In this document: positions 1 to 64,000 of the stretch, piece after piece
Position numbering within the stretch: position 1 is the first letter of the stretch
Layout: each line of letters opens with the position of its first letter
Source: a virus
Reading direction: 5' to 3' (one strand)
IMG/VR virus record: IMGVR_UViG_3300021399_000007
Coordinates: 69,874-133,873 of that record
DNA length: 64,000 nucleotides
Notes under the pieces: model-generated
The model's database searches: none
The model's input: the letters and a program-made list of their open reading frames with translations, nothing else
What the model was told of the DNA's origin: nothing
Made by a program: the position numbers and the translations under genes

Positions 1-111
1 TCTCTTAGCGGTCTGTCCAATCAGCGTATCACTCACATGCTGACAGACCTTGTCAAGGCGGAAACCCTTGTCAAGGAGTACGTGAAGAAAACTCCGTACT
101 ACGCTGTTGCC
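1..111 (+). CDS. 3' end of an upstream gene (partial, runs off window start); GC-rich unlike the rest of the window
   Basis: Open frame ...SNQRITHMLTDLVKAETLVKEYVKKTPYYAVA* ending TGA at 109-111; ~52% GC vs ~30% window average; followed by GC hairpin GTGTGGGGC-aaaa-GCCCCCACAC (112-140). Confidence 0.3.
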
Positions 112-206
112 TGATGTGTGGGGCAAAAGCCCCCACACGCTCCAAGGCCCCAATACAGGCGGGGTCTGGGGCGGGCCCGGGCCCCAAAAAATTTCAAAAA
201 AGGGAT

Positions 207-234
207 TGACAGACAAAAACAACTATGCTATAAT
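207..234 (+). promoter_or_regulatory. Early sigma70-type promoter (TTGACA-N16-TATAAT)
   Basis: TTGACA 207-212, TATAAT 229-234, followed by conserved leader ATCAAGAGAAAGGAAG and ATG at 265. Confidence 0.6.
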
Positions 235-264
235 TTAACCATCAAGAGAAAGGAAGTACAAAAC

Positions 265-657
265 ATGACTTACAATCTTAATGGTAAGAATATCCGTATC
301 CCCGATGCGGAAATCACTAAAAGCATGAAACTGTTAAACATTTCTCAAGATGAAGCCGTTCAGATGTGGCTTGAAGATGAAGGCTATCTTGAAAATGAAG
401 TGGTTGAAGAACTGACCGCAAAAGCCAAGGAAAACAAGGTCAACCATGAAGCAAAAGCCGACAAACCCCGCAAATCTGTTAAAAGAGAGCGGAAACCCGA
501 TGAAGAAAAGGAAAATCTTATCGAAATCCTTGCAAATTGTCTGAAAAATGCGGGTTTTGATACAGAAATCACTAATAAAAGCAAGATTATTCAGTTTAAT
601 GTTGGTGAAAACCACTACAAACTTGATTTAATCAAGCAAAGACCGCCAAAAAAGTGA
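265..657 (+). CDS. Early hypothetical protein (130 aa)
   Basis: ATG 265 with SD AGAGAAAGGAAG 8 nt upstream; in frame with track ORF 118-657 whose N-terminal part overlaps the promoter; ends TGA; intrinsic terminator follows. Confidence 0.6.
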   Translation: MTYNLNGKNIRIPDAEITKSMKLLNISQDEAVQMWLEDEGYLENEVVEELTAKAKENKVNHEAKADKPRKSVKRERKPDEEKENLIEILANCLKNAGFDTEITNKSKIIQFNVGENHYKLDLIKQRPPKK

Positions 658-662
658 AAAAA

Positions 663-690
663 GGGACTAAAAAGTCCCTTTTTTTCGCAC
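663..690 (+). terminator. Rho-independent terminator
   Basis: GGGACT-aaaa-AGTCCC hairpin followed by TTTTTTT. Confidence 0.6.
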
Positions 691-754
691 AATTTGCCCG
701 GGCGTCCGACAAAATGCACAATTTCAAAGCCGCATTTTTGTGTAATTTGCTATG

Positions 755-783
755 TTGACTTTTTTATTTCTCTCTGCTATAAT
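755..783 (+). promoter_or_regulatory. Early sigma70-type promoter
   Basis: TTGACT 755-760, 17-nt spacer, TATAAT 778-783; preceded by CCCGGG box at 697-702. Confidence 0.6.
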
Positions 784-815
784 TGCATTATCAAATGAAA
801 GAGAGGAAACCTAAA

Positions 816-1529
816 ATGAGCAATTATGTACTGATTATTGACACTGAAACCGCAAATTCTGTTGAACAGCCTATTCCCTATGATTTTGGATGGGCGGTTG
901 TTGATGTTACCACTGGAGAAATCATGGAAACCGCCTCTTATGTGTGTGCAGAAATTTTCCTTGATAAGGAACTTATGTCACAAGCTTACTTTGCTAAAAA
1001 AATCCCGATGTATTGGAAAGAAATCAAACAAGGCAAGCGTAAAATCACAAATCTTCTTACAATCCGCAAGGCACTCTGGAATTGTCTGAAAACTTATGAT
1101 ATTTCAGACATCGGCGCATACAATATGGGATTTGACAAGCGTGCTTGCAACAATGATGTACGTTATGTGACAGCTTCCTTCCTGCGGTGGTTCTTCCCCT
1201 ACAATGTTAGATTTTTCTGTATTTGGCACATGGCTTGCACAAGTTTTCTGAATACTTCAGATTATGTAAATTTTGCGACAACTAATGGTTTTGTGTCTGA
1301 AGCAGGAAATATTCAGACTTCTGCTGAATGCGCTTACCGCTATCTGAAAAATGACCCCTCTTTTGTGGAAAGCCATACAGGTCTGGAAGATGTAAGAATT
1401 GAAGCTGAAATCTTCATGAACTGTCTGAAAACAGGAGATGAAAACATGAAAGACTCAATTTACACCGCATGTTGGAGAAATGTTCAGAAAATTGCTAAAC
1501 AGATGATGCTTGAGGAAGTGTTCGCTTGA
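816..1529 (+). CDS. DEDDh-family 3'-5' exonuclease (DnaQ/RNase T-like)
   Basis: MSNYVLIIDTETAN (Exo I D-x-E), YNMGFDKRACNNDVRY (Exo II), HTGLEDVRIEAEIF (Exo III H-x4-D); SD AGAGAGGAAACC before ATG 816; in frame with track ORF 783-1529. Confidence 0.6.
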   Translation: MSNYVLIIDTETANSVEQPIPYDFGWAVVDVTTGEIMETASYVCAEIFLDKELMSQAYFAKKIPMYWKEIKQGKRKITNLLTIRKALWNCLKTYDISDIGAYNMGFDKRACNNDVRYVTASFLRWFFPYNVRFFCIWHMACTSFLNTSDYVNFATTNGFVSEAGNIQTSAECAYRYLKNDPSFVESHTGLEDVRIEAEIFMNCLKTGDENMKDSIYTACWRNVQKIAKQMMLEEVFA

Positions 1530-1592
1530 ACACTTTCCCCAATTGTCTAAAAATTCGCGGGGCCCGGGCGCAAAAATTTTTTACAAAACCAC

Positions 1593-1621
1593 TTGACAAA
1601 TAAAACCTAATTTGTTATAAT
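1593..1621 (+). promoter_or_regulatory. Early sigma70-type promoter
   Basis: TTGACA 1593-1598, 17 nt, TATAAT 1616-1621; CCCGGG box 1563-1568 upstream; leader CATCATCAAGAGAAAGGAG. Confidence 0.6.
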
Positions 1622-1650
1622 TACATCATCAAGAGAAAGGAGATAAACAA

Positions 1651-1806
1651 ATGTACTTAGTAATTGCTGAAAACAAAACCGTAAGAACTTGTGACTCCTA
1701 CAAAAAAGCTTATTGCACCATGATCTGGCTTCGTTCTGTCGCCAACCGCAAAGATGTTATTATTGTAAAGGATGGTAAAGTATTAAGGGGGTAGAAAAAT
1801 GGATAA
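1651..1806 (+). CDS. Small early protein; ORF reaches TAA only if the in-frame TAG at 1792-1794 is read through
   Basis: ATG 1651 after AAGGAGATAAACAA; MYLVIAENKTVRTCDSYKKAYCTMIWLRSVANRKDVIIVKDGKVLRG[TAG]KNG*. Confidence 0.3.
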
Positions 1807-1996
1807 TGTCGTTCTTGAAATGTTAAGAGAACTTGCGGAGACTTCTGCAGAAGCCTACAAGAAAGATGCAAAAGCATTTTTTGATGATTACAAAAATTAT
1901 GCGGATGCTTCTGATATTGCTTACATTTTTTCAAAGGCATTCCATGACATGTTTTGGAACCTTGAAAATGACATCGAGAAAGAGAGGAAATATTAA
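1799..1996 (+). CDS. Hypothetical protein (65 aa)
   Basis: Track ORF; GGGGGTAGAAAAATG SD-like spacing; acidic/aromatic small protein. Confidence 0.5.
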   Translation: MDNVVLEMLRELAETSAEAYKKDAKAFFDDYKNYADASDIAYIFSKAFHDMFWNLENDIEKERKY

Positions 1997-1997
1997 A

Positions 1998-2186
1998 ATG
2001 TGGGAAGAAAATGCAAAGTATGTTGAAAATGTTTTCGGTGCTTATGTAGACTGGGAAGAGCGGTTTTATGAATGCCCTTGTCGCGGGGAGCCCGTCTATG
2101 AATGCGATTGGACGGATGATGAACTGTGCGATTTCTTTTGCCCCATCTGTGAATTTGCAGAGGAAGAAGGAGAAGAGGATTTCTAA
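1998..2186 (+). CDS. Small Cys-rich (zinc-binding-like) protein, 62 aa
   Basis: ATG 1998 in frame with track ORF 1833-2186; ...YECPCRGEPVYECDWTDDELCDFFCPICEF... Confidence 0.5.
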   Translation: MWEENAKYVENVFGAYVDWEERFYECPCRGEPVYECDWTDDELCDFFCPICEFAEEEGEEDF

Positions 2187-2356
2187 TGAACTGGAAAGAA
2201 AAAATTAAAGAAGGATTAAAGCTAATAAAAAAAGGATGTGCAAGTCAAGATAGTTGGAATAAATGTTATGAATGTCCTTTTTACGATTATTGCACTACTC
2301 TTGAAGAAAATGGTAGTGTTGTTCCTAACGAATGGGAATTAGAAGCGGATGAATAA
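2186..2356 (+). CDS. Small Cys-rich protein, 56 aa
   Basis: ATG overlaps preceding stop (TAATGA); MNWKEKIKEGLKLIKKGCASQDSWNKCYECPFYDYC...; followed by hairpin GCGGAT-gaataa-ATCCGC. Confidence 0.45.
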   Translation: MNWKEKIKEGLKLIKKGCASQDSWNKCYECPFYDYCTTLEENGSVVPNEWELEADE

Positions 2357-2416
2357 TCCGCTTCTAATTCCACGCCCGGGCCGCCACCTTGTTAAATAAT
2401 TAACTTATAAAAAACT

Positions 2417-2446
2417 ATTGACAACTACTTCTAAATCTGTTATATT
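2417..2446 (+). promoter_or_regulatory. Early sigma70-type promoter
   Basis: TTGACA 2417-2422 then TATATT ~2441; CCCGGG box 2375-2380 upstream; leader ATCAAAAGAAAGGAAG. Confidence 0.45.
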
Positions 2447-2659
2447 TTATTTATCAAAAGAAAGGAAGTAAAAAATATGTGGGATGTAAAAACAAAGAAG
2501 AAAAATTTAAAGTAATTATTGGTGTTTGCTTATACAGTTTCTGTGAAAAATGCAAAACAGGCAAAAGAATTTGCTTCTGAAATGTTTATAAATAATGTTA
2601 ATTGTGATAATTTTGATGTTGAAGTTGTAGAATAATAAAATTAAAAGAAGGGTTGAAAA

Positions 2660-2893
2660 ATGAAAATTTGGTATGTAAATACAGATATGGAAAACTCTTG
2701 TGCATGGTCAACAAAAAAACAGGCTATTCAATATTTTAAAGATGAGTGTTTAGATTTGAATTGGCCATGGAAAATTTTAGCAGGAGATGAAGAAAATGAA
2801 AATGATTGTGTTACTTATGAAATAAAAACAGGTGTTGATGATTTTTGCGTTTGGATTGAACCACTGTTTCTTGATGAAAAACCCTATTTTTAA
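2660..2893 (+). CDS. Hypothetical protein (77 aa)
   Basis: Track ORF, SD GAAGGGTTGAAAAATG; terminator directly downstream. Confidence 0.55.
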   Translation: MKIWYVNTDMENSCAWSTKKQAIQYFKDECLDLNWPWKILAGDEENENDCVTYEIKTGVDDFCVWIEPLFLDEKPYF

Positions 2894-2897
2894 AAAA

Positions 2898-2930
2898 TAA
2901 GGCGGAAACGCCTTATTTTTTTTATATCTA
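2898..2930 (+). terminator. Rho-independent terminator
   Basis: AAGGCG-gaaa-CGCCTT hairpin + T8 run. Confidence 0.6.
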
Positions 2931-2996
2931 TAATTAGATACCCCTAACTAAAGTTAGTTAAGAAAATGCCAGGGCCACATGTTATTAAATTTCTTA

Positions 2997-3025
2997 TTGA
3001 CTTTTGAAATAAGATATGTTATAAT
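2997..3025 (+). promoter_or_regulatory. Early sigma70-type promoter
   Basis: TTGACT 2997-3002, 17 nt, TATAAT 3020-3025; leader ATCAAAGAAAGGAGAA. Confidence 0.6.
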
Positions 3026-3054
3026 TTAATCATCAAAGAAAGGAGAATACGAAA

Positions 3055-3222
3055 ATGAAATATGATGTAACTTTTCTTGTTAATTATACTATTGATGATG
3101 CTACTGATAAATGGGACGCAATTGAACAAGCAGAAAATATGTTTAATAGTGATACTCATTTTAATTATGACGTTGATGTCAATCCAATTAATGAAGAGGA
3201 AAATTGTTATGAAGAAATTTAA
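3055..3222 (+). CDS. Small acidic hypothetical protein (55 aa)
   Basis: ATG 3055 9 nt after AAAGGAGAA; MKYDVTFLVNYTIDDATDKWDAIEQAENMF... Confidence 0.4.
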   Translation: MKYDVTFLVNYTIDDATDKWDAIEQAENMFNSDTHFNYDVDVNPINEEENCYEEI

Positions 3223-3346
3223 GATTAGTATTGAAAAATTTTTTGAAGAAGAAATTGAAGCCACCACAGAAGAAGAAGCTATAGATAAAGCGTGGGAAAA
3301 ATGGAAAAAAGAAAAAGTTGAAATGTATGTTTATGAGGTAGATTAA
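3209..3346 (+). CDS. Small hypothetical protein (45 aa), overlaps previous gene by 14 nt
   Basis: MKKFKISIEKFFEEEIEATTEEEAIDKAWEKWKKEKVEMYVYEVD; frame of track ORF 3077-3346. Confidence 0.4.
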   Translation: MKKFKISIEKFFEEEIEATTEEEAIDKAWEKWKKEKVEMYVYEVD

Positions 3347-3363
3347 TCTACCTCATTTTTTTG
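3337..3363 (+). terminator. Rho-independent terminator
   Basis: GGTAGATTAATCTACC hairpin + TCATTTTTTT. Confidence 0.55.
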
Positions 3364-3550
3364 CCGGGCCGCGGGCACTCGTGCCCAGGCCCGTTTCCCC
3401 CTCACGCGTACCATATGGGCTTTTTTTCTGGAACCTTGGCCTATATGGACCCGTCGCGTAGATTCCCGAAATGCGAACCCCGCATATGCATCTCCTTGCT
3501 GGAGCCCTACGCGTAATGCAGGTCATATGGCCGCGTTTCGTAGATCCTTA
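3363..3550. other. GC-rich non-coding island with iterated palindromic hexamers (CATATG x4, ACGCGT x2, CCGGG)
   Basis: ~55% GC in a 30% GC genome; motifs accCATATGGgc, ccTATATGGac, gtCATATGGcc, GCATATGCat, cACGCGTAcc, tACGCGTAat; no convincing ORF. Confidence 0.4.
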
Positions 3551-3552
3551 CC

Positions 3553-3642
3553 TTGAAATCTTAAAAAATTTTTGTTATAATATTAAAAAAAGGCTTTGAG
3601 AATCCGCGCCCACTTGAAAACCTAAAAAATTTTTGTTATAAT
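3553..3642 (+). promoter_or_regulatory. Tandem duplicated early promoters (two TTGAAA-N17-TATAAT units within a ~60-nt direct repeat)
   Basis: TTGAAA 3553-3558/TATAAT 3576-3581 and TTGAAA 3614-3619/TATAAT 3637-3642; repeated unit cttgaaaNctaaaaaatttttgttataatat. Confidence 0.55.
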
Positions 3643-3675
3643 ATAATTACAATAAAAACAAAAGGAGAAATACAT

Positions 3676-4110
3676 ATGGATCTATATGAAGCACTAAAAA
3701 ATGGCATTAGCGCTGAAGAGCTAATTAAAACCTTTAATAATGATATGGAAGAAGCAAAGAAGCGGCTTGAACAAGAGAAAAAGAAAGAAAAGACTGAAGC
3801 TCGCAAAAAGAACAGAACTAAATTTGCATCCGCCATCGCAGATTATTTGGCAGGTTGTCTTGACGAATCTTGCTACGCGTTACCGACGATTGCAGAGTTG
3901 GAAGAGTTGCTTAGAGGTTTTGAAGAAGAAATGCAGGGGTCTATGGGTCTAATTGACGAACTGTCAAAAGCTCTTGAAAGTAATAATAAAAAGGAACCTG
4001 TTGGAGTAGAAATTAAAACTTATTCAACAGATCCTAAGAACACATATAAGCGCAAAACTAATTATGATATTGATACCCAAATTCTTAATGCTTTTATTAA
4101 GGGGCTTTAA
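3676..4110 (+). CDS. Hypothetical protein (144 aa), coiled-coil/charged
   Basis: Track ORF; SD AAAAGGAGAAATACATATG; terminator downstream. Confidence 0.6.
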   Translation: MDLYEALKNGISAEELIKTFNNDMEEAKKRLEQEKKKEKTEARKKNRTKFASAIADYLAGCLDESCYALPTIAELEELLRGFEEEMQGSMGLIDELSKALESNNKKEPVGVEIKTYSTDPKNTYKRKTNYDIDTQILNAFIKGL

Positions 4111-4120
4111 TATTTTAATT

Positions 4121-4153
4121 ACCAGATCTGGATTTTATCCAGATCTTTTTTTG
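4121..4153 (+). terminator. Rho-independent terminator
   Basis: CAGATCTGGA-tttta-TCCAGATCT + T8. Confidence 0.6.
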
Positions 4154-4199
4154 TTTACGGTCGCTTTTCAAAAGCATCTAGTATAATAGGATCTCTAAT

Positions 4200-4560
4200 A
4201 CGCGTTCCACCACCACTGCCTATTTCTACCCATTTTTGTCATTTTTACTTATTTTACCTTTTCCGCTATCCATATCTATTCTATCTATTTATATTTATTT
4301 ATACTCATTCCTACCTATTCTAACCTAGCCTATTTATACCTATTCTGGCTTATCTTTTATCTACCCATTTATGCCCATTCATATTTATTTATATCTATCT
4401 CCCCCTTTTCCCTTTCCTATTTATTTATGTCTATTTTTCCCACTTATCTTTATATTCCTATTTATTATTTAATCTACTTAATTTACCTTATCCATCCCAT
4501 CCACCTCATTTTATTTAACCTTATATCTTCATCTCCCGCTCTTCCTTCACTCCGTCAATT
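4200..4560. repeat. Plus-strand G-depleted pyrimidine-rich low-complexity tract (~360 nt)
   Basis: Almost no G on plus strand; degenerate ctatttata/cctattc units; not regularly spaced (not CRISPR). Confidence 0.5.
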
Positions 4561-4798
4561 CCTTAAACTTCTCCAGCGCTTTCCTGCTATTGAAAATATT
4601 AAAGTCCTCTCTAAACCACTCCAAGCTATCATAACTTAAACAAATTTTCTCCCCTATATCACTAATTAAAATTAACATAAATCCATCATTTAAAAATATT
4701 ACCCTATCAATAGCAAAGGGCTGATTATCTATCATTCCTAACTTATTATCTAATTTCTTTGCTTGTATATACTGCATGTTCATTCGCTCACAACTCAC
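4547..4798 (-). CDS. Hypothetical protein (83 aa)
   Basis: Track ORF between two low-complexity tracts; plausible composition. Confidence 0.35.
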   Translation of the reverse strand: MSCERMNMQYIQAKKLDNKLGMIDNQPFAIDRVIFLNDGFMLILISDIGEKICLSYDSLEWFREDFNIFNSRKALEKFKELTE

Positions 4799-4799
4799 G

Positions 4800-4990
4800 A
4801 AGCTTCGTTTCGTTCGTTAGTTCGCTCATTCACACCTCCTTGCATTATTATTATTACCATATATTATAATATTATATAATACTATTATATTATATATCAT
4901 CACATTATTACATTATTTTTATTATATTATACTACATTATTATATTACATATCTATATAATTATATCACTTATTATTTTCCTCACGAAAT
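4800..4990. repeat. G-free A/T/C-only tract (~190 nt) of degenerate ttata/attat units
   Basis: No G on plus strand over ~190 nt. Confidence 0.5.
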
Positions 4991-5232
4991 TTTAAAATGA
5001 ATTTTCTTTTTGTTCCTCACGGGACGGTGAAGTCTTCCCTTTTTAAAATCATTTTCCCCTAGTTTCCTTGTACCCTTTATTAAAAATGCGGCAATTTTAT
5101 TACTTTCCCCCATTACCACATCATACCTCCCCCTTATTTTTAATGATTATTCATGGTACTGCGATTTTCGTCTAATTTTTCACTTCGATTTTCGTTTTCC
5201 CCTCTGACCCCCACTAACCGCAGAGTCCGTCC

Positions 5233-5259
5233 CATTTGGTCTGGCGAAGCCAGACCAAA
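5233..5259. terminator. 12-bp-stem hairpin (possible terminator at convergence of plus early and minus operons)
   Basis: ATTTGGTCTGGC-gaa-GCCAGACCAAAT followed by aaaaccttttattatttt. Confidence 0.35.
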
Positions 5260-5288
5260 TAAAACCTTTTATTATTTTCCCAATTTTT

Positions 5289-5377
5289 AATAAAGCCACT
5301 AATTTTAGATAAATTGGTAAAGATTATATATATATTATTATCTTTACCAAAATTGCCAATTTTAGTGGCTTTATTAA
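5289..5377. repeat. Nested imperfect ~90-bp palindrome around a (TA)n core; candidate origin/cruciform
   Basis: Outer arms AATAAAGCCACTAA / TTAGTGGCTTTATT, inner arms TTGGTAAAGAT / ATCTTTACCAA, centre tatatatatatta. Confidence 0.45.
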
Positions 5378-5418
5378 ATTTTAGTAAATTAATTTAAGGG
5401 TTTCCGCTACTTTTTAAA

Positions 5419-6174
5419 TCAATTTATAAAAGCATTAAGATCAACCTTCATACCTTCACATAAAAAATATGATCCTGCTCTACTTGTTTTAAAAACATCA
5501 TTTGATTCTAATAATCTTTTTACATCTCTGATTTGTTTATAACTTAATCCTGTCATATTAGAAATTTCTGCATATGTAAAAGGTTGATTTTCATAACAAA
5601 TTCTAATCGCTTCCCATACTTTTACTAATTGCGGAATTTTATTAAAATTCTTATGATTTTCATCTGCAATTCGTCGACTTTCTCTTAACATATCAATTTT
5701 TACAGGATATTTATTTTCTAAATGACTTCTTAAATAAATAATAATATAATCTCCATCTGTATCATATCCAATACATTCTTTTTCAACTAAAAAATCTAAA
5801 ACTTTATTTAAAGTCTAAATATTTTTTTTATTATCTTTAATTCCAATATATTTTAATAAATCTTCCCTCTTCCCCCTAAAAGCACCAAAAGGAGATGCGG
5901 CAACTGCTAAAAATATATAAAATTCATATTCTTCATAACTTAAACTTTCTAAAGTAATAAAAATATCCTTTGTTTCTTGATAAATAGTTAAAGCTCTTGT
6001 ATCTTCAATTATTTGATAACGAATTCCATCTTTTGTTATACATTTAATTAAATCAATATTATATTTCTTTTTAATTGCTTCTGCCGTTCTTTTAAAATTC
6101 TTCTTAATACTATTCTAACTATATCCAAACATTTCAACAACTTCTTCAATAGTCATTAACTCTTTTATATCCAT
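5419..6174 (-). CDS. HTH DNA-binding regulator (N-terminal MerR/excisionase-like HTH, C-terminal winged-helix-like); contains 2 in-frame TAG codons
   Basis: Minus-strand MDIKELMTIEEVVEMFGYS[TAG]NSIKKNF...NKKNI[TAG]TLNKVL... continuous into track ORF 5419-5691; frame conserved; SD upstream of ATG at 6174. Confidence 0.5.
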
Positions 6175-6187
6175 GCGGCGACCTCCG

Positions 6188-6586
6188 TTATAATACCCGC
6201 TTAAACGGGTCCTGCACTTCTTCCACCTTAATCGTTACAGGATCTCCAAGATTTCCATTTTCAATATCAGGAACTTGATCAGTTGCCTCTCTAATATAAG
6301 AAATACAATTTTCTAATCTTTTTATCGCGGCATCCACATCTTCAATAGAAAAAAGGCAGATTTTATCCATCAAAAACATTATTGAAACACCTTTATCCAT
6401 AATTTTTTCAATCATATTTGCTGTTTGTTGTACAACATCTAAATCCACCATTGGAGTTCCATATTCATCTGTTTTTATATAAAACATTAATACATCTCCA
6501 GCTTTTGGACTCAATTTTTGAATACTTGAAATAATTTCATTTTGATCAGTCATTATAGATGTCATCTTCTCCGTTATCATCATCAT
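6188..6586 (-). CDS. Hypothetical protein (132 aa)
   Basis: Track ORF 6188-6607; start moved to ATG after internal SD GGAGAAAGGAG. Confidence 0.5.
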   Translation of the reverse strand: MMMITEKMTSIMTDQNEIISSIQKLSPKAGDVLMFYIKTDEYGTPMVDLDVVQQTANMIEKIMDKGVSIMFLMDKICLFSIEDVDAAIKRLENCISYIREATDQVPDIENGNLGDPVTIKVEEVQDPFKRVL

Positions 6587-6746
6587 TATAACTCCTTTCT
6601 CCATCATTTAATGTCTCATCATTTTCTTCCCAATTCCGTTTAAATATCATTTCAAGATCATCTACCACTTTTTCAGTTGCAGATTTTAATGCCTTTCTAT
6701 AACCAGGAAATTTCCTTACCATTTTTCGTCTTGCCGCTCTATTCAT
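6546..6746 (-). CDS. Small basic/acidic protein (66 aa), N-term MNRAARRKMVRKFPGYRK
   Basis: Track ORF; ATG overlaps stop of upstream gene (ATGA). Confidence 0.4.
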   Translation of the reverse strand: MNRAARRKMVRKFPGYRKALKSATEKVVDDLEMIFKRNWEENDETLNDGERSYNDDDNGEDDIYND

Positions 6747-6931
6747 TTCAAATCATCCTCTTGTTGAATTTTATCTAATATATTTACATATTTCCGCATA
6801 ATATTAAAAATATGTTCATGCTCCTACTTCATATCATTAAAATCTTCTTCCATTTGATCAACATGTTTAACAATAAACATTAACATAATATTATCAAAAA
6901 TAATAAGAAATAAAACACAATATATCATCAT
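6743..6931 (-). CDS. Small membrane protein (62 aa) with one in-frame TAG
   Basis: SD GAAGAGGAGAAGGGAG then ATGATGATATATTGTGTTTTATTTCTT...; TAG at 6824-6826 (plus cta); ends TGA overlapping next ATG. Confidence 0.35.
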
Positions 6932-7160
6932 TCTTTTTCTTCTCCCTTCTCCTCTTCCTATTATTTAATTTCTTCAAATTTTCCATCCACAATAGTAATA
7001 GATTCCTTAAAATACTAAGATGCGGGATCCAGCTGGCGGGGAGCCCCTTTCCTCCATATCATAGTACACATTCCTTGTTCATCTATTCCAACAACGTCCC
7101 GCTTCGTACAAAAATTTTGATTATAATACGGGCAGTTTTTTACTTTACAATTTACAATCA

Positions 7161-7406
7161 TCATTTTTCGTTTTCTAATCTAATCCTTCTCTTGGCTTCA
7201 ATAACCTTATCAATTAGTACCCCAAAAACCTGCTCCCCATTATCATCTGTAAATGCGGCGACGCCGATAGCAGACTCAATTTGACCAGCGAGTTTCTGCG
7301 CAGCTTCCTCTGTCTTTTCACCTTCAGGGAACACCGCCGCAAATAACTGCTTTTCTAACATTGTTTTAATGTATCTTTGTTCCATTCTTTTGTTTGTTTC
7401 TGCCAT
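7161..7406 (-). CDS. Hypothetical protein (81 aa)
   Basis: Track ORF 7161-7460; start set to ATG 7406 after CAAAGGAGAAAAACA. Confidence 0.45.
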   Translation of the reverse strand: MAETNKRMEQRYIKTMLEKQLFAAVFPEGEKTEEAAQKLAGQIESAIGVAAFTDDNGEQVFGVLIDKVIEAKRRIRLENEK

Positions 7407-7507
7407 TGTTTTTCTCCTTTGTTTCATTTTCTTATCTATATTATATAATATTTTTTTCATTTTTTCAACCTTTTATACCACTTTCCTTTTTCTTCTTTTG
7501 ATTTTTA

Positions 7508-7545
7508 TAAGTTTTTTTGATATAATAATATCATAAGAAAATAAC
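7508..7545 (+). promoter_or_regulatory. Middle-class promoter motif (T-rich upstream, TGATATAAT, no -35)
   Basis: ttttttGATATAATaatatcATAAGAaaataac; first of 15 copies of the family. Confidence 0.5.
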
Positions 7546-7575
7546 TTATTACATTTTTACAAAAGAGGAAAAGCC

Positions 7576-8082
7576 ATGTGGACATTAGACCGAATTACTA
7601 AAATGTGTATTGAATATTGCGGGAAGGCAGGTGTAAAGTTCAACTCACCTGTGATCATTAACGGTAGGCTAACCCGTACTCTTGGAAGATGTTTCTATAC
7701 TCGTATCGGCAATGTTTGGAATCCCGCAAAAATTGAAATTTCAAAACAATTACTTGAAACTTCCACAGATGAGTCCATTGAAGCTGTTATTGCTCATGAG
7801 TGCGCCCATTATGTAACTTGTGCTCTTACGCATGAAAATCATGGTCATGATTCCACATTTCGTTTCTATTGTGAAAAAATTGGAACAAATAATAGTATGA
7901 CTCATTATGATGATCTTGAGCGTACAAAGCCAAATGAAGAAATTTATAAATACACTCTCTATTGTTCAAATTGTGGCAAATTTATTGGTGGCAGGTCTCG
8001 TGCCTGCCGTATCACCAAGGAACCTTGGAATTTTTATACAAAATGTTGTGAAGCTGAAGTTAAAGTTATTAAAAACTGGTAA
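7576..8082 (+). CDS. SprT-like zinc metalloprotease with C-terminal zinc ribbon
   Basis: RTLGRC...IAHECAHY (HExxH) and CSNCGKF...C..C ribbon. Confidence 0.6.
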   Translation: MWTLDRITKMCIEYCGKAGVKFNSPVIINGRLTRTLGRCFYTRIGNVWNPAKIEISKQLLETSTDESIEAVIAHECAHYVTCALTHENHGHDSTFRFYCEKIGTNNSMTHYDDLERTKPNEEIYKYTLYCSNCGKFIGGRSRACRITKEPWNFYTKCCEAEVKVIKNW

Positions 8083-8087
8083 TAAAA

Positions 8088-8258
8088 ATGAATTGTAAAG
8101 AATGTAAACATTATCAAAATCAAACTTGCATATGGAACTATGATTATTTAGATACAGATTATGCATATGATTGTTGTGATTTTATTCATAAAAAGGAAAA
8201 TTATCACTTAAAAATATACATTTTTAAGGACAAAAAATATAAAAAGGAGAAAAAATGA
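8088..8258 (+). CDS. Small Cys-rich protein (56 aa)
   Basis: MNCKECKHYQNQTCIWNYDYLDTDYAYDCCDF... Confidence 0.35.
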   Translation: MNCKECKHYQNQTCIWNYDYLDTDYAYDCCDFIHKKENYHLKIYIFKDKKYKKEKK

Positions 8259-8397
8259 CTGGAGATGAATTAATTGGTTTCATTATTGCGAACCATTTAG
8301 AAGATTATGAATTTATAAGATATGATTATGGGGATAGGCATGATATTTATCCAGAAATAGATGAAGATAATCATCAGGTATTAATTTAATTTATTGA

Positions 8398-8440
8398 TTT
8401 TTTTAAAAAATTATTGTATAATATATACATAAGATAAAAA
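8398..8440 (+). promoter_or_regulatory. Middle-class promoter motif
   Basis: ttttttaaaaaattattgTATAATATATACATAAGATAAAaagg. Confidence 0.55.
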
Positions 8441-8469
8441 GGGTATGCACAAAAGAAAAGAGGTCTGTT

Positions 8470-8769
8470 ATGAAAAGATATTCAACTGTTGAAGCGGCTG
8501 TTGAACTTGTAGTTAAAAATCTTGAAGCAAACCGAAAAGTCTATGATACTGATTCTATTAGGGCAAAAGTTTACGCTTGGTATGAAAATACTGATGTAAC
8601 AGACTCTGAAATTCTTGCGGCGTGTGTTCTTGAAGGAAAAGATTGGTCAGTAAAAACCTCTTATCAGGAGATGCTTGACCTCAAAGAGTGGTGGTTCCCG
8701 CACATCTCTTGTAATGACATTGCTATCTGGGAAATTGAAGAGGCACAGCGGGATGCCTTTTGGTGTTAA
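8470..8769 (+). CDS. Hypothetical protein (99 aa)
   Basis: Track ORF. Confidence 0.55.
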   Translation: MKRYSTVEAAVELVVKNLEANRKVYDTDSIRAKVYAWYENTDVTDSEILAACVLEGKDWSVKTSYQEMLDLKEWWFPHISCNDIAIWEIEEAQRDAFWC

Positions 8770-8772
8770 AAA

Positions 8773-8988
8773 ATGAATGAAAAACAAATGGTTAATGAAG
8801 AAGTAAAAGAACCAATGATAAGTATCACGGTTAAACAGTATGCAGAATACATTATGTCTATGCAGAAATTAATTGATATTGCATTAGTGGCAAATCAGAC
8901 TGCATCAAACGGAGATACAGCTGTTAAAATGATACAATCTATTCGTGCGATATGTGCGCAATCATTTAGCAAAGAGGATGATAAATAA
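8773..8988 (+). CDS. Hypothetical protein (71 aa)
   Basis: Track ORF. Confidence 0.5.
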   Translation: MNEKQMVNEEVKEPMISITVKQYAEYIMSMQKLIDIALVANQTASNGDTAVKMIQSIRAICAQSFSKEDDK

Positions 8989-9666
8989 ATGACAAGAGAA
9001 GAGATTATAAGTGGTTTACGTATGAATATGGAGTTAATAAAGTTTGACCCAAGCACAGGTAATGTGCGTCCCATTTATGAACTTAACGACCTCGACAAAA
9101 CAACTTACGTAGCATGTAAGAAAGCAATCGAAGCACTCAAGGCGCAGATGAATAGAGATACCATTAGCAGACAGGATGCAATAGATGCTGTTGAAAAAAG
9201 TAGGCGTTTAAATCATCACCAAGATGGAAAAGAAGCTTGCGCACATGAATATGAACATAGACATTTCTTGAAAATATTAAGAGATTTACCGCCCGCACAG
9301 CCAGAACCGCCAGAGCCCGAAGAACTGGACTTCGTGCAACCGCATAAAAAGATCGGTGTGCAGTTGGAAATTACACAGCCCGAACAGAAGACCGAGAAGT
9401 GGATTTTATGCAGTGAGAGGCTACCGGAAAAATGTGGATGGTATATATGTACCTTAAAAGACTATCGTGTAAATGCTTATTATTGGAACAATAAAGGCGA
9501 GTGGGTAGATAACGGTAAAAAACATTTTTTTGAACTGTATAACATTAGTAGTCGATATACTGGAAAAGAGATCACCGCAGAACAAGAAGGGTCGGTATAT
9601 TGGACAGATTGGGTCATCGCATGGATGCCGTTGCCAGAACCATACACAGAAAGGCAGGAGAAATGA
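8989..9666 (+). CDS. DUF551-like protein, paralog A
   Basis: ...ISRQDAIDAV...ILCSERLPEK...WVIAWMPLPEPY; shares three blocks with next gene. Confidence 0.55.
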   Translation: MTREEIISGLRMNMELIKFDPSTGNVRPIYELNDLDKTTYVACKKAIEALKAQMNRDTISRQDAIDAVEKSRRLNHHQDGKEACAHEYEHRHFLKILRDLPPAQPEPPEPEELDFVQPHKKIGVQLEITQPEQKTEKWILCSERLPEKCGWYICTLKDYRVNAYYWNNKGEWVDNGKKHFFELYNISSRYTGKEITAEQEGSVYWTDWVIAWMPLPEPYTERQEK

Positions 9667-10124
9667 CAGCAAAAGAAGCAATTGAGACTTTAAAAGCAAA
9701 TTACCCAGATGACTGCTATAAGCAGCTTAGGGAAGCCATTGACAAGGCAATAAAGGTCCTGGAAGTGCAGAATGTTTCCGACACAAATGTCGGCAACAAC
9801 AATGACACTATCTATAGGCAGGATGCGATTAATGTAGTAAAAAGGCTTATGGGAGATTATGAACTCAGCAGAACAGTACAAACAGGTCTACATATATTGC
9901 CATCTGCACAGCCAGAACAGCGGTGGATTCCGTGTAGTGAGCGGTTGCCGGAGGTAGAAGAACTGGTTTTGGTCACCGATGACAGCGGTGGGATAAAGAC
10001 AGTGGATGTGGACTGGTGCGGTCAGTATGAGGACTCCAATGAACGTTTTTGGTATTACACCCAGAATGCTGTGGCATGGATGCCGCTACCTAAACCGTAT
10101 CATGAGGGTGAACAAAATGATTGA
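9663..10124 (+). CDS. DUF551-like protein, paralog B (tandem duplicate)
   Basis: ATG 9663 (ATGA overlap); ...IYRQDAINVV...IPCSERLPEV...AVAWMPLPKPY. Confidence 0.55.
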   Translation: MTAKEAIETLKANYPDDCYKQLREAIDKAIKVLEVQNVSDTNVGNNNDTIYRQDAINVVKRLMGDYELSRTVQTGLHILPSAQPEQRWIPCSERLPEVEELVLVTDDSGGIKTVDVDWCGQYEDSNERFWYYTQNAVAWMPLPKPYHEGEQND

Positions 10125-10374
10125 ACTAATTAAGATACTCCTGCCCTACATCCTGGGCGTTGTTTGTACAACTATCATGTTCCGACCTATGAAGAACTGG
10201 CATGAAGGCTACAATGCCGCAAAACAGTTCTATGGCGATAGGGAATTGGGCTTTGACCAAGGCTGGGAGACTGCAAAGAAGGTTTTCAAAGACTATGAAA
10301 AAGGCTTCGGCGATGGATTTGAGGCAGGATGGATAACAGCGGAGGAACAAAAGAAACAAGATGAGCAAACTTGA
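10117..10374 (+). CDS. Small membrane protein (85 aa)
   Basis: MIELIKILLPYILGVVCTTIMF... TM helix then charged tail. Confidence 0.5.
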   Translation: MIELIKILLPYILGVVCTTIMFRPMKNWHEGYNAAKQFYGDRELGFDQGWETAKKVFKDYEKGFGDGFEAGWITAEEQKKQDEQT

Positions 10375-10585
10375 CGACACAATTACAGATGTAGCTTATG
10401 TTCTTAACATCGTAGATATGGCTTATATTCTTGATGCTCTTATGGCATACAGAAACATCATTCAAGCAGGGAACCGCAATGATTGTAAAGTGCAAAAAGA
10501 ATGTGAGGTAAAACCAAAGTTGGGATAGTTAGTTAGATACAACTGTCCATTTTACCATAGAGATGAATAGAATGAGACTAATTGA
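10361..10585 (+). CDS. Small protein; reaches TGA only if two in-frame TAGs (10526, 10571) are read through
   Basis: MSKLDDTITDVAYVLNIVDMAYILDALMAYRNIIQAGNRNDCKVQKECEVKPKLG[TAG]LVRYNCPFYHRDE[TAG]NETN*. Confidence 0.3.
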
Positions 10586-10678
10586 TGCTACGTAGCATGA
10601 TACAATGTGGTGGTAAAAAGAAATATTGCGCTAAAACGTAACTTTCTTCTATTTAAAAAATAAAAGGAATAAAAATTT

Positions 10679-10906
10679 ATGACCTATTCTATTGATGAAA
10701 TTTGGCCTGTTAATACAACAGTAGCCCCTAATGGCGGAATTGGCATTAATTGGAGCGGTCCAATAGGTTTTGGTGAGTTAGTTCTCTATTGGGGAGAAGA
10801 TAATAAATTATATGCGGATACTGAACATTTAAGTTCTAATTCAGATAAAAAATTTTTAAAATTAATATTAGAACTTTTAGCTGAAAAAATAATTGTTAAT
10901 GAATAA
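10679..10906 (+). CDS. Hypothetical protein (75 aa)
   Basis: Track ORF. Confidence 0.5.
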   Translation: MTYSIDEIWPVNTTVAPNGGIGINWSGPIGFGELVLYWGEDNKLYADTEHLSSNSDKKFLKLILELLAEKIIVNE

Positions 10907-10938
10907 AGCTGCGGATCCGCAGCTTTATTTTTTTAAAA
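10906..10938 (+). terminator. Rho-independent terminator (palindromic, contains GGATCC)
   Basis: AAAGCTGCGGATCCGCAGCTTT + ATTTTTTT. Confidence 0.6.
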
Positions 10939-10975
10939 AATTATTATATAATATATACATAAGATAAAGAAAAGG
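10925..10975 (+). promoter_or_regulatory. Middle-class promoter motif
   Basis: tttttttaaaaaattattaTATAATATATACATAAGATAAAGaaaagg. Confidence 0.55.
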
Positions 10976-10988
10976 AAAGGTGATAAGT

Positions 10989-11879
10989 ATGGAAAAAATC
11001 TTTGTAGCTGATTCTTATAAGGATATGGAGATTATTGGTGAGCCTTTTAAAAATGAAAAAGGACGCCTCTATGTAAAAGTCAAAGGCGTTTGCCCGCGTT
11101 GTGGCGGTTCTGGCCACTATTCTTATAATCAAATGGACGGGACCCGTTGCTACGGATGTATGGGATCTGGCATTTCCATCCAGAAAGTCCGTGCTTACAC
11201 TGAAAAAGAATACACTCGTATGCAGGCGGCAAATGAGCGTGCCCGCGCAAAGAAAGAAGCAGAAAAAGAAGCAAAGGCTCGTGATCTTATTGAGAATGCT
11301 ACCAAATATAAACATGAAGTTGCTTTAAAACTTGGATTTGGTGAGAACGAAAAAGCTTATCTTGTTTATGGTGATGACACTTTTGCTATCAAAGACCAGT
11401 TAAAGAAACTGGGAGCAAGATTTGATCCCACTCTTAAATGGTTCTTTGCTGAAGAAGTTGCGCTGCCCGAAGGTTATAAGCTCTGCGAGATGAGTTTCGA
11501 CGAGCTTTATAACTACAATATCAACACTAAATGGGCAGAGTTTAAGGAAGATGCTAAGGCTATTGTCTCCCGCCGCATTAATGAACTCAAAGGCCCCTCT
11601 ACTTCGGAATATTATCCTGGAGCAGAGAAGGAGCGGATTCGCAATATTACTGCAAAAGTAGCCAGCATCCGCGGTTTTGAGGGTATGTATGGATATACTT
11701 CTGTATATACTTTTACCTCTGGTAATTATGTTTTTGTGTGGATGACCGCAAAATGTGATCTTGATCTTACTGCAGGAGAAACTGTTGACCTTACTGGAAC
11801 TATCAAAAAATTTGATGAGTACATGGGAGTCAATCAGACTCATCTTACTAGATGCATCGTAAAGAAGATTGAAAAATAA
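10989..11879 (+). CDS. Protein with two DnaJ-type CxxCxGxG zinc-finger motifs (297 aa)
   Basis: CPRCGGSG and CYGCMGSG; ATG 10989 in frame with track ORF 10980-11879. Confidence 0.55.
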   Translation: MEKIFVADSYKDMEIIGEPFKNEKGRLYVKVKGVCPRCGGSGHYSYNQMDGTRCYGCMGSGISIQKVRAYTEKEYTRMQAANERARAKKEAEKEAKARDLIENATKYKHEVALKLGFGENEKAYLVYGDDTFAIKDQLKKLGARFDPTLKWFFAEEVALPEGYKLCEMSFDELYNYNINTKWAEFKEDAKAIVSRRINELKGPSTSEYYPGAEKERIRNITAKVASIRGFEGMYGYTSVYTFTSGNYVFVWMTAKCDLDLTAGETVDLTGTIKKFDEYMGVNQTHLTRCIVKKIEK

Positions 11880-11886
11880 TATAAAT

Positions 11887-11925
11887 AATCAATGAAGGCA
11901 TATTAAAAATCCTTCATTGATTATT
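11887..11925 (+). terminator. Hairpin (possible terminator)
   Basis: AATCAATGAAGG-12nt-CCTTCATTGATT. Confidence 0.4.
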
Positions 11926-11970
11926 ATTAAAAAATATATTATAATATATATATAATAAGAAAGAAGAAGG
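11925..11970 (+). promoter_or_regulatory. Middle-class promoter motif
   Basis: ttattaaaaaatatatTATAATATATATATAATAAGAAAGaagaagg. Confidence 0.5.
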
Positions 11971-11981
11971 AAATCGCTATT

Positions 11982-12671
11982 ATGGTATTTAATCATGAGC
12001 TAGTAAATGAAATTTTAGATGCAATTTTTCCTCTTCCAGATGAATTTGGAGTTGAATTGTCTGAAGATTACGATCCCGAACCATCTTCTCTTTCTTCTCT
12101 TGAGGCGGCAGTTCGCTATGTAGATGAAGATGCATCAATCTTATTTGGAATGTCAAAGTTAGTTATTACTTCGCCCAACCTTGAAAATGTAGTTATAAAA
12201 ATTCCATTTAATGGATTTTATGATGAAGATAAAGAGTGGAATGATTTTAGGTGGGCTCCAGGATCTAATCCTTCAGACTATTGTCTTGCGGAATATGAAA
12301 AATATCGCAGATTAAAAACATACAGACTGGATTGTTTTGTCGCTAAAATTTTTCATTACAAAACTATATCTGGTGTTCGTATTTTCATTCAAGAGAAAGT
12401 TACCCCTAAATGTGATTTATACTTTAAATATAAAGCATCCGCTAAATCACGAAATCTTGCAAAAAAATGGTATAAAGAAAGAAAATTTGATATTGATCCT
12501 GAATGGATTGCAAATTGTCTTGACAAGTACGGCAAATCAAAAGTAGAAAGATTTTTATATTATTGTGCGAATATTGATTTAGATATCTTAGAAGATGCTC
12601 ATAGCGGCAACTTTGGATATAGAAATAATGCAACTCCAGTAATTTTAGATTATTCAAATTATTTAGATTAA
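11982..12671 (+). CDS. Hypothetical protein (229 aa)
   Basis: Track ORF. Confidence 0.6.
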   Translation: MVFNHELVNEILDAIFPLPDEFGVELSEDYDPEPSSLSSLEAAVRYVDEDASILFGMSKLVITSPNLENVVIKIPFNGFYDEDKEWNDFRWAPGSNPSDYCLAEYEKYRRLKTYRLDCFVAKIFHYKTISGVRIFIQEKVTPKCDLYFKYKASAKSRNLAKKWYKERKFDIDPEWIANCLDKYGKSKVERFLYYCANIDLDILEDAHSGNFGYRNNATPVILDYSNYLD

Positions 12672-12686
12672 TAGAAAGGAAAAAAT

Positions 12687-13226
12687 ATGAGTAGAACTCC
12701 ATTCTTTTTCGTAGAAAGACTAGATTGGCGAACTAAAAAATATGAACTTCAACATCCTTGGGTTTGGAACTTCGAACATACTGAGCGGGTACCAGCTTCA
12801 CTTTTTCCTTATAATGGTTGTCATGATCTGTTTTCTATTGTGGAAAATAAAGATGTTGGAGATTTTCCCAGAATGAGAGGCATTCATACGGGACTTCCCG
12901 CAGATGTTTGCGAAGAAATTGCGGAAGAGTATAAAAAATGCTCTTATGATACTGAATGGGGAAATGAGTCTCATCACGTTGAACCAAATGCCTGTTGGTT
13001 CACATATGCTGATATGTATATCTATTGTATGGAGCATCCCGAAGTGGTTGACTATGATGCCATGGATGAAGCATTCTACAATGGAGAAGAGCCTCAAAAG
13101 AAAATTATGAAACCAACTCCAGTAAAAACTCTTATGGATCGAGTTAATGCATTTCTTGAAGTTAGTGACGATTTAGGCTGGGAAAATGATTACAGCCAAA
13201 TTCGTATCGTTTATTGGATTGAATAA
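12687..13226 (+). CDS. Hypothetical protein (179 aa)
   Basis: Track ORF. Confidence 0.6.
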   Translation: MSRTPFFFVERLDWRTKKYELQHPWVWNFEHTERVPASLFPYNGCHDLFSIVENKDVGDFPRMRGIHTGLPADVCEEIAEEYKKCSYDTEWGNESHHVEPNACWFTYADMYIYCMEHPEVVDYDAMDEAFYNGEEPQKKIMKPTPVKTLMDRVNAFLEVSDDLGWENDYSQIRIVYWIE

Positions 13227-13244
13227 ACATATAAATCTTCTTTT

Positions 13245-13295
13245 GATTTTTAATAAAAATTTTGTTATAATATATACATAAGATAAAGAAAGGAG
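13245..13295 (+). promoter_or_regulatory. Middle-class promoter motif
   Basis: taataaaaattttgtTATAATATATACATAAGATAAAGaaagg. Confidence 0.55.
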
Positions 13296-13297
13296 AA

Positions 13298-13552
13298 ATG
13301 AATATGACAGACATATGGTATTATGAATATCAAGTAAAAACCTGGAATGAGATTGACCACAAAGAAGAAATCTTTTCTGGTGTGGTTCCTGCTGAATCTA
13401 TTGTTGAAGCAGTAAAGAGATTGGATGATTACTATGGAACTGATATCATGGAAATTCAGATGTTGAAACCTATTTTTGAAGGTACTGTATTTGAATTTCA
13501 GTGTGTAATGGAAGATCCAGAATTTGATTACGTCATTAATAAAAAAGCATAA
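13298..13552 (+). CDS. Hypothetical protein (84 aa)
   Basis: Track ORF. Confidence 0.5.
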   Translation: MNMTDIWYYEYQVKTWNEIDHKEEIFSGVVPAESIVEAVKRLDDYYGTDIMEIQMLKPIFEGTVFEFQCVMEDPEFDYVINKKA

Positions 13553-13565
13553 GGAGGCGGCAATA

Positions 13566-13778
13566 ATGAAATTCCCAGAGTTATTCTTCTACGCGGAAGC
13601 TGAAGGTTTACTTCCAACTCGAGCTGGCAAAATTAATGCAGTTATTAATGATATTAAAAATTATCCTGGTTCCGAAATTGAATTTTCAGAGTTTGAAAGT
13701 ATTCTTAATCATTATGGATTAAGATATGAAGATTTAACAGATAGGGAAATCCGTCATATTAATGCTAGTATCCGTTGA
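13566..13778 (+). CDS. Hypothetical protein (70 aa)
   Basis: ATG 13566 after AAGGAGGCGGCAATA; frame of track ORF 13524-13778. Confidence 0.45.
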   Translation: MKFPELFFYAEAEGLLPTRAGKINAVINDIKNYPGSEIEFSEFESILNHYGLRYEDLTDREIRHINASIR

Positions 13779-13805
13779 AAATGGCAACAAAGAGACAGCT
13801 GCTTG

Positions 13806-13850
13806 AAAATCTTAAAAATTTTTGATATAATAAATATGTAAGATAAAGAA
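13806..13850 (+). promoter_or_regulatory. Middle-class promoter motif
   Basis: cttaaaaatttttgaTATAATAAATATGTAAGATAAAGaaag. Confidence 0.5.
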
Positions 13851-13888
13851 AGAACAAATTGAAAAAAGAGAAAAAAGGAGAATTTACT

Positions 13889-14293
13889 ATGGAAAACACC
13901 ACAAAGAAAACTAAGGCTATGTATTTTGCAGAACTTCGCGAGATGGTTGCAGGTTGGGTTGACAGAGAGGATCAGGATGAGCTTCTTGAGTTCATCGACA
14001 AGCAGATCGAGGCTATTGAGAAGCGGAAGGTAGCTGCCGCTAATAGAGCGGAGAAGAAGAAAGCTGAGTCCGATGCTTTGACTGATGCTATTCTAGCGCA
14101 GATCGGAGAGGAACTCATTACTGTAGATGAGATTGTTGTGGCTCTTGATGATGAAGAGGTTACTCGCAACAAGGTCACCGCTCGTCTTGGCAAGCTGGTA
14201 AAGGCTGGCGTTATCACCAAGGAAACCGTAAAGGTTGATGGTAACAAGAGAATGGCTTATAGGCTTGCCGCAGCCGCTGATGATGAAGAGTAA
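13889..14293 (+). CDS. Hypothetical acidic protein (134 aa)
   Basis: ATG 13889 after GAAAAAAGGAGAA; frame of track ORF 13859-14293. Confidence 0.55.
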   Translation: MENTTKKTKAMYFAELREMVAGWVDREDQDELLEFIDKQIEAIEKRKVAAANRAEKKKAESDALTDAILAQIGEELITVDEIVVALDDEEVTRNKVTARLGKLVKAGVITKETVKVDGNKRMAYRLAAAADDEE

Positions 14294-14321
14294 TTCATCA
14301 AAAGTGGTATAATAAGAATAA

Positions 14322-14353
14322 GGGAAGATAAAACTATCTTCCCTTTTTATTTT
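14322..14353 (+). terminator. Rho-independent terminator
   Basis: GGGAAGAT-aaaact-ATCTTCCC + TTTTTATTTT. Confidence 0.6.
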
Positions 14354-14369
14354 GCATAGGAGGATAAAC

Positions 14370-15158
14370 ATGTTTTGTTTAGATTATTATCCTTCTCAAA
14401 AGTATCTATAGGACGCGGATGAATTTAAAATTAAATATCGTCCATCCGACCGCACATTAGAAGATTTCTTAAATAAATATATTAACAAATCTATCATTAT
14501 AGATGTATCAGATTCTTTTGAGTAGGTTGATGCACAGTTATTAAAAGGATTATCTGATAAATATCAAAATGTTAAGATTATTTTTAATTTTAATAAAAAA
14601 GATTATTTATCAAGAGCCGAAAAATATAACATTCCACATTTTTTTACCAATCCAATTACTTCAATAGATCAATTGTGGGGATTGATAAAATATAATCCAA
14701 CTGATATGTATATATGTAGTGAATTAGGTTTTTCATTAGATAAAATTAGTAGACTGTTACATGAAAATAACATTAAAGTTAGGGTTTTTCCAAATGTTTG
14801 TCAATCAACTTTTTTTTCAGAAATTCCTAGCATAAAAACATTTTTTATTAGACCAGAAGATATTCCCGCATATAGTTAGTATGTAGATGTTTTTGAATTA
14901 GTCACAAATGAAAAAACTCAACGAATTTTGTTTAAGATTTATAAACAAAATAAATGGATTGGACAATTAAAAGATATTATTCCTACTTTTAAAGATTAGC
15001 TTGATAATAAATATTTATTAAAAAATTTTGGAGAACTTAGAAGTAAATGCGGCAAGCGGTGTATGTACACCTTTGGCGGCTGTAATATATGTGATAGATT
15101 CATAGAAATTGTAAATCTTATTGAAGAAAATAAAAATGCGTCAAAAAATTAGGATTGA
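14370..15158 (+). CDS. Hypothetical protein (~262 aa) with 5 in-frame TAG codons; C-terminal CGKRCMYTFGGCNICDRF Cys cluster
   Basis: ATG 14370 after GCATAGGAGGATAAACA; same frame as track fragment 14673-14879; TAGs near 14409, 14511, 14877, 15000, 15150; ends TGA 15156-15158. Confidence 0.45.
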
Positions 15159-15159
15159 T

Positions 15160-15205
15160 TTTTTTGAAAATTTTTGATATAATATGTATATAAAATAAAG
15201 AGGAG
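15160..15205 (+). promoter_or_regulatory. Middle-class promoter motif
   Basis: tttttgaaaatttttgaTATAATATGTATATAAAATAAAGagg. Confidence 0.5.
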
Positions 15206-15212
15206 AAATAAT

Positions 15213-15530
15213 ATGGCTGCAAAAGGAAGTATTTTGAAACAAGAGGTTATGGATAAAATCCTCGCCGCATTTCCTGGAAGTTTTCTTTATAATGATGGAA
15301 AAGAAATTCGTATTAATGGACTTGAAAATGGAGAAAAGCTACAAATCAAAGTAACATTTACTTGTGCTAAAGTTGCGGTTGAAGGTGGCGATGACACAGC
15401 ATTACCTGGAGAAAAGGCTGCGGCAACCGCAGATGTAGAGTCTGTAGGAACGAATGAAAAAATTCCTCAGGAGCCAACCGCAGAAGAAAAAGAGCGATTG
15501 ACCATGTTGTTAAATAAACTGGGACTGTAA
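15213..15530 (+). CDS. Hypothetical protein (105 aa)
   Basis: Track ORF. Confidence 0.5.
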   Translation: MAAKGSILKQEVMDKILAAFPGSFLYNDGKEIRINGLENGEKLQIKVTFTCAKVAVEGGDDTALPGEKAAATADVESVGTNEKIPQEPTAEEKERLTMLLNKLGL

Positions 15531-15540
15531 GGAGAATAAT

Positions 15541-15840
15541 ATGGGAGTAGGAGTGCATCTTTATCAAATGACTTGTTGGGAATCAGTTGGTCGTTGGCAT
15601 GTAAATGATGTAAAAAATCTTGGCGGCCGCTCCGCCAAATGGTATACTCCTATGCGTATTCTTGACCTTTCTATTGAAGAGTATATTGATCTTTTGTTAA
15701 ATACTTTTCATGCACAGGGAGTGTATTATTATGCTCCCACAGATTATTTAGCTTTTTATTTTACAAAAGAAAAAGATGCTAAAGCATTTTGTTCGTATGT
15801 TAATAAGATCGCGCGACACAACAACTATTGTTGTGCATAA
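15541..15840 (+). CDS. Hypothetical protein (99 aa)
   Basis: Track ORF, SD GGAGAATAATATG. Confidence 0.5.
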   Translation: MGVGVHLYQMTCWESVGRWHVNDVKNLGGRSAKWYTPMRILDLSIEEYIDLLLNTFHAQGVYYYAPTDYLAFYFTKEKDAKAFCSYVNKIARHNNYCCA

Positions 15841-15844
15841 GTAT

Positions 15845-16010
15845 ATACTTTGGAAGTTGAGTGGCGTGCCTCCCCAGTCATGAATGGAGTTGAGGACCGG
15901 AAGGTGCAATCAGAGTTGAGGCGCTCAATACACTCTGTTTAAAAATACCGAACAAAAGGCTAAAGTAGGGTCTATCAAACCAGGGCCTTATATAAATCTG
16001 TTAGGATAGA
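15845..16010 (+). ncRNA. Possible structured non-coding leader/ncRNA preceding tRNA-Ile (triple AGTTGAG motif)
   Basis: gaAGTTGAGtgg, ggAGTTGAGgacc, agAGTTGAGgcgc; no ORF; directly upstream of tRNA. Confidence 0.2.
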
Positions 16011-16015
16011 CATAA

Positions 16016-16086
16016 AGGGCATTAGCTCAGTGGGAGAGCGCGCGTCTTATAAACGCGTGAGGGTAGTTCAATTCTACCATGCCCTA
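16016..16086 (+). tRNA. tRNA-Ile (anticodon TAT)
   Basis: AGGGCAT/ATGCCCT acceptor, D-stem GCTC/GAGC, anticodon stem CGCGT/ACGCG, loop CTTATAA, T-arm GGTAG-TTCAATT-CTACC. Confidence 0.75.
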
Positions 16087-16114
16087 TTATCTGATTTAAA
16101 GAATTTCTTTTTGA

Positions 16115-16165
16115 TTTTTTTAAAAAAATATTATATAATATTTATATGATAAAGATAGAAAAAGA
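16115..16165 (+). promoter_or_regulatory. Middle-class promoter motif (upstream of sigma factor gene)
   Basis: tttttttaaaaaaatattaTATAATATTTATATGATAAAGatagaaaaag. Confidence 0.55.
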
Positions 16166-16178
16166 AAGGAAATTGCAT

Positions 16179-17093
16179 ATGACAGAGATTATGATTGATG
16201 CACTTGATCTTGATGAAGATATGGAATTTGATCAAGAGAATGAAACAATTATAGAACAGCCTGATGCGGTTGTTACAAGTTCTGTAAAAATGTATTTACG
16301 AGAAATTGGCAAGTATAATCTTCTGTCAAGAGAGGAAGAAATAGAACTGGCGGAAGCCGCCCTTAAAGGCGATAAGGACGCGAAAGAAGCTCTTGTTAAT
16401 CACAATTTACGTTTGGTAGTTTCTGTTGCTAAACACTATATGGGGCGGGGACTTACTCTTCTTGATCTGATTCAGGAAGGAAATGTAGGTTTGATTAAGG
16501 CAGTTGATAAGTATGATGTATCTAAGGGCTTTAAATTTTCTACGTATGCTACCTATTGGATTAAGCAGGCAATTTCTCGTGCAGTAATGGACCAGGCTCG
16601 AAATATTCGTATTCCTGTTCATATTATCGAAATGATGAGTAATATTAAAAAGACTGAACGTGAATTTCAGCAGAAAAATGGACGGGAGCCGAAAAAAGAA
16701 GAAGTCGCCGCAATATTAAACATTGATTTGAGTAAGATTAAAGAGATATATGCTTGGATGAAAGATACTACTTCTCTTGATATTGTAGTTGGTGACGATG
16801 AAGATGTTACTGTAGGATCTTTTATTGAAGATGAATCTGTACCAAATGAGTTTGTTACTGTTGAAGAAGACGATCGCAATGTTGCTATTCGTAATATTCT
16901 TGATACATTGAATGAACGTGAAAAAATAATTATTACACATCGTTTTGGAATTGGTTTAGATCGTGCGGAAACTCTTGATGAAATTGGCAAGAAATTAAAA
17001 CTTAGTCGAGAGAGAGTCCGCCAGATTGAAGAGGGCGCATTAAGAAAATTGCGAAATCCGCGCCGTGCAAATTTACTTAAAGAATTTTTCTAA
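16179..17093 (+). CDS. RNA polymerase sigma factor, sigma-70 family (regions 1.2-4, no region 1.1)
   Basis: [22 protein letters not shown] (1.2/2.1), [41 protein letters not shown] (2.2-2.4), [11 protein letters not shown] (3), [27 protein letters not shown] (4.2 HTH); ATG 16179 after AAAGGAAATTGCAT. Confidence 0.85.
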
Positions 17094-17159
17094 AGTTTGG
17101 ACATGATTATTTAAATGTATTTATGTATTTTTAAATACAAGTACAAACCTAAAAAGTTG

Positions 17160-17205
17160 ATTTTTAATAAAAATTTTGATATAATATATATATAAAATAA
17201 AGACA
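17160..17205 (+). promoter_or_regulatory. Middle-class promoter motif driving tRNA-Asn
   Basis: tttttaataaaaattttgaTATAATATATATATAAAATAAAGac. Confidence 0.5.
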
Positions 17206-17355
17206 GCATAACAGCAAAAGTGTAAATTCTTAAAAAAATAAACAAGTCTTTGGAATGTGCTATTTTGTAAAAAGAGCTAAAGTTTATAGTTGTTCTAATT
17301 TGGTAAGCTGCCCTGCCGTGGGAATAGTAGAAAAGGAACTTGCTGTCTTGCATTA

Positions 17356-17427
17356 GGGTGAGTAGCCTAATGGTTAGGCAGTTGCCTGTTAAGCAACCTT
17401 ACGCAGGTTCAATTCCTGCCTTACCCG
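17356..17427 (+). tRNA. tRNA-Asn (anticodon GTT)
   Basis: GGGTGAG/CTTACCC acceptor (one G-U), anticodon stem GTTGC/GCAAC loop CTGTTAA, T-arm GCAGG-TTCAATT-CCTGC. Confidence 0.75.
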
Positions 17428-17589
17428 TTAATTATGTTTAATAAAGACCGTATTTCAGCAAAATACCCTTTCTGAACATAGGAATATTGATAAGGATCGG
17501 CTAATAACTGACGGAGTAGATTTAGCAAGTGAGGGAATTTTGTAACTCCAAATATTAAACTAAAAACCTCATTACGGTCTTGCTTTAAT

Positions 17590-17640
17590 TGAAAATTTTA
17601 AAAAAATATATTATAATATATATAGAAAGTTAAAAAGGAG
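17590..17640 (+). promoter_or_regulatory. Middle-class promoter motif driving tRNA-Lys
   Basis: attttaaaaaaatatatTATAATATATATAGAAAGTTAAAAAGG. Confidence 0.5.
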
Positions 17641-17677
17641 TTAATTTTATGAAAAGTGATAAACCTCTTAAACATTA

Positions 17678-17750
17678 GCGCCATTAGCTCAGATGGAAGA
17701 GCACTTGACTTTTAATCAAGGAGTCTCGGGTTCGAGTCCCGAATGGCGCA
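17678..17750 (+). tRNA. tRNA-Lys (anticodon TTT)
   Basis: GCGCCAT/ATGGCGC acceptor, D GCTC/GAGC, anticodon stem CTTGA/TCAAG loop CTTTTAA, T-arm TCGGG-TTCGAGT-CCCGA. Confidence 0.8.
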
Positions 17751-17908
17751 TTTAGTGTGATCTATCCCTCGATACCACTGTCCAAAAAGTGTAAAGCGTA
17801 ATGGTAGGGAGTCGTCAAAACAGGGTTTTAATATTTTTCTGAGGGCAGAGACGAATTAAATCTAAACAGGCAGAGAAAAATATATCTTTTATAATAATTT
17901 AATAAAGG

Positions 17909-18097
17909 ATGGTGAAAATTATGATATATATTGTTCATTATTTTGATGATAAACATAAGCAGCACATGACCTTTGTTAAAACTTATAAAGATGTTGAATT
18001 TATAAAAGATCGTTTTGGAAGTATCACAGTCGAAACATTAAAAGTAAAAGAGTATCCATACATAGAATATAAAATGGCAATGGCGATTGAGCAATAG
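17909..18097 (+). CDS. Hypothetical small protein (62 aa)
   Basis: Track ORF between tRNA genes. Confidence 0.4.
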   Translation: MVKIMIYIVHYFDDKHKQHMTFVKTYKDVEFIKDRFGSITVETLKVKEYPYIEYKMAMAIEQ

Positions 18098-18370
18098 TGT
18101 ACATAAAACTCAAAGAGTCCACCACACTGCGGCGGTCGGTAGAGAGAGACCATAGCAGACTACCTTACGGAAGTCATGATCCGTGAATTTAGGCTATATA
18201 AACGTCTGGGGAGCCTACGAAATGGACAAAGCCATTTTTATATAAATTTGTTGAATCTTTCGGCTAAGTGAGTAATTTATTAAAAAATTAGCTAATATAG
18301 GAATTTTTGAAATAAATGAAAACTGTCAACAAGGTGGGACAGGCAGAGAAAGAACATATACCCACATTTT

Positions 18371-18442
18371 GGTCTTATGGTCTAAAGGTTATGATAATGG
18401 ACTGTCTATCCATGGATCTGGGTTCGATTCCCAGTAAGATCG
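18371..18442 (+). tRNA. tRNA-Asp-like (anticodon GTC) with atypical loop (T37) and weak D-stem
   Basis: GGTCTTA/TAAGATC acceptor, anticodon stem ATGGA/TCCAT loop CTGTCTA, T-arm CTGGG-TTCGATT-CCCAG. Confidence 0.5.
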
Positions 18443-18455
18443 TTTTATTTTTTAA

Positions 18456-18978
18456 GGGTTGTTATACCGTAGATAGTAGCGGGCCTGACTGATTCCAATA
18501 GGAGATTTGATATGAATGAAATTAACAGAAAGTAGTTGGGTAGATTAGGACTAAGTATGGCTATTAATTATTTTACAATTAATGGTTATACAATATCTAT
18601 TCCAATGAATGATACTCAGTGGTATGACTTGGTGATAGAGAAAGATAATAAGTTTTATACTGTCCAATGTAAAGCTACAGCAACTCAAGATAAAACAATA
18701 GATTTTAGATCTACTGGTGGAACTAAAGGAGTTGCTTATGATAATCTTCTTAATCATCCTGAGCTTGATTATTTATTTTGTGTTGATAATGAATTAAATA
18801 TGTGGAATATTCCTGTAAAAGATATAGTTCAAGTTGGAAATTCTAATCAAATTAGACTTCGATTAGAACCAAATAAAAATAATCAAGGATTTCAATCTTA
18901 TCAATATCGAGTTCAATTCTCGAATGGAGTATAAATCAGGTGTCTTAGACTCGGGTGGTGCGACTCCATCACAACCCA
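18456..18978 (+). tRNA. Split tRNA (Ile-like, anticodon GAT if canonical; long variable arm) interrupted between positions 36/37 by a ~440-nt ORF-bearing insert
   Basis: 5' part GGGTTGT..CCTGA-CTGAT (18456-18493); 3' part AA-TCAGG-[GTC-TTA-GAC variable hairpin]-GGTGG-TGCGACT-CCATC-ACAACCC-A (18934-18978); acceptor and anticodon stems complementary across the insert. Confidence 0.3.
18512..18934 (+). CDS. PD-(D/E)XK-type homing-endonuclease-like protein (I-Ssp6803I-like architecture), 1 in-frame TAG
   Basis: MNEINRK[TAG]LGRLGL...YDLVIEKDNKFYTVQCKAT (D...QxK); paralogous to ORFs at 19538 and 21293; track ORF 18536-18934 is the post-TAG part. Confidence 0.5.
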
Positions 18979-18983
18979 TTTTT

Positions 18984-19057
18984 CGCCCGATAGTGGAGTG
19001 GTTTAACACAGCGGTCTCTAAAACCGCGGATCCTGGGTTCGAATCCCAGTCGGGTGA
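18984..19057 (+). tRNA. Amber suppressor tRNA (anticodon CTA, reads UAG); short variable loop (not Leu/Ser/Tyr type)
   Basis: CGCCCGA/TCGGGTG acceptor (G2-U71), D-stem GTGG/ACAC with GG in loop, anticodon stem GCGGT/ACCGC, loop C-T-CTA-A-A (anticodon 19018-19020), T-arm CTGGG-TTCGAAT-CCCAG, discriminator A. Confidence 0.8.
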
Positions 19058-19063
19058 TATATC

Positions 19064-19136
19064 GCGGGGTAGAGCAGTTCGGTAGCTCGTCAGATTCATA
19101 TTCTGAAGGTCGTGGGTTCAAATCCCACCCGCCGCA
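19064..19136 (+). tRNA. tRNA-Met/Ile2-type (anticodon CAT)
   Basis: D-arm GAGC-AGTTCGGTA-GCTC, anticodon stem TCAGA/TCTGA loop TTCATAT, T-arm GTGGG-TTCAAAT-CCCAC; acceptor CGCGGGG vs CCGCCGC pairs imperfectly. Confidence 0.55.
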
Positions 19137-19474
19137 ATTCAAAGCACATATATCCGCGCAGATATATGTTTTGTGCTGAGAAGTTTGTTTTCTACTTTTG
19201 TTCTTAAAATCAAAGAGGGTGACTTTAGATATTCAATAAGAATATCTCCATGCTTCTGGTGACAGCGGTCGTCAATGAGTTCATGTCCTTAATGAGCGAT
19301 TCCCCTACGAGGCGCAAAAAAGTAGAGGGGTTACGAGTCTACTAGCTACTATACTCGTGAGTAGCAAATATGCGGGGGCCACGATACCGTGTGGTGTAAA
19401 ATCGGTAGCATACTGAATAATCAATTCAGAGATCTAAAGTAGCGTATTAGCACGGTGGGCGTGTAGCCGCATTT
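19137..19474 (+). ncRNA. Structured non-coding RNA region (several helices; segment TTCAGAGATCTAAAG resembles a group I P7/R element)
   Basis: CCCCTAC...GTAGAGGGG, GAGTCTACTAGCTACTATACTCGTGAGTAG pairings; no ORF. Confidence 0.25.
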
Positions 19475-20327
19475 GCCTCTATCCGCTAATGGTAGGCGAA
19501 GTGATTTGTTTGCTAACTTTATTAAAAGGTCATATAAGTGAATGAAACTAAACAAAAAGGTTTAATTACGGAAATTTAGTGTGAACTTGCTTTTTCTAAA
19601 TTAGGAATTTTACTTTCTAAACCTATAGTAGAAGATAGTCGATATGATTATTTAGCTGATATAAACGGAAAGTTTTTACGCATCCAATGTAAAACTTCTT
19701 CTATTTCAGAAGATAATAGTTATATAGAATTTGCTACAAGATCTTGTCGATCTAATACTAAAGAAAATTCCAGCAGGAATTATACTAAAGAAGAAATTGA
19801 TTATTTTTATACATGTTATAAAGATAAATCTTATTTAGTTCCCGTTGAAGAGTGTTCTACTACAAAAAAATTAAGATTTCTTCCTCCCAAAAATGGGCAA
19901 ATAGATAAAACTTCATTTGCTAAAGATTATGAATTAAAAAATATTTTATAGAAAAAAGAAAATTTTTTAAATTTTCAAATACATTAGGTAAATATTATAA
20001 ATTCTAGTAAAGAAAATATTTGTAAAGAATGTGGAAAACCCATTTCTAAAACAGCCATATTATGTAATAGTTGCAGAGGACTGAAAGACAGAACTGTAAA
20101 GCGTCCTTTAAGAGAAGAATTAAAAGAATTAATTCGAACTACTTCTTTTACATAGATCGGTAGAAAATATAATATAACTGATAATGCTATTAGAAAATGG
20201 TGTGATTATTATAATTTACCACGAACTAAAAAAGATATAAAAAACTATTCTGAAGAAGAATGGAAAGGAATTTAATAAAGCAAGGCAATCAAATCACTCA
20301 ATCCCCGTTCGAATCGGGGTGGAGGCT
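19475..20327 (+). tRNA. Split tRNA-Thr (anticodon TGT) interrupted between 36/37 by a 780-nt insert carrying a homing-endonuclease-like gene
   Basis: 5' part GCCTCTA-TC-CGCT-AATGGTA-GGCG-A-AGTGA-TTTGT (19475-19509); 3' part AA-TCACT-CAAT-CCCCG-TTCGAAT-CGGGG-TGGAGGC-T (20292-20327); acceptor pairs 7/7 with one G-U, anticodon stem AGTGA/TCACT. Confidence 0.4.
19538..20275 (+). CDS. Homing-endonuclease-like protein: N-terminal PD-(D/E)XK nuclease domain, CxxC..CxxC ribbon, C-terminal NUMOD-like HTH; 4 in-frame TAG codons
   Basis: GTG/ATG start 19538/19542; VNETKQKGLITEI[TAG]CELAF...YDYLADINGKFLRIQCK...PVEECSTTKKLRFLPPKNGQI...NIL[TAG]KKENFLNFQIH[TAG]VNIINSSKENICKECGKPISKTAILCNSC...SFT[TAG]IGRKYNITDNAIRKWCDYYNLP...; ends TAA 20273-20275. 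Confidence 0.5.
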
Positions 20328-20436
20328 TAAAATCACTTACAGCAAAAATTGTTCAGTAGTCAAAAGGTTAAGACATTAATTTTTAAGATTAAGTAATGCT
20401 GGTTCGATTCCAGCCTGAGTTGAGTGATTTGTTTTT

Positions 20437-20520
20437 GCGGGCGTGGCGGAATAGGCAGACGCACGGGACTTAAAATCCCGAGGACATGAGTCCGTGTGGG
20501 TTCAACTCCCACCGCCCGCA
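20437..20520 (+). tRNA. tRNA-Leu (anticodon TAA), type II
   Basis: GCGGGCG/CGCCCGC acceptor, anticodon stem CGGGA/TCCCG loop CTTAAAA, variable hairpin GGACATGAGTCC, T-arm GTGGG-TTCAACT-CCCAC. Confidence 0.8.
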
Positions 20521-20693
20521 TTAATAAATATATTTGGATAGTTTGGAATCTATCGTCGCACTTTATTATTGGTTGAGTATAAGTGCGACAAAACCCAACC
20601 AAAGGGCAAATATATTATATATAAAAGTTTTGCAAAACTTATTAGAATTGCCCAATAGCAAATTATTAATGGAAGATGGGCATTAATTACAAT

Positions 20694-20767
20694 TTGATAG
20701 GTAGCTCAATTGGTAGAGCGGCGGCGCGTTAAGCCGTGTGTTGGAGATTCGAGTTCTCCCCTATCAA
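20694..20767 (+). tRNA. tRNA-Asn-like (anticodon GTT) with non-canonical anticodon loop GCGTTAA (C at position 33)
   Basis: TGATAGG/CCTATCA acceptor, D GCTC-AATTGGTA-GAGC, anticodon stem GCGGC/GCCGT, T-arm GGAGA-TTCGAGT-TCTCC. Confidence 0.5.
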
Positions 20768-20773
20768 CTATAT

Positions 20774-20858
20774 GGTGTAGTACCTCAGTGGGGAGGAGGC
20801 GCGGTCCTGAAAACCGTCGCTCCGAGAGGGGCTGAAGGTTCGAATCCTTCCTGCACCG
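20774..20858 (+). tRNA. tRNA-Ser (anticodon TGA), type II, loop CCTGAAA
   Basis: GGTGTAG/CTGCACC acceptor, 3-bp D-stem, anticodon stem GCGGT/ACCGT, variable hairpin GCTCC-GAGA-GGGGC, T-arm GAAGG-TTCGAAT-CCTTC. Confidence 0.7.
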
Positions 20859-20862
20859 CTAT

Positions 20863-20951
20863 TGGATGGGTGGCAGAGTTGGTTGAATGCGGCACCCTGC
20901 TAAGGTGTTAGTCACTTCGGTGGCTCGCGAGTTCGAATCTCGCCTCATCCG
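20863..20951 (+). tRNA. tRNA-Ser (anticodon GCT), type II
   Basis: GGATGGG/CTCATCC acceptor, anticodon stem GCACC/GGTGT loop CTGCTAA, variable hairpin GTCAC-TTCG-GTGGC, T-arm GCGAG-TTCGAAT-CTCGC. Confidence 0.75.
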
Positions 20952-20957
20952 CTATAT

Positions 20958-21034
20958 GGCTCTGAGGGAAAACAGATTGATCTGCCTGCCTGTCACGCAG
21001 GAGATAGCGGGTTCGAGTCCCGCCAGAGTCGCCA
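20958..21034 (+). tRNA. tRNA-Asp (anticodon GTC), encoded CCA
   Basis: GGCTCTG/CAGAGTC acceptor, anticodon arm CCTGC-CTGTCAC-GCAGG identical to E. coli tRNA-Asp, T-arm GCGGG-TTCGAGT-CCCGC, G-CCA 3' end; D-arm divergent. Confidence 0.7.
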
Positions 21035-21228
21035 TTTGGGGTTGATTCTCACCCTACCACCGAGAATCCCGAAGTTGCTGGTTGGTGAATGTAACCGTTA
21101 TGCTGGTATTAGGGGTTAATAAATCCAGTTGTTCTATCAGGAGATCAAGAAACCTGATCATCATGGCATGGATAGCCTGAGGGTTGGACCCGACCCATCT
21201 TGTTGTAAAGATTGGTTATCAGGGCATA

Positions 21229-21780
21229 GGGGGTCATAGCTCAGTTGGGAGAGCGCATCCCTTGCTTGAAAAACTTATATTTTTAAAATATTATGGAAAC
21301 TAAACAACTTGGAAATTTAACTTAGTTACAATGTATTACTCGTTTTTATGAATTAGGATATTCAGTATCAATACCTTATGGAGATAGTGAAAAATATGAT
21401 ATGATACTTGATATTAATGGAAAATTATATAAACTTCAAGCAAAACATGCTAAAGAATTTTATACAGAAGATAATCAATTATCATATATAAAGATAAAAA
21501 CTTCTTGGCAATCTGGATATACTAAACAAAGTCAATATCATACAAATAAGTATTCTAAAAATGAAATTGATTTTTTTGTTACATACTTTCAAGGTAAAAA
21601 TTATTTAATTCCAGTAGAAGAATGCTCAACTGAAAAAATATTAAGAATTTTACCTCCAAAAAATGGACAAATAAAAGGAATATCTTTTTTAGAAAACTAT
21701 ATTGATGAGGAGGTTATTAAAAAATTATAAGTATTATCAGGTAAAGGATGAGGTCGAGAGTTCGATTCTCTCTGGCTCCA
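21229..21780 (+). tRNA. Split tRNA-Ala (anticodon TGC, G3-U70 present) interrupted between 36/37 by a ~478-nt insert carrying a homing-endonuclease-like gene; CCA encoded
   Basis: 5' part GGGGGTC-AT-AGCTC-AGTTGGGA-GAGC-G-CATCC-CTTGC (21229-21265); 3' part AA-GGATG-AGGTC-GAGAG-TTCGATT-CTCTC-TGGCTCC-A-CCA (21744-21783); anticodon stem CATCC/GGATG perfect. Confidence 0.5.
21293..21730 (+). CDS. PD-(D/E)XK-type homing-endonuclease-like protein, 1 in-frame TAG
   Basis: METKQLGNLT[TAG]LQCITRFYELGYSVSIPYGDSEKYDMILDINGKLYKLQAKHA...PVEECSTEKILRILPPKNGQI...; track ORF 21401-21730 is the post-TAG part. Confidence 0.5.
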
Positions 21781-21921
21781 CCATTGCGGCATCTGGAACT
21801 ATGTATTTAGTTTTAACCACGCCAAAAGCAAGAAGGATTGGATTCGCGAATACAGATGAGACTTCTTGTAAAGACCCTCTGGCTTGATAGTTACTTCGAG
21901 AAGTATAGGAACTATCAATAG

Positions 21922-21997
21922 ACTCGATTAACTCAGCTGGGAGAGTGCGACTCTTACAAAGTCGAAGTCGTTGGTTCGAGTCCAACATCGAGTACCA
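21922..21997 (+). tRNA. tRNA-Val (anticodon TAC), encoded CCA
   Basis: ACTCGAT/ATCGAGT acceptor, D ACTC-AGCTGGGA-GAGT, anticodon stem CGACT/AGTCG loop CTTACAA, T-arm GTTGG-TTCGAGT-CCAAC, A-CCA. Confidence 0.8.
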
Positions 21998-22120
21998 TCT
22001 GCGGGGCCGGCGTATAAATGGTCCTACCACCCGACTCGTAGTGAACACGGAACGCTGAAAGGTCTTGGGGAACTCCAGGGTAAGATACTCTGCAAGGGAG
22101 GTTGTGCTCCCTACTTTTAA

Positions 22121-22192
22121 CGGGGCGTAGCGTAGCGGCGACGCGCTAGTTTTGGGAACTAGATCAGGTGGGTTCAACTCCCGCCGCCCCGA
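22121..22192 (+). tRNA. tRNA-Pro (anticodon TGG)
   Basis: CGGGGCG/CGCCCCG acceptor, D GCGT/ACGC, anticodon arm CTAGT-TTTGGGA-ACTAG, T-arm GTGGG-TTCAACT-CCCGC. Confidence 0.75.
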
Positions 22193-22542
22193 TTGTCTTT
22201 CAAAACCTGACGTTTAGCTTATTATAAAAATAAGTTTCGTACTATTAATAACAGAGATAGGAATTAAATAAACGTAAACCCATTGTAGCCCCCGACACGG
22301 AAACAATAAGAATAGAAGTTATTTGAAATGATATATAATAGCTCTCGAAAAAAGTAGGTTAACAATACTGAAAATTTTCTTGGATACAGATAGGGAAATC
22401 GCAATGAAATGTCCAATAGTTGAAGGTCTATTGGAAGAACACTATAGTGTTTTAAAGTTTAGGTGTTCACGATATAACTTTTGGTAGGGTGATGTAATGG
22501 ATGGTTGGCCCCTAAATCTTTTAAAGCAAAGGAGTGTTTTTT

Positions 22543-23115
22543 ATGAAAAAAATAATATTATGTACTGCTTTTTCCTTATTTTTACTTAACACTGATGCGG
22601 TTGCCGCTACAAAAAAAGTCACCGCAAATTTAAATGTAAGAAAATAGCCAAATACAGAGTCTGAAATAGTTGGGTTATTACCAAAAGGGAAGATAATTAA
22701 AACTAAAAAGACTGAAAATTAGAATTGGGATAAAATTAAATATGAAGATGAAACTTGCTATGTTTGTAATACTTATTTAGAAAAAGTAAGTAAAGAATAG
22801 CTAGAAAAGATAGAAGAACTTTTATCCTTACGAGAAATTTCTTTAGAAGATTTTAGATATAGAGGTGTTATTAATTGGAGTGGATGGAATTGGACATATT
22901 ACTTAATGAGTCAATTCCCTGGATCAACTTCAACACCAGTAGAGGGAAGGTATGTTAATGATGAAGATTTTGTTTGTGATAGTTAGGGATATATAATTTT
23001 AGCTTCAGTTGACTTATCTCCCTACACAATAGTAGATACACCATTTGGTTATCAAGGTAAGGTATATGATACTGGATGCCCATATGGAACACTTGATGTT
23101 TACGTTAATTGGTAA
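22543..23115 (+). CDS. Secreted SH3b + 3D-domain protein (cell-wall binding / MltA-like), 4 in-frame TAG codons
   Basis: Signal peptide MKKIILCTAFSLFLLNTDAVAA; SH3b-like KVTANLNVRK[TAG]PNTESEIVGLLPKGKII; C-terminal 3D-like ...YQGKVYDTGCPYGTLDVYVNW; frame continuous to TAA 23113-23115. Confidence 0.45.
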
Positions 23116-23117
23116 TT

Positions 23118-23165
23118 ATTTGAAAAAATAAAAAAATTTTATTATAATATATATATAAAGAAAAG
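23118..23165 (+). promoter_or_regulatory. Middle-class promoter motif
   Basis: aaaaaataaaaaaattttatTATAATATATATATAAAGAAAAG. Confidence 0.5.
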
Positions 23166-23470
23166 ATGCTTACAGCAAATAAATATAATACAAAAAAAAC
23201 ATTAACCTGGAAAAATTTTTTTAGTATACGCATCTTGAAAATAGGGGATTAATACAACAGTAGTATATGCGGCTTTGACCCGTAGTACCCAGGGGCAGCA
23301 CCTGGATCCCCTGTTTTTGTAGACACATGCAGCAAAATATTATAAATTTTTAGGAAAATTTAACAGAAGAATATTAAGTGTCTAGTTTAATCAGTTTCTT
23401 TACTCCCTTTCTTTTGATTTTGGGGCTAGACATATTACGTCTAGCCCTATATTTTTTGGAGAAAAATAAA

Positions 23471-23770
23471 ATGAGCAGATCTTATAAAAAAGCTCCTTAT
23501 TATGGAGATAAAAAAAATAAAGAAACTAAAAGAATAGCAAATAAAGCTGTTAGAAATTATCTTAAAAATTTTGAACATGAATTACCTAAAAGAGATTTTA
23601 GAAAAGTTTTTTGTTCTTGGGATATATGTGATTACGGTTGGCTACGGCCTTGGGAAGAATATTGGAAAAATTGTTTAAGAAATTACAAAAGACATCCTGA
23701 ATGGTATAAGCATCCACCGAATAAAAAAGAAGAATATAGAAACTGGTATAAAACTTATAAAATGAAGTGA
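23471..23770 (+). CDS. Small basic Trp/Tyr-rich protein (99 aa)
   Basis: ATG 23471 after GGAGAAAAATAAA; frame of track ORF 23378-23770. Confidence 0.5.
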   Translation: MSRSYKKAPYYGDKKNKETKRIANKAVRNYLKNFEHELPKRDFRKVFCSWDICDYGWLRPWEEYWKNCLRNYKRHPEWYKHPPNKKEEYRNWYKTYKMK

Positions 23771-23788
23771 TAAAAGGAGATAAAGGAT

Positions 23789-25300
23789 ATGAATACTTTT
23801 CTTAATCAGATGAAGAAAGATAATAATATTGATTATACAGAGAATGGCGGCGTGACCCGCAAGTCTACGGAATCTAAGGTTCTTGATATGTTCGCAGTCG
23901 GTGGTGCATACAGAAACCGTTCTGATGAAGATGTTATTCTTCTCTTCAAAAACGCATTTGAAGAAGACCGCCTTCTGGCTATGAAATGCCTGTTTTATCT
24001 TCGCGATGTGCGCGGAGGACAGGGAGAAAGACGCTTCTTTAGAGTTGCCTTTCGCTGGCTTTGTGACGAATATCCTGAAGTTGCAAAGAAGAACCTTGAC
24101 AATGTTAGTGAGTATGGTCGCTGGGATGATTTGATTTATGTTACGGAAGGTACTAGATGTCAAACCGCCGCATTTAATATCATCAAGCATCAGCTTGCTC
24201 TTGATACTCAGTGCAAAACACCATCCTTGCTTGCAAAGTGGCTTCCTTCTCAGAATGCTTCCAATGCGGAGACCAAGAGATTGGGACATGTTTTGGCAAA
24301 TTTCTTAGGGATGACCAGCCGCGAATATCGTAAGACCCTTTCTGTTCTTCGTGAACGCATTAATGTGCTTGAGCGTCTTATGAGCACTGGTAGATGGGAT
24401 GAAATCGAATTTGATAAAATTCCTTCTAGAGCAGGTATTATTTATCGTAATGCCTTTGCTCGCCGCGATATTCTTGCCAAAAAGTATGAAGCTTTTGCCA
24501 AGAGTAAAGATACTAAGGTAAATGCAGATGCACTGTATCCGCACGATATTGCTCACAGAGCTTTTGAGATGCGTTATCATACTAACCTTGAAGATCCCAC
24601 TCGTCTTATGCTTCAGAAGTATTGGGATAATCTCAAAGACTTCTATAACGGCAGAGAAGAGAATGGTATTGCAGTCGTTGATGTGTCTGGCTCCATGTCT
24701 GGAACTCCAATGGAAGCTGCAGTTTCTATGGGGGCTTACATCGCAGATAAAGCACATGGGCCTTTTGCGAATCACTTTATTACTTTTTCTTCCTCTCCTG
24801 AATTGGTAAGGTTTGAAGGAGTTGATATTGTTGATAAGTTTCGTCGTTGTGTTGGGGCAAACTGGAGTATGAATACCAACTTGCAGGCGGTATTTGATAT
24901 GCTTCTGCATACTGCAATGAGAAAGAATGTAAAGGCTGAAGATATGCCGACTCGAATTTACATTTTTTCTGATATGGAGTTTGATCAGTGTGTGTCTTTT
25001 GATTGTACCCCTAAGCTTCACAGATGGGAAGGTTACCGTACTGTCAACTCTGTTGATGAGGTAAATTCCGATCTTGAGAAGATTAAAAAGGAATGGGCAC
25101 GGTATGGATACAAAATGCCTCAGGTCATCTTTTGGAATCTCGATGCCCGTCAGAATCATATTCCAGCTATTGGAGAAGGGTTCAGTTACGTGAGTGGTTT
25201 TTCGCCTTCTATGATTGACTGCATCTTGAGCGGCAAGGATGGCTGGGATTTGATGCTTGAAAAGCTCATGTCCAAACGTTATGCGGCAGTTGTTGCATAA
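23789..25300 (+). CDS. vWA-domain protein of the DUF2828/Ro60-like type (503 aa)
   Basis: MIDAS motif VVDVSGSMSG, N-terminal TROVE-like helical region (LLAMKCLFYLRDVRGGQGERRFFR); higher GC than surroundings. Confidence 0.55.
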   Translation: MNTFLNQMKKDNNIDYTENGGVTRKSTESKVLDMFAVGGAYRNRSDEDVILLFKNAFEEDRLLAMKCLFYLRDVRGGQGERRFFRVAFRWLCDEYPEVAKKNLDNVSEYGRWDDLIYVTEGTRCQTAAFNIIKHQLALDTQCKTPSLLAKWLPSQNASNAETKRLGHVLANFLGMTSREYRKTLSVLRERINVLERLMSTGRWDEIEFDKIPSRAGIIYRNAFARRDILAKKYEAFAKSKDTKVNADALYPHDIAHRAFEMRYHTNLEDPTRLMLQKYWDNLKDFYNGREENGIAVVDVSGSMSGTPMEAAVSMGAYIADKAHGPFANHFITFSSSPELVRFEGVDIVDKFRRCVGANWSMNTNLQAVFDMLLHTAMRKNVKAEDMPTRIYIFSDMEFDQCVSFDCTPKLHRWEGYRTVNSVDEVNSDLEKIKKEWARYGYKMPQVIFWNLDARQNHIPAIGEGFSYVSGFSPSMIDCILSGKDGWDLMLEKLMSKRYAAVVA

Positions 25301-25310
25301 TTTTATATAT

Positions 25311-25346
25311 GAAGGATATGCAAAAATTGCATATCCTTCTTTTTTT
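25311..25346 (+). terminator. Rho-independent terminator
   Basis: AAGGATATGCA-aaaat-TGCATATCCTT + CTTTTTTTG. Confidence 0.6.
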
Positions 25347-25570
25347 GTGTGTAGAAAATGGATAAATGGATTTTTAAGGTCTACTTCAATAAATCTCCAA
25401 AACTGTTCGGCGCGCAGACACTCGTATTTCAGAATTCAAAACGGCCTTTGGATTTTTTATTTTTGCATTTTTATATTCGGTATTTTGGTCAAAAATAGAT
25501 AACTACCATTATTAATTTTTAATATAAGATATAGGAATGAATATGCTAATCAAAAGGAGGGACTATAATT

Positions 25571-26050
25571 ATGATAGCATTACTTTAGCACTATTCTTTA
25601 TCTGATATATTAATCTTCTTGATTTTTCTTGCTCTAGGTATTAAAAGTTTAATTTCTTTTTTTGACTGGGTTTATGGATATATAAAAAGAGCTTTTAATA
25701 TAGAATACTCTAAAAAGAGTGAAAAATAGCAAATTGAGTAGCAGTTACAGCAAGGTAGCGAAACCATAGCAATTTTAACCGCAAATCAATAGGCAACTGA
25801 TAAAGTTCTTTTAGATTTATCCGCAAAAATTGATATGTTAATTGATTCAGATAAAGATGCAATAAAGTCTTATATAACAAAAGAACATCATCATTTCTGT
25901 TATTAGGTTGGATAGATAGACGACTTTAGTTTGGATTGTCTTGAAAAACGTTATCAACATTATACAGATGAAGGCGGAAATTCATTTATTGAACACTTTA
26001 TGTGTGATTTAAGAGCTTTGCCTAAATAGGGTTCTTTTAATGGCAACTAA
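25571..26050 (+). CDS. Late small membrane protein (159 aa) with 7 in-frame TAG codons
   Basis: SD CAAAAGGAGGGACTATAATT-ATG; N-terminal TM ILIFLIFLALGIKSLISFF; Q-rich if TAG=Gln; ends TAA 26048-26050. Confidence 0.4.
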
Positions 26051-26080
26051 TAACAATGGAGAAAAAAGGAGAATTAAAAA

Positions 26081-27955
26081 ATGGCATTGATGTTAAACAC
26101 TTTATATCCACCTATTATGATGGATGTAATCCCTGGTTTTATAAGAACATCAACATGTAGAATATATTTTTCTATATCCGATTATAATTCTGCCAAAGAC
26201 ATAGCAAATGTTCAAGTTGCATTAACAAATGTAAAAACTAACACTTCTGCATTGAATACTGATTTGTACCCCGCAGAAATTAAATTAACTGAATTACTTT
26301 ATGATGACCAAAAGTAGGACGATTATTGTTATTATATAACAATAAGTCCTGCTGATTTAGCGGGCGGGGAATTTTTATTAAATCAATATTATAAAATTCA
26401 ATTACGCTTTACATCAAAAGATGCAGATAGTGTTAGTTTAACTGGAGTTCAACAAATTGCTACTTGGTTAAATAATAATCTTATGTTCTTTTCTTAGTGG
26501 TCACGTGCGGGAATCATTAGAGGGATTTCAAGACCAACGCTTTATATTGATTATTTAGATGATGAGGATGAAGAAGAGGAAGAAGAAAGTGAAAATATTT
26601 CATTATCCGCCCCATTATCAAAAATTACTGGTAGATTAACTTTTGCAGATGAAGGCGAATTAGACTATTTAGCTTCTTATAATGTTAAAGTTTATTTAAG
26701 CAAGCAAGATAATAAATTAATTTTTGATAGCGGTATTCAACATCCAATAGAAGAAAATGAGATTGATTGTAACTTATTATGTGATTTATAGGATTAGCGG
26801 CTGTATATGATAAAAATTAGTTATACTACAAACTATGCTTATAGTAAATAGGAAAACTATATAATACAAGTACGAGTCGAGAGCCAAGACTTAAATCCAT
26901 TCAATCTAACAATCACTCCAACAAGAAATGAAGAGGATGGTTATATAAATCTTCATATTACGATGGATAAAACTAAAGATTTTTCTGATAAACAATTATT
27001 AATTAGAAGAATATCTTCAAAAGATAATTTCTTAATATGGGAAAATTTATATGCTATAGATTAGAGCTTTTCCACATTTGATTGGCAAGACTTATCTGTA
27101 GAAAGCGGGATTTGGTATAAATATGCGTTATATGTAGTAGATTTAAATAAAACTATTTTATATAACCCTATAGAAACAGATCCAATATTGTGCATTTTTG
27201 AAGATATATTTTTAGTAAGTGATAATATTCAATTAAGATTACAATTTAATCCTTCCATAACAAGTTTTAAATATAATACAACTGAATCTCAACAAGTTAC
27301 TTTAGGAGGAAAATTTCCTTATATTAGAAGAAATGGAAATAATTATTATAGAACCTTTTCTATTGGCGGTCTTATTAGTTCTTTAATGGATGAAACTGAT
27401 TGGTATGATTCTTATATTCATCCGCCGCATCCAATATAGGGAGAAGAAGAACAGAAAGAAGAAATCACTTTACCGCATATCAGATTTACTTCTAAATAGG
27501 ATAAATATAAAGATTCTTATGATTTATATCAACAGTATGAATCAGATAAAAATATCTCTAATTATCTTAATCCAATATATGAAAGATTTTTTAGAGAAAC
27601 AGTATATGATTTCTTTTATAAAAATAGTGTAAAATTATTTAAATCTCCAACAGAAGGTAATATATTAGTTAAATTAACCAATATTAATTTTGAACCTCAA
27701 GCTCAATTAGGACGCGTATTATATTCATTTACCGCAACCGCAGTTTAGATAGATGAACCAACTTTTGAAAATTATAAAAAATACAAAATCTTTCCTGATG
27801 ATATATTTGAATATGTTACTGAATCTCCTGCTTTAGAGATCGAATTTGGTACAGCCACAATGGTGCTGGTTATAAATGCAAATGGTGCAAGTCAAAATGG
27901 AAATCAGAATTGGGCATTGCATTTAGAGCCTTATCCTATTAAAGGAGGAGGTTAA
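26081..27955 (+). CDS. Late structural protein (~624 aa, baseplate/tail-type) with ~10 in-frame TAG codons
   Basis: Track fragments 26081-26317, 27188-27439 in one frame joined only by TAG; SD AAAGGAGAATTAAAAAATG; abuts next structural gene. Confidence 0.45.
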
Positions 27956-27957
27956 TA

Positions 27958-29982
27958 ATGCAAACATATCCATATTTAAATGATTTAGCTTTTTTAAGAG
28001 AACTTGATCTATCAAAAGTAAAAGAACAATTTGTGAGAATTAACGTTTTATCTTTTAAAGATGAAAAACCAATAGACCAAATTGAGGGGGATGTAGTAAG
28101 CGGCAATATTACAATAGATGGAAACTCAGCGATGCGGCGAACCGCAAATTTATCTATTGTGGTGAAAAAAGATGAGTATTCTAATAGAGATATTAGAAAA
28201 ATTTTAACTATAAATAAAAAAGTATAGTTATTAATAGGTTTTACTAACACTACTGATAAATATGAACAATATCCAATTTTATGGTTTCCACAAGGAATTT
28301 ATGTAATTATTACTCCTAATATTACTTATAATAATAATGGTATCAATATTTCATTAACATTACATGATAAAATGGCCTTGCTAAATGGAGAATGCGGCGG
28401 AACTCTACCTGCATCTATTACATTTACTGAAATAGAAGATGTTGATGAGAATGGCGAAAGACAAATTTCTAATCCTACTATATATCAAATTATACAAGAA
28501 TTAGTTAATCATTTTGGTGGATAGCAACTTGGAAAAATAATTATTGAACTTGATAAAAAAATAAAAAAGGTAATGCGGTGGACAGGCTCAACACCGCTTT
28601 ACCTATATCAAGAAGCGCTTCCAGATGGTACAATGTATAGTAGTTTTAGTACAAATGAAAATTAGTTAAGAAGGCAAGGAGAAGGGACAATTCAAGAATT
28701 TTAGTACGGATAGGATATAGGTTACATTTTGACTGATTTTATCTATCCACAATAGCTAACTAATAACCCTGGGGAGACCATTGTAAGTGTCTTAGACAAA
28801 ATTAAGAATTGGCTTGGAAATTACGAATATTTTTATGATATTAATGGTAATTTCAGATTCCAAGAGATAAAGAATTATTTGAATAAAACATATGCAACAT
28901 TTTTAATTAATGAAATAAATTCAAATAATTACTTAACTAATTATGCAAATGGAAAATCTGTTTATACTTTTGAAGATTCTGATATTATTCAGTCATATTC
29001 AAACTCCCCGCAATATCAACAAATAAAAAATGATTTTGTTGTTTGGGGTAAAAGAACTACAACAGAAGGAAAATAGATTCCTATCCGCTACCATTTAGCT
29101 ATTGATAAAAAACCTGCGGTTGGAAATTAGTATAAAGTATTTTTCTATACTGATCCTGATGATAACATTTTAAAAGCTAAAAAACCTTTAGAATTTGCTA
29201 CAAGAAGTTAGTTCCCAGAAACCGGAGATGTATGTCAATATTATTATGCGGCAGACACTGGTTTTATATATAAATGGGACGCGAGTGTACAAAGTTATGC
29301 CACGACCCCATATATAATTGAAACAATAGAAGCAAATGATTATAGAACTTAGCTTTATATGTCTGGCGTTGCTAGTTAGCCGTTTGGTTTAGATAGTAAT
29401 TATTATTACACAGAATTAAAAAATGAATGGCCTAAATTATATGATATGCGGCAAGGAAAATTCTTTGATGAAATACTAGATCAGCCCAGTAACATGGATT
29501 TCTTTTTAGATTTTATAGATACCTCTACCGCTATTTCAGAATTTAGTATAGAAAATATTGGTAGACGTACCCTTACAATATCAAATGATGCAATAAACTG
29601 TATTTTCTAGCCTGATAACCCTGATATAGTTATTATTGAAGCAAACAGTGAAGGCGCAGATGATCTTCGAGAATAGTGTTAGCATAGACGACAAGAATAT
29701 TCTCAGGTAACATCAGACATATATTCAAAGCTAGTTACTGGCGGAGTTTTAAGGTCTGCTTATGAAGAAATAAGAACAGAACTTTATCAATATACTGATT
29801 ATAATGAACAAGTCACATTAACCACTTTACCAATTTATTATCTTGAACCTAATGTGCGGATAACAATTAAAAATTAGTAGAGCGGAATTGATGGAGATTA
29901 CATGATAAAAACAATTTCATTACCATTAGATGTTAATGGAATGATGAATTTATCTTGTACAAAAGCACTTGAAAGAATTTAA
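27958..29982 (+). CDS. Late structural protein (~674 aa, tail/baseplate) with ~20 in-frame TAG codons
   Basis: Track fragments 27958-28227 and 28879-29076 same frame; continuous to TAA 29980-29982 then terminator. Confidence 0.45.
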
Positions 29983-30029
29983 CAAAAAAAAATGGCGATG
30001 ATATAAAAATATCATCGCCATTTTTTTTA
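29983..30029. terminator. Bidirectional rho-independent terminator between convergent late operons
   Basis: A9-AATGGCGATGATAT-aaaaat-ATATCATCGCCATT-T8. Confidence 0.65.
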
Positions 30030-32057
30030 TGGTTTTAATCGGATAATATATCCAACTTTATAGTTCGGCCACGAGAGTGGACCAATCCATTTTACGAAAT
30101 GAGCACCTTCGCCCTTTTCTTTGCAGAAGGCATGTCCAGAATCAAATGACAAACCATTACCAAAGTAAATACATGTATGATTGATAGCTACAAAAGTAAG
30201 AATGTCACCAGGACAAAGTTTTCCTTCGTTCATAAGCTGCTTAGGAGTCTTATTGCCTACTTTGATTAAGTCTGCATACTTGCGGAGATCAGCCTACGCG
30301 TGACTATTTAACCAGCGGATGCCGCCTCCTTTTTGTCCATACCAGCTGCATGCAGATGCAGGAAGCCCAGACTATTTCATTGCAAAGCCAACACCGCCCA
30401 TACAGTTTGTATATAACTTATTAGCTTTTCTTGTTTTCCAGAATGTACTTTCACTTACATGTCCGCTGTTGTAATATCTCCAGTCTTTACCAGCTTTTAT
30501 GTCATCTACTAACCATTGATTTAACCGAGCACATGCCGCAAGTAATTTTTGCACTCTATTTAATTTTGGTTTATATACAACTGTTTTTGGATTTTTTAAG
30601 TCATAAACTCTAAATCCCCAATTTTGATTAGCCTTATTTTTAGCGTTACTTAAGTATTGATAAGCACCAAGTTGGTATTGAGATTCAGACCATCTTCTAC
30701 GAACGACATATCTATCTACTATTGTTGCGGCGGGAGTCGTTGTTACGGGCGCTTGGACTGGTGCCGCCGTAACCGCCTTCACCTATGGATAAATTTGATT
30801 ACCATTCTAATCATATACTTTTAATCCTTTAGCTTTTGCTCTTGCTATTGCATTAGCTTTAATTTCGTAAGCATTATCTTGGTTAATATATTTTCCATTT
30901 TTATAGTCTTGTGCAACTCTATACCAGACAGTTTTTGGCTGTGGGACTGGTGCCGTCGCCCCCGCTTCTACATCTAATTTTGCTAAATTATTTTCTTTAA
31001 TAATACGAAGCACCTTCTCTTCATAATTAGGATCAGTGCAATACCCCTATGGATTACTAGCTGTTCCAGTTCCAATTCTAATTGCATGAATAACCGCTCC
31101 AGGATCTGTCATACCTTTAATGCGATTATATTTATAACCTTTATTATTTTTTACATGCAAAAGGAACATCTAATAATCTTCAATGCAGTTTTTATAGTCC
31201 TTATAAACTCTAAAGTTATCATTTTTATAAATTAATTTACCATTAACATATTCAGGAGTCATTTTAGAAAAACTTGTACCATTCCAAACTGTATAATTAG
31301 ACCAACTACTATTGATTAAATCAACTTTCATTCCAAGAAGATTATTTCGTTTTGTTAATTCAATAGCATCAGATCCTAATCCATAACCATTCTAGAGGCA
31401 GCACTGTGCGGCGACCACTGATGGTAAAATTTTTGTTTGTTTATAAAGATCTACACAGATCTTAGATACTTTATTAATAAAGTCTTCTTTGCTTTGAGGG
31501 ATACCAGAAGCTGCGGTTGTTGACGGTGTTGTACCTGCATTTCCGCCCTTCACCCTCTCAAGAAATTCATTCCAAGTCCAAGATGTTTTATATTTATTAT
31601 TATGAACATATGGAGCTGGGCAGACTTTATTTACAATATCATAATGTCTTAATACATGGTCTATTGGGATTTTTAAGTCCTTCATTAATTTTTGAACAAG
31701 CCATACCGCAGCTTCTTGTGTCTCTTTTGTAAAATACCAATATGGGTCACTTGCTAATCCTTTGTTGCCATCACAGTGACAACATAATTCAATGCTAATT
31801 GTATTAGCATTTCTTGCGTATGGATGCTTTTGAGCATATATACCAGCTGTACCGACTGCCCACACAATTGCATCATGGGAACATCTTTGGAAAATCGTTC
31901 CATCCCAATAAATTGTATAGTGGGCACCAGTACCATTTTTTGATAATTCATAATTTTGACCATCTACTCCTAAATAGTGAATGGCTATATATTCATGTGT
32001 ATTTCCAAATTTTGGCACATATACTTCTGAAATTTTATTTACTATTTTATATGCCAT
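30027..32057 (-). CDS. Multidomain endolysin (676 aa): N-acetylmuramoyl-L-alanine amidase (Amidase_2) + glucosaminidase + cell-wall-binding repeats + NlpC/P60; 7 in-frame TAG codons
   Basis: Four track fragments (31392-32057, 30807-31013, 30372-30782, 30027-30233) share one frame, separated only by TAG; motifs AIHY..ISIELCCH..HYDIVNKVCPAP; NGYGLGSDAIELTKRNNLLG; repeats YRVAQDYKNGKYINQDNAYEIKANAIARAKAKG / YVVRRRWSESQYQLGAYQYLSNAKNKA; NlpC/P60 TNCMGGVGF...HTCIYFGNG; SD GGAGAAAAAAT-ATG. Confidence 0.65.
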
Positions 32058-32145
32058 ATTTTTTCTCCAATGGGCGGGGCAAACCCCGCCTAAAAGAGCC
32101 GCCCATGTGGACGGCCCCGGTTGTTAAGTTACTTGCTTACGCAAA

Positions 32146-32159
32146 TGGGTCTTTAGTTA
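32146..32159 (-). promoter_or_regulatory. Late intergenic motif AACTAAAGACCCA (copy 1; ~90 nt upstream of endolysin ATG)
   Basis: Plus strand tgggtctttagtta; one of 6 copies, all at minus-strand gene junctions. Confidence 0.45.
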
Positions 32160-32326
32160 CTTACTGGCTTATTGTTTTGGGCTTTTTCTTCCATCAACTT
32201 CATTCGTTCTTCAGCACTTTCAGAAAGCATCTTTTCTATGTCCTTCTTAATAAACCAGTTGATAACATTACAAGTTATAGTAATAATTTCACACACAATG
32301 AAAATGATAAAAATCGTTTTTACCAT
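32153..32326 (-). CDS. Small membrane protein (57 aa)
   Basis: Minus ATG after motif copy GGTAACTAAAGACATGAAGTGGGGGTGTCAAC; MVKTIFIIFIVCEIITITCNVINWFIKKD... Confidence 0.3.
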   Translation of the reverse strand: MVKTIFIIFIVCEIITITCNVINWFIKKDIEKMLSESAEERMKLMEEKAQNNKPVSN

Positions 32327-32344
32327 GTTGACACCCCCACTTCA

Positions 32345-32357
32345 TGTCTTTAGTTAC
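32345..32357 (-). promoter_or_regulatory. Late intergenic motif variant AACTAAAGACA (copy 2)
   Basis: Plus tgtctttagttac. Confidence 0.35.
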
Positions 32358-32358
32358 C

Positions 32359-32487
32359 TTAATTGCGAATATCAGCTAACAGCTTGTCGATGTCATCAAG
32401 TAACATTTCGTAGTCCTTTGGGGACAAATTGTTAAGAGCCTTGTCCAATAATTCCTCGATTTCCTGTTCATAATCATATACAGACAT
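32359..32487 (-). CDS. Small acidic protein (42 aa)
   Basis: MSVYDYEQEIEELLDKALNNLSPKDYEMLLDDIDKLLADIRN*; ATG 12 nt after SD AGGAGA following motif copy 3. Confidence 0.3.
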   Translation of the reverse strand: MSVYDYEQEIEELLDKALNNLSPKDYEMLLDDIDKLLADIRN

Positions 32488-32506
32488 ACTCGATCTCCTA
32501 TTGTTT

Positions 32507-32519
32507 GGGTCTTTATGTC
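32507..32519 (-). promoter_or_regulatory. Late intergenic motif variant ACATAAAGACCCA (copy 3; contains stop of GH16 gene)
   Basis: Plus tgggtctttatgt. Confidence 0.4.
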
Positions 32520-33628
32520 ACAATAATTTTTGTAATTGCGCCAATACCATTTTTTGTTCCTGCGAGAATATACGAAGTGCCAACTGTTTTTGCTGTAATC
32601 ACTCCTGCATCACATTCTGCCACAGACGCATTAGTTGAATACCAATTTATATTTCTGTTCGAAACGGTATCCGGTGAAAAAGTTGGATACATAAAGTATT
32701 GAGAACCAGCTTCAAGCGTCAATTCATCAGGAAGTATTATTTCAGATGCGCTAACATCACTACTAATTCCCTGTGGCGCATAAACCCTAACCCAATCAAC
32801 ATACATTTTCATCTCGTTTACTATTGGAGTCCCAAATTTTATAGCAAGATTAATCAGTATGTGTAACGGTTTGCTAAATGCTTCTATATCTTCACTATCG
32901 TAATCGGATAATTTCATTCTGTTTCCAACTTGCACATTGTCAATATAAAACGTAATATAATCACTATTTATATCGACAGCGTATGTATGCCAATCGGATG
33001 ACGTTACATCATAGTCGGGGCTTACTTGAAAAAGATGCTGATAAGGGTCGGAATTACGATTAGGCCAGACTGTAGAGATTGGTCTTTTCGAATTTCCGGG
33101 AATAAATTCAATGATATCAAGTTCTCCACAAACAGGCCAACTAACAGAACCATCATACCGTTCGCTATACGTTCCTGATTCGTTTGGAGCGTCTTTGTGA
33201 TTTAACCCCATAAGCCAGAAAGCAGGGAAGGCGCCTACAACGCCGGGAAATTTTATTTTTGCTTCGAACCTTCCATATCTCCATCCGTTTTTTCCTGCCG
33301 TGACAACTCTTGCGCTTGTCCACGTTTTTGATCCAACAGTTTCTTTTTTGGCTGTTATCACTAAACAGCTATTTTCTACACTAGCATTTTCGCTTTTGTA
33401 GTATTGCTCTTCACCACCATTATTCATCACTCCGATATCAAATGTCCATGCGTCTGCATTTAAAGCATTTCCATCAAAATCATCCTCAAAAACCACATGA
33501 CGTCCGGAAATATATTGGTTCAGGCTTTCGTACACGTTTGCCCCTTGCTTATTATAGCCATACATACACTCATCCCCATCGACCGAGTATGCTTTCAGCG
33601 GGACTTGTCCATCTTTTGTGTATATCAT
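32513..33628 (-). CDS. Glycoside hydrolase family 16 (beta-glucanase/laminarinase-like) with C-terminal Big_2 Ig-like domain; likely tail-associated depolymerase
   Basis: GH16 catalytic motif GELDIIEF (E-x-D-x-x-E); C-terminal VITAKTVGTSYILAGTKNGIGAITKIIV. Confidence 0.6.
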   Translation of the reverse strand: MIYTKDGQVPLKAYSVDGDECMYGYNKQGANVYESLNQYISGRHVVFEDDFDGNALNADAWTFDIGVMNNGGEEQYYKSENASVENSCLVITAKKETVGSKTWTSARVVTAGKNGWRYGRFEAKIKFPGVVGAFPAFWLMGLNHKDAPNESGTYSERYDGSVSWPVCGELDIIEFIPGNSKRPISTVWPNRNSDPYQHLFQVSPDYDVTSSDWHTYAVDINSDYITFYIDNVQVGNRMKLSDYDSEDIEAFSKPLHILINLAIKFGTPIVNEMKMYVDWVRVYAPQGISSDVSASEIILPDELTLEAGSQYFMYPTFSPDTVSNRNINWYSTNASVAECDAGVITAKTVGTSYILAGTKNGIGAITKIIVT

Positions 33629-33643
33629 GCTATCACCTCTTTT

Positions 33644-34405
33644 TTATAACGAAATCCCCATTATTGTCTGCACCTCTTCGTCGGTGAGGTATCTGTCGTA
33701 TATATTACACAAGTTAACATCACCAAGCAAAATATTGGAGTATGTTTCACCAGATATCTGTCCTCCTAATTTTGCGGTTCTGGTTGCATCTCCAAGTATT
33801 GTAATTGTTTTAGTGCTATCTACAACCTTGTTGTTATCTATATACAAAATGGCTCTGTACTCTTTTGTGCTTGAGTCATATCTGCCTGCATACCTCACCC
33901 TATGAGCTGATAATTGATTGTAATTTACGTCACCGCTCTCTGAAGTGTTAAGGTCGCATGTTAATTTCTGTGTTCCGGAATATGTAAACATCATCACGCT
34001 AATGCCATTATACTGATCTGGATTAGTGGATAAGGAATTAATTCCATGCAGAATCCTTCGCTGTGTGGCACTTGTATCAGCATCAAGTTCAGCATCGACT
34101 AAAACCGTGAAAGTATTTGTGGAACCAAATGCAATATCTGTGTCAATAATATCGGTGCCCTGCCGAATGCTTACCGGTGCGTCTAAGTGAAAAATCAATG
34201 ACGGATCGACTGGTTCTGGCGGTTCCGGAGCAGGATATAACGCATTATAAAGATTGTTATAATATGTACTACCATTCTGGTTCTGATAAACCACATTTTG
34301 CGCAATATCTAATAATGCATTTTTCACTCCTTCCGACAAGCCGCCCTTTTCAACAGCGTCAATCAAATTCTGTGCCTTACTACCTTCCCAAATACTTACT
34401 GCCAT
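33644..34405 (-). CDS. Tail fibre/receptor-binding protein (253 aa)
   Basis: Track ORF; Asn/Thr/Gly-rich beta-type sequence in tail-fibre cluster. Confidence 0.45.
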   Translation of the reverse strand: MAVSIWEGSKAQNLIDAVEKGGLSEGVKNALLDIAQNVVYQNQNGSTYYNNLYNALYPAPEPPEPVDPSLIFHLDAPVSIRQGTDIIDTDIAFGSTNTFTVLVDAELDADTSATQRRILHGINSLSTNPDQYNGISVMMFTYSGTQKLTCDLNTSESGDVNYNQLSAHRVRYAGRYDSSTKEYRAILYIDNNKVVDSTKTITILGDATRTAKLGGQISGETYSNILLGDVNLCNIYDRYLTDEEVQTIMGISL

Positions 34406-34420
34406 AATATCCTCCTTTCG

Positions 34421-35041
34421 TTATGCCGCTGTATAAGTAACTGTTGTTTCCAGTGTCGTAAGATTTGTTACTATTGTTAATACAGCACCAGTGTTCAATG
34501 TCCGTGTTTCCGTAATGGTTGTTGCTCCGTATGTGAAAATATCTGAACGGATAATCGTATTTCCATTTTTATGTTCTACCTTAAAAACTGAACCGTTAGT
34601 AAATGTATACGTCTGAACAGTATTAGGTACATTGTCATCAAGGAGAAGCAAACGTTCATTTAGTTCACTGACCTCCTCGGTCAATTCCGTATAATTGGCG
34701 GTCAACGCCGCTCCAGTGGCAGCCGCATCAGCTGCGGCGCCTTCTATTGTTAAACTTGAATCTACTATTACAGCGCTTCCGACAGGAGTGACATGAGTAT
34801 TCAGCCAATTAGTCACATCAGTACTAATTTCATCATTTAAATATTGATCTAGTTCATTATCGTCAATTTTATCATTTAACTGTGCTTGCACAGTTCCCTT
34901 AGACATATCTATATTACCTAATATATCTACTAGATTGTGAGAATCATCCCATAAAATATATTCAGCTAACGTACTTACTGGTATCTCATCTGAATAAGTA
35001 CCATCATCATACTTAATTCGAATAGCTGTTAATTTATTCAT
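34421..35041 (-). CDS. Tail fibre protein with conserved N-terminal anchor domain (paralog of 37751-38650)
   Basis: MNKLTAIRIKYDDGTYSDEIPVS...NWLNTHV...SSLTIEGAAADAAATG...ELNERL mirrors METLSTIKIKYKDGTYSK.IPIS...DWLDTNI...SSLSISGAAADAKKTG...ELNERI. Confidence 0.5.
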   Translation of the reverse strand: MNKLTAIRIKYDDGTYSDEIPVSTLAEYILWDDSHNLVDILGNIDMSKGTVQAQLNDKIDDNELDQYLNDEISTDVTNWLNTHVTPVGSAVIVDSSLTIEGAAADAAATGAALTANYTELTEEVSELNERLLLLDDNVPNTVQTYTFTNGSVFKVEHKNGNTIIRSDIFTYGATTITETRTLNTGAVLTIVTNLTTLETTVTYTAA

Positions 35042-35451
35042 TGATTTCTCCTTTCTAATTTATGCTATTTAAATAATCTAATATATTCATGATTAACACA
35101 CTAACATGCGGTTTTAGTCCTTCCATTTTGAAACTATGGATTTTTTTCACAATATTGTGTGTATTGTTCAATATCATCTAATATTTGTTCAAAATAATCT
35201 TTACTGTGACCCACATTAGAATATAACTCATCTGAGAATCTTAAAATGCGGGTTCTTGCGGTTGTTGCTTTATCCTACTAAATAGATGCTTTTAATTTAT
35301 CTATTTTTTCATTAGTTTCCGCAACAGCTTTTAAAATATCTTTTGTAATATCTTTTTTCTAATCATTTCTTTTTATAATAAATTGTATAAAGGCAAAAAT
35401 GCCGCCGCTCCCGATTAGGAGAGCGAGGATGTTGAGGATTGATATTTGCAA
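35038..35451 (-). CDS. Small membrane + coiled-coil protein (137 aa; holin-like guess) with 7 in-frame TAG codons
   Basis: SD GGAGGTGATTAATAT-TTG start; QISILNILALLIGSGGIFAFIQFIIKRND[TAG]KKDI...; ends TGA overlapping ATG of 34421-35041. Confidence 0.35.
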
Positions 35452-35479
35452 ATATTAATCACCTCCATTAGGGCAGCCT

Positions 35480-35640
35480 TAAGGCTGCCATAGAATAAAT
35501 GAACAGAGCCTCATCGGCTCGGTTCAACTTGGCGCACTCTTCAATGCAGATGTCAAAGGGCGTCAGCAGGTCCATGATGGCCCTACCTCGGTCGGTGGTC
35601 GGATGCCATCTGGCTCCATTTCCCTTGTTCAATTATGGGT
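35480..35640. other. GC-rich (~55%) fragment inside AT-rich late region; possible gene remnant
   Basis: Only short ORF on minus (MDLLTPFDICIEECAKLNRADEALFIYSMAALRLP*); followed by palindromic hairpin GGCAGCCTTAAGGCTGCC. Confidence 0.25.
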
Positions 35641-35689
35641 AGTATATCATAGACTTCTTACAAAACGCAAGAAAAAGTACTTAGACAAA

Positions 35690-35959
35690 TGGGTCTTTAG
35701 TTGCGTACTTGCTGTGTTAGAAAAACACAAATTTTACAATTCCGATGATACCTATAGTCACCCACAAACATTTGACAAACTTATCCATATCATTCTTCCT
35801 TTTCTGATTGGGTCTTTAGTTAACTTAGTAAATAGGTATATGACAGTATGGACAGATTATTTCACTTGCTGTTATAACAGCTACTTTCCTTAGACATCTT
35901 GTACATATTAAATAATATTCCATAATTTACCTCACTGGGTCTTTAGTTTACTAAGCGAA
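35690..35959 (-). promoter_or_regulatory. Three copies of late motif AACTAAAGACCCA (35690-35702, 35809-35821, 35946-35959) each preceding a tiny ORF (23-31 aa)
   Basis: Minus strand: ...TAA-GTTAACTAAAGACCCAATCAGAAAAGGAAGAATGAT-ATG (MDKFVKCLWVTIGIIGIVKFVFF*), ...TAGTAAACTAAAGACCCAGTGAGGTAAATT-ATG (MEYYLICTRCLRKVAVITASEIICPYCHIPIY*). Confidence 0.45.
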
Positions 35960-36864
35960 AGTCAGTTAGTGGCAAATGTTACCTTTTTATATTCACCACC
36001 TTGCACACCGACAATCGCTTCGTTAGCAGAAATAAAAGCTATTCCTTCACACTCAGAAGAAATATTCAAATCAATTATTTGAATGATGGCTCCATTCTCC
36101 GGGTTAAGAACTATAATATAATTGCTCTGTTTATTATAATCCCAACTAATCATCCACACATATCCATTGTGGAATGTTAACCCTTGATGGACAGCAAAGA
36201 AGTCCGTTTCCAAAATAGAAACGAAATCGGGTGTATATGTGTCATCGTCATTTAGGGTAGCATTTGAATAATCCCATTTAGATATAATGGTCTTATTTAT
36301 ACCATCGTCTGTCATAATCTCATTTTTGGAACTGCCAATCATATAAATGACTTCATTTGCAGAGTCCACAGCCGCTTCGGAATAGTACCCAGTAAGATGC
36401 ATTGGGAATTTATAAGTCTTTATGCACTATGCGCTGTTGACAGTAACCCTGTTCACGTGAACTTCAGCAGGATTACCGCCATGACTTACATATAAAAGTG
36501 GGAAAGCATCACCGGGAGCGTAATACTCATCTGAAAAACTTGCGCTGTTACCATGCCCAGATTCAACTGAAACAGACGTTGAAATTTTTGTCATTGTGCT
36601 TATATCAATGACATCCATTTCATTTTCAATATTATTAGAGCCGCCCGCCTTAAATTGGAACACTTTTCCATTGAATACATCAAACGCCTGCATTGGGAAA
36701 ACCGACAGAGTGAAATATGTTTCTATCAGAGGATTGGAATATACCTCAGAATCTATTATTCTCACAGTATCCCCATCTGTCGCATAAACAGATACAGCCA
36801 TACGGTTTCCACTATATGTATATGCGTTTGCTGTTTCTTTATTATGTGAGTTATATATAGCCAT
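35959..36864 (-). CDS. Tail-associated beta-rich protein (~300 aa), 1 internal TAG; ends TAG-TAA
   Basis: Track ORFs 36427-36894 and 35962-36402 same frame joined by TAG; start set to ATG 36864 after GGAGAGTGGTGACT. Confidence 0.45.
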
Positions 36865-36866
36865 AG

Positions 36867-37748
36867 TCACCACTCTCCAGTCGCATAAATGCAATTCGAA
36901 TCTCCCTCGGTTGCATATGATGGGTTTGTGGAAGTATAGAATACTTTTTCAACAACATCAAAGTATCCTATTACACTATCAGCAATTCTAACGCATGGGA
37001 TATAATGCCCAATCATTGTATTACCGTCATATATCTTAATTTCTCCAATATTAGTACCACTGTTCACGCTTGGATTATCTGTCTGCGATTGGTCGGTATA
37101 ATAAACCGGATTTGCTGAAACAGTCAATCCGGGGAACGATAATACTGAACCGTAACTTCCTGTGACTTCAAGAGGCGTTTCATTGTTCAATGTTATGGTA
37201 GCACCATCCGAAGCAGGTCGGAACTTGATAATATTCTTCCCTGACTTAACGCCATTAATCATGCGGTCTGAACCATAAAGATGCATCCACGCTTTGCTTC
37301 CGTTCTGATAAAACGCAAAAGATTGAGCATTGTTAGTGATTTGAGCAGAACGAAGTCTTGAGCCAAGTATGGCCCCACCACCGGATGTAATACTCGAATT
37401 AAAACCAAAACTTATATCAATTCCTTTTTCATAAATTCTAGGATACTGCTTTATTTTAATCACAGGATCAAAGTTGGAAACAGTGCCCCTATATTTATAG
37501 ATATAATCGTGTTTGGTATATCCTGCAGGGAGTACATCAGAAGGCGGATTATAGATGGCTTCACGTAATGTTGCAAGTTTCTCTTCCGCATTGGATGCAT
37601 TCCAAGAAACGTATTCTAAGGCATCCAATACGCACAGGCCTACGCTTTTAACATATTCGATTGCATTCACTCCCCCAATGGACTCTATTGCAGATATAAT
37701 TTCATCTGCTTTATCATTACTAAATAATTGTTTTAAAGTATCTGACAT
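36867..37748 (-). CDS. Tail fibre/receptor-binding protein (~293 aa)
   Basis: Track ORF 36867-37772; start moved to ATG 37748 after GGGAGGTACGTGAAA. Confidence 0.5.
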   Translation of the reverse strand: MSDTLKQLFSNDKADEIISAIESIGGVNAIEYVKSVGLCVLDALEYVSWNASNAEEKLATLREAIYNPPSDVLPAGYTKHDYIYKYRGTVSNFDPVIKIKQYPRIYEKGIDISFGFNSSITSGGGAILGSRLRSAQITNNAQSFAFYQNGSKAWMHLYGSDRMINGVKSGKNIIKFRPASDGATITLNNETPLEVTGSYGSVLSFPGLTVSANPVYYTDQSQTDNPSVNSGTNIGEIKIYDGNTMIGHYIPCVRIADSVIGYFDVVEKVFYTSTNPSYATEGDSNCIYATGEW

Positions 37749-37750
37749 TT

Positions 37751-38650
37751 TCACGTACCTCCCACTTGACATATATAACCATTGTTGATTGTAAAGTTGG
37801 CAAGCAATCCTTCTTCATCAGATATTGCACCAATGTTTGCTCTAGCTTGTGACTTTTGTTCATCCGTTAATGTTTGCTGTGTTACTTTTACTACATAATC
37901 CAATGCACTTTCGATATGGCTGATGGTTACAGAATCGATATCACTCGGAGATATTAGGTCGGTGCTTTTATTGATTGAAAAGACGAATCTCACATACTTA
38001 GCGTTAGAAGGGACGTTCAATTTTCCGCTTTTGCGCCAGTCTTCCATGCTTATTTTCGATGTTGCGAAATCATTAACGGTAAAATACCATGCCGTAAAAT
38101 ACACATTCTCCTCACTTACGACATTGACATAGGCATCACCATTTTCGGGTAATTCTATATAGTTTGAGGTTCTTACACGATAAAGCATAGAACCGGCGTT
38201 CATTCCGCTGGCATCAAGTGCACCATTTTCCAAATCGCTACTGGACAGCGTAGTATCAGTAATCTCTGTAACATCTATACGTTCATTTAGTTCACTGATT
38301 TCATCACCAGTTTTCTTCGCATCAGCGGCTGCGCCGGATATACTTAAAGAAGAGTCTATAATCACCAAATCTTCACTAATTGGATTTATATTAGTATCTA
38401 ACCAGTCTGTGACTTCATCAACAATTAAATTAGCAACATAATATCTTAACTGTTCCATATCAATTTTCTCTGTAAAAAGAGTATCTAATTGATCTTGAAC
38501 AGAACCTTTCGTATTTATATCAATTTCGCCAAGGACATCTACTAATGTATTTTTCTTATTCCATTTTACATATTTAGATAAAATACTTATTGGAATCTAT
38601 TTAGAATAAGTTCCATCTTTATATTTTATCTTTATGGTTGATAAAGTTTC
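37751..38650 (-). CDS. Tail fibre protein with N-terminal anchor domain (paralog of 34421-35041), 1 in-frame TAG
   Basis: Minus ATG 38650 after AAGAAAGGACAATATTTTT; METLSTIKIKYKDGTYSK[TAG]IPISILSKYVKWNKKNTLVDVLGEIDINTKGSVQDQLDTLFTEKIDMEQLRYY... joins track ORF 37751-38458 in frame. Confidence 0.5.
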
Positions 38651-38670
38651 CATAAAAATATTGTCCTTTC

Positions 38671-38985
38671 TTAAAAATTACTTAGCTTGTTAAAAACTTT
38701 ATTTGTTATATAAACAATCTCTTCTCCATAAGTGGAGATTATATCTGCTATAATTTCCTACTGTTCGACAGTAAGAGATACATTATACGAAAACATTGCG
38801 GCGTGCGTGATTTCATGACATAACACCTTTTTTAAAAGGTCACCAGTCAGCGTCTCATTTATATATATAGTTCTTGTCAAATTATCACACGCACCTATAG
38901 AATATTCCCCAGACAACCTTCTAAGAAGAGGGAAGTCTGGGGAAACAAACGCAAGTTTCCAATAGACGTTATTAATAAGAAACAT
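38671..38985 (-). CDS. ImmA/IrrE (DUF955)-family HExxH metallopeptidase-like protein (104 aa), 1 in-frame TAG
   Basis: ...TIYINETLTGDLLKKVLCHEITHAAMF...[TAG]EIIADIISTYGEEIVYITNKVFNKLSNF*. Confidence 0.4.
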
Positions 38986-39575
38986 TAGCCTATCTTACTT
39001 GCTAACGTTGTCATCTTTTGATGCAACGTAGCTCTTTCTTCGGGAGACGCATCCTTAATCATTTCAGTAATATCTGTAGAAAGTTCTTGAAGGTATGCTT
39101 CTAATTCATGAAGTTGTGAATTAGGATCATTGTGCATCTCCTTACCTTCCATGTACATGCGGCGACGCATTGGACTTCTGCCCTCGCGAGGGTCCCGTCT
39201 CATGACGTTAGGCATCTAGGTGTAGTAGTTCATGCCACCACGGTTACCGCCTTCACCACCCATTCCACGATCATTTCCGTTGGTGGGATAATACATGTAA
39301 CCGCCTGTCCGCTCCACATCCCTGTAATCAGGATACATTTTATTATAATATGGAGTGGTATAATAATTAATATTAGTTTCACCTTGATATTGCCCCTCGC
39401 TACCTTTTTCCATAGCATCAGTAATAGTGCAATAATAAATAGCTTCCGCCAAATCTTTTATCATATCAACTGCTTCGCCCAATTCATGAGCATCTGCTTT
39501 TGAAAGATCTCCAAGTTGACCTTGAACACAACTTACAAGTTGTTCCTTCATCATTTTTAGTGTTTCTGTTGCCAT
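38985..39575 (-). CDS. Gly/Tyr-rich protein (196 aa), 1 in-frame TAG; coat-F-like helical N-terminus
   Basis: Track ORFs 39216-39575 and 38985-39215 same frame joined by TAG; SD TAAGGAGGATAAAGAT-ATG. Confidence 0.45.
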
Positions 39576-39588
39576 ATCTTTATCCTCC

Positions 39589-40050
39589 TTATGCTACTCT
39601 TGTTACTGTTAATGAAGCTTCACGTCTTACTAGAATAGATGGAGTAGGTGTCGTAGCTGGATCATCTTCCGTTCCATCCACATATGCACCAGATACAGTT
39701 ACACAGCATCCGCAAGGAACCGTGATAGAAGCTGAAGTATTTATATGCCAGTAATCTTCTACTGCGGCTGGAGTTACGATAGCAACACTCTAAGGAATAG
39801 TTACTCCATTAAGAGTAATTCCTAATGCTATTGGAGTAACCGCACCACCTGTAGGAATTTGAATATTTCCCTGAAGTTTAACTTCATATCTTGCAAAACG
39901 ATTAGAAGTGTTGCCATTTAAGTTAAGAACCCCAGGAACAAGGGGAACAACGTTCCCCTTATTACATGGAATAGAAACACTATTAAAAGGAATTGTACCA
40001 TTTAATGCGACTAAATTGTCAACAGTCGTTACATAACTAGCCATAAGCAA
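39589..40050 (-). CDS. Structural beta-rich protein (153 aa), 1 in-frame TAG (BclA-C-like guess)
   Basis: Track ORF 39790-40050 continues past TAG at 39787-39789 to TAA at 39589-39591. Confidence 0.4.
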
Positions 40051-40059
40051 CCTCCCTTA

Positions 40060-40842
40060 TTAATTATAGAATCCATTCCCATTGCATCCACAATTATTCC
40101 AATTACCGCAATTGCATCCATAAGGATTTGCAACTACATACGCGGGAATTGGTGCAGGATTTAATGCTCTAAGTAATGCAGTTGTTTGAGCCGCATTGTC
40201 ATTTAAAATCTGACCAGTCTGAGCATTCTGGGAAGCCGCGAGACTTGCAAGATAACCTTGCATCTGAAGCTGTTGATTCTGTGTCTTAAGAGCATCAATC
40301 TCTTGCTGACAAAGCTTATCAAGAATAGCCTGTGTATTTGCTGTGTTAGAAGCAATTACATCACGAAGTGCGTCCGTTACGGCAGAACGGTCAGCACATG
40401 CTTCAGTAGCTACTGTATATTTAAGATCAGCCAGTCCTGCGCGATTTTCACAGCAACAGTTCTGCTGATTCATAGCAATAGTATTAAGTTGTGTAGAAAG
40501 ATTTGCTTGATTATTATTTAAGGTTTGAAGTACGTTTGCTTGCGCGTTACAACGAGATACTTCTGCATTGGAGAAACCAGTATTGATAGCACTAGCAATA
40601 CCACTTAAACCACCAATAACTGCACTTTGATCAAATCCTCTTTGAATATCAGCAGTCATATAACCAGCTCCACCGCCGCCATATCCACCGTATCCATTTC
40701 CCCATCCTCCTGCGAGAATAAGGATAAATAAAAGAAGAATCCAACCGCCATCGTTTCCACCAAAACCAAAACCACCATTATTATTATTGCCAGTAGCAGC
40801 CGCAATGTCTGCTAAAGAATAACCATTATTGTTGTTAAACAT
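40060..40842 (-). CDS. Gly-rich, Cys-rich membrane protein (~260 aa)
   Basis: Start at ATG 40842 after GTAAGAGGAGATTAAAA; TM WILLLFILILAGGW; Gly and Cys clusters. Confidence 0.45.
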   Translation of the reverse strand: MFNNNNGYSLADIAAATGNNNNGGFGFGGNDGGWILLLFILILAGGWGNGYGGYGGGGAGYMTADIQRGFDQSAVIGGLSGIASAINTGFSNAEVSRCNAQANVLQTLNNNQANLSTQLNTIAMNQQNCCCENRAGLADLKYTVATEACADRSAVTDALRDVIASNTANTQAILDKLCQQEIDALKTQNQQLQMQGYLASLAASQNAQTGQILNDNAAQTTALLRALNPAPIPAYVVANPYGCNCGNWNNCGCNGNGFYN

Positions 40843-40896
40843 TTTTAATCTCCTCTTACTTTCCAAATAAGCCATCAAAAAGTTGTTACACAATGA

Positions 40897-41133
40897 TTAA
40901 TGAAATTGATTTTTAAAATTTGCAAACTCTTTATCAAAGTCTAATCCCCTTTGGGCAGCGAGGTTTCGTGCCAACGCCTATAGTCCTGGTGCATTTCCAT
41001 TCTAAGCTAAATTCATTGCATTATTTAAAATAGGATTACTTTGACTTTTCTGTTGAAGGATATTCATTACTAATTGTTGTGGGTTCTGCCCGCCCTTAAT
41101 TAATTGTATTAATTGCATTGGATTCACATTCAT
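40897..41133 (-). CDS. Small Q/N-rich protein (78 aa), 2 in-frame TAG
   Basis: MNVNPMQLIQLIKGGQNPQQLVMNILQQKSQSNPILNNAMNLA[TAG]NGNAPGL[TAG]ALARNLAAQRGLDFDKEFANFKNQFH*. Confidence 0.3.
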
Positions 41134-41154
41134 ATCATATTTTCTCCCCTTTAT

Positions 41155-41633
41155 CAAAAATTAGTTACAACAGCCTTTTTCTCTTCCGCTTGTGGCGGCG
41201 CTGCCTGAGGTTGTATAGATGCCATTAACGCTTGTATTACTTTGTTGAATTCATCTTTTGTAACGTACTAATTTGAATAAGGATTTTCATCTTCTGTGAA
41301 AACATATGTTTTAAAAGTGGCAGTTCCATCATTGTTAATTTGTTTAGTATAGATTTTCCCATTGCCAACATCAGTAAAAACCCACAGGGAACCATCTAAA
41401 TCAATTTGATATGCTCTAGCTTCATCTTTTGATGAAACTGGTCTACATTTTAAAAATTGATTAGATAACAAATTTTGAGAACCATTCATTCTTCCCATAT
41501 AATTATCATATGGAGTATTACTCAATAACATGTTATTGTTCCCATAGGGAAACTGGATTGGAGTTTGCTGCTGTTGGCTCATTACATTAGGCATTTGTTG
41601 TATGCCTAAATTTTGATTATTGTAATTTGCCAT
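41155..41633 (-). CDS. Q/N-rich protein (~159 aa), 1 in-frame TAG
   Basis: Start ATG 41633 after GCAAGGAGGAGATCG; track ORF 41268-41690 continues past TAG to TGA ~41155. Confidence 0.4.
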
Positions 41634-41768
41634 CGATCTCCTCCTTGCGCGCTTAAAAAATTTTAATAAGTTACTCTTTCGCGAAAACATAGGAACATAA
41701 TATTTCCTACATTTATATATTAAAATTCATCTTAACAGATTATCTAGTTTTGACCTATATTTTTTCAT

Positions 41769-41797
41769 TTGACAATTATAAAAATTTTTAGTATAAT
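41769..41797 (+). promoter_or_regulatory. Early-type sigma70 promoter inside late region
   Basis: TTGACA 41769-41774, 17 nt, TATAAT 41792-41797, leader CCCCAAGAGAAAGGAG. Confidence 0.55.
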
Positions 41798-41825
41798 TAC
41801 CCCAAGAGAAAGGAGATTGGTATAA

Positions 41826-42317
41826 ATGAAAATATTATCTATTGATGCTTCTACTAAATCATCTGGTTGGTGCATAGGATAGGATGGAAGATTTGAAAAA
41901 TCTGGATGCGTTGCAGCGGCCTCTAAAAATGTAAATGCACGAATTATTAAAATTCGTGATGAAATATCTAAAATAATTAAAGAAAATAATATAGATAAAA
42001 TTGTTATGTAGTAGGTGCGGCCTGAGTACAATTCTCATACTAATAAAGTATTAATGTGGTTACAGGCTGCGATTGTTCTCGCCGCTTATGAAATTAATCC
42101 AAAAATTTAGTGTGAATTTATTGGAGCTACAGAATGGCGGGCCGCATTAAAAATAAAACAGGGACGCGGCATAAAGAGAGAAATGCTCAAACCGCAAGAT
42201 ATAAAATACGTAGAAGATAAATACTCAATTAAAGTCCAAAATGATGACTAGGCTGATGCAATTTGCATATTTGATGCCTATTGGGAAAAAAATGATAATA
42301 AAATTAATTGGGAATAA
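41826..42317 (+). CDS. RuvC-like Holliday junction resolvase (163 aa), 5 in-frame TAG codons
   Basis: MKILSIDASTKSSGWCIG (RuvC motif I), ...ADAICIFDAYW (C-terminal D-A-x-A motif); TAGs at codons 19, 62, 63, 95, 142. Confidence 0.5.
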
Positions 42318-42359
42318 AAAAAATGGGTAATGATTATTAATCATTACCCATTTATTATT

Positions 42360-42773
42360 TTATTCTTTATTACATAAAATAGATTGTAATTGCATTATTT
42401 CTCTTGGTGTGAGGATATCATATTTATCGTCACTATAATCAAATATAGAAATATCATCTACTGTAGATAATTTAATTTCTACTTCTATATTTAATAATTC
42501 ATTAATTTCTGCAATATAATTACTCATGTGTTCATCATCAACCTGAGGAATTCCTGTTGCAGTATAAATATATTCACCTTTGTCATTTTTAATAATAAAA
42601 TCTTTGTAAGTTTCAATGATTTTATTCAACATTTTGGTATAGCAATCTACATCACCTTGAATATTTAATGCATTTTTAACAATTAAATATGAGATTTTTT
42701 GTGGCAATTTTTTTGTAGAATATTTATTTAATATTTGCATCATACTAAGTAGTTCTATATTTTTAATTTTCAT
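42360..42773 (-). CDS. Hypothetical protein (137 aa)
   Basis: Track ORF; ATG overlaps end of tail spike gene. Confidence 0.5.
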   Translation of the reverse strand: MKIKNIELLSMMQILNKYSTKKLPQKISYLIVKNALNIQGDVDCYTKMLNKIIETYKDFIIKNDKGEYIYTATGIPQVDDEHMSNYIAEINELLNIEVEIKLSTVDDISIFDYSDDKYDILTPREIMQLQSILCNKE

Positions 42774-45700
42774 ATATAATATCCTCTAATTCTTTTATTC
42801 TTTTTTGTTGTTTTTGTAATACTGCAATAATAGGAGCAATAAATTGATCATATGACAAACCCCATGATAATAAATTATCATCAACCTATTCACCAAAATA
42901 AGGTTCAACTTCTTCATCAGGATCATTACTTTTATAACTTGCAGCTACTACTGATAAATTTTGATTTAAATTTTTACACACTTTTGCAACATCTTGTGCA
43001 ATAAATCCCATACGAGTTCTTCGATGATCTCCCTTTTTCCACATAAAAGAAATTGGCTATAAAGACATTATAAAATCTTCTGCAAAATCAATCTATCCTA
43101 AAATATCTTTTAATTTTCTATCTGAGGATGTATCTACATTTAAACAAAAAACATTATTAAATCTATAACCGTCCTGAGTGTCTCTTCCTAAATCTACTAC
43201 TGCTGTATCATGTGTAGGGACTAATCGTGGACTTTGTCCAGATATTCTAATTTTAGTTTTTTGTGTATTAAATTCTATATGACCAGAGTATTTATCAGAT
43301 TTGTTCATTACTCCAGTACTTAATCTTACATCTCCATATGCATCCTATATTTCAATATCATGTTCCGTTTGATCGTCATTATATCCAACATATAAACTTA
43401 ATCCTAAATAACTAGTTAGCTGGGTAGCGCCACCAGATCCTTTTAAATTTAAACTACTCTTTGGTGTATATAATTGAATATTACCTGTTGAGGGGCGTCC
43501 TGGTGAATCAGAACCAACCATTACATCCAAATTACCATTTACCCATATCGTTGAAGACTGATCGCAAAACATCCCCCATTTATGGCTAGAAAAACTCCAA
43601 GGAGTTGAATTAGAATAATCAAGTGTAGGAGGTACATATCCAAGATAAATTCCTTGTGTACTACTTGATGTAGAAGTTTGATCATTTCTTATTCCTATGT
43701 AAGACCCATGATTTGTAATTGCATAAAATGAATTTTTATATAAATCTGGTGTACTAGAAACATACAATTTATCAGGTCTTATTTCAACTAAAGAGCCATA
43801 TGTTAATCCTCCATATGATTGAGGTGGAGTTGTAGTTAAATCTGGATTTGGATTATAATCTTCAAAACTAAAACCACCTATATGACCAGTACCATCTGCA
43901 TTAAGAGAAAAAGCATTATTACTTGACTTTATTCCATTATTTAATAAATCTAATCCACCAATTTTACCTGCAGATGCATAAATAGTTCCATATATAATTG
44001 CATTACTAGCAGTTAATAATCCATTACTAGAAACAACAAAAGTGGTTAATGAAGAATCTTCCTCCCAATATGTAGCATTTGGCGGCTTATTGCTTTGTGC
44101 AGAAGTGTGTGCTAAAATACATTTATAAATTTTTCCATTGTCACGAATAATATCATTTATAGCATATATGGCATCTTCCTACCAAAGCGGCAATGGCCCA
44201 CCAACCACGCCATTTTCTTTAATGTACCCGCTCAGTTCATTTTGTAAGCCATCAATTTTTTCAATAGGAATAGTTGCATTATTCCCCAAATTTAAAGTAG
44301 TTGCAGTAATAACACCAGATATATTTGCTTCTTCGGCATGTAATATTCCTTGTGGATTAACTGAGAACTTACCATTTCCAAATCTGATTTCAGGAGCAGT
44401 TAAATTAATTAATAATCCAGCTCCAGCCTATCCTGATGATGTATAATCAATAGGTAATCCATCCTATCCATAATTAGTAGATTTCCAAAAATTATGACTA
44501 TAAATCATAGCTTTTTGTGCGATTGGATCTATAATAATTTGACCATTATCTGCTTTACCAAAAATAGCAGAGCCATTCTAACTATTTAAAAAGAATGTGC
44601 GGGCGCCACTATTATACCCAAATAAACCAGACTATGGCTCACTTTTATCTGGAGACCGCACCTATCCCATAAGCACGCCAGTAAAACTATGATCATTTTC
44701 TTTTCGTCCTGCGCCGACCTGTGGACTAAGAATAAAACCGCCTTCTTGATCGACTTGAACGCTATTACCATCCCATTCATTTATATGAGATAAGCCATAT
44801 TTATTTAATAAAAAATGAATAGGAACATTTATTTTACCAATTATTACATTATTCTGTTTATATATACAACAAACTGCATTATTGACACATAATCCATCAT
44901 ATTTTGATTTTGGACGAATTATACATTGATTTTTTTCATATCCGTTATTTGGAAGAATCTCTAATAAAAGAGAATTAATTGCCGCTCCATCTTTAGATAA
45001 ATAATTTCCAATAACAGATGGTTCATAAGAAATTGCATGGATACCAGAAACCAGTGAAATATCTTCCCAAATATTATCAATAAATTCTTCACAAATAAAT
45101 TCAAAAGGACTGGTATCATCATATTGCGGCAAAACGCCATCTGAAGTATACATTACATACCTAAATCCAGTATAATCTTTTAATTTTACTCTATATTTTT
45201 CATTACTAGTCCAAGCTGTTACTATGGGAATTGTGCCATAATAAGTTTTACCTTCCCAATCAATACTACATTTAATAATATTTGCTAAAGGTGTACTTAA
45301 ATTAGAATCTAAATGATCTCCAGTATATTTAATTTGCCCATTATTTGCATTTACTATTTCAAAAGCAGATGCATCAGAGTATGTATTATTATATTTATTT
45401 TTTAACACACTCCAAATGACACTTGAAGGCTGGGTTAAATTGTCTTGAGCAGTATCTGTCATAGAATTACCTTCCCATACCAATTCTCCACTATGCCATA
45501 ATTGTGCCTTAAAAAACTTATAACTATTATTAATAGAAAGTTCAGTTTCTGCGGCGGAAGTTCCTAATCCATAGTTTAAAATATACTTATTTCCAGCTTT
45601 AGTAATCATTGGAGCCAATGGAGGAACGCTCATTGTTGTATTTGGAACTAATTTTACTATATATTCAGTTCCATTTGTACCAGGTTCTCCCTGCTTAGCA

Positions 45701-47811
45701 AAAGTAAAGTTGGTTTCCGCAGATAAACTTAACCCTTTATATCTTACTGTTAATTTTATTTGATTTCTTTGTTTTTGAATATAATATCTTTGTGAAATAT
45801 TATAAAACAAAGTTGGTTTATCATCATAATATCTATAATTTTCATCTTCATCAAAGTCTAATCCATTTTCCTATGAATCGACTAACATAGTATCTGTTTT
45901 AGGAAATTCCCATTTAATTCTACAATTATTTATATTTTCCAAAATATCTTCCTAAATAGGTTGACCTAAATTGTCATATATTGTAAAACTAAGCGGCAAA
46001 ATTTCTTGCGGCGAGTCCAGACTCTTGCTGTTTGGAGCAACGCCATTTTCATTATATTGAAAAACTTGTGTACCATTATTAATAACAAGAGAATAAAGAT
46101 CTTCTCCACTTAAAGTATTTTCTAAAGTTATTGATGGAGTACCTAATAAAATACCATTCTCATTAACGACAGTACATTTAAAGGTTCTACTATCTGTAAT
46201 ATCATTGATTTGTACATTATAGATTTTATTGCCTTCTACTCTTTGAATAGAATTAAAAGCTTTAACATTATTCTATAATGTAGTTAAATTCTCTTTCTAC
46301 GCATTTTCAAACTTAGTTCCTGCAATAATTTCATTCTAGAGATTCGTTAATGCAGTAACCGCTGCAGTATATGCAGTATTTTCTGATGTAGTTTTTGGTA
46401 ATTCTTCAAGCACCTAATTGTCAGATACATACGCCCAATAGTAATGATAGTTCTGAGGCTATGTTCCATTAACCTTACAAGTTAAAGTTGGATGTCCAAT
46501 GTCATAATAAAATTTTGTACCATTACTTGATTCTATCGTCAACTATGGTGTTTCTGCACATAAATTCTTAATATTAACCTATTTAGATGCGGTGTTTCCA
46601 TTATAAACAACTACAACTTTAATTTTATTGTCACTTGCGGTTGCCGCGGTGAAACTCATTTTATATATATTCCCCGCAGGTACCCATTCTATAATAGCAT
46701 TAGGATCATTAGGAACAGTAGGATCGGCATCAATAATATTACTTTGATTTAAACACTACCAACCTCTCCCTAAATGTTTATTATAATATCTATTATTAGC
46801 CATGACTTGATTATTTTCTCTTCCCCAATAGAAAGAGAAATTTTTATCAATCGCTACTTCTTTTCCTTTAATTCTAACTTTTGCGGTAATTGTTTTATAA
46901 TCAGCTGTTGTAGAATCATCTTTAAAAATAAGCCCTTCTGGGACAGAAAGAGAAATAGAAAGTCCATTTAATTCAGATTCAGATAATTTTGAAGTTCCAA
47001 AAAACTTCAAATTAGTAATTTCTATATCCCCTGTTTCTAATCGTCTATCTGTAATAACTCCATTAGCACCAGGGAATTCCTTATTGAAAATCTCTATAGA
47101 CTCAATACGAATAAAATTCTATCCATCGATTTTAAAATATTGTGATTGTTCTGTCCCATATGCCAATCTATATGGGTTATCTTTCATGTTATCTTCATTG
47201 ATTGTATATGAACGAATAACCTCTTGGTTAGAAGTATTATCTAAAAATCTTAAATTATAAGTGATACCATAATGACCTCTAGTTTGTCTTTCAGGCGCGA
47301 TAGAGGTTTTAAAGGTTGCGGCAACCTTAATAGAAGAAGATCGTCTTATATAATAAGCTAAGGCCAGATCATCTAATGAAATATCACTAGGTTCTCCATA
47401 TTGATAAATTGTATATTTATAATCTCTATTTAATGTATTTAAATAAAATTTGTCAATATCATTAACATTAATGCAATTAGTACCATTAATATCATAAACT
47501 GCCTAATTGTCTAACTAACTAATATAACTTACCCCAGACCGCGTAGTTGAACTTAAAATAGTCTTATCTTTTGACATATCGTTGCCTGGAACAAGAATAT
47601 TAACATAAGAGCCATTAGTATATGTTGTATCTATATTATTAGAATAAGCATATATAATAGCATCTTGATAGCGGCATCTATATTTTCCGATAGACGCGTC
47701 CTCACATGAAATAATCTGCGCTTGGATTGTTGTATTATAATTAGCTTTTTCTACTTTTGAATTTGCTAATAATTCAATAGCATCCAAAACAGTCTAATTT
47801 ACATTCATGTA
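42763..47811 (-). CDS. Giant tail spike/fibre protein (~1682 aa) with C-terminal peptidase S74 intramolecular chaperone domain; ~25 in-frame TAG codons
   Basis: Track fragments 47515-47787, 46756-47010, 44662-45810, 43345-43767, 43093-43308 share one frame; S74 motifs DTSSDRKLKDI and GFIAQDV; SD AAGGAGGAAAATTATAC-ATG at 47811. Confidence 0.5.
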
Positions 47812-47899
47812 TAATTTTCCTCCTTATATCTCTAATATAAAAATAAATTTATATTATATTAATAGTATAACATATTTTTTTCATTTTTTCAACTCTACT

Positions 47900-48065
47900 A
47901 TTTCAATATTCTTCTTTTTTCTTCCTAAATGCTTTTATAATTATATCTTGTAATTTCAAAAAAATCTTTTTCGGTTATTTCTTTTAACTATACCAATTTT
48001 GATAATTCTTCTAATCCATATACACCTGTATCCCATTTATATTGTAATATTGTTAAATTTTCCAT
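47900..48065 (-). CDS. XkdX-like small phage protein, in-frame TAGs
   Basis: MENLTILQYKWDTGVYGLEELSKLV[TAG]LKEITEKDFFEITRYNYKSI[TAG]EEKRRILK...; XkdX-like pattern. Confidence 0.3.
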
Positions 48066-48114
48066 ATTTTGCCTTTCTTAACATAATATAAAGAGGGAAT
48101 AACCCCTCTTTATA

Positions 48115-51100
48115 TTAATTTCTTAATGCTCTTTGAATTGCCATATTTGCAAGTTCATAGAATGCATCTTCAATTTCTTTTCTAGTATTAACATTTGGAA
48201 ATACTGCTTCAATATTTACAGTTTGTTCAATACTTTCACCATTAGTATTATCAAATAAATTACTAAAACCGCCTTTGATATTATTTGCTCTTGAGTATAA
48301 AGAACCTTCTAATGAAGTCTTTAATTCCTCTAAGATGATAGCCATAGTGCTAACTCGCTCATTTAATCTATTTATTCGCTCATCACTTGATAATGAGTCC
48401 ATTGTAGAATCTTCAAAGATTTGCATCATTCCAGATAATTGTGAACCATACACTGTACTATCGGCTTGATCCAGTCCATTAAGAACCTGATCTTTTGCAG
48501 CATCCCAAGTACCAAGCCCAATAGACTTATCATCTATTTTATTAAAATCATTTGTATCATTTGCGGATTTCAGATTTGTTTGCTGAAGGAGATCATGTAT
48601 GGTGCCACTTGTAATCATTGCATTTCTAGTAACTTCTTTATAAGCATTTGCAAGAGAATGAATGTAATCTCTTAAATTAGCCACTTTTGTCATTTCTTTA
48701 TCCATGTTTGTCATAAGGGCGTCATTCGCGGTGATTAATTTACCAGTCTATTCAACTAAAGCGCTAACACCTTCTTTTGTCTTTTCAAAATCAGTTCCTG
48801 CGGAGTCTGCAGTTTCTTTTACATCATTTTTATATTCTTTAGATGCTTCACTGACTTTTTCAAAAGCCTATTGACAAGTTGGAACAAAACCGCCCTCTTT
48901 AGTCATAGCATCCATCATTGCCTGAATACCACTATCCCAAGTAGGAACTAAATCTTTCATTATTAAGTCTTTTTCTTCAATGGATAAATTCTTATAATGT
49001 TTTGCATCTTCATTATTAAGTAACGCATAATCTTGTAATGCTGAATCAGTTAAATTACCTCTAATAACTTCATTCTAAGCAAGTTTACCATTAATATATT
49101 CTGCATACTGCTGTTGTAATAATGCAGCCTATCTAGCTTGATCTTCCTAACTCTTTGACATATCAGACATAATTGCTTTATACTAAGATTGAAAATCTTT
49201 CCAAGCCTGTAATGCATCAGATAAATTAGAATTATATCTTTCTTTATCAAAGTTATATAAATCATTATTAAGCTAAGCTAGTCTTCGCTGAGTCTATAAA
49301 ATATCATCATCATCCGCAATATATTCATATGAATAGTTACCTTGAGAATCTCTCTTTAATCTCATAGTAGTTTTTGCTGCTTGTGCATCTTCTAATGCAA
49401 TTCTAGCTTGCTCTAATTCCAACAGCTTCTGAGCACGCTCGACATCATACTCAGTTAACTTATCTTTATTTTCAAGATTAGTTAATTGTTCATCCATCAA
49501 TCGTTTTAATGCCTGTTGATTTTTTAAATCTTTAGTATCATTAATAGCCTTATTAAACTATCCTCTTAAATCTTGAAGCGCAAAAGCAGCATTAATAGTA
49601 TCATAATACTCGTCTGCATTTTTATTCAACAGATCCCATTCTTTTTCAACAAAATCAGAGCCTTTTCCATCGCTAATTCTTCTATCTAACTCATCAAAGA
49701 TTTTATTAATAGAATTAATGTATTTGTCTTGAATAGTTTGAATAGATTGTTCAATCATACTATTTAAATTGCCAATAGTCTAACGATAATGTTGTTCAAA
49801 CTTTTCTGCGGCATTGGTATCTCCCGCATCAACAGCGGCCTGCCATCTTTCTTTCCACCACGCCGCCTGTTGCCTTAAGAAATCTATTTGCTTATTAGAA
49901 TTTTCATTAAGCTAAGTATAATATTTATCCATCGCCTCATAGTTTTGATCACCATATAACAATGATAATAAATCCATATCATGAGTTAACAACTATTCTA
50001 CAAAACCATAATTCTACATTTGTTTATTAAATTGATTATCAATTTCATCAATAGTTGAGAGATATGCCTAATCAACTTCATCAATAGAAGATAACATCCC
50101 TTCTAACTGATCTTGTAATGATGCTAAATCAGTTTTTAAATTTTCTAAGGCTTTTTCTTTATCCTTACCATAAATGTCAGAACTTTCACCTCTATTAATT
50201 TTTTCAATTTCCGCTTGAGTTTTGATTAATTGATTTGTTATTGTTTCAATCGAGTCTGCTGTATCACCGTTACCAAAATATGAGAAGAAATCTTTACTAC
50301 TCTTTGCGGCGTCCGCAAATATTTTATCAAAGTTGCTATCTTTAACAACATCAGCTTTATCTATTACATTACGATAAAAATCATTCCAATCTCTTTGAGC
50401 TGCGCTCATATCAAGATGAACATCAATTGTTGTTCTAAATCTCTAAACATTTTTTTCAATTCTTTCTTGCTCTGCTTCATTAATATCATCTTTTGAGTCT
50501 TCAATCGCTTCTCTCAACTCGTCATAATTTTTTATTTTGTCTTTTAATTTCTATAGACTATCACTAGCTTTATTAACCTGCTTATCAAGTTTCTATAATC
50601 TTTCTTTTAATTTATCTTTTTTATTTTTATTTGTTTCTTTATTATATTCTTTAACTAACTTATTATATTTATCAGTTTTCTTATTAACCTAATCTTGCTG
50701 TTTACCAACTATTTTCATATAATTGGTAATATTGCCATAAGCATCAAAAGTTACTCCAAGCCCTTTTAATACTTTTTGCTGAGAAGCTAAATCTTTCTCT
50801 TGAAGTTTTAATTTTTCCTCAAGTTTTTTCTTCTGCTCTTCTAATAATTTTGATTGCTATCTTAAATTATCTAAAAGATCTTTACCATATAAATGATCTT
50901 GCTTCTTTTGTGCGCGGTCAAGGTTTCGATTAATTTTTTCAATTTGGATATTTATATCATGATAAATATCTCTTTCATCTTCAATCTTCTTTTTCTTATC
51001 TTTTTTTCCTTTATCAGGTTTTGCAGTAGATCCTTTACTGCCTCCACCTTTTTTGCCTCCGCCGCCTCTTCCGCCACCACCGGAACCAGCGCGACGAGCG

Positions 51101-54100
51101 GCACCTGCAGAACCGCCGCCATTTGAAGCTTGTTTAAACTTAAAACCGCCGCCAGAAGATTTATGAGCAGATGTTACTTTTAAAGAAAAGGCAGAATTTT
51201 CTTTAGTATCAGTAGTTGTAGTTGTTCTTGGAATATACTCACTATCATAAACAGTATACTAAATAGGAGCTGTACGAACCTCCATATCCTAACCACGACC
51301 AGAAACAATAGGAACCTAACCTACTCTTGTCTAAGGAATAAGTTCACTATCAAATCCAGTGATAGTTTTATTCTAAGTTCCCTGATTTTTTTGCTCAACA
51401 ACCTCAGCATCAATACCCATAGAAGCCAAATAATCAGTTGCTTGCTCAGCAGTCATATGGGCAGCATTTACTAAATCTCCTAATTCTTGTAAAAAATTAT
51501 CTTGATTTAAATCTGCGCCAATTTCAAGGGTTTGAAAGTTCATAAGATCTAATGAATTTTGAACAGTATCTAATGATGACATAAAGTCTTCATACATACC
51601 TTCATCCCATTTAATATGACCAATGATATCCTGTTGTGCGGCAATCATTAACCTATCATATGCCTAAGTGTCACCATCAATGGCGGCTTTCATATCATTT
51701 AAATTCTCTGTATTAGATAAAAAGTCTTCTGATAAAGAGCCTCCATCTAAATCAAGCAAATCAGCATAAGCCTCTCTCATTTCTGACATTGCTTGTACTT
51801 GATCTTGAATAGAACCACTTTCTAATGCTTTTGTCCAATTTTTATAACTTTTTACAACATTTTGACAAGCATCATCAAATCTTAATATTTCTTCAGAAAG
51901 TTTTTCAGCACCTTTTCTATCTGTCTATAAACCATTATGTAATTCTTCTGTTTCATCAGCAACGTCTTGAATATGATCTGCCAAATTTTCCCACTAATCA
52001 GTATCAACATCTGCATCTAATTTTGTTTCGCTGATTTGCTGTTGTAAGGCTAATCTTTCTTTTCCTTTTTCTATAAGCTAAGTCTAAACTTGATTTAATT
52101 CTTCATCAGCTTCTGCCTATGCTTTTTTAGCAGATGCAGCATCTGATTCAGCTTGCATCACTTCACCTTGACTAAATTGTCCTTCATTTTCAACTTTAAA
52201 ATTTGCTTTTGCATAATCCTATTGACTTTGTTTTTTAATCTCTTCTAATTCAGTTTTTCTATTCTATAACTATTGAATATGTTTTTCATTCTCCGCCAAT
52301 AATAGTTCTTTTGTTACTTCTAATTCAGACTATTTTGCAGCAATTATTTGATTAAGAACGTCAAGGTATTCTTTTGAATTTACTCCATTCTAGGCTGCTT
52401 CATTTAAAATAGAATATTCTTTCCCAACTGTAAATAAAGCAGACATTTGTTCATCGCTTAGCTCTCCACCTTTAGTTAAAGTATCTCTTGCGGATGTTAG
52501 TGTAGAAACCTCTTTTTTATCAGTTTGAAAATTATCAAAAGAGGAACTAGTTGATGTGACTCTTTCAACCTATTTTTTAAAATCTTCTGCATTAAAAGTA
52601 CCATTTTTTAATGCTTCAGAAATTTTATTAATATTATCAATAATCCATTGATAATCTGTTTCCACTCCAAGAGAAGCGAATAACTCATTTAAAGTTTGTA
52701 AATGTCCTAATGCCTAAGAGTCTTTAACAGCGGCTTGCGCATTTTTATAATCTTTTAATTTATCCTTTGCACTATCTACTGCTTTTTCTAATTTACCAAG
52801 ATTTTCACTTTCTTTATATAAATTTAAAGCAGCCTATTTAGTCTAATTGGAATTAAAAGCTAAATTATTTGCTTTTGCAAACTATTCTAATTTATCTTCT
52901 GTTAAATTAAGTTGTTTTACTTCCTATCCAAAAATATCATTCCATAAAGCTTGATATTCAGCTGGACTAATTTTAGATTTTAACTACTATAATTTTTCAA
53001 AACTAGTAGCAAGGATTGATAACCCTTCTGCTCTTTGCATAGAATCAGAAGTTGTTAAAACTGCGTCTTCAAAATCTTTTAATAATTGTTCAGTATCTTG
53101 AAGTTTAGAAGGATCAATCTAACCCTCATATAAATTAGATAATAAATTAGTTTTTTCTTTATATGATAAATCTTTTCCAGATTGAACTTTCTGAATGGCA
53201 GAAGAAACTTTATCAAAATTTTTAATAATATTATTAACATTATTATCTTGGGCATCTTGAGCAAGGAAATCTTGAATCCATTGTTTTGCTTCTTCAAGAG
53301 TTTTAAACTATGGTTTAAATTTATTAATTTGCTAATTTATTTTATTTAATTGTTCTTCAGAAAAATTCTAAGTTAACCAATTTTGTAAAAAATTTTTAGC
53401 ATGAGTATCTGTATATCCAGAAATACCTTCTTCAATAGAATCATTTAAAGTTGAAGCAATTTCTTTCCCCAAAGAGGTTCCTGCAGTAAAGACTTTAAAA
53501 ACTTCTCGAGCTCCATCTTCAAATACAAAATTTAAATTATCTAATCCATAAATAGATTTAATTAAATTAATTATCATATCTTTTTGCTCTGGATTATTTA
53601 ACATCTATTGAATCTATGGATTATTAAGCCAAATATTATTTATAGACTATATAATTGCATCTGAAATCTGTTTGACACTTTGATCATTATTAGCAAAAAT
53701 TTCTTCAATATCTTTAATACTTTCATTTTCAGCACTTTTTATTATCTAACCGCTTTGGACTAAATTATCATAAATCAATTTAATTTTATCTACCATTGAT
53801 TGATAAACCTAATCCACAGGGATGTCATCGGTTGAGCTAGTAATAGTATCTATTAATAACATTAATAAATCTTTTTGATTCCAACCAACTTTAATAAATT
53901 CTTCTTGTAAATTATCATATAATTCTCTATTTACATCATCAATGCTAAAAGCTCTTAAAAGCGCATCGGCATCTTCTTCAGTGTAATAAGTTTTTTCTTC
54001 TTGCTTTTTTGTTGCATCATCTAAAGCTTGTTTCTTCTCATCAACTGCTGCTTGTAATCCTTTTAAAATTTCATCGGTATCACCAAGCATATTAGAGAAA

Positions 54101-57100
54101 ATTTTTTCATAATCACTATCTAAAAGCCCTTCACCAAAAGCATTAGCGTCTTTTAAATATTGTATAATTGTAGAACCCGATTTAGCAATTCTTTTCTAAA
54201 AAATATTATTTAAATAAGCTTCTTCGCCTTTACTAACACCGTCACTAATTACTTTATTATATTGCTAAATTAATGCTGAATATTTTGTAAGCTAATTTGC
54301 TAATTCTTCATTTTCTTCTGCTAATCCTTCTGAAAAAGTAATTTGAAAAGCTCTTGTTGAAAATCCTGCAAAATCATTAAATTTTCCTTGATAACTTGCA
54401 TGATCATTTTTATACTACTAAAGATTTGCATTAGCTTCTCTCAACTATGCATCTGTATTATAAACAAGATTTTGTTTCTATGATTTTTCTTTATCATGTC
54501 TTGCAGTAACATTTTCTAAAACATTCTCAGTTCCGCCTAAAGCCGCTTTATCAGCCTACCTTTTAGCCTACTTTAAAACTTCAATAGTTTCTTTTAATGC
54601 ATCTTGTCCGCGAACAATGGCATGACCTTGCTCATCATAACCAACTATAACTGCTTGATTATATTCAGCAAAAGTATCAGTAATTTCATGATATCTATCT
54701 TGTTCATCTTGAGTTAATTGATCTAAATTTACTCCATATGCGCCTGCTTTTTCAGACAATTTCTAATATTCTTTTGCAACCTACTACAAATTAGCAATTT
54801 GAGCATTTTTAGATTTATTATTCTAATTAGATTGATTGATGGCTTCATTAAATTCTTCAACTTTCTATTTAGTTGTTTTAAAATGATCCTCAATTTTATC
54901 CCATATTCCAGTAGCATCTAATAATCCTTTAGCAACTGACATAATTCCGTTACCTATCATAGTAACGACCATGCCAGATCCTGGAAGAATAGAATTTGCA
55001 ATAATACCTGCAATACTTGGCAAGCTTCCTTGTAAACCACTCCAAGCTGCATTTACTTTTTCTGCAGAATTAGCAGTTTCATCTGTGGCCTTGCTAATAG
55101 CACCTAAAATTGAAGTTGTTGCAGTTAATCCAGCCGTAACATTTTGAACTACTGTTCTTAAATTAATAGCATTTTGGCCTCTTTTTATTCCATTCTCTAA
55201 AAGTTTCTAAGATTCTTTATTTTGAGCTTTTAATGCATCAACTTCACCGCTTAAATGACGATCATATAATGCTTTTGCTTCATTTGCTTTACCCAATAAA
55301 GTATTTTGATATTCTAACTATTTAGTCATCATTTCAGATAAAAATTTTATATCCTCTGTGGTGATTGCCTAGTTATTTATCATGCTATTATATATATTAG
55401 ATGCTTTATTCCTCTACTCTTGCGCTAATAAAGAACTATGAGTTAAAGACTATATTCGATTTAAAGCCTATTCATTTTCTACATAAGGAAGATATCCCTA
55501 TTGAACTGTTTCAACATATTGTCTTGTTTCTTCAACAACATCATGTAATAATTGTTTCTGATTATTAATTTCAAGAGTCTGCTATTCAATTAAATTTAAA
55601 ATCTCACTATATGTAGTAAACTCATGACCTGAAACTTCATCCATTACAGATTGATAATTTTCTATTAATGATAATTGTTGAGTTCGCATTCCAATTTGCT
55701 ATTGTAATGCAGTTAATTCATTATAACTTTCTTGTGTTAATCCTTTTCTAACCGCATAAATTTGTTGATAAATTTCTGCCTATTTTTTTGCAGCTTCTAC
55801 CGCAGCCTATTGATAATTACTATCATATTGACCTTGTGAAATACGTTGGGATAAAATTGAATCTGCAACTTGATTTTTTAAATTATCAATATTTTTATTA
55901 TTAATAAAAATATCAAACTTATCTTTGGCTGACATAATGGCATCACTAATTTGCTTATTAAAAATATTAGCAAGTGTGGAACCAAAAGTCATTAAAACGG
56001 GAATCCCTCCCCCAAGACCATCAATAAAATTATTAAATCCTTTTAAAACATCTCCAAAAACATCTACGAACCCTTTTACTGTTTTTTCATCAAATAAAAT
56101 ATCATAAGTACGTTCAGCTTCCGTACCTAATTCAATCATATGTGCTTCAAGACTCTCTAAATATCTATCATTTTTTTCATTTAAAGTACCTTGAGCATTT
56201 AAAGATGTATTTACAGATTGTAAATATTTATCCCAGTTATCAAAAAGAGCAATAAGATTATTATACTGACGTTGACCTGCCATAGTTTGAGCAAGGTTTA
56301 TCTGTTGCTCTCTTGTTAAACTTTCCCAACGTCCACCAATCTCTTCAATAACTTCACCAGTGTCTCTTAAATGACCATTAGCATCTAATACATTAAATCC
56401 TAATGCCGCCATTTTACCTGAATAATTACCTAAACTTACCTAAGCCTCATCTGCGCCAGTCTTAATATCATTCATTCTGGCGTAAATAGTTTTAAAAGCC
56501 ACACCGACTGATTCAGGCGCTTGTCGGGTCGTAGCAATAACAGTAGCAATCTGACCATTTAACTGATCAATATCAACACCCATAGCATTAGCGGTTGATG
56601 CTACTTTACTAATAGCAGTAGCCAACTATCCCATATTAGATGCGGTTGTATCTGCAACTGCCGCCAATTTATCAACATACTCTTCAGACTATTCTGCCGA
56701 AACATTGAAACCATTCCAAACAGAAGTCAAATAGTCAATCATATCAGATCCAATACCAGTAATATTTTCAGCTTTTAAAGTAACTGAAGTTCTAGCTTGA
56801 ACCTAATCATCACTCAAACCTTGCTGATAGAATGCTAAAGCGGCTTTGGTATAATCAAGAGTCGATCTACCTAAATCCTTTGCTGCAGAATTCGCAGTAT
56901 TCGCAAATCTTTGCATCTAATCAGCACTATCGCCAGTAACAATTCGAATATCGGTTAACGATCTATCCAAATCTTTTGCATAGTAATAAGCATTTTGAAT
57001 TGATTGAGTTATATTATTAACAATACTAGATGTAATACTCCATTTAACAGTATTCGCCATTGAAGTAGCCATACTGTCTAATAATTTATTACTTTGTCTT

Positions 57101-57471
57101 AATTGAACATTTGTATTTAAAATTTGTGTAGCAACGTTATTAAACGCCGCCTGTCCAGCCGCTCCAACCTGAGAAAAAGCCTGTTGGACTTGACTAATAG
57201 AGCTGCCGGAATTTTTTAAAGTCTTATTAAATTGTTCAATATTAAGAGTATTTAATTTCGTATTGAAGGCTTTCTTTAATGCATTTTCTACATTCGTCGC
57301 CTATGTTTTTACTTGTCTTAATGTTTCTGTTGCTGAGGCGGCGTCTGTATTATTAATCTTCATTACATCACTGATTTTTAATTTCTGTATCTATTGCAAT
57401 GAAGATTTTAATTGGTTCAACCCTTCTTTTTGAATGTCAAAACCAACTTGATATTTAATCTGATTCGCCAT
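48115..57471 (-). CDS. Tail tape-measure protein, apparent single ORF of ~3118 aa with ~90 in-frame TAG codons
   Basis: Eleven track fragments from 48115-48714 up to 56440-56625 share one frame; adjacent fragments separated by TAG where checked (e.g. 56440-56442); SD TTAAGGAGATAAAAGGAT-ATG at 57471; TM-like GIPVLMTFGSTLANIFN; Gly-rich block. Confidence 0.5.
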
Positions 57472-57503
57472 ATCCTTTTATCTCCTTAATAATTATACTT
57501 CTT

Positions 57504-57677
57504 TTAGCCTTCTTGTTGTTCTTCTTCTAGATTATTATCTTCTTTTAATACTAACCAAATGTCCCCATCTTTTTGAGTAGTTGGCTGAACTTTTGAGGCT
57601 ATAACATGATTTGTAGCTAATCTATCCACTTGTTTTTGTGTGATAGTAACTTTATAACTTCCATAAAATGAACTCAT
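57504..57677 (-). CDS. Small acidic protein upstream of TMP (tail assembly chaperone position)
   Basis: MSSFYGSYKVTITQKQVDRLATNHVIASKVQPTTQKDGDIWLVLKEDNNLEEEQQEG*; SD GGAGGAAACTAT-ATG. Confidence 0.35.
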   Translation of the reverse strand: MSSFYGSYKVTITQKQVDRLATNHVIASKVQPTTQKDGDIWLVLKEDNNLEEEQQEG

Positions 57678-57694
57678 ATAGTTTCCTCCTTTTA

Positions 57695-57976
57695 TTAATA
57701 CACAAAATCAATAATGGTATCAACATCCGCCCCATCAGGGAACACTAATTTCCTTATTTCTACAATATTATCCAATTCATACATGCCTGTCCTACCAATT
57801 TTAATAGGAACGTCATTAATTTCAACTATTACCCCTTCTTCTGATTGAATCCCCAATTTATATAAAATAGGTCTTGAAGTCTCAGGAGTAAAAGCTCCAA
57901 TAGGAGCATTGTCATCTAACAAATCCACACCTGCAGAAAAAGGTCCAAGGACTTGTCCAATTCTTCCATTCAACAT
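57695..57976 (-). CDS. Hypothetical tail-module protein (~93 aa)
   Basis: Track ORF 57695-58030; start moved to ATG after SD GGAGGATAAAAAT. Confidence 0.4.
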   Translation of the reverse strand: MLNGRIGQVLGPFSAGVDLLDDNAPIGAFTPETSRPILYKLGIQSEEGVIVEINDVPIKIGRTGMYELDNIVEIRKLVFPDGADVDTIIDFVY

Positions 57977-58109
57977 ATTTTTATCCTCCATAGTATAAAT
58001 AAAATTAATATGAAATCTTAACAATTTCATTTAAAAATTTTCTTCTTCTATATATAATATAAAAAATGTCTTTTTTTAATTATTTTATCTTGACCGTAGG
58101 AAAATTTTC

Positions 58110-58150
58110 TTGATCTTTTATTAAAATTTTGTTATAATTTTAATAAAGAT
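58110..58150 (+). promoter_or_regulatory. Middle-class promoter motif
   Basis: ttattaaaattttgtTATAATTTTAATAAAGATAAAAGG. Confidence 0.5.
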
Positions 58151-58198
58151 AAAAGGAAAAAGTATTAAAACATTTAAAATAATATAGGGGGAATGTTT

Positions 58199-58951
58199 AT
58201 GAGTGTATACGCGTTTTCAGATATACATGCTCAATATAATCTTTGGACACAAATTAAAGAATATATTAAGCCAGAAGATACTGTATATTGTCTGGGAGAT
58301 TGTGTAGATCGCGGCAATGTCGGCCTTGAAATTTTAAATGAAGTTATGGAAACTCCTAATATTATTCTTCTTCGAGGAAACCATGAAGATTTCATTGACA
58401 GTATTGGTTCTGAAGTTATGCACTATAAGCCCAATGAAGAGGTTTATTGGGCAGTTCCTAATATAGAACTTTGGTATGCAAATGGCGCAGAAAATACCAT
58501 TAAAGCCTTTAATGAACTGTCAAAAGGAAAGAAAAAATGGCTTATTAATAAAATTAGAAAACTTCCTACTCATGCAGAATACATCAATTCTAATGGTAAT
58601 ATAATTTATCTTTGTCATGCGGGAAGGCAACCAAATACAAAAGAAATTAAAGATATGCGGACAGGTGACATTCCAATGAATAATTATATTTGGGATCGAA
58701 CTCATATTAGTAAATTACATTGGGATGGAAAGGATAATGAATATTGTGTTCATGGACATACCCCAATTGAATATATGTATTGTTATCTTAATCAAAAGGC
58801 CGATTTCCCAACAACCAGATTCAAAATTTATAAATATTGCGATGGACATAAAATTAATATTGATTTAGGCTCTTTTCGTACTCATCGTACATGTTTATTA
58901 AATCTTGATACTTTTGAGCCAATTTATTTTGAAGATAAGGAGAATAATTAA
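58199..58951 (+). CDS. Calcineurin-like metallophosphoesterase (lambda-phosphatase-type Ser/Thr phosphatase / polynucleotide phosphoesterase)
   Basis: Motifs FSDIHAQ (D-x-H), GDCVDRG (GDxxDRG), GNHE, ...HGH...; ATG 58199 in frame with track ORF 58193-58951. Confidence 0.75.
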   Translation: MSVYAFSDIHAQYNLWTQIKEYIKPEDTVYCLGDCVDRGNVGLEILNEVMETPNIILLRGNHEDFIDSIGSEVMHYKPNEEVYWAVPNIELWYANGAENTIKAFNELSKGKKKWLINKIRKLPTHAEYINSNGNIIYLCHAGRQPNTKEIKDMRTGDIPMNNYIWDRTHISKLHWDGKDNEYCVHGHTPIEYMYCYLNQKADFPTTRFKIYKYCDGHKINIDLGSFRTHRTCLLNLDTFEPIYFEDKENN

Positions 58952-58952
58952 A

Positions 58953-59240
58953 ATGGATAAATATTTGATTAATAAAAATGAATTATTAGCATTTTTACGA
59001 TATGAAATTCTTTATAAATGGAAATGTGTTGCAGAAACTAATGATAAGGCAAAAAATTTTTCATATTATTTACAGAATGAAACCCCATATCATCCAAATT
59101 CAGAATTTATTCAATCTTTGTGTAAAACAAAAGAAGAACATGATGATCCTGTTGGAACAATGGTCTATGAAGATATTCTGCCTGCAGATGTAGCGAGATA
59201 CCAGGCCGCCACTTTATATAAACCTTACAAGGAGAGTTAA
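58953..59240 (+). CDS. Hypothetical protein (95 aa)
   Basis: ATG 58953 in frame with track ORF 58905-59240. Confidence 0.5.
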   Translation: MDKYLINKNELLAFLRYEILYKWKCVAETNDKAKNFSYYLQNETPYHPNSEFIQSLCKTKEEHDDPVGTMVYEDILPADVARYQAATLYKPYKES

Positions 59241-59254
59241 AAATCTCTCTTTGT

Positions 59255-59290
59255 TTTTTATTATATTTTTTGTTATAATGTATATAAAGA
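59255..59290 (+). promoter_or_regulatory. Middle-class promoter motif
   Basis: ttttttGTTATAATGTATATAAAGATAAGG. Confidence 0.5.
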
Positions 59291-59305
59291 TAAGGAGGAA
59301 TAGTT

Positions 59306-59731
59306 ATGACAAATACAGGAATGTTTGAATTATGTTATCTTTATTATGATGAAAAAACAATGGAACATGCAAAAAGAGTTGCTAATGAAGCACAAAATCT
59401 TTGTAAACTTTTTAAACTTCCTTATACAAATTATGATAAATTTGTTTATCAACTCGGTTTAGCACATGATTTATATGAAGATACAAATATTAAACAAGGT
59501 GCTTGGTTTGATTACGATTTTGAAGAAAATCTTCAACTTTTAACAAAAGAAGAAGATGTAGATTATAATGATTATATTGCGAAAATTCGTGGAATGGCAA
59601 CGAGTAATCCCAAATACCTGCCTGCATATATTGTAAAACTCGCAGATATGCATGATCATTTTGCACAAGTTGATACATTAACTGATAAACTTAAAAATAA
59701 ATATGCGGCGGCGATGCCCTATTTAATTTAA
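59306..59731 (+). CDS. HD-domain phosphohydrolase
   Basis: H...HD motif LGLAHDLYEDT and downstream D; 141 aa. Confidence 0.6.
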   Translation: MTNTGMFELCYLYYDEKTMEHAKRVANEAQNLCKLFKLPYTNYDKFVYQLGLAHDLYEDTNIKQGAWFDYDFEENLQLLTKEEDVDYNDYIAKIRGMATSNPKYLPAYIVKLADMHDHFAQVDTLTDKLKNKYAAAMPYLI

Positions 59732-59746
59732 GGAGGAGATAAAAAT

Positions 59747-59926
59747 ATGAATAAAAATACTGGAAGTAGTATTGGATTACTTGATGTTATTTTAGTAGTA
59801 AATATTGTACTTAAACTTATTGGTGTAATTAATTGGAGTTGGTGGATAATATTATGGCCTCTTTGGGTTAGTATTGCAATTATGATTATTTTTATTATTA
59901 TTGTAAAAGTTTTTTAGGGATTATAA
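59747..59926 (+). CDS. Small two-TM membrane protein (59 aa if TAG at 59915 is read through)
   Basis: MNKNTGSSIGLLDVILVVNIVLKLIGVINWSWWIILWPLWVSIAIMIIFIIIVKVF[TAG]GL*. Confidence 0.4.
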
Positions 59927-59939
59927 GGAGGAAAAATCA

Positions 59940-64000: not shown

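What the first reader, a model, noticed from the sequence alone, without database searches (positions are those of the whole stretch)
18512..20275. The homing-endonuclease-like genes themselves contain in-frame TAG codons at conserved N-terminal positions
- Each of the three paralogs has a TAG 8-14 codons after the start: MNEINRK[TAG]L, VNETKQKGLITEI[TAG]C, METKQLGNLT[TAG]L.
- The 19538-20275 gene has three more (…NIL[TAG]KKE…, …QIH[TAG]VNI…, …SFT[TAG]IGRKY…).
- These mobile-type genes are therefore adapted to the recoded host-phage system and cannot be recent imports from a standard-code genome.
- Their expression is also suppressor-dependent.
Basis: seen in the sequence. Interest (0 to 1): 0.6.

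Follow-up and report, generated by a model that had tools for sequence, protein, structure and literature searches.

The report
Amber-recoded nuclease genes inside phage tRNAs
Three mobile nuclease genes that carry in-frame TAG codons each sit inside the anticodon loop of a phage tRNA gene, in a phage that reads TAG as an amino acid, and that amino acid looks like glutamate rather than the glutamine reported for other phages.

Summary
There are six in-frame TAGs: HE1 18512-18934 has one, HE2 19538-20275 has four, and HE3 21293-21730 has one. They lie in three different alignment columns, not a conserved one.

All three proteins are I-Ssp6803I-type PD-(D/E)XK homing endonucleases (Pfam PF11645). 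The Pfam match starts upstream of each first TAG. HE2 has no alternative start codon. The TAGs are therefore read through, by a phage tRNA(CUA) at 18984-19057.

Two unexpected results:
1. **Each gene fills an insertion in a tRNA anticodon loop.** The hosts are tRNA-Tyr (34|35), tRNA-Thr (36|37) and tRNA-Ala (36|37). Only about 20-45 nt of each insertion is non-coding. There is no 3'-terminal G and no group I or II match. The two ends of each insertion pair with each other. At least 44 of 80 viral loci, and the cultured Enterococcus phage EFP01, show the same layout. How the tRNAs are restored is unknown.
2. **TAG here most likely means Glu, not Gln.**
   - Relatives carry GAA/GAG at the window's TAG columns in several late genes.
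   - One TAG aligns with the Glu of the GH73 motif (A-L/V-E-S-x-W-G) that I equate with the invariant catalytic Glu.
   - HE3's TAG occupies a ≥90% conserved Glu column.
   - Several TAG columns in HE1 and HE2 are Gln-type instead, so the evidence within the endonucleases themselves is mixed.

The parts
18456..18491 (+). tRNA-Tyr(GTA) exon 1, positions 1-34
   Evidence: Joining it to 18932-18978 gives a type II tRNA that ARAGORN calls Tyr(GTA). Intronless phage tRNA-Tyr genes match both halves across the CTG|TAAA junction.
18492..18931 (+). 440-nt insertion (intron-like) in tRNA-Tyr between positions 34 and 35
   Evidence: The junction is fixed by intronless homologs. Only 20 nt precede the ORF and none follow it. 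The last base is A and the exon base before the insertion is G. No Rfam group I or II match at E<=10.
18512..18934 (+). HE1, a PD-(D/E)XK homing endonuclease gene of 140 codons. TAG at 18533-18535. Its TAA stop (18932-18934) is tRNA positions 35-37.
   Evidence: PF11645 E=1.4e-15, residues 5-126. AGGAG lies 8 nt upstream of the ATG. Orthologs of 66-83% identity sit in the same tRNA-Tyr position.
18932..18978 (+). tRNA-Tyr(GTA) exon 2, positions 35-73
   Evidence: The T loop is TGCGACT (G at position 55) and the D loop lacks GG. The related L199 has a TGCAACT T loop that shares G55.
18984..19057 (+). Suppressor tRNA with anticodon CUA, which reads TAG
   Evidence: ARAGORN. Rfam tRNA 64.7 bits. 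Structure. Isotype not resolved by similarity.
19475..19509 (+). tRNA-Thr(TGT) exon 1, positions 1-36
   Evidence: ARAGORN with introns allowed finds the split tRNA. Intronless alleles L015 and L016 match across TTTGT|AATCACT.
19510..20291 (+). 782-nt insertion in tRNA-Thr between positions 36 and 37
   Evidence: 28 nt precede the ORF and 16 nt follow it. The last base is A. No Rfam match. The ends pair with each other. The L002 ortholog keeps this helix, with changes on both strands and one bulged base (my reading of the sequences).
19538..20275 (+). HE2, 245 codons: PD-(D/E)XK domain plus CxxC...CxxC zinc ribbon plus a C-terminal conserved block that looks like a helix-turn-helix. TAGs at 19577, 19949, 19985 and 20153.
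   Evidence: PF11645 E=1.1e-23. PDB 2OST, which I recognise as I-Ssp6803I, E=5e-4. 376 homologs, many full length. No start codon for at least 93 codons after TAG1.
20292..20327 (+). tRNA-Thr(TGT) exon 2, positions 37-73
21230..21265 (+). tRNA-Ala(TGC) exon 1, positions 1-36, with the G3:U70 pair
   Evidence: An intronless allele identical to the joined exons is found in L207 and L208.
21266..21743 (+). 478-nt insertion in tRNA-Ala between positions 36 and 37
   Evidence: 27 nt precede the ORF and 13 nt follow it. The exon base before it is C and the last base is A. The terminal helix is kept through base changes in the L001 ortholog.
21293..21730 (+). HE3, 145 codons. Its TAG at 21323-21325 sits in the >=90% conserved Glu column of the family.
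   Evidence: PF11645 E=3.7e-23, residues 1-136. The 69%-identical ortholog in L001 has GAA at this codon. In the 26-sequence alignment, 24 of 24 non-TAG sequences have E in this column (column 14).
21744..21783 (+). tRNA-Ala(TGC) exon 2, positions 37-73 plus CCA
30027..32057 (-). Endolysin (Amidase_2 + GH73 glucosaminidase) with 7 TAGs. Used here as the reference for what TAG encodes.
   Evidence: Pfam. The TAG at residue 222 aligns with the Glu of the GH73 motif in 7QFU and 3FI7. I place that Glu at Auto E122 by residue counting. GH73 enzymes have an invariant general-acid Glu (PMC4752226).
27958..29982 (+). Tail protein gene with 16 TAGs. Used for codon-level comparison with relatives.

Best explanation
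The three genes are I-Ssp6803I-family PD-(D/E)XK homing endonuclease genes. Each one almost completely fills an insertion in the anticodon loop of a phage tRNA gene: tRNA-Tyr at 34|35, tRNA-Thr at 36|37 and tRNA-Ala at 36|37.

The phage is amber-recoded. TAG is a sense codon concentrated in tail and lysis genes. It is decoded by a phage tRNA(CUA) whose gene lies in the same array, 5 nt downstream of the tRNA-Tyr that hosts HE1.

The six TAGs in the endonuclease genes are therefore translated. Making the nucleases requires the suppressor tRNA, which should restrict production to the phase of infection when the code switch is active (inferred).

The amino acid inserted is most likely glutamate, not glutamine (shown by comparative evidence, not by proteomics).

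The insertions behave as mobile, homing-type elements, because alleles with and without them share an identical junction (shown).

They are not group I or group II introns (shown by four criteria). Restoring the tRNAs would need a cut-and-ligate step by proteins, acting on the internal loop between the anticodon stem and the conserved helix formed by the two insertion ends (inferred, untested).
For: **The TAGs are sense codons**
- ORF statistics favour TAG read-through.
- TAG counts per gene run from 0 in the genes on the window's flanks (untimed; presumably early) to 84 in the 3118-aa ORF.
- A tRNA(CUA) gene is present.

**Family assignment and N-termini**
- PF11645 is matched from profile position 1-2; PDB 2OST also matches.
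- D37, Q50 and K52 are invariant across 45 sequences.

**The genes lie inside tRNA genes**
- ARAGORN finds the split tRNAs.
- Intronless alleles fix the junctions.
- At least 44 of 80 viral loci show the same layout, as does the cultured phage EFP01.

**The insertions are not group I**
- No covariance-model match.
- They end in A and are preceded by G, T or C.
- The non-coding remainder has a median of 35 nt on the 5' side and 14 nt on the 3' side.
- No block of extra synonymous-site conservation lies inside the ORFs.

**The two ends pair**
- Duplex energy averages -9.4 kcal/mol against -4.3 for mismatched partners, with 0 of 5000 permutations as low.
- Anticodon-stem and acceptor/T-stem sequences co-vary among insertion-bearing alleles.

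**TAG most likely encodes Glu**
- Tail gene against close relatives: Glu codons in 54 of 75 cells, Gln in 2.
- Several genes: 28 of 60 and 16 of 25 Glu, against 3 and 1 Gln. Likelihood favours E over Q by 13-48 nats.
- Tape-measure domain against four TAG-free relatives: 13 of 20 Glu, 1 of 20 Gln.
- Tail gene against TAG-free relatives of 37-51% identity: 34 of 76 Glu, 4 of 76 Gln.
- A TAG aligns with the GH73 motif Glu that I identify as the catalytic residue.
- HE3's TAG lies in the conserved Glu column.
Against: **Against Glu**
- HE1's TAG and HE2's first and fourth TAGs fall in columns where the family mostly has genuine CAA/CAG Gln.
- An HE1 ortholog (L202) has TAG at two columns where the aligned orthologs have Gln; one is the invariant Q50.
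- Within the endonucleases alone, Gln fits HE2 better.
- The tRNA(CUA) could not be assigned to an isotype by similarity.
- No peptide evidence exists.

**Against splicing**
- No transcript data.
- No RNA ligase or splicing endonuclease was found in the 64-kb window.
- The tRNA-Tyr has an odd T loop and D loop.
- One ortholog (L200) is frameshifted.
- The tRNA-Ala insertion looks recent, because the exons are identical to an intronless allele. Intact halves there do not prove function.
Confidence: 0.72

Rival explanations
1. The TAGs are true stops. Translation starts downstream of the first TAG and the later TAGs in HE2 give truncated but functional nucleases.
For: HE1 has a TTG directly after its TAG, and HE3 has an ATG 36 codons in.
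Against: The pre-TAG residues match the family profile from position 1-2 and match PDB 2OST (I-Ssp6803I). HE2 has no start codon for at least 93 codons after TAG1. The part of HE2 after TAG2 is a conserved zinc-ribbon and helix-turn-helix-like domain present in hundreds of full-length homologs. The whole window is TAG-recoded.
Confidence: 0.03
2. TAG is read as glutamine, as in the published amber-recoded phages (code 15). The Glu signal comes from many Glu-to-Gln replacements.
For: HE2's TAG columns favour Gln. HE1's TAG aligns with Gln in its paralogs and in L201. Published phage cases are all Gln.
Against: CAA/CAG appears in only about 3-5% of cells at TAG columns of the late genes, against 45-72% GAA/GAG. 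A synonymous CAG-to-TAG route would predict the opposite. TAG also aligns with the Glu of the GH73 motif that I identify as the catalytic residue, and with the >=90% conserved Glu of the endonuclease family in HE3, L111 and L006.
Confidence: 0.15
3. The insertions are never removed. The endonuclease genes have simply destroyed dispensable phage tRNA genes, and the halves still look intact because homing keeps creating fresh insertions.
For: The tRNA-Ala exons are identical to an intronless allele. The tRNA-Tyr has an atypical T loop and D loop. No ribozyme and no splicing enzyme were found.
Against: Insertion-bearing tRNA-Tyr alleles in four or five phages keep a paired anticodon stem through complete sequence replacement: CCTGA/TCAGG, GCGCA/TGCGT, GCAGA/TCTGC, GCTGA/TCAGC. 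W2 and L002 tRNA-Thr differ by five compensatory pairs and no disruptive change, while their endonucleases and the corresponding tail proteins (P0129, apparently on the same 24,017-nt contig) are each about 70% identical. The insertion ends pair in 48 distinct cases. Tyr, Thr and Ala have no intact copy in this array.
Confidence: 0.25
4. They are self-splicing group I introns, as in the Synechocystis tRNA-fMet intron that encodes I-Ssp6803I. The ribozyme overlaps the ORF or is too divergent for Rfam.
For: The endonuclease family and the anticodon-loop location are the same as in known group I cases (PMC13011429). That paper also notes that RF00028 misses some tRNA introns.
Against: All three insertions end in A, not G. 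The preceding exon base is G or C in two of the three. Only about 20-45 nt is non-coding, whereas the group I tRNA introns in that paper are at least 184 nt even without an ORF. No stretch of suppressed synonymous change lies inside the ORFs. No match at E<=10.
Confidence: 0.05

Closest known systems
I-Ssp6803I, the PD-(D/E)XK homing endonuclease (PF11645, PDB 2OST) encoded in the group I intron of cyanobacterial tRNA-fMet
   Same: The protein family is the same, as are the invariant D...QxK residues. The insertion is also in a tRNA anticodon loop, and alleles with and without it coexist.
   Different: There is no group I ribozyme. The insertions lie at 34|35 and 36|37 rather than the 33/34 reported for tRNA-fMet. 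The host is a phage tRNA array. HE2 carries an extra zinc-ribbon and helix-turn-helix-like domain. The genes contain recoded TAGs.
Code 15 amber-recoded phages (crAss-like, Lak, phAss-1 and others)
   Same: TAG is a sense codon concentrated in structural and lysis genes, and the phage encodes its own tRNA(CUA).
   Different: The amino acid indicated here is Glu rather than Gln. Borges et al. state they saw only TAG to Gln and TGA to Trp. Suppressor isotype predictions in PMC10879173 list Gln, Trp, Ile and Tyr, but not Glu.
Intron-encoded homing endonuclease with in-frame TGA in TGA-recoded Agate phages (Borges et al. preprint 10.1101/2021.08.26.457843)
   Same: A homing endonuclease gene carries recoded stop codons, which the authors propose delays its production until late infection.
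   Different: That case involves TGA to Trp, a group I intron, and a protein-coding host gene.
'Enigmatic' tRNA introns of Lak megaphages (Devoto et al. 2019, PMC6784885)
   Same: These are introns in phage tRNA-Tyr(GTA) and tRNA-Thr(TGT) of an amber-recoded phage, with intron presence varying between genomes; the authors tested the intron sequences against Rfam and still call them enigmatic.
   Different: No endonuclease ORF is reported for the Lak introns. Whether they are the same kind of element was not tested here.
Archaeal bulge-helix-bulge introns that carry homing endonuclease genes (for example in rRNA and tRNA genes)
   Same: The intron consists of an ORF plus paired termini next to the splice sites, with no ribozyme.
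   Different: I could not draw a canonical 3-4-3 bulge-helix-bulge by hand for any of the three. Bacteria are not known to have the EndA splicing endonuclease.
Eukaryotic nuclear codes 30 and 31 (Peritrich, Blastocrithidia), in which TAA/TAG encode Glu
   Same: A stop codon is reassigned to glutamate (my own knowledge of the NCBI code tables).
   Different: Those are eukaryotic nuclear genomes and involve TAA as well. Here only TAG is affected, in a virus of bacteria.

Membership tests
PF11645 / I-Ssp6803I PD-(D/E)XK homing endonucleases | Sequence match above the curated Pfam threshold | tested here: met
   57.9, 84.2 and 82.5 bits against a cut-off of 26.1. PDB 2OST E=5e-4.
PF11645 / I-Ssp6803I PD-(D/E)XK homing endonucleases | Active-site residues (Asp of 'YD', then Q-x-K) | tested here: met
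   D37, Q50 and K52 are invariant in 45 sequences. They are present in HE1 (YD...VQCK), HE2 (YD...IQCK) and HE3 (YD...LQAK).
PF11645 / I-Ssp6803I PD-(D/E)XK homing endonucleases | Cleaves the insertion-free allele of its host gene | not testable with these tools
   A candidate target exists: the intronless tRNA-Ala in L207 and L208, identical to the joined exons.
Mobile (homing) insertion | Presence/absence polymorphism at an identical site in homologous genes | tested here: met
   Intronless tRNA-Thr, tRNA-Ala and tRNA-Tyr alleles match across the junctions.
Group I intron | Match to a group I covariance model | tested here: not met
   No RF00028 match at E<=10 in 15500-23000, nor at E<=1 in five related loci. 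Caveat: RF00028 is known to miss some tRNA introns.
Group I intron | 3'-terminal G and a U before the 5' splice site | tested here: not met
   With junctions fixed by intronless alleles, all three insertions end in A. The preceding exon bases are G (Tyr), T (Thr) and C (Ala).
Group I intron | About 180-250 nt of ribozyme core | tested here: not met
   Non-coding remainders are 20+0, 28+16 and 27+13 nt. Medians over the ARAGORN intron set are 35 and 14 nt. No synonymous-site constraint lies inside the ORFs.
Archaeal-type bulge-helix-bulge intron | Two 3-nt bulges separated by a 4-bp helix, with the splice sites in the bulges | tested here: inconclusive
   Folding mini-constructs gives an anticodon stem, an internal loop and a terminal helix, but no canonical 3-4-3 motif (plus inspection by hand). 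No dedicated search tool was available.
Genetic code 15 (TAG = Gln) | TAG is a sense codon | tested here: met
Genetic code 15 (TAG = Gln) | TAG columns are occupied by Gln in homologs | tested here: not met
   In late genes Glu fills 45-72% of cells and Gln 3-5%. A TAG aligns with the GH73 motif Glu that I identify as catalytic. Some endonuclease columns are Gln-type, so that part is mixed.

The most novel reading that the evidence does not exclude
This phage lineage, probably infecting Bacillota, reads UAG as glutamate, a code variant not reported for viruses. Its tRNA genes carry ribozyme-free insertions that consist only of a homing endonuclease gene. These insertions are removed from the pre-tRNA by protein enzymes, which would be a cut-and-ligate tRNA splicing pathway operating in bacteria. 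Endonuclease genes may also move between phages that read TAG as Gln and phages that read it as Glu, which would explain their mixed TAG columns.
Probability: 0.3. Interest if true: 0.85.

Novelty: new variant of a known kind. Interest (0 to 1): 0.66.

Why it matters
**The finding as stated is modest.** In-frame recoded stops in a homing endonuclease gene of a recoded phage have a published precedent.

**Code assignment.** If TAG is Glu here, every protein of this abundant clade that databases translate with code 15 carries wrong residues, some of them catalytic. The database proteins I retrieved showed Gln at TAG codons. The idea that phages can only co-opt GlnRS or TrpRS for stop-codon takeover would also need revising.

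**tRNA insertions.** Insertions that contain only an endonuclease gene are widespread: at least 44 of 80 viral loci examined, plus a cultured Enterococcus phage. Standard tRNA finders miss them, so phage tRNA repertoires are undercounted. They also raise an open and testable question, namely how a bacterial cell removes a 440-780 nt insert from an anticodon loop without a ribozyme. Phage EFP01 offers a culturable system for answering it.

Tried and rejected
- **Rfam searches.** Gathering and E<=10 thresholds on the window, and E<=1 on five related loci, gave only tRNAs and ROOL RNA. No group I, group II, HDV-like, hammerhead or twister match fell in or next to the insertions.
- **Annotated phage DNA search.** No close relative was found.
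- **Isotype of tRNA(CUA).** Similarity to about 1100 phage tRNAs, with and without masking the anticodon arm, gave no clear nearest isotype.
- **Database homologs for scoring TAG columns.** The top hits are close recoded relatives already translated with Gln at TAG, so that comparison is circular. I switched to codon-level DNA comparison.
- **Joined tRNA-Thr in metagenome contigs.** An exact search found nothing.
- **Conserved spacer 19137-19474 as a structured RNA.** Folding gave no thermodynamic signal, z=0.28. A broader spacer comparison script timed out.
- **RuvC-like protein against PDB.** No hit, so its TAG-TAG pair could be placed near the catalytic Glu only roughly.
- **RNA ligase, RtcB or EndA in the window.** None was found among the ORFs scanned. 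The window is only part of the genome.
Full report
**1. The observation**

- HE1 (18512-18934, 140 codons) has TAG at codon 8.
- HE2 (19538-20275, 245 codons) has TAG at codons 14, 138, 150 and 206.
- HE3 (21293-21730, 145 codons, outside the stated interval) has TAG at codon 11.

No TAA or TGA interrupts these frames. All three products match Pfam PF11645 (PD-(D/E)XK endonuclease) well above threshold, and each match begins upstream of the first TAG. HE2 also matches PDB 2OST from residue 3. I recognise 2OST as I-Ssp6803I from my own knowledge; the entry is titled 'putative endonuclease'.

The claim of 'conserved N-terminal positions' fails. In the paralog alignment the three N-terminal TAGs lie in three different columns.

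**2. The TAGs are sense codons**

Allowing TAG inside ORFs raises the longest ORF in the window from 837 to 3121 aa, and the DNA in ORFs of at least 300 aa from 10 to 31 kb. TAG is absent from the genes on the window's flanks, which I take to be early genes although no expression timing was measured. It is frequent in tail, tape-measure and lysis genes, with 84 TAGs in the 3118-aa ORF. A tRNA with anticodon CUA lies at 18984-19057, between HE1 and HE2.

- The residues before each TAG belong to the conserved domain.
- HE2 has no ATG, GTG or TTG for at least 93 codons after its first TAG.
- HE2's region after its second TAG is a zinc ribbon plus a helix-turn-helix-like block that is conserved in hundreds of full-length homologs.

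**3. What the genes sit in**

Each ORF lies between the two halves of a tRNA gene. ARAGORN with introns allowed finds two of the split tRNAs. The third is recognised once its halves are joined. Intronless alleles in public viral and metagenome contigs fix the junctions:

| Host tRNA | Junction | Exons in the window | Evidence |
|---|---|---|---|
| tRNA-Tyr(GTA) | CTG\|TAAA, positions 34\|35 | 18456-18491 / 18932-18978 | |
| tRNA-Thr(TGT) | TTTGT\|AATCACT, positions 36\|37 | 19475-19509 / 20292-20327 | |
| tRNA-Ala(TGC, G3:U70) | CTTGC\|AAGGATG, positions 36\|37 | 21230-21265 / 21744-21783 | |

For tRNA-Ala, two metagenome contigs with a syntenic tRNA array carry an uninterrupted gene identical to the window's two exons joined. 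In tRNA-Tyr the TAA stop codon of HE1 is itself tRNA positions 35-37. Orthologs in three or four other phages share this arrangement.

**4. The layout is widespread**

Of 80 viral contigs fetched with the endonuclease family alignment, at least 44 have the gene inside an ARAGORN intron-containing tRNA, across many tRNA types. The cultured Enterococcus phage EFP01 (Herelleviridae) has one in tRNA-Asn(GTT); its gp109 is annotated only as hypothetical. Salmonella phage PM10 has a free-standing copy between tRNA genes.

**5. What kind of insertion it is**

The insertions are not group I introns. I-Ssp6803I itself is encoded in a group I intron, and bacterial tRNA group I introns with PF11645 genes are known (PMC13011429), so this was the obvious expectation. 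Four tests go against it:
- No group I or II covariance-model match at E<=10 in the window, or at E<=1 in five related loci. The cited paper warns that RF00028 misses some tRNA introns.
- All three insertions end in A, not G. The exon base before the insertion is G, T or C.
- Only 20+0, 28+16 and 27+13 nt are non-coding. Across ARAGORN's 72 distinct intron calls the medians are 35 and 14 nt. Group I tRNA introns without an ORF are at least 184 nt.
- Synonymous-site identity along the ORFs is flat at about 0.7, with no long constrained block.

What is conserved instead is pairing between the two ends of the insertion. The duplex energy of the first and last 22 nt averages -9.4 kcal/mol, against -4.3 for mismatched partners, and 0 of 5000 permutations reached that value (48 distinct insertions). 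The helix is kept through sequence replacement. In W1 it is ATTCCA/TGGAGT and in L199 it is TCTGG/CCAGG, at the cost of changing the last residues of the protein from NGV to NQE. Folded mini-constructs show the anticodon stem, an internal loop holding both junctions, and then this helix. I could not draw a canonical bulge-helix-bulge.

**6. Are the tRNAs still used?**

For continued use:
- Insertion-bearing tRNA-Tyr alleles in different phages have anticodon stems CCTGA/TCAGG, GCGCA/TGCGT, GCAGA/TCTGC and GCTGA/TCAGC. All are paired.
- The window's tRNA-Thr and its L002 ortholog differ by five compensatory pairs and no disruptive change.
- Their endonucleases and the tail proteins of the two phages are each about 70% identical, which suggests long co-residence. 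This assumes the tail homolog P0129 sits on the L003 contig, inferred from the matching contig length of 24,017 nt.
- Tyr, Thr and Ala have no intact copy in this array.

Against continued use:
- The tRNA-Ala insertion looks recent.
- The tRNA-Tyr has G55 and no GG in its D loop; G55 recurs in L199.
- No ligase or splicing nuclease was found in the window. A Thg1-like enzyme and a metallophosphatase are present.

I consider removal by proteins the more likely reading, at roughly 0.4-0.5, with non-removal at about 0.25. Neither is shown.

**7. Which amino acid is TAG?**

Database homologs turned out to be unsafe for this. The gene regions of the database homologs I fetched did not translate under table 11, and the P0002 gene in L002 carries four in-frame TAGs where the database protein shows Gln. 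I therefore compared codons in DNA.

| Comparison | Glu codons at TAG columns | Gln codons |
|---|---|---|
| Tail gene (16 TAGs) vs three relatives of 67-76% identity | 54 of 75 | 2 of 75 |
| Several genes vs two 20-kb relatives, window TAGs | 28 of 60 | 3 of 60 |
| Same comparison, relatives' TAGs | 16 of 25 | 1 of 25 |
| Tape-measure domain vs four TAG-free relatives | 13 of 20 | 1 of 20 |
| Tail gene vs TAG-free relatives of 37-51% identity | 34 of 76 | 4 of 76 |

A substitution-matrix likelihood prefers Glu over Gln by 13-48 nats.

Functional sites agree:
- Residue 222 of the endolysin lies inside its GH73 glucosaminidase domain. It is a TAG that aligns with the Glu of 'AQAIVESGWG' in 7QFU and 'AQAALESNWG' in 3FI7.
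- Counting along the 3FI7 chain puts that Glu at residue 122 if the construct starts near residue 61. E122 is the general-acid residue of Auto, and GH73 enzymes have an invariant general-acid Glu (PMC4752226). This residue identification is my own inference.
- A RuvC-like gene has TAG-TAG at about the position of the catalytic Glu. This placement is approximate.

Within the endonucleases the picture is mixed:
- HE3's TAG falls in the column that is Glu in at least 90% of the family. Its 69%-identical ortholog has GAA there. L111 and L006 also have TAG there.
- HE1's TAG and HE2's first and fourth TAGs lie in columns with genuine Gln codons in many members.
- L202 has TAG at two columns where the aligned orthologs all have Gln; one of them is the invariant Q50.

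Gln-to-Glu is a conservative change, and it is reached by a single C-to-T change (CAG to TAG). These sites could therefore be tolerated replacements. Alternatively they could be relics of residence in a phage that reads TAG as Gln. I could not decide between these.

The tRNA(CUA) has C1-G72, A73 and a 3-bp D stem with an enlarged D loop. From my memory of the literature on GluRS and GatCAB identity elements, this is compatible with a Glu-charged tRNA that is not amidated in hosts lacking GlnRS. Similarity searches did not settle its isotype. Relatives of the phage are binned with Bacilli, Clostridia and Erysipelotrichaceae genomes, which is weak evidence for such a host.

**8. Comparison with what is known**

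- Recoded stops in an intron-encoded homing endonuclease gene, with the suggested effect of delaying its production, were described for TGA-recoded Agate phages. The finding as stated is therefore a known kind.
- Introns in tRNA genes of amber-recoded phages were noted as 'enigmatic' in Lak phages, including tRNA-Tyr(GTA) and tRNA-Thr(TGT), and counted in jumbo phages. Neither report gives a mechanism or mentions an endonuclease.
- The literature I could search reports only TAG to Gln and TGA to Trp for phages whose code differs from the host. I found no report of TAG to Glu in a phage. My searches were limited to the held library.

**9. Verdict**

First, the endonuclease genes are ribozyme-free insertions in tRNA anticodon loops. 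Second, this phage's amber codon most likely encodes glutamate. Both rest on comparative evidence only and need the experiments listed under next steps.

Noticed in passing
window 20349-20423 (+): A second stop-reading tRNA with anticodon UUA. Rfam scores it 51 bits as a tRNA, it has a weak acceptor stem, and its D arm looks Glu/Gln-like (my reading). TAA is nonetheless the main stop codon in the window.
   Followed up: partly
window 19137-19474 (+): The spacer between tRNA-Met and tRNA-Thr exon 1 contains a block of about 200 nt that is 79-81% identical to the same spacer in L002 and L003. No Rfam match, and no thermodynamic folding signal (z=0.28).
   Followed up: partly
window 60819-63308 (+), 23789-25297 (+), 59940-60764 (+), 58193-58948 (+): An 830-aa protein with a major-vault-protein shoulder domain (PF11978, 8.6e-23). 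Also a DUF2828/DUF7788 protein, a Thg1-like tRNA-His guanylyltransferase, and a metallophosphatase. The last two could be RNA end-repair functions.
   Followed up: no
L004 1886-2522, L006 5825-6414, L007 3430-4016 (Enterococcus phage EFP01): ROOL RNA (RF03087, 265-309 bits) lies within the tRNA arrays of relatives that also carry endonuclease insertions in tRNAs. None was found in the window.
   Followed up: no
L002 2912-3866, L003 1761-2716: tRNA-Trp(CCA) is interrupted by an insertion of about 866 nt encoding a LAGLIDADG_2 protein. It also has no Rfam group I match, so a second endonuclease family may use the same ribozyme-free layout.
   Followed up: no
window-wide, e.g. 60819-63311 versus 48115-57471: Gln codon choice flips between gene classes. 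Several TAG-free genes use almost only CAG (2 CAA, 25 CAG). TAG-rich late genes prefer CAA (147 CAA, 33 CAG).
   Followed up: no
window 41826-42317 (+): A RuvC-like resolvase gene (PF02075) has five TAGs, including a TAG-TAG pair in 'IVM**VRP' at about the position of the RuvC catalytic Glu.
   Followed up: partly
L211 1001-3058 (contig in a MAG labelled Clostridia): The tail-gene homolog has 7 in-frame TAA/TGA codons and no TAG. It may be a relative with a different stop-codon reassignment, or a degraded copy.
   Followed up: no
L200 383-815 (IMGVR_UViG_3300031760_004865): This HE1 ortholog is frameshifted near its 3' end, while its tRNA-Tyr halves and the terminal TAA overlap are kept. It is either a decaying endonuclease in a retained insertion or an assembly error.
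   Followed up: no
window 16146-17093 (+): A full-length sigma-70 family factor (regions 1.2, 2, 3 and 4) is encoded immediately upstream of the tRNA array and contains no TAG.
   Followed up: no

Follow-up and report, generated by a model that had tools for sequence, protein, structure and literature searches.

Among the gut phages in which TAG is recoded according to genetic code 15 are crAss-like phages, Lak phages, 'Agate' and phAss-1 (Borges et al. 2021 preprint, Peters et al. 2022, Babkin et al. 2023). Where phage and host differ in code, Borges et al. found no phage reassignments other than TAG to Gln and TGA to Trp. Phage recoding is treated as these two cases, a view that is built into the NCBI translation tables and into gene callers such as prodigal-gv and Pharokka-gv. 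The isotypes predicted for phage Sup tRNAs in the literature are Gln, Trp, Ile and Tyr, and Glu is absent from them. UAG is assigned to glutamate in the eukaryotic codes of peritrich ciliates (table 30) and Blastocrithidia (table 31), and a ciliate with UAA = Lys and UAG = Glu has been reported (bioRxiv 10.1101/2022.12.16.520718). Our literature search for a reassignment of TAG/UAG to glutamate in phages returned eukaryotic cases only and no phage report. We analyzed a 64,000-nucleotide stretch of viral DNA (hereafter the window), which carries a tRNA gene with the anticodon CUA. In this phage, TAG appears to encode glutamate and to be read by the CUA tRNA, and comparison of its sequences with those of related phages leads us to put the probability of this reading at about 80%.

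The window belongs to a phage of a 110–155 kb rumen/gut family, distant kin of Enterococcus phages, with at least 61 relatives in IMG/VR. The phage hallmarks in the window are a tape measure, a tail fibre and a lysin with Amidase_2 and Glucosaminidase domains; GenBank phages gave no megablast match to the tRNA region. TAG is a sense codon in the late genes of this phage. Six late genes contain 147 in-frame TAG codons in 6932 codons (~21 per 1000), and eleven early or other genes contain none in 3523 codons, which bears out the TAG-rich late genes claimed in the earlier note. Reading TAG as sense joins fragments into tape measure, tail fibre, baseplate and lysin genes and brings the coding density to 0.90, and the homology to relatives runs on through the TAG codons. 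The tape measure gene (48115..57471, minus strand) has 84 in-frame TAG and no in-frame TAA or TGA in 3118 codons, and the tail fibre gene (42763..47808, minus strand) has 24 in-frame TAG in 1681 codons.

The amber suppressor tRNA gene with the anticodon CUA is located at 18984..19057 on the plus strand, as judged from ARAGORN, Rfam, the fold and covariation. Its 5′ part reads CGCCCGA-TA-GTGG-AGTGGTTTAA-CAC-A-GCGGT-CTCTAAA-ACCGC, and the 3′ part after ACCGC reads GGATC-CTGGG-TTCGAAT-CCCAG-TCGGGTG-A. The acceptor and anticodon stems comprise 7 bp (G2·U71 among them) and 5 bp, respectively, and the T arm is standard. C1-G72, C3-C5/G68-G70 and U11-A24 are paired, and G13·A22 is a mismatch. The D loop, AGUGGUUUA, is 9 nt long and contains GG, and the 7-nt anticodon loop, C-U-CUA-A-A, carries U33, with position 37 a purine. 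At 5 nt (GGAUC), the variable loop is in keeping with the class I type proposed earlier, the discriminator is A73, and CCA is not encoded. Rfam model RF00005, whose gathering score is 29, covers 18984–19057 over the full model (positions 1–71) at 64.7 bits (E = 9e-12). A covariance model could have placed the anticodon elsewhere, but the RF00005 alignment sets it at CUA. The minimum-free-energy fold is a cloverleaf (−28 kcal/mol), so that sequence, ARAGORN, Rfam and fold all agree with the canonical cloverleaf with a CTA anticodon described in the earlier note. Among 10 distinct orthologous CUA tRNAs of related phages, 99% of the cloverleaf cells are paired, both sides have changed in 16 of 20 pairs, and all four helices covary. 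None of 500 shuffles was as good, and slid controls were paired at 33–47%. The CTCTAAA loop is identical in all ten orthologues. The CUA tRNA is a genuine, conserved phage tRNA gene.

At 18983–19058, ARAGORN detects a tRNA whose anticodon is cta and names it 'tRNA-Pyl', which is just its label for a cta anticodon and the one point in favor of a pyrrolysine tRNA. In pyrrolysine tRNAs, the D loop is short and lacks GG, the anticodon stem has 6 bp, the variable loop is 3 nt long, and pyl genes lie in the vicinity. The GG in the D loop, the 5-bp anticodon stem, the 5-nt variable loop and the TTCGAAT T loop are atypical of such a tRNA, and no pyl genes were recognized in the window. A reading of the genes as decayed or fragmented, with TAG as a genuine stop, conflicts with the 3118-codon tape measure frame, in which homology extends across 84 TAG codons and neither TAA nor TGA occurs. 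We rejected both readings on these tRNA features and TAG-spanning homologous frames, and consider them extremely improbable.

The earlier note placed the CTA tRNA in an array of 12 or more tRNAs, and with ARAGORN and Rfam together we counted 14 tRNA genes (16016..22192, plus strand). Thirteen were called by ARAGORN, and one, a tRNA-Asp at 20958–21031, was found by Rfam only. The members are Ile-TAT, Asn, Lys, Asp, Sup-CTA, Met, UUA, Leu-TAA, Asn, Ser-TGA, Ser-GCT, Asp, Val and Pro, and a sigma-70 gene (16146–17090) and a PD-(D/E)XK endonuclease gene (19538–20275, 4 TAG) lie within the array. The tRNA-Met gene (19064..19136, plus strand) is located 6 nt 3′ of the suppressor, and this gene order is kept in related phages. 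The second suppressor-like tRNA, with anticodon UUA (20350..20422, plus strand), was absent from the earlier note. It has a Glu-like D arm and G2·U71, together with 34% G+C, a U1×U72 mismatch, an anticodon stem composed entirely of A-U pairs and a predicted fold that is not a cloverleaf, and may be a weak gene or pseudogene. TAA recoding in this phage was rejected, since the conserved genes of the window contain no in-frame TAA.

A promoter scan of the window yielded 55 promoter-like sites, barely above the 41 ± 6.5 in shuffles, and no strong site immediately upstream of the CUA tRNA, leaving the middle promoters named in the earlier note unsupported by data. A strong terminator-like hairpin (25311..25339, plus strand; 13 bp followed by a T run) separates the last TAG-free gene (23789–25300) from the TAG-rich tail genes. 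The first TAG-rich gene 3′ of the array encodes a membrane-anchored protein (25571..26050, plus strand, 159 codons, 7 TAG). It is the gene layout that suggests timed expression of the CUA tRNA.

Gln, Trp, Glu or Lys had been left open as the amino acid inserted at TAG, and the alignments with relatives choose Glu. In 61 related loci, the residues facing the window TAG codons were E 703, K 194, D 190, T 153 and Q 138, a preponderance of Glu over Gln that departs from the alignment of TAG with Gln in standard-code homologues by which code 15 is recognized. In the empirical log-likelihood, Glu ranks first, 769 nats ahead of Gln, the second most likely residue, and such differences are inflated because the relatives are not independent. 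Of the 62 TAG columns, 29 have E as the majority residue, 9 have K and 4 have Q. As a yardstick, an E majority is seen for 129 of 209 true-E columns and a Q majority for 63 of 134 true-Q columns. Thirteen TAG columns are strongly conserved; nine of these are Glu, several at 100%, and none is Gln. In a tail or baseplate gene (26081..27955, plus strand, 624 codons, 9 TAG), the columns of TAG 26495 and 27746 are Glu in 43/43 and 53/54 relatives. In a baseplate-like gene with a weak DUF5048 match (27958..29982, plus strand, 674 codons, 16 TAG), those of TAG 28522, 28753 and 29350 are Glu in 52/52, 46/59 and 44/51. The codons facing TAG in segments of at least 60% identity were GAA (114), GAG (30), CAA (23) and CAG (5).

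The domain matches point in the same direction. In the lysin gene, which encodes Amidase_2 and GH73 Glucosaminidase domains (30027..32057, minus strand, 676 codons, 7 TAG), TAG 31392–31394 occupies the position of the catalytic Glu (AAQCCL-TAG-NGYG vs AQAIVESGWG of 7qfu_A), and the Pfam Glucosaminidase score is 72.0 with TAG = E and 67.8 with Q. In the RuvC-like resolvase gene (41826..42317, plus strand, 163 codons, 5 TAG), two neighboring TAG codons (42009–42014) lie within the IVM-xx-V motif. The Pfam RuvC score of this protein is 23.6 with Glu and 21.6 with Gln, the cut-off being passed only with Glu, and a PDB search with it gave no match. The same pipeline assigned Gln to the TAG-recoded relatives L025, L026, L035, L045, L048, L042-44 and L059 (hereafter TAG~Gln relatives) and Trp to the TGA-recoded relatives. 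phAss-1, with its published TAG = Gln, is a distant relative with 31% identity in one baseplate protein, and at this identity its 8 TAG columns in the baseplate alignment were uninformative. As to the amino-acid composition of the baseplate gene, the TAG~Gln set is poor in Gln and the set with TAG aligned to Glu (TAG~Glu) is not, while Glu is lower in both, which lends weak support to TAG = Glu.

These observations bear on the reading as an ordinary code 15 phage, in which the CUA tRNA would be charged with glutamine and TAG would mean Gln. Every TAG reassignment published for a phage has been to Gln, public gene callers translate this contig in the same way, and public databases carry its proteins with Gln at TAG. 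In E. coli, GlnRS classically charges CUA suppressors, and the second rank of Gln in the residue likelihood would also fit. However, Gln is the majority in only 4 of the 62 TAG columns as against 29 for Glu, with no conserved column being Gln, and Gln at the GH73 catalytic position would abolish the catalytic acid. The true TAG~Gln relatives are cleanly set apart by the same method, and the CUA tRNA has no U1-A72 and no G73, and it lacks the GCC/GGC D stem of the family's tRNA-Gln genes. We consider a glutamine meaning very unlikely.

Derivation from a Bacillota-type tRNA-Glu is the best explanation for the features of the CUA tRNA, as far as these can be read from its sequence. Its acceptor, CGCCC...GGGUG-A, has the Bacillota tRNA-Glu pattern (G2·U71, C3-C5/G68-G70 and A73). 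When the tRNAs of 120 mostly Bacillota loci were surveyed, with acceptor stems taken by motif-anchored parsing, the signature xGCCC...GGGTxA of the window tRNA was present in 49 of 85 Bacillota tRNA-Glu and in none of 490 other tRNAs. The D arm, GUGG-AGUGGUUUAA-CAC, fits the generalised tRNA-Glu pattern GUN(R)-A(R)YGGYYU?AA-NAC, which occurs in 85/85 tRNA-Glu (by selection), 8/22 tRNA-His, 3/32 tRNA-Gln and no other isotype. Among 116 bacterial tRNAs having the strict anticodon-free D-arm motif of the relatives' suppressors, 107 are tRNA-Glu. The window tRNA departs from tRNA-Glu in having C1-G72 rather than G1-C72 and a variable loop of 5 rather than 4 nt. The 4-nt variable loop is kept in the suppressors of L065, L066, L076, L266 and L281, and some of these keep G1-C72. 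C34 and A36 replace the strong E. coli GluRS determinants U34 and C36, and the anticodon arm is Trp-like. Anticodon-masked isotype profiles, which are crude and home-made, gave Trp 22.5, Glu 20.9 and His 20.2 bits for the window tRNA, and with these crude profiles the orthologues scored best as Glu (L076 39.1, L266 30.7, L066 28.6 and L281 24.5). The whole-sequence identity between the suppressor and the family's other tRNAs is 0.65–0.72 to many isotypes and is not diagnostic.

Every TAG~Glu genome whose array was fetched has a member of this suppressor tRNA family. The comparison of tRNA type with codon meaning is one-sided in that it covers the TAG~Glu suppressors, those of the TAG~Gln relatives being unrecovered. 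For the latter, an Rfam scan detected no tRNA gene up to 10 kb from the tail module, and a pattern for a tRNA-Gln-bodied CUA tRNA matched 4 unrelated contigs. The pattern GGT-CTCTAAA-ACC matched 119 loci, and the contigs of the TAG~Gln relatives were absent from the 80 of these 119 that were listed.

The profile scores of the window tRNA, Trp 22.5 vs Glu 20.9 bits, are undecided, and some TAG columns are conserved as Lys or Trp. Given the Lys-majority columns and the one column with a conserved Trp, some ambiguity in TAG decoding is conceivable. The CUA tRNA might carry Trp, Lys or a mixture, or Glu might be delivered by wobble of the UUA tRNA, with its Glu-like D arm and G2·U71, or by a host tRNA. 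However, a single mutation separates TAG from the Lys codon AAG and from the Trp codon TGG, and Lys often faces TAG in the TAG~Gln relatives as well. Bacterial TrpRS uses G73, and A73 of the CUA tRNA argues against charging by this enzyme. The UUA tRNA has its first pair mismatched, only A-U pairs in the anticodon stem and no cloverleaf fold, and the TAG~Glu relatives (L011, L021, L022, L013 and others) have the CUA tRNA and no UUA tRNA in their fetched arrays. Ambiguous decoding or decoding by another tRNA is thus unlikely, and we favor glutamate delivered by the CUA tRNA.

We propose that the phage CUA tRNA reads UAG as a sense codon for glutamate. Its ancestor would be a Bacillota-type tRNA-Glu whose anticodon changed to CUA and whose G2·U71/C3-C5 acceptor stem, A73, U11-A24, three-pair D stem and enlarged D loop were kept. 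The host GluRS would charge the CUA tRNA with Glu. This tRNA has kept U35 and A37, and variation at position 36 is already tolerated by the non-discriminating GluRS of hosts without GlnRS. A review covers the identity elements of GluRS and the relaxed specificity shown by its non-discriminating form (PMC9976931). Bacterial GatCAB requires U1-A72 and rejects tRNA-Glu via G1-C72 and an extra D-loop base (PMC2811023). Because the CUA tRNA has C1-G72 in place of U1-A72 and an enlarged D loop, GatCAB would not convert Glu to Gln on it, and Glu would be delivered at UAG. The TAG-free early genes would be readable by the uninfected host. Since the CUA tRNA gene lies in an early/middle-oriented array upstream of the TAG-rich module, the late proteins would be completed only after this tRNA has accumulated. 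UAG would also escape RF1. Searches of the window and 3 Mb of related loci (partial genomes; E. coli queries for GluRS and RF2) found neither a phage GluRS or RF2 nor a means of countering RF1.

We lean toward the wider reading that UAG is translated as glutamate via a tRNA-Glu-derived phage suppressor, which would be a code undescribed for viruses and prokaryotes. The 110–155 kb Bacillota phage family would then contain four code states, namely standard, UGA = Trp, UAG = Gln and UAG = Glu, among relatives that share 50–70% protein identity. A TAG-to-Glu lineage would be the third phage reassignment. It would indicate that the identity of the phage tRNA determines what a recoded stop means, in this case through a tRNA-Glu body that evades the Glu-to-Gln amidotransferase, and that the amino acid given to a stop depends on the host synthetase that this tRNA exploits. 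If so, current pipelines mistranslate ~2% of the late-protein residues here, catalytic glutamates included, and the database proteins with Gln for Glu, also in active sites, would affect structure prediction, annotation and lysin engineering. Closely related phages differing only in the amino acid of TAG would provide a natural test bed, and the CUA tRNA may serve as a natural amber suppressor that inserts Glu in Gram-positive hosts.

This phage resembles the code 15 phages in having a CUA tRNA in a tRNA array, TAG in structural and lysis genes and not in early genes, a host presumed to use the standard code, and close relatives that differ in code. The likeness to 'Agate', matched by description only, includes the genome size of 110–155 kb, the animal gut, likely Bacillota hosts and mixed codes; the window itself contains no terminase gene. 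Unlike the TAG-to-Gln phages of code 15, TAG here aligns with Glu and the tRNA has tRNA-Glu features. The tRNA shares G2·U71, C3-C5/G68-G70, A73, U11-A24, U35, A37, the three-pair D stem, a non-Watson-Crick 13-22 pair and a D loop with GG followed by UU(U)AA with Bacillota tRNA-Glu (UUC/CUC), and differs from it in the CUA anticodon, C1-G72, the 5-nt variable loop and a tRNA-Trp-like anticodon stem. As in the eukaryotic UAG = Glu codes, a tRNA-Glu-derived suppressor would put glutamate at UAG. Those codes are nuclear, cover the whole genome and mostly changed UAA too, whereas in this phage UAG alone is reassigned, in part of a phage genome and over a standard-code bacterial host. Amber suppressors were reportedly engineered from E. 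coli tRNA-Glu in the Kleina/Normanly/Miller series, and they likewise indicate that Glu can be inserted at UAG by a tRNA-Glu body bearing the anticodon CUA. In E. coli, such engineered suppressors are prone to mischarging with Gln by GlnRS. Unlike these laboratory suppressors, the window tRNA is natural and conserved within a phage lineage.

The tRNA gene with anticodon CUA lies at 18984-19057 (+) and reads CGCCCGA UA GUGG AGUGGUUUAA CAC A GCGGU CUCUAAA ACCGC GGAUC CUGGG UUCGAAU CCCAG UCGGGUG A. ARAGORN calls a tRNA with anticodon cta at this locus (its label 'Pyl' is merely the tool's name for this anticodon), and the Rfam tRNA model matches the gene over its full length with 64.7 bits (gathering score, 29). 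The model puts CUA at the anticodon position, as the earlier note had claimed, and every sequence feature listed in that note, from the 7-bp acceptor stem to the 5-nt variable loop, is present. The cloverleaf is also the minimum-free-energy fold. In related phage contigs, a CUA tRNA occupies the equivalent site, a short distance 5' of tRNA-Met. Across 10 distinct versions of the suppressor (78 alignment columns), the CUCUAAA loop and the U11-A24 pair do not vary; on the cloverleaf, 99% of the cells hold standard pairs, and 16 of the 20 pairs show two-sided changes. None of 500 shuffles matched this covariation, and sliding the 3' partners left pairing of only 33-47%. Since pairing and two-sided changes exceed both controls, the orthologues are, by their covariation, a working tRNA family under selection, and the compensatory changes in the 10 versions are not those of a hairpin formed by chance or of a gene copy in decay. 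The window tRNA is almost certainly a functional amber suppressor, and the interpretation proposed earlier was right as far as it went.

The distribution of in-frame TAG agrees with the TAG-rich late genes of the earlier note. The window has a G+C content of ~33%, and its longest ORFs are short under the standard code. Reading TAG as sense yields ORFs of 3118, 1681, 676, 674, and 624 codons with 84, 24, 7, 16, and 9 TAG, respectively, and a coding density of 0.90 with TAA (60) and TGA (23) as stops; reading TGA or TAA as sense gave no comparable ORF gain in the window. The long TAG-containing ORFs encode the tape measure, tail fibre, a lysin with Amidase_2 and Glucosaminidase domains, and baseplate-like proteins. 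Six late genes carry 147 TAG in 6932 codons, whereas eleven early or other genes carry none in 3523 codons. The TAG-free set includes a complete sigma-70 family factor (regions 1.2, 2, 3, and 4; 16146-17090, +), a conserved DUF2828/DUF7788 protein adjoining the tRNA array (23789-25297, +), a Thg1-like enzyme (tRNA-His guanylyltransferase/3'-5' polymerase; 59940-60764, +; PF04446, E = 6.7e-30) with a possible role in the repair or maturation of tRNA 5' ends, and a protein of 830 aa that contains a major-vault-protein shoulder domain (60819-63308, +; PF11978).

To assign the amino acid at TAG, the 674-codon baseplate gene (27958-29982) was aligned at codon level with 59 relatives, of which 19 lack in-frame stops, 8 contain in-frame TGA, and the remainder contain in-frame TAG. 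The in-frame TGA has Trp opposite it in 59% of instances, and the 16 TAG columns of the window gene align mostly with Glu (for example, E 50 with TAG in the other 8 relatives; E 45, D 9, and Q 2; E 44). When 18 window proteins were searched by tblastn against 61 related loci, the residues opposite the window TAG were E 703, K 194, D 190, T 153, and Q 138. Under a likelihood that takes its substitution patterns from the same alignments, E ranks first and Q lies 769 nats behind, a gap that is inflated because the relatives are not independent, although the ranking is clear. Taken column by column, the majority residue is Glu 29 times and Gln 4 times among the 62 TAG columns. In control columns with a true Glu, that residue holds the majority in 129 of 209, and in those with a true Gln, Gln does so in 63 of 134. 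When only alignments with an identity of 60% or more are counted, the codons opposite TAG are GAA 114, GAG 30, CAA 23, and CAG 5. Code 15, in which TAG encodes Gln, fails its defining test for the window.

Among the 13 conserved TAG columns (one residue at 70% or more), 9 are Glu, 3 Lys, and 1 Trp. Glu occupies the columns at 26495 (43/43 relatives), 27746 (53/54), 28522 (52/52), 40978 (20/20), and 38758 (15/15). Trp is conserved opposite the TAG at 25913-25915 (+; 29/40 relatives), and Lys opposite those at 46756-46758 (-; 14/19), 49558-49560 (-; 11/12), and 49183-49185 (-; 10/12). TGG (Trp) and AAG (Lys) are one mutation away from TAG, and ambiguous decoding at these columns is possible. Two comparisons with curated references from outside the phage family agree with Glu. 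The catalytic Glu of GH73 enzymes falls opposite the lysin TAG at 31392-31394 (AAQCCL-x-NGYG versus AQAIVESGWG of 7qfu_A). With each residue placed at TAG, the Pfam Glucosaminidase scores are E 72.0, D 68.2, Q 67.8, K 67.0, and W 63.1, and the RuvC scores are E 23.6, Q 21.6, D 21.1, K 20.6, and W 14.3, so that the E variant alone passes the RuvC cut-off of 22.2. UAG therefore very probably specifies Glu in this phage, as far as alignments can tell.

The tally for each TAG-recoded relative in the baseplate gene splits cleanly into two groups. Opposite TAG, the fraction of E is 0.30-0.49 in the window and in the related loci L003-L013, L021, L022, L024, L027, L031, L032, and L038, and that of Q is 0.01-0.06 in nearly all of this group (0.20 in L004, which has only 5 TAG in this gene). 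In L025, L026, L035, L045, L048, L042-44, and L059, Q is 0.27-0.33 and E 0.01-0.10. A wider gene panel gives the identical split (L013, E majority at 27/63 sites; L048, Q at 38/112) and assigns Trp in the TGA-recoded relatives. Since the relatives separate into Gln and Glu groups, the method can tell the two residues apart. By these alignments, the family holds four code states: standard (19 loci among L001-L061, the homologues of 27958-29982), TGA aligned with Trp (L028-30, L033, L034, L037, L040, and L054), TAG aligned with Gln (the second group), and TAG aligned with Glu (the first group and L023). L057, L058, L060, and L061 contain many TAG with no clear residue assignment. The tRNA(TCA) genes of L271 (8913-9007) and L273 (7329-7424), 95-96 nt long and in keeping with the TGA-recoded branch, probably encode opal suppressors that contain an intron or a long insertion. 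In L075 (IMGVR_UViG_3300021400_000126; tmRNA at 14830-15107 by ARAGORN), L248, and L268, TAA lies mostly opposite Lys in tblastn alignments (16/24 in L075); spurious off-frame ORFs in A+T-rich DNA are the probable cause.

The tRNA itself also resembles tRNA-Glu. The orthologues in L065, L066, L076, L266, and L281 have a plain Gram-positive tRNA-Glu appearance. Their D-arm motif, GTCAAGYGGTT(N)AAGAC, served as an anticodon-free probe of one genome per bacterial species and returned 120 loci, nearly all from Bacillota; 107 of 116 tRNAs carrying it are tRNA-Glu. The motif-bearing tRNA-Glu (n = 85) typically have G1-C72 (72/85), G2.U71 (66/85), A73 (74/85), and a 4-nt variable loop (77/85), as well as C3-C5. 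The window tRNA shares G2.U71, C3-C5/G68-G70, and A73, and its D arm matches a generalised form of the Glu pattern, but unlike tRNA-Glu it has C1-G72 as its first pair, 5 nt in the variable loop, and an anticodon stem of Trp type. At the same loci, 49 of the 85 tRNA-Glu carry its acceptor signature, which played no part in picking the loci, against 0 of 490 tRNAs of other isotypes. Crude isotype profiles do not separate Trp (22.5 bits) from Glu (20.9 bits) for the window tRNA; they call Glu for L076 (39.1), L266 (30.7), L066 (28.6), and L281 (24.5). A tRNA of the suppressor family is present in every TAG-to-Glu genome whose array was fetched. Among 101 other CUA tRNAs with the same anticodon stem in IMG/VR, only six have the Glu signature, all close to this family's suppressors and at least four from contigs of known relatives. 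We consider that the window tRNA decodes UAG as Glu, with a probability of about 0.8.

The surrounding array, given earlier as 12 or more tRNAs, contains 14 genes, all on the + strand between 16016 and 22192. ARAGORN finds 13; the fourteenth, a second tRNA-Asp (GUC; 20958-21031, +; 50.2 bits) with an atypical D arm, was found by Rfam only. Directly after the suppressor comes tRNA-Met (19064-19136, +), whose 5' acceptor strand is shortened by a deletion relative to the tRNA model, so that G68 is unpaired. A PD-(D/E)XK endonuclease gene with 4 in-frame TAG (19538-20275, +; PF11645, E = 1.6e-23), which may be a homing-endonuclease-like insertion, separates it from an ochre suppressor-like tRNA with a UUA anticodon (20350-20422, +; Rfam 51.3 bits). 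The latter, at 34% G+C, combines a U1xU72 mismatch and an all-A-U anticodon stem with G2.U71 and a Glu-like D arm (GTCAAAAGGTTAAGAC); folded by minimum free energy, it does not form a cloverleaf. No UUA tRNA was found among the related loci scanned with ARAGORN, and tRNA-Thr(TGT) takes its position in the relatives checked (L022 and L065). Despite this tRNA, TAA is the main stop (60 of 83 window ORFs), and no in-frame TAA was found in the conserved genes of the window.

In the mechanism we propose, host GluRS would charge the window tRNA with Glu. The tRNA keeps U35, A37, and U11-A24 but has C34 and A36 in place of strong determinants of E. coli GluRS; non-discriminating GluRS already accepts C or G at position 36 (PMC9976931). 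The Glu would then stay on the tRNA, unamidated by the amidotransferase GatCAB. Amidation by bacterial GatCAB depends on U1-A72 and is prevented by an additional base in the D loop (PMC2811023); in the window tRNA, the first pair is C1-G72 and the D loop has 9 nt. A search of the window and of 3 Mb of related loci found no phage GluRS or RF2. We give this GluRS/GatCAB route even odds. Late proteins would be completed only after the tRNA accumulates: its array is co-oriented with TAG-free genes, which a strong terminator-like hairpin (25311-25339) divides from the TAG-rich tail genes. The sigma-70 gene, placed at the head of the array, suggests that the phage redirects host RNA polymerase and may be relevant to the timing of tRNA and late-gene expression.

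The window contig corresponds to NODE_477 (67,471 bp) of ENA assembly ERZ12302813, and its IMG/VR relatives are contigs of 110-155 kb. The closest GenBank phages, by identity in one baseplate protein, are an unannotated gut phage (38%), phAss-1 (31%), and the Enterococcus phages EF1 and VRE9 (26%), which points to Bacillota hosts. The family matches the description that Borges et al. give of an 'Agate' clade, whose members are large Firmicutes phages from cattle and pigs in which close relatives differ in code. Both suppressor tRNAs and late-gene TAG recoding are already familiar from phages. The reassignments reported by Borges et al. are limited to TAG to Gln, TGA to Trp, and, in phages of hosts that themselves use this code, TGA to Gly; phAss-1 is annotated with TAG=Gln, and the predicted isotypes of 180 phage Sup tRNAs are Gln, Trp, Ile, and Tyr. 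A search of openly accessible literature returned UAG to Glu in eukaryotes only. For the window gene at 25571-26050, a public protein collection holds the TAG=Gln product (exact match, 14-member cluster) and lacks the TAG=Glu product; if Glu is right, the late proteins of this family are systematically mistranslated in databases. The window tRNA is thus a phage amber suppressor of a known kind that appears to depart from the described systems in its amino acid by implementing TAG=Glu.

Follow-up and report, generated by a model that had tools for sequence, protein, structure and literature searches.

TAG is a sense codon, probably for glutamate, in a large siphophage that encodes a tRNA-Glu-like amber suppressor

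Reading frames broken repeatedly by TAG in a phage genome raise the question of whether TAG is a sense codon there and, if so, which amino acid it specifies. We addressed this for a window of 64,000 nt (positions 69,874-133,873 of IMG/VR virus record IMGVR_UViG_3300021399_000007), which is 64 kb out of a probable ~135 kb genome, about half of which lies outside it. The source is a large siphophage, from a family whose genomes are 130-145 kb long and whose tape measures have ~3,000 aa.

TAG is a sense codon throughout the window and is needed nowhere as a terminator. Reading it as sense rather than under table 11 increased the total of stop-to-stop ORFs of at least 100 aa from 15,614 to 24,435 aa, the longest ORF from 836 to 3,120 codons, and the coding-strand density of 25571-57471 from 0.525 to 0.949 (ORFs of at least 60 aa), so that the gene re-prediction called for in a preliminary description of this DNA bears out its claim of recoding. 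As that description also stated, genes end only in TAA or TGA (46 and 19, respectively, of 65 confident genes, with no TAG), and TAG is read through on a large scale, with 185 in-frame TAGs spread over 26 of the 65 genes. ORFs from related phages align across 136 distinct TAG positions in all, and none of these alignments extends over an in-frame TAA or TGA except at gene ends. Homology searches with the endolysin, the tape measure and the S74 fibre gave domain matches (endolysin, PhageMin_Tail and Peptidase_S74 models) that continue through the TAGs, and two motifs quoted earlier as crossing TAG are present, GYS[TAG]NSI in 5419-6174 (minus strand) and SFT[TAG]IGRKY in 19538-20275 (plus strand). 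The tape-measure frame contains neither TAA nor TGA in its 3,118 codons. TAG positions are common to clade members, and the same TAG pattern is kept in many related genomes.

The earlier observation that TAG lies mostly in late genes holds, as TAG stands to GAA plus GAG at 162:589 within 25571-57471, against 23:637 in the remainder of the window (odds ratio 7.6, p = 3e-26); outside the late block, TAG is still present in 11 of 43 genes. The minus-strand late genes had been described as almost uniformly split by TAG, which is true of the endolysin, the fibre and the tape measure but not of 32153-42773, where most genes have few and the G+C of the low-TAG genes is higher (0.33-0.41). Several counts also needed correction: the endolysin is cut into eight fragments rather than four, the S74 fibre, given as five fragments and 1682 aa, has 24 TAGs in 1,681 aa, and the tape measure, given as 11 fragments, has 84 TAGs. 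The endolysin and two small membrane proteins have 6-7 TAGs apiece (Table 1). Restored coding density with in-frame TAG in conserved genes, TAG enrichment in late, structural and lysis genes, and a phage-encoded CUA suppressor tRNA together characterize the window as that of a recoded phage; no phage RF2 gene or RF1 antagonist was found among the scanned proteins of the 64 kb.

Table 1 Features of the window that bear on TAG decoding, with the number of in-frame TAGs per gene.
Feature	Coordinates	Strand	In-frame TAGs	Evidence or remarks
Early/middle gene	5419-6174	-	2	
Early/middle gene	14352-15158	+	5	
tRNA array, 14 tRNAs with homing-endonuclease-like ORFs between them	16016-22192	+		ARAGORN, Rfam
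Amber-suppressor tRNA, anticodon CUA	18984-19057	+		ARAGORN; Rfam tRNA model 64.7 bits, exact same ends
Early/middle gene	19538-20275	+	4	PHROG matches; within tRNA array
Second suppressor-like tRNA, anticodon UUA, ochre type	20350-20422	+		ARAGORN; Rfam 51.3 bits
Early/middle gene	22534-23115	+	4	
Small membrane protein, possible holin	25571-26050	+	7	
Tail or baseplate protein, 624 aa	26081-27955	+	9	
Tail protein, 674 aa	27958-29982	+	16	DUF5048 family
Endolysin, 676 aa	30027-32057	-	7	Amidase_2 and GH73 glucosaminidase
Structural and fibre genes	32153-42773	-	0-2 each	Except 35038-35451
Small protein, 137 aa	35038-35451	-	6	N-terminal membrane segment
Tail fibre or spike, 1,681 aa	42763-47808	-	24	C-terminal Peptidase_S74 chaperone domain
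Tape measure, 3,118 aa	48115-57471	-	84	PhageMin_Tail domain

To assign an amino acid, we compared 63 TAG columns at the codon level with 61 related phage loci from IMG/VR. Glu was the best residue over these columns, with Gln 20.9 nats and Lys 25.8 nats worse, and it was best in 2,000 of 2,000 bootstraps. Held-out sets of 63 true Gln columns gave Glu-minus-Gln scores of -25 to -55, compared to +20.9 for the TAG columns, while random sets of true Glu columns gave +29 to +52; on this scale the TAG columns resemble Glu less closely than the average GAA/GAG column does, which could reflect either more variable TAG sites or decoding that is not purely Glu. CAA occurred in relatives at 5% of TAG columns versus 45% of CAA columns. 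TAG occurred in relatives at 5% of the window's GAA columns and at 12% of its CAA columns, the latter only in a different set of relatives. The same pipeline called Glu for the window and 20 relatives and, as a positive control, Gln for eight others (L029, L030, L039, L045, L047-L049 and L051). Strong-consensus TAG columns outside the Glu clade are few (E 8, K 4, Q 1). At a few conserved columns the relatives have K, W or Q instead. Judged from these alignments, TAG columns are shown to behave like Glu columns, and the expectation for code 15 that TAG positions align with Gln in homologues is not borne out.

Individual genes gave a similar picture. Endolysin TAG column 222 has E in 115 of 119 homologues, most of them standard-code, and corresponds to the catalytic Glu of GH73 (AQAALESxWG) in alignments to PDB entries 3fi7, 7qfu and 5dn5; columns 296 and 588 have E in 80 of 118 and 58 of 105 homologues. 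In the tail or baseplate protein, 48 of 56 relatives have E at TAG residue 139 and 55 of 59 have it at TAG residue 556, and nine of the 16 TAGs of the DUF5048 protein are GAA or GAG in a 70%-identical relative. When the tape-measure N-terminus was compared with 150 cluster representatives, five of seven TAG columns had E in 126, 115, 98, 90 and 75 of ~150. The TAG of the HEXXH protein at 38671-38985 (minus strand, within 32153-42773) falls in a column where E is invariant. In the small proteins, the match of 35038-35451 to phrog_37604 spans TAG positions, and the C-terminal TAG of 25571-26050 falls within a tail present in all homologues.

The window also encodes an amber-suppressor tRNA, missed in the preliminary description, that supports the sense reading made there. 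It lies 6 nt upstream of a tRNA-Met, in an array that precedes the late plus-strand genes and belongs to a plus-strand block largely free of TAG. Its fold is the canonical cloverleaf, in which G18G19, the T-loop TTCGAAT and a variable loop of 5 nt are present; the tRNA has C1-G72, G2·U71 and A73 without an encoded CCA, and its D-arm is GUGG-AGUGGUUUAA-CAC. Across a family of 11 distinct sequences the cloverleaf fold is maintained, 10 of its 20 pairs showing compensatory changes; G2·U71 is kept in 10 of 11 (with A73 in the window copy), and the suppressor is under purifying selection. The D-arm motif GGTTTAANAC with the anticodon UUC after it retrieved 95 sequences from Bacillota genomes, 95 of 95 being tRNA-Glu, and the motif occurred in none of 16 Gln and none of 16 Trp tRNAs of the same loci; the retrieved tRNA-Glu typically have G1-C72, G2·U71 and A73, the commonest acceptor type, and because this bacterial set was retrieved via the shared D-arm, only the acceptor-stem agreement is independent. 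The suppressor combines the Bacillota tRNA-Glu features of D-arm GGUUUAA-NAC, G2·U71 and A73 with the anticodon CUA in place of UUC or CUC, and it does not have the tRNA-Gln identity expected of code 15 (U1-A72 or a weak 1-72 pair, plus G73). By its sequence it is shown to resemble tRNA-Glu, from which it is apparently derived.

A second, UUA tRNA of the array is AT-rich, with a U1·U72 mismatch and G73, and seems to be paralogous to the CUA tRNA. It is present though TAA still behaves as a stop and no homologue-supported in-frame TAA was found; the related arrays examined did not contain it.

We consider it very likely that TAG is glutamate in the window phage, that its decoder is the phage CUA tRNA of Bacillota-type tRNA-Glu descent, and that TAA and TGA are the only stops; three independent lines of evidence can be said to back the Glu reading. 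The preliminary description had proposed table 15, in which TAG is Gln, a proposal from which both the homologue columns and the suppressor tRNA lead away. Ordinary code 15 would require the Glu of homologues to reflect tolerated GAG-to-TAG (E-to-Q) substitutions, and it has in its favour that Gln was assigned in every published recoded-phage study found, that Gln is the published assignment for the distant relative phAss-1 (with which our pipeline weakly agrees), that public protein databases already render these TAGs as Q, and that a few TAG columns do show Q, such as residue 112 of 25571-26050 (24 of 41 relatives). We nevertheless regard it as improbable, given that TAG columns are unlike the phage's own CAA/CAG columns and score far outside the range of true Gln columns, that TAG occupies catalytic and near-invariant Glu positions, that the same method does return Gln for other relatives, and that the suppressor has a tRNA-Glu body with A73 and without U1-A72. 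Mixed decoding, in which TAG is mostly Glu but also Lys or Gln through misacylation of the CUA tRNA or wobble by the UUA tRNA, is unlikely too, if a little less so. The Glu-minus-Gln score below the pure-Glu range would fit it, as would the several columns at which relatives have a conserved K and a UUA tRNA, with G73 and an unpaired 1-72, that scores as a real tRNA; yet Lys fits far worse than Glu overall, TAG arising at less constrained sites explains the lower score equally well, and the UUA tRNA, besides not being found in related arrays, would if functional decode TAA as well, the stop of 46 of the 65 genes.

Two further explanations have almost no probability left. If TAG were still a stop, the late genes would be pseudogenised, fragmented or completed by rare readthrough only; the region is indeed a series of short ORFs under table 11, but this is refuted by frame conservation (84 TAGs without TAA or TGA in one tape-measure frame), and it also conflicts with the TAG positions shared in the clade, with full-length domain matches across TAGs and with a dedicated CUA tRNA under purifying selection. 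That TAG is pyrrolysine or another non-standard residue is barely conceivable: ARAGORN does label the tRNA 'Pyl', a label given to any CUA anticodon, whereas the canonical cloverleaf, the absence of pyl genes among the annotated proteins of the 64-kb window and the Glu match of TAG columns all speak against it. Nor does the tRNA have the short, GG-less D-loop and the variable loop of 3 nt that mark tRNA-Pyl.

The relationships of the phage place this recoding in a wider family. A megablast search with the window returned no matches; tblastn gave 30.6% identity to phAss-1, in the protein of 27958-29982, and ~27% to Enterococcus phages, and the top tape-measure matches among 14,343 cluster representatives are 2,500-3,500 aa. 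With its tail module, tape measure and tRNA array, the phage is related, if only distantly, to the phAss-1 / Enterococcus EF1-like large siphophages. In a single-protein tree, Glu-type genomes formed one clade, with Gln-type and standard-code relatives in other clades, and suppressor tRNAs matching that of the window were found at 28 metagenome loci. It is likely that a whole clade of ~130-145 kb siphophages, including the window phage and at least 20 of the 61 sampled IMG/VR relatives, reads TAG as Glu with TAA and TGA as stops, and that other clades of the same family took TAG as Gln independently at least two times or kept the standard code. The amino acid would be set by the tRNA converted, either a tRNA-Glu body rejected by GatCAB or a tRNA-Gln-like body with U1-A72.

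In the mechanism that we propose, the host glutamyl-tRNA synthetase would charge the CUA tRNA with Glu, although this is not self-evident because bacterial GluRS normally reads anticodon U34, U35 and C36; a synthetase or release factor of the phage's own may also be encoded beyond the 64 kb. GlnRS is found in ~1/3 of sampled Firmicutes. For GatCAB, U1-A72 is a requirement and U20B, an additional D-loop base of tRNA-Glu, a cause of rejection (PMC2811023); as the CUA tRNA lacks U1-A72 and keeps the enlarged tRNA-Glu D-loop, its Glu would presumably be left unconverted to Gln. At UAG, Glu-tRNA(CUA) would then be in competition with release factor 1. About one-fifth of the Glu codons of tail and lysis genes are TAG, which other genes use rarely, so that full-length late proteins require the suppressor and their synthesis could be delayed or gated. 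Such a timing gate, suggested in the preliminary description, would agree with how TAG is distributed and with the model that Borges et al. put forward for recoded phages (preprint, 10.1101/2021.08.26.457843).

In the literature we encountered no phage described as reading TAG as Glu. To our knowledge, NCBI lists no translation table of a prokaryote or virus that combines this assignment with TAA and TGA stops. Borges et al. described only TAG-to-Gln and TGA-to-Trp in phages with a code unlike that of the host (10.1101/2021.08.26.457843). What appears new here is Glu, against the Gln assumed so far for every TAG-recoded phage; if true, the Q that gene callers and protein databases currently put at TAG in these phages is a silent mistranslation.

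In the nuclear codes 30 (peritrich ciliates) and 31 (Blastocrithidia), both TAA and TAG are Glu. They share with the window phage the reassignment of a UAR-family stop to glutamate via tRNA-Glu-type suppressors, but they are cellular codes in which both codons changed, whereas the phage has a virus code presumably unlike that of its host and keeps TAA as its main stop, with no homologue-supported in-frame TAA. Bacillota tRNA-Glu(UUC) matches the suppressor in the D-arm (GUGR-A..GGUUUAA-CAC), A26 and the acceptor GGCCCG/CGGGUC with G2·U71 and A73, and differs from it in the anticodon, which is CUA in the suppressor, as well as in the C1-G72 (rather than G1-C72) of the window copy and its 5-nt variable loop. 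The indirect Gln-tRNA pathway (non-discriminating GluRS plus GatCAB, PMC2811023), in which U1-A72 and the D-loop decide whether one charging enzyme yields Glu or Gln, would fit both the Glu-type and the Gln-type suppressors of the phage family, on the hypothesis that the hosts use it. Closest are the code-15 phages (crAss-like, Lak, 'Agate' and phAss-1; 10.1101/2021.08.26.457843, PMC9523058, PMC10607447), in which TAG is likewise concentrated in structural and lysis genes with TAA and TGA remaining stops, a phage tRNA(CUA) lies in a tRNA array with no synthetase gene seen nearby, and the host presumably uses the standard code. Among these, phAss-1 is a distant relative, its genome being ~136 kb and its tape measure 3,149 aa long. 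The difference lies in the amino acid, Gln there and probably Glu in the window phage, and in the suppressor, as the CUA tRNA of phAss-1 has U1-A72 and G73, whereas that of the window has G2·U71, A73 and the D-arm of tRNA-Glu.

When TAG was read as a sense codon across the whole window, the summed length of stop-to-stop ORFs (100 aa or more) rose from 15,614 to 24,435 aa, the longest single ORF went from 836 to 3,120 codons, and a simple gene model gave a coding density of 89%, in a sequence with a G+C content of 33% and a phage-like layout of strand blocks. Within the late block (25571-57471), table 11 gave a coding-strand density of 0.525, which rose to 0.949 when TAG was taken as sense. Of the 65 confident genes, 46 have TAA and 19 have TGA as terminator and none has TAG, as the preliminary description had claimed, and 185 in-frame TAGs are spread over 26 of them. 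Of the TAGs in the window, 136 are spanned by alignments to ORFs of related phages; any TAA or TGA that these alignments cross is a gene end or belongs to an off-frame or antisense match. One TAG considered as a possible terminator, at residue 153 of the gene at 25571-26050, is also sense, as all homologues run past that point. We therefore regard it as virtually certain that TAG is a sense codon, and the proposal of genome-wide amber recoding is supported by both coding density and homologue alignments; the fragment counts first given for the tape-measure, S74 fibre and endolysin genes, on the other hand, fall below the true numbers of TAGs they contain.

Principal features of the window (coordinates relative to the window)
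Feature	Position	Strand	Length (aa)	In-frame TAGs	Matches
Sigma-70 family factor	16146-17093	+		0	full length (regions 1.2, 2, 3, 4)
ORF between tRNA genes	18512-18934	+		1	phrog_5018
CUA tRNA	18984-19057	+			Rfam, 64.7 bits
ORF between tRNA genes	19538-20275	+		4	phrog_5018; C-terminal HNH-endonuclease family (phrog_15471)
UUA tRNA (ochre type, suppressor-like)	20350-20422	+			Rfam, 51.3 bits
Fourteenth tRNA	20958-21031	+			Rfam, 50.2 bits; no ARAGORN call
ORF between tRNA genes	21293-21730	+		1	phrog_5018
503-aa protein	23789-25300	+	503	0	phrog_850 'RNA-binding protein'; homologue with DUF2828 and DUF7788
Tail protein	26081-27955	+	624	9	
Tail protein	27958-29982	+	674	16	
Endolysin	30027-32057	-	676	7	PHROG endolysin and amidase families; homologues with PF01510 and PF01832
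S74 fibre	42763-47808	-	1,681	24	C-terminal PF13884
Tape measure	48115-57471	-	3,118	84	PF10145
Metallophosphatase	58193-58951				
Thg1-like 3'-5' nucleotidyltransferase (tRNA-His guanylyltransferase family)	59940-60767	+		0	PF04446, phrog_4717
Major Vault Protein shoulder-domain protein	60819-63311	+	830	0	PF11978

To identify the amino acid inserted at TAG, we searched with the endolysin carrying X at its TAG positions, which removes query bias, and recovered 119 homologues, some of them encoded in Lachnospiraceae genomes. Glutamate occupies column 222 in 115 of 119 homologues, a position that we take to be the GH73 catalytic glutamate, and column 296 in 80 of 118; at column 588 there are 58 E and 32 K. 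The context of column 222, AAQCCL[TAG]NGYG, aligns with AQAALESNWG in Listeria Auto (3fi7), AQAIVESGWG in 7qfu, and AQAALESGWG in FlgJ (5dn5). At the N-terminus of the tape measure, for which 150 representatives of 14,343 matches were aligned, E is found in 126, 115, 98, 90, and 75 of about 150 sequences at five of the seven TAG columns. In the HEXXH protein at 38671-38985, the relatives have only E (11) or TAG (4) at the TAG that lies 15 residues past the motif.

A single endolysin homologue, 95% identical to the window protein, has Q at all seven TAG sites. Inspection of fetched DNA for P0121, a homologue of the tail protein whose gene lies at 2331-4355 of the related locus L002, showed that all 16 of its TAGs are rendered as Q in the public protein collection, accounting for 16 of its 42 Q residues. 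The 9-11% of 'Q' that homologues show at window E columns probably has the same source. Given that this collection translates TAG as Q, homologue Q counts are contaminated and E counts are not, and we therefore moved the comparison to the codon level on fetched DNA.

In the tail gene at 27958-29982, the 16 TAGs align with nine GAA or GAG codons, one CAA, one GAT, one TAG, and four Ser or Asn codons of a relative at 70% identity. Tail genes at 95% identity are present in, among others, the ENA assemblies ERZ28614710, ERZ27280590, and ERZ920186. We then aligned all window proteins by tblastn to 61 related IMG/VR loci, read the subject codons from the DNA, and scored the 63 TAG columns that had at least 10 relatives below 90% identity using substitution profiles learned on the same alignments. 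Glu was the best-scoring residue, in 2,000 of 2,000 bootstraps, with Gln 20.9, Lys 25.8, and Asp 28.5 nats worse. In held-out sets of 63 columns, the Glu-minus-Gln score averaged +40.6 for true Glu columns (range +28.8 to +52.1) and -43.1 for true Gln columns (range -54.9 to -24.6), so the observed +20.9 decisively sets the TAG columns apart from Gln. This value is lower than that of average Glu columns, which suggests that TAG occupies less constrained sites or that decoding is not perfectly uniform. The preliminary description had named translation table 15 (TAG=Gln) and codon inference against homologues as checks, and the residue called by the latter is Glu rather than the Gln of table 15; it is very probable that TAG is read mainly or only as Glu.

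Applying the same classifier to each relative revealed three code types. The window and 20 loci are of a Glu type, their TAGs aligning with window E or window TAG; eight loci (L029, L030, L039, L045, L047-L049, and L051) are of a Gln type, with a margin over Glu of 8-29 nats; and 27 loci have no in-frame TAG and use the standard code. IMGVR_UViG_3300021256_000064 and IMGVR_UViG_3300021400_001206 are examples from the Glu clade, and IMGVR_UViG_3300045988_161236 is an example of the Gln type. TAG is found in 12% of Gln-type cells at window CAA columns and essentially never in Glu-type cells there, and in 5% of Glu-type cells at window GAA columns. At window TAG columns GAA predominates in each of the three groups, and TAG itself is confined to Glu-type loci. 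In a neighbour-joining tree of the tail protein, the Glu-type genomes form one clade, and at least two further clades contain the Gln-type genomes, one of them next to standard-code genomes and another together with phAss-1, although the count of independent origins is provisional because this tree is built from a single gene without support values. phAss-1, a published 136-kb gut phage annotated with TAG=Gln and carrying CUA suppressors, is distant kin of the window phage (30.6% identity), and our classifier placed it weakly as Gln. A megablast search of window positions 30-50 kb against 50,697 phage records returned no match, indicating that there are no close annotated relatives among those records.

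ARAGORN detected 13 tRNAs in 16016-22192, among them tRNAs with the anticodons CUA and UUA. For the CUA tRNA, its 8-bp acceptor stem and 'Pyl' label were dropped in favour of the Rfam register; the same flanking T...AT occurs at several neighbouring tRNAs. In this register the CUA tRNA has C1-G72, a G2·U71 wobble, an A73 discriminator, no encoded CCA, the D-arm GUGG-AGUGGUUUAA-CAC, and the anticodon loop CUCUAAA. Homologues occur in related IMG/VR contigs, again adjoining tRNA-Met, and at 28 metagenome loci, with one metagenomic subtype beginning GGCCCGTT. Eleven distinct members fold into one cloverleaf with compensatory changes in 10 of 20 pairs, an invariant anticodon loop, and G2·U71 in 10 of 11. 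Strict suppressor DNA patterns matched only one or two contigs in IMG/VR.

We searched species-representative bacterial genomes for the D-arm of the CUA tRNA followed by a UUC anticodon; the matches lay mostly in Bacillota genomes, and all 95 pattern-bearing tRNAs were tRNA-Glu. Among 627 other tRNAs of those loci, the D-arm motif appeared in five tRNA-Asp only, and in none of 16 Gln or 16 Trp tRNAs. The typical sequence of these tRNA-Glu, GGCCCGTTGGTGAAGCGGTTTAACACA...CTTTCAC...TACGGGTCACCA, has G1-C72, G2·U71, and A73; as the acceptor stem was not part of the search pattern, its agreement with tRNA-Glu is independent evidence. When the suppressor was typed by its nearest neighbours among 174 phage-encoded tRNAs, Trp, Glu, Ser, and Gln came out alike, at about 0.66-0.68. 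Judged by its sequence, the molecule is a dedicated CUA tRNA with the body of a tRNA-Glu. The phAss-1 suppressor, in contrast, has U1-A72, G73, and an encoded CCA. A generic pattern of CUA anticodon plus T-loop returned unrelated contigs, with no suppressor from Gln-type relatives among the matches listed, and phAss-1 is thus the one source for a link between tRNA type and Gln.

The CUA tRNA would be charged with Glu by the host GluRS, and this Glu would remain unconverted if the tRNA escapes GatCAB. In bacteria, U1-A72 is a recognition element for GatCAB, and the additional D-loop base of tRNA-Glu, U20B, is an antideterminant (PMC2811023). We infer the escape from the lack of U1-A72 in the CUA tRNA and from the extra U's after G18G19 in its D-loop, which resemble U20B. 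Overall, we somewhat favour a tRNA-Glu-derived suppressor that is charged by host GluRS and escapes GatCAB. If the hosts use the indirect pathway, the tRNA body alone could decide whether a single synthetase yields Glu or Gln at UAG, which would explain both reassignments within one phage family. GlnRS is absent from about two-thirds of the Firmicutes sampled; the Lachnospiraceae endolysin homologues and kinship to Enterococcus phages do no more than suggest a host within the Bacillota.

TAG was described initially as lying mostly in late genes. The ratio of TAG to GAA plus GAG is 162:589 in the late block and 23:637 elsewhere, making TAG 7-8 times commoner there (p = 3e-26), but 11 genes outside the block carry it as well, and the structural genes at 32.1-42.8 kb have few. 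The tRNA array sits within a mostly TAG-free plus-strand block. The idea that TAG acts as a timing gate on late genes is compatible with this position and with the TAG distribution, and we consider it possible though rather less than even in likelihood. Directly upstream of the array lies the sigma-70 family factor, which could serve as the switch to middle or late transcription. Outside the late block, TAG stands one to four codons ahead of a TAA or TGA stop in 14352-15158(+), where it is the penultimate codon, 17909-18106(+), and 10361-10585(+); these may once have been terminators, with translation now continuing to a backup stop close by.

TAG load is highly variable inside the Glu clade, given that a subclade at about 68% identity (L001, L005, L007, L014, and L016) has only 1-5 TAGs where the window genes have dozens. 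Three TAG-free genes at 32513-35041(-), encoding 371, 253, and 206 aa, follow one another head to tail in the same reading frame, separated in each case by a single TAA and about five codons; one homologue alignment just grazes the first TAA. Their G+C is 0.37-0.40, compared to 0.28-0.31 in TAG-rich genes, and one product has an Ig-like domain of tail and fibre proteins. This region may be a receptor-binding module recently gained from a standard-code phage.

The UUA tRNA raised the idea that TAA is also recoded, which we rejected because every TAA crossed by an alignment was a gene end or an off-frame or antisense match; TAA remains the commonest terminator despite this tRNA, with no supported in-frame TAA. 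The UUA tRNA has 33% G+C, an anticodon stem entirely of A and U, G73, and weak pairs from 1-72 to 3-70 (U·U, G·U, and U·G). By appearance a paralogue of the CUA tRNA, it was not seen in two related tRNA arrays examined. By eye, the fourteenth tRNA has the anticodon GUC (Asp) and a D-arm of irregular form, and it shares the G2·U71 wobble of the CUA tRNA. The three related ORFs between the tRNA genes look like homing endonucleases, and the HNH match falls in the region described earlier as NUMOD-like. Thg1-like enzymes are able to repair or edit tRNA 5' ends, and the one encoded here, near a metallophosphatase gene, could speculatively be relevant to those phage tRNAs, like the UUA tRNA, whose acceptor ends are mismatched. 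The PF11978 and phrog_850 proteins form a pair that is unusual for a phage.

Depositing TAG as Q implies systematic E-to-Q errors in the deposited proteins of Glu-type phages; in tail and lysis proteins, up to about a quarter of the Glu positions would be wrong, one of them catalytic. Code-15 gene callers and public proteins would carry this mistranslation into structure prediction, endolysin mining, and metaproteomic searches. A natural amber suppressor derived from tRNA-Glu may also be a tool for engineering the genetic code of Gram-positive bacteria.

Phages that recode stop codons are well documented, and in all sources found by our literature search TAG is reassigned to Gln. Borges et al. 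(10.1101/2021.08.26.457843) report only TAG-to-Gln and TGA-to-Trp in phages whose code differs from that of the host, and the published argument for this limit is that GlnRS and TrpRS alone are easily hijacked (10.1101/2021.08.26.457843). Glu at TAG contradicts this generalisation and implies that GluRS, or the GluRS/GatCAB pathway, is also open to hijack. In the Lak study some TAGs aligned with E, which was put down to GAG-to-TAG substitutions under a Gln code. We found no report of TAG=Glu in a phage or prokaryote in the literature searched, whose coverage excludes most subscription-journal papers. With standard, TAG=Gln, and TAG=Glu members in one family, these phages offer a natural experiment in which the evolution of codon reassignment can be compared directly. 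To our knowledge, the only other codes with TAG=Glu are nuclear codes 30 and 31 of eukaryotes, in which TAA is reassigned along with TAG, whereas in the window TAA is still a stop codon.
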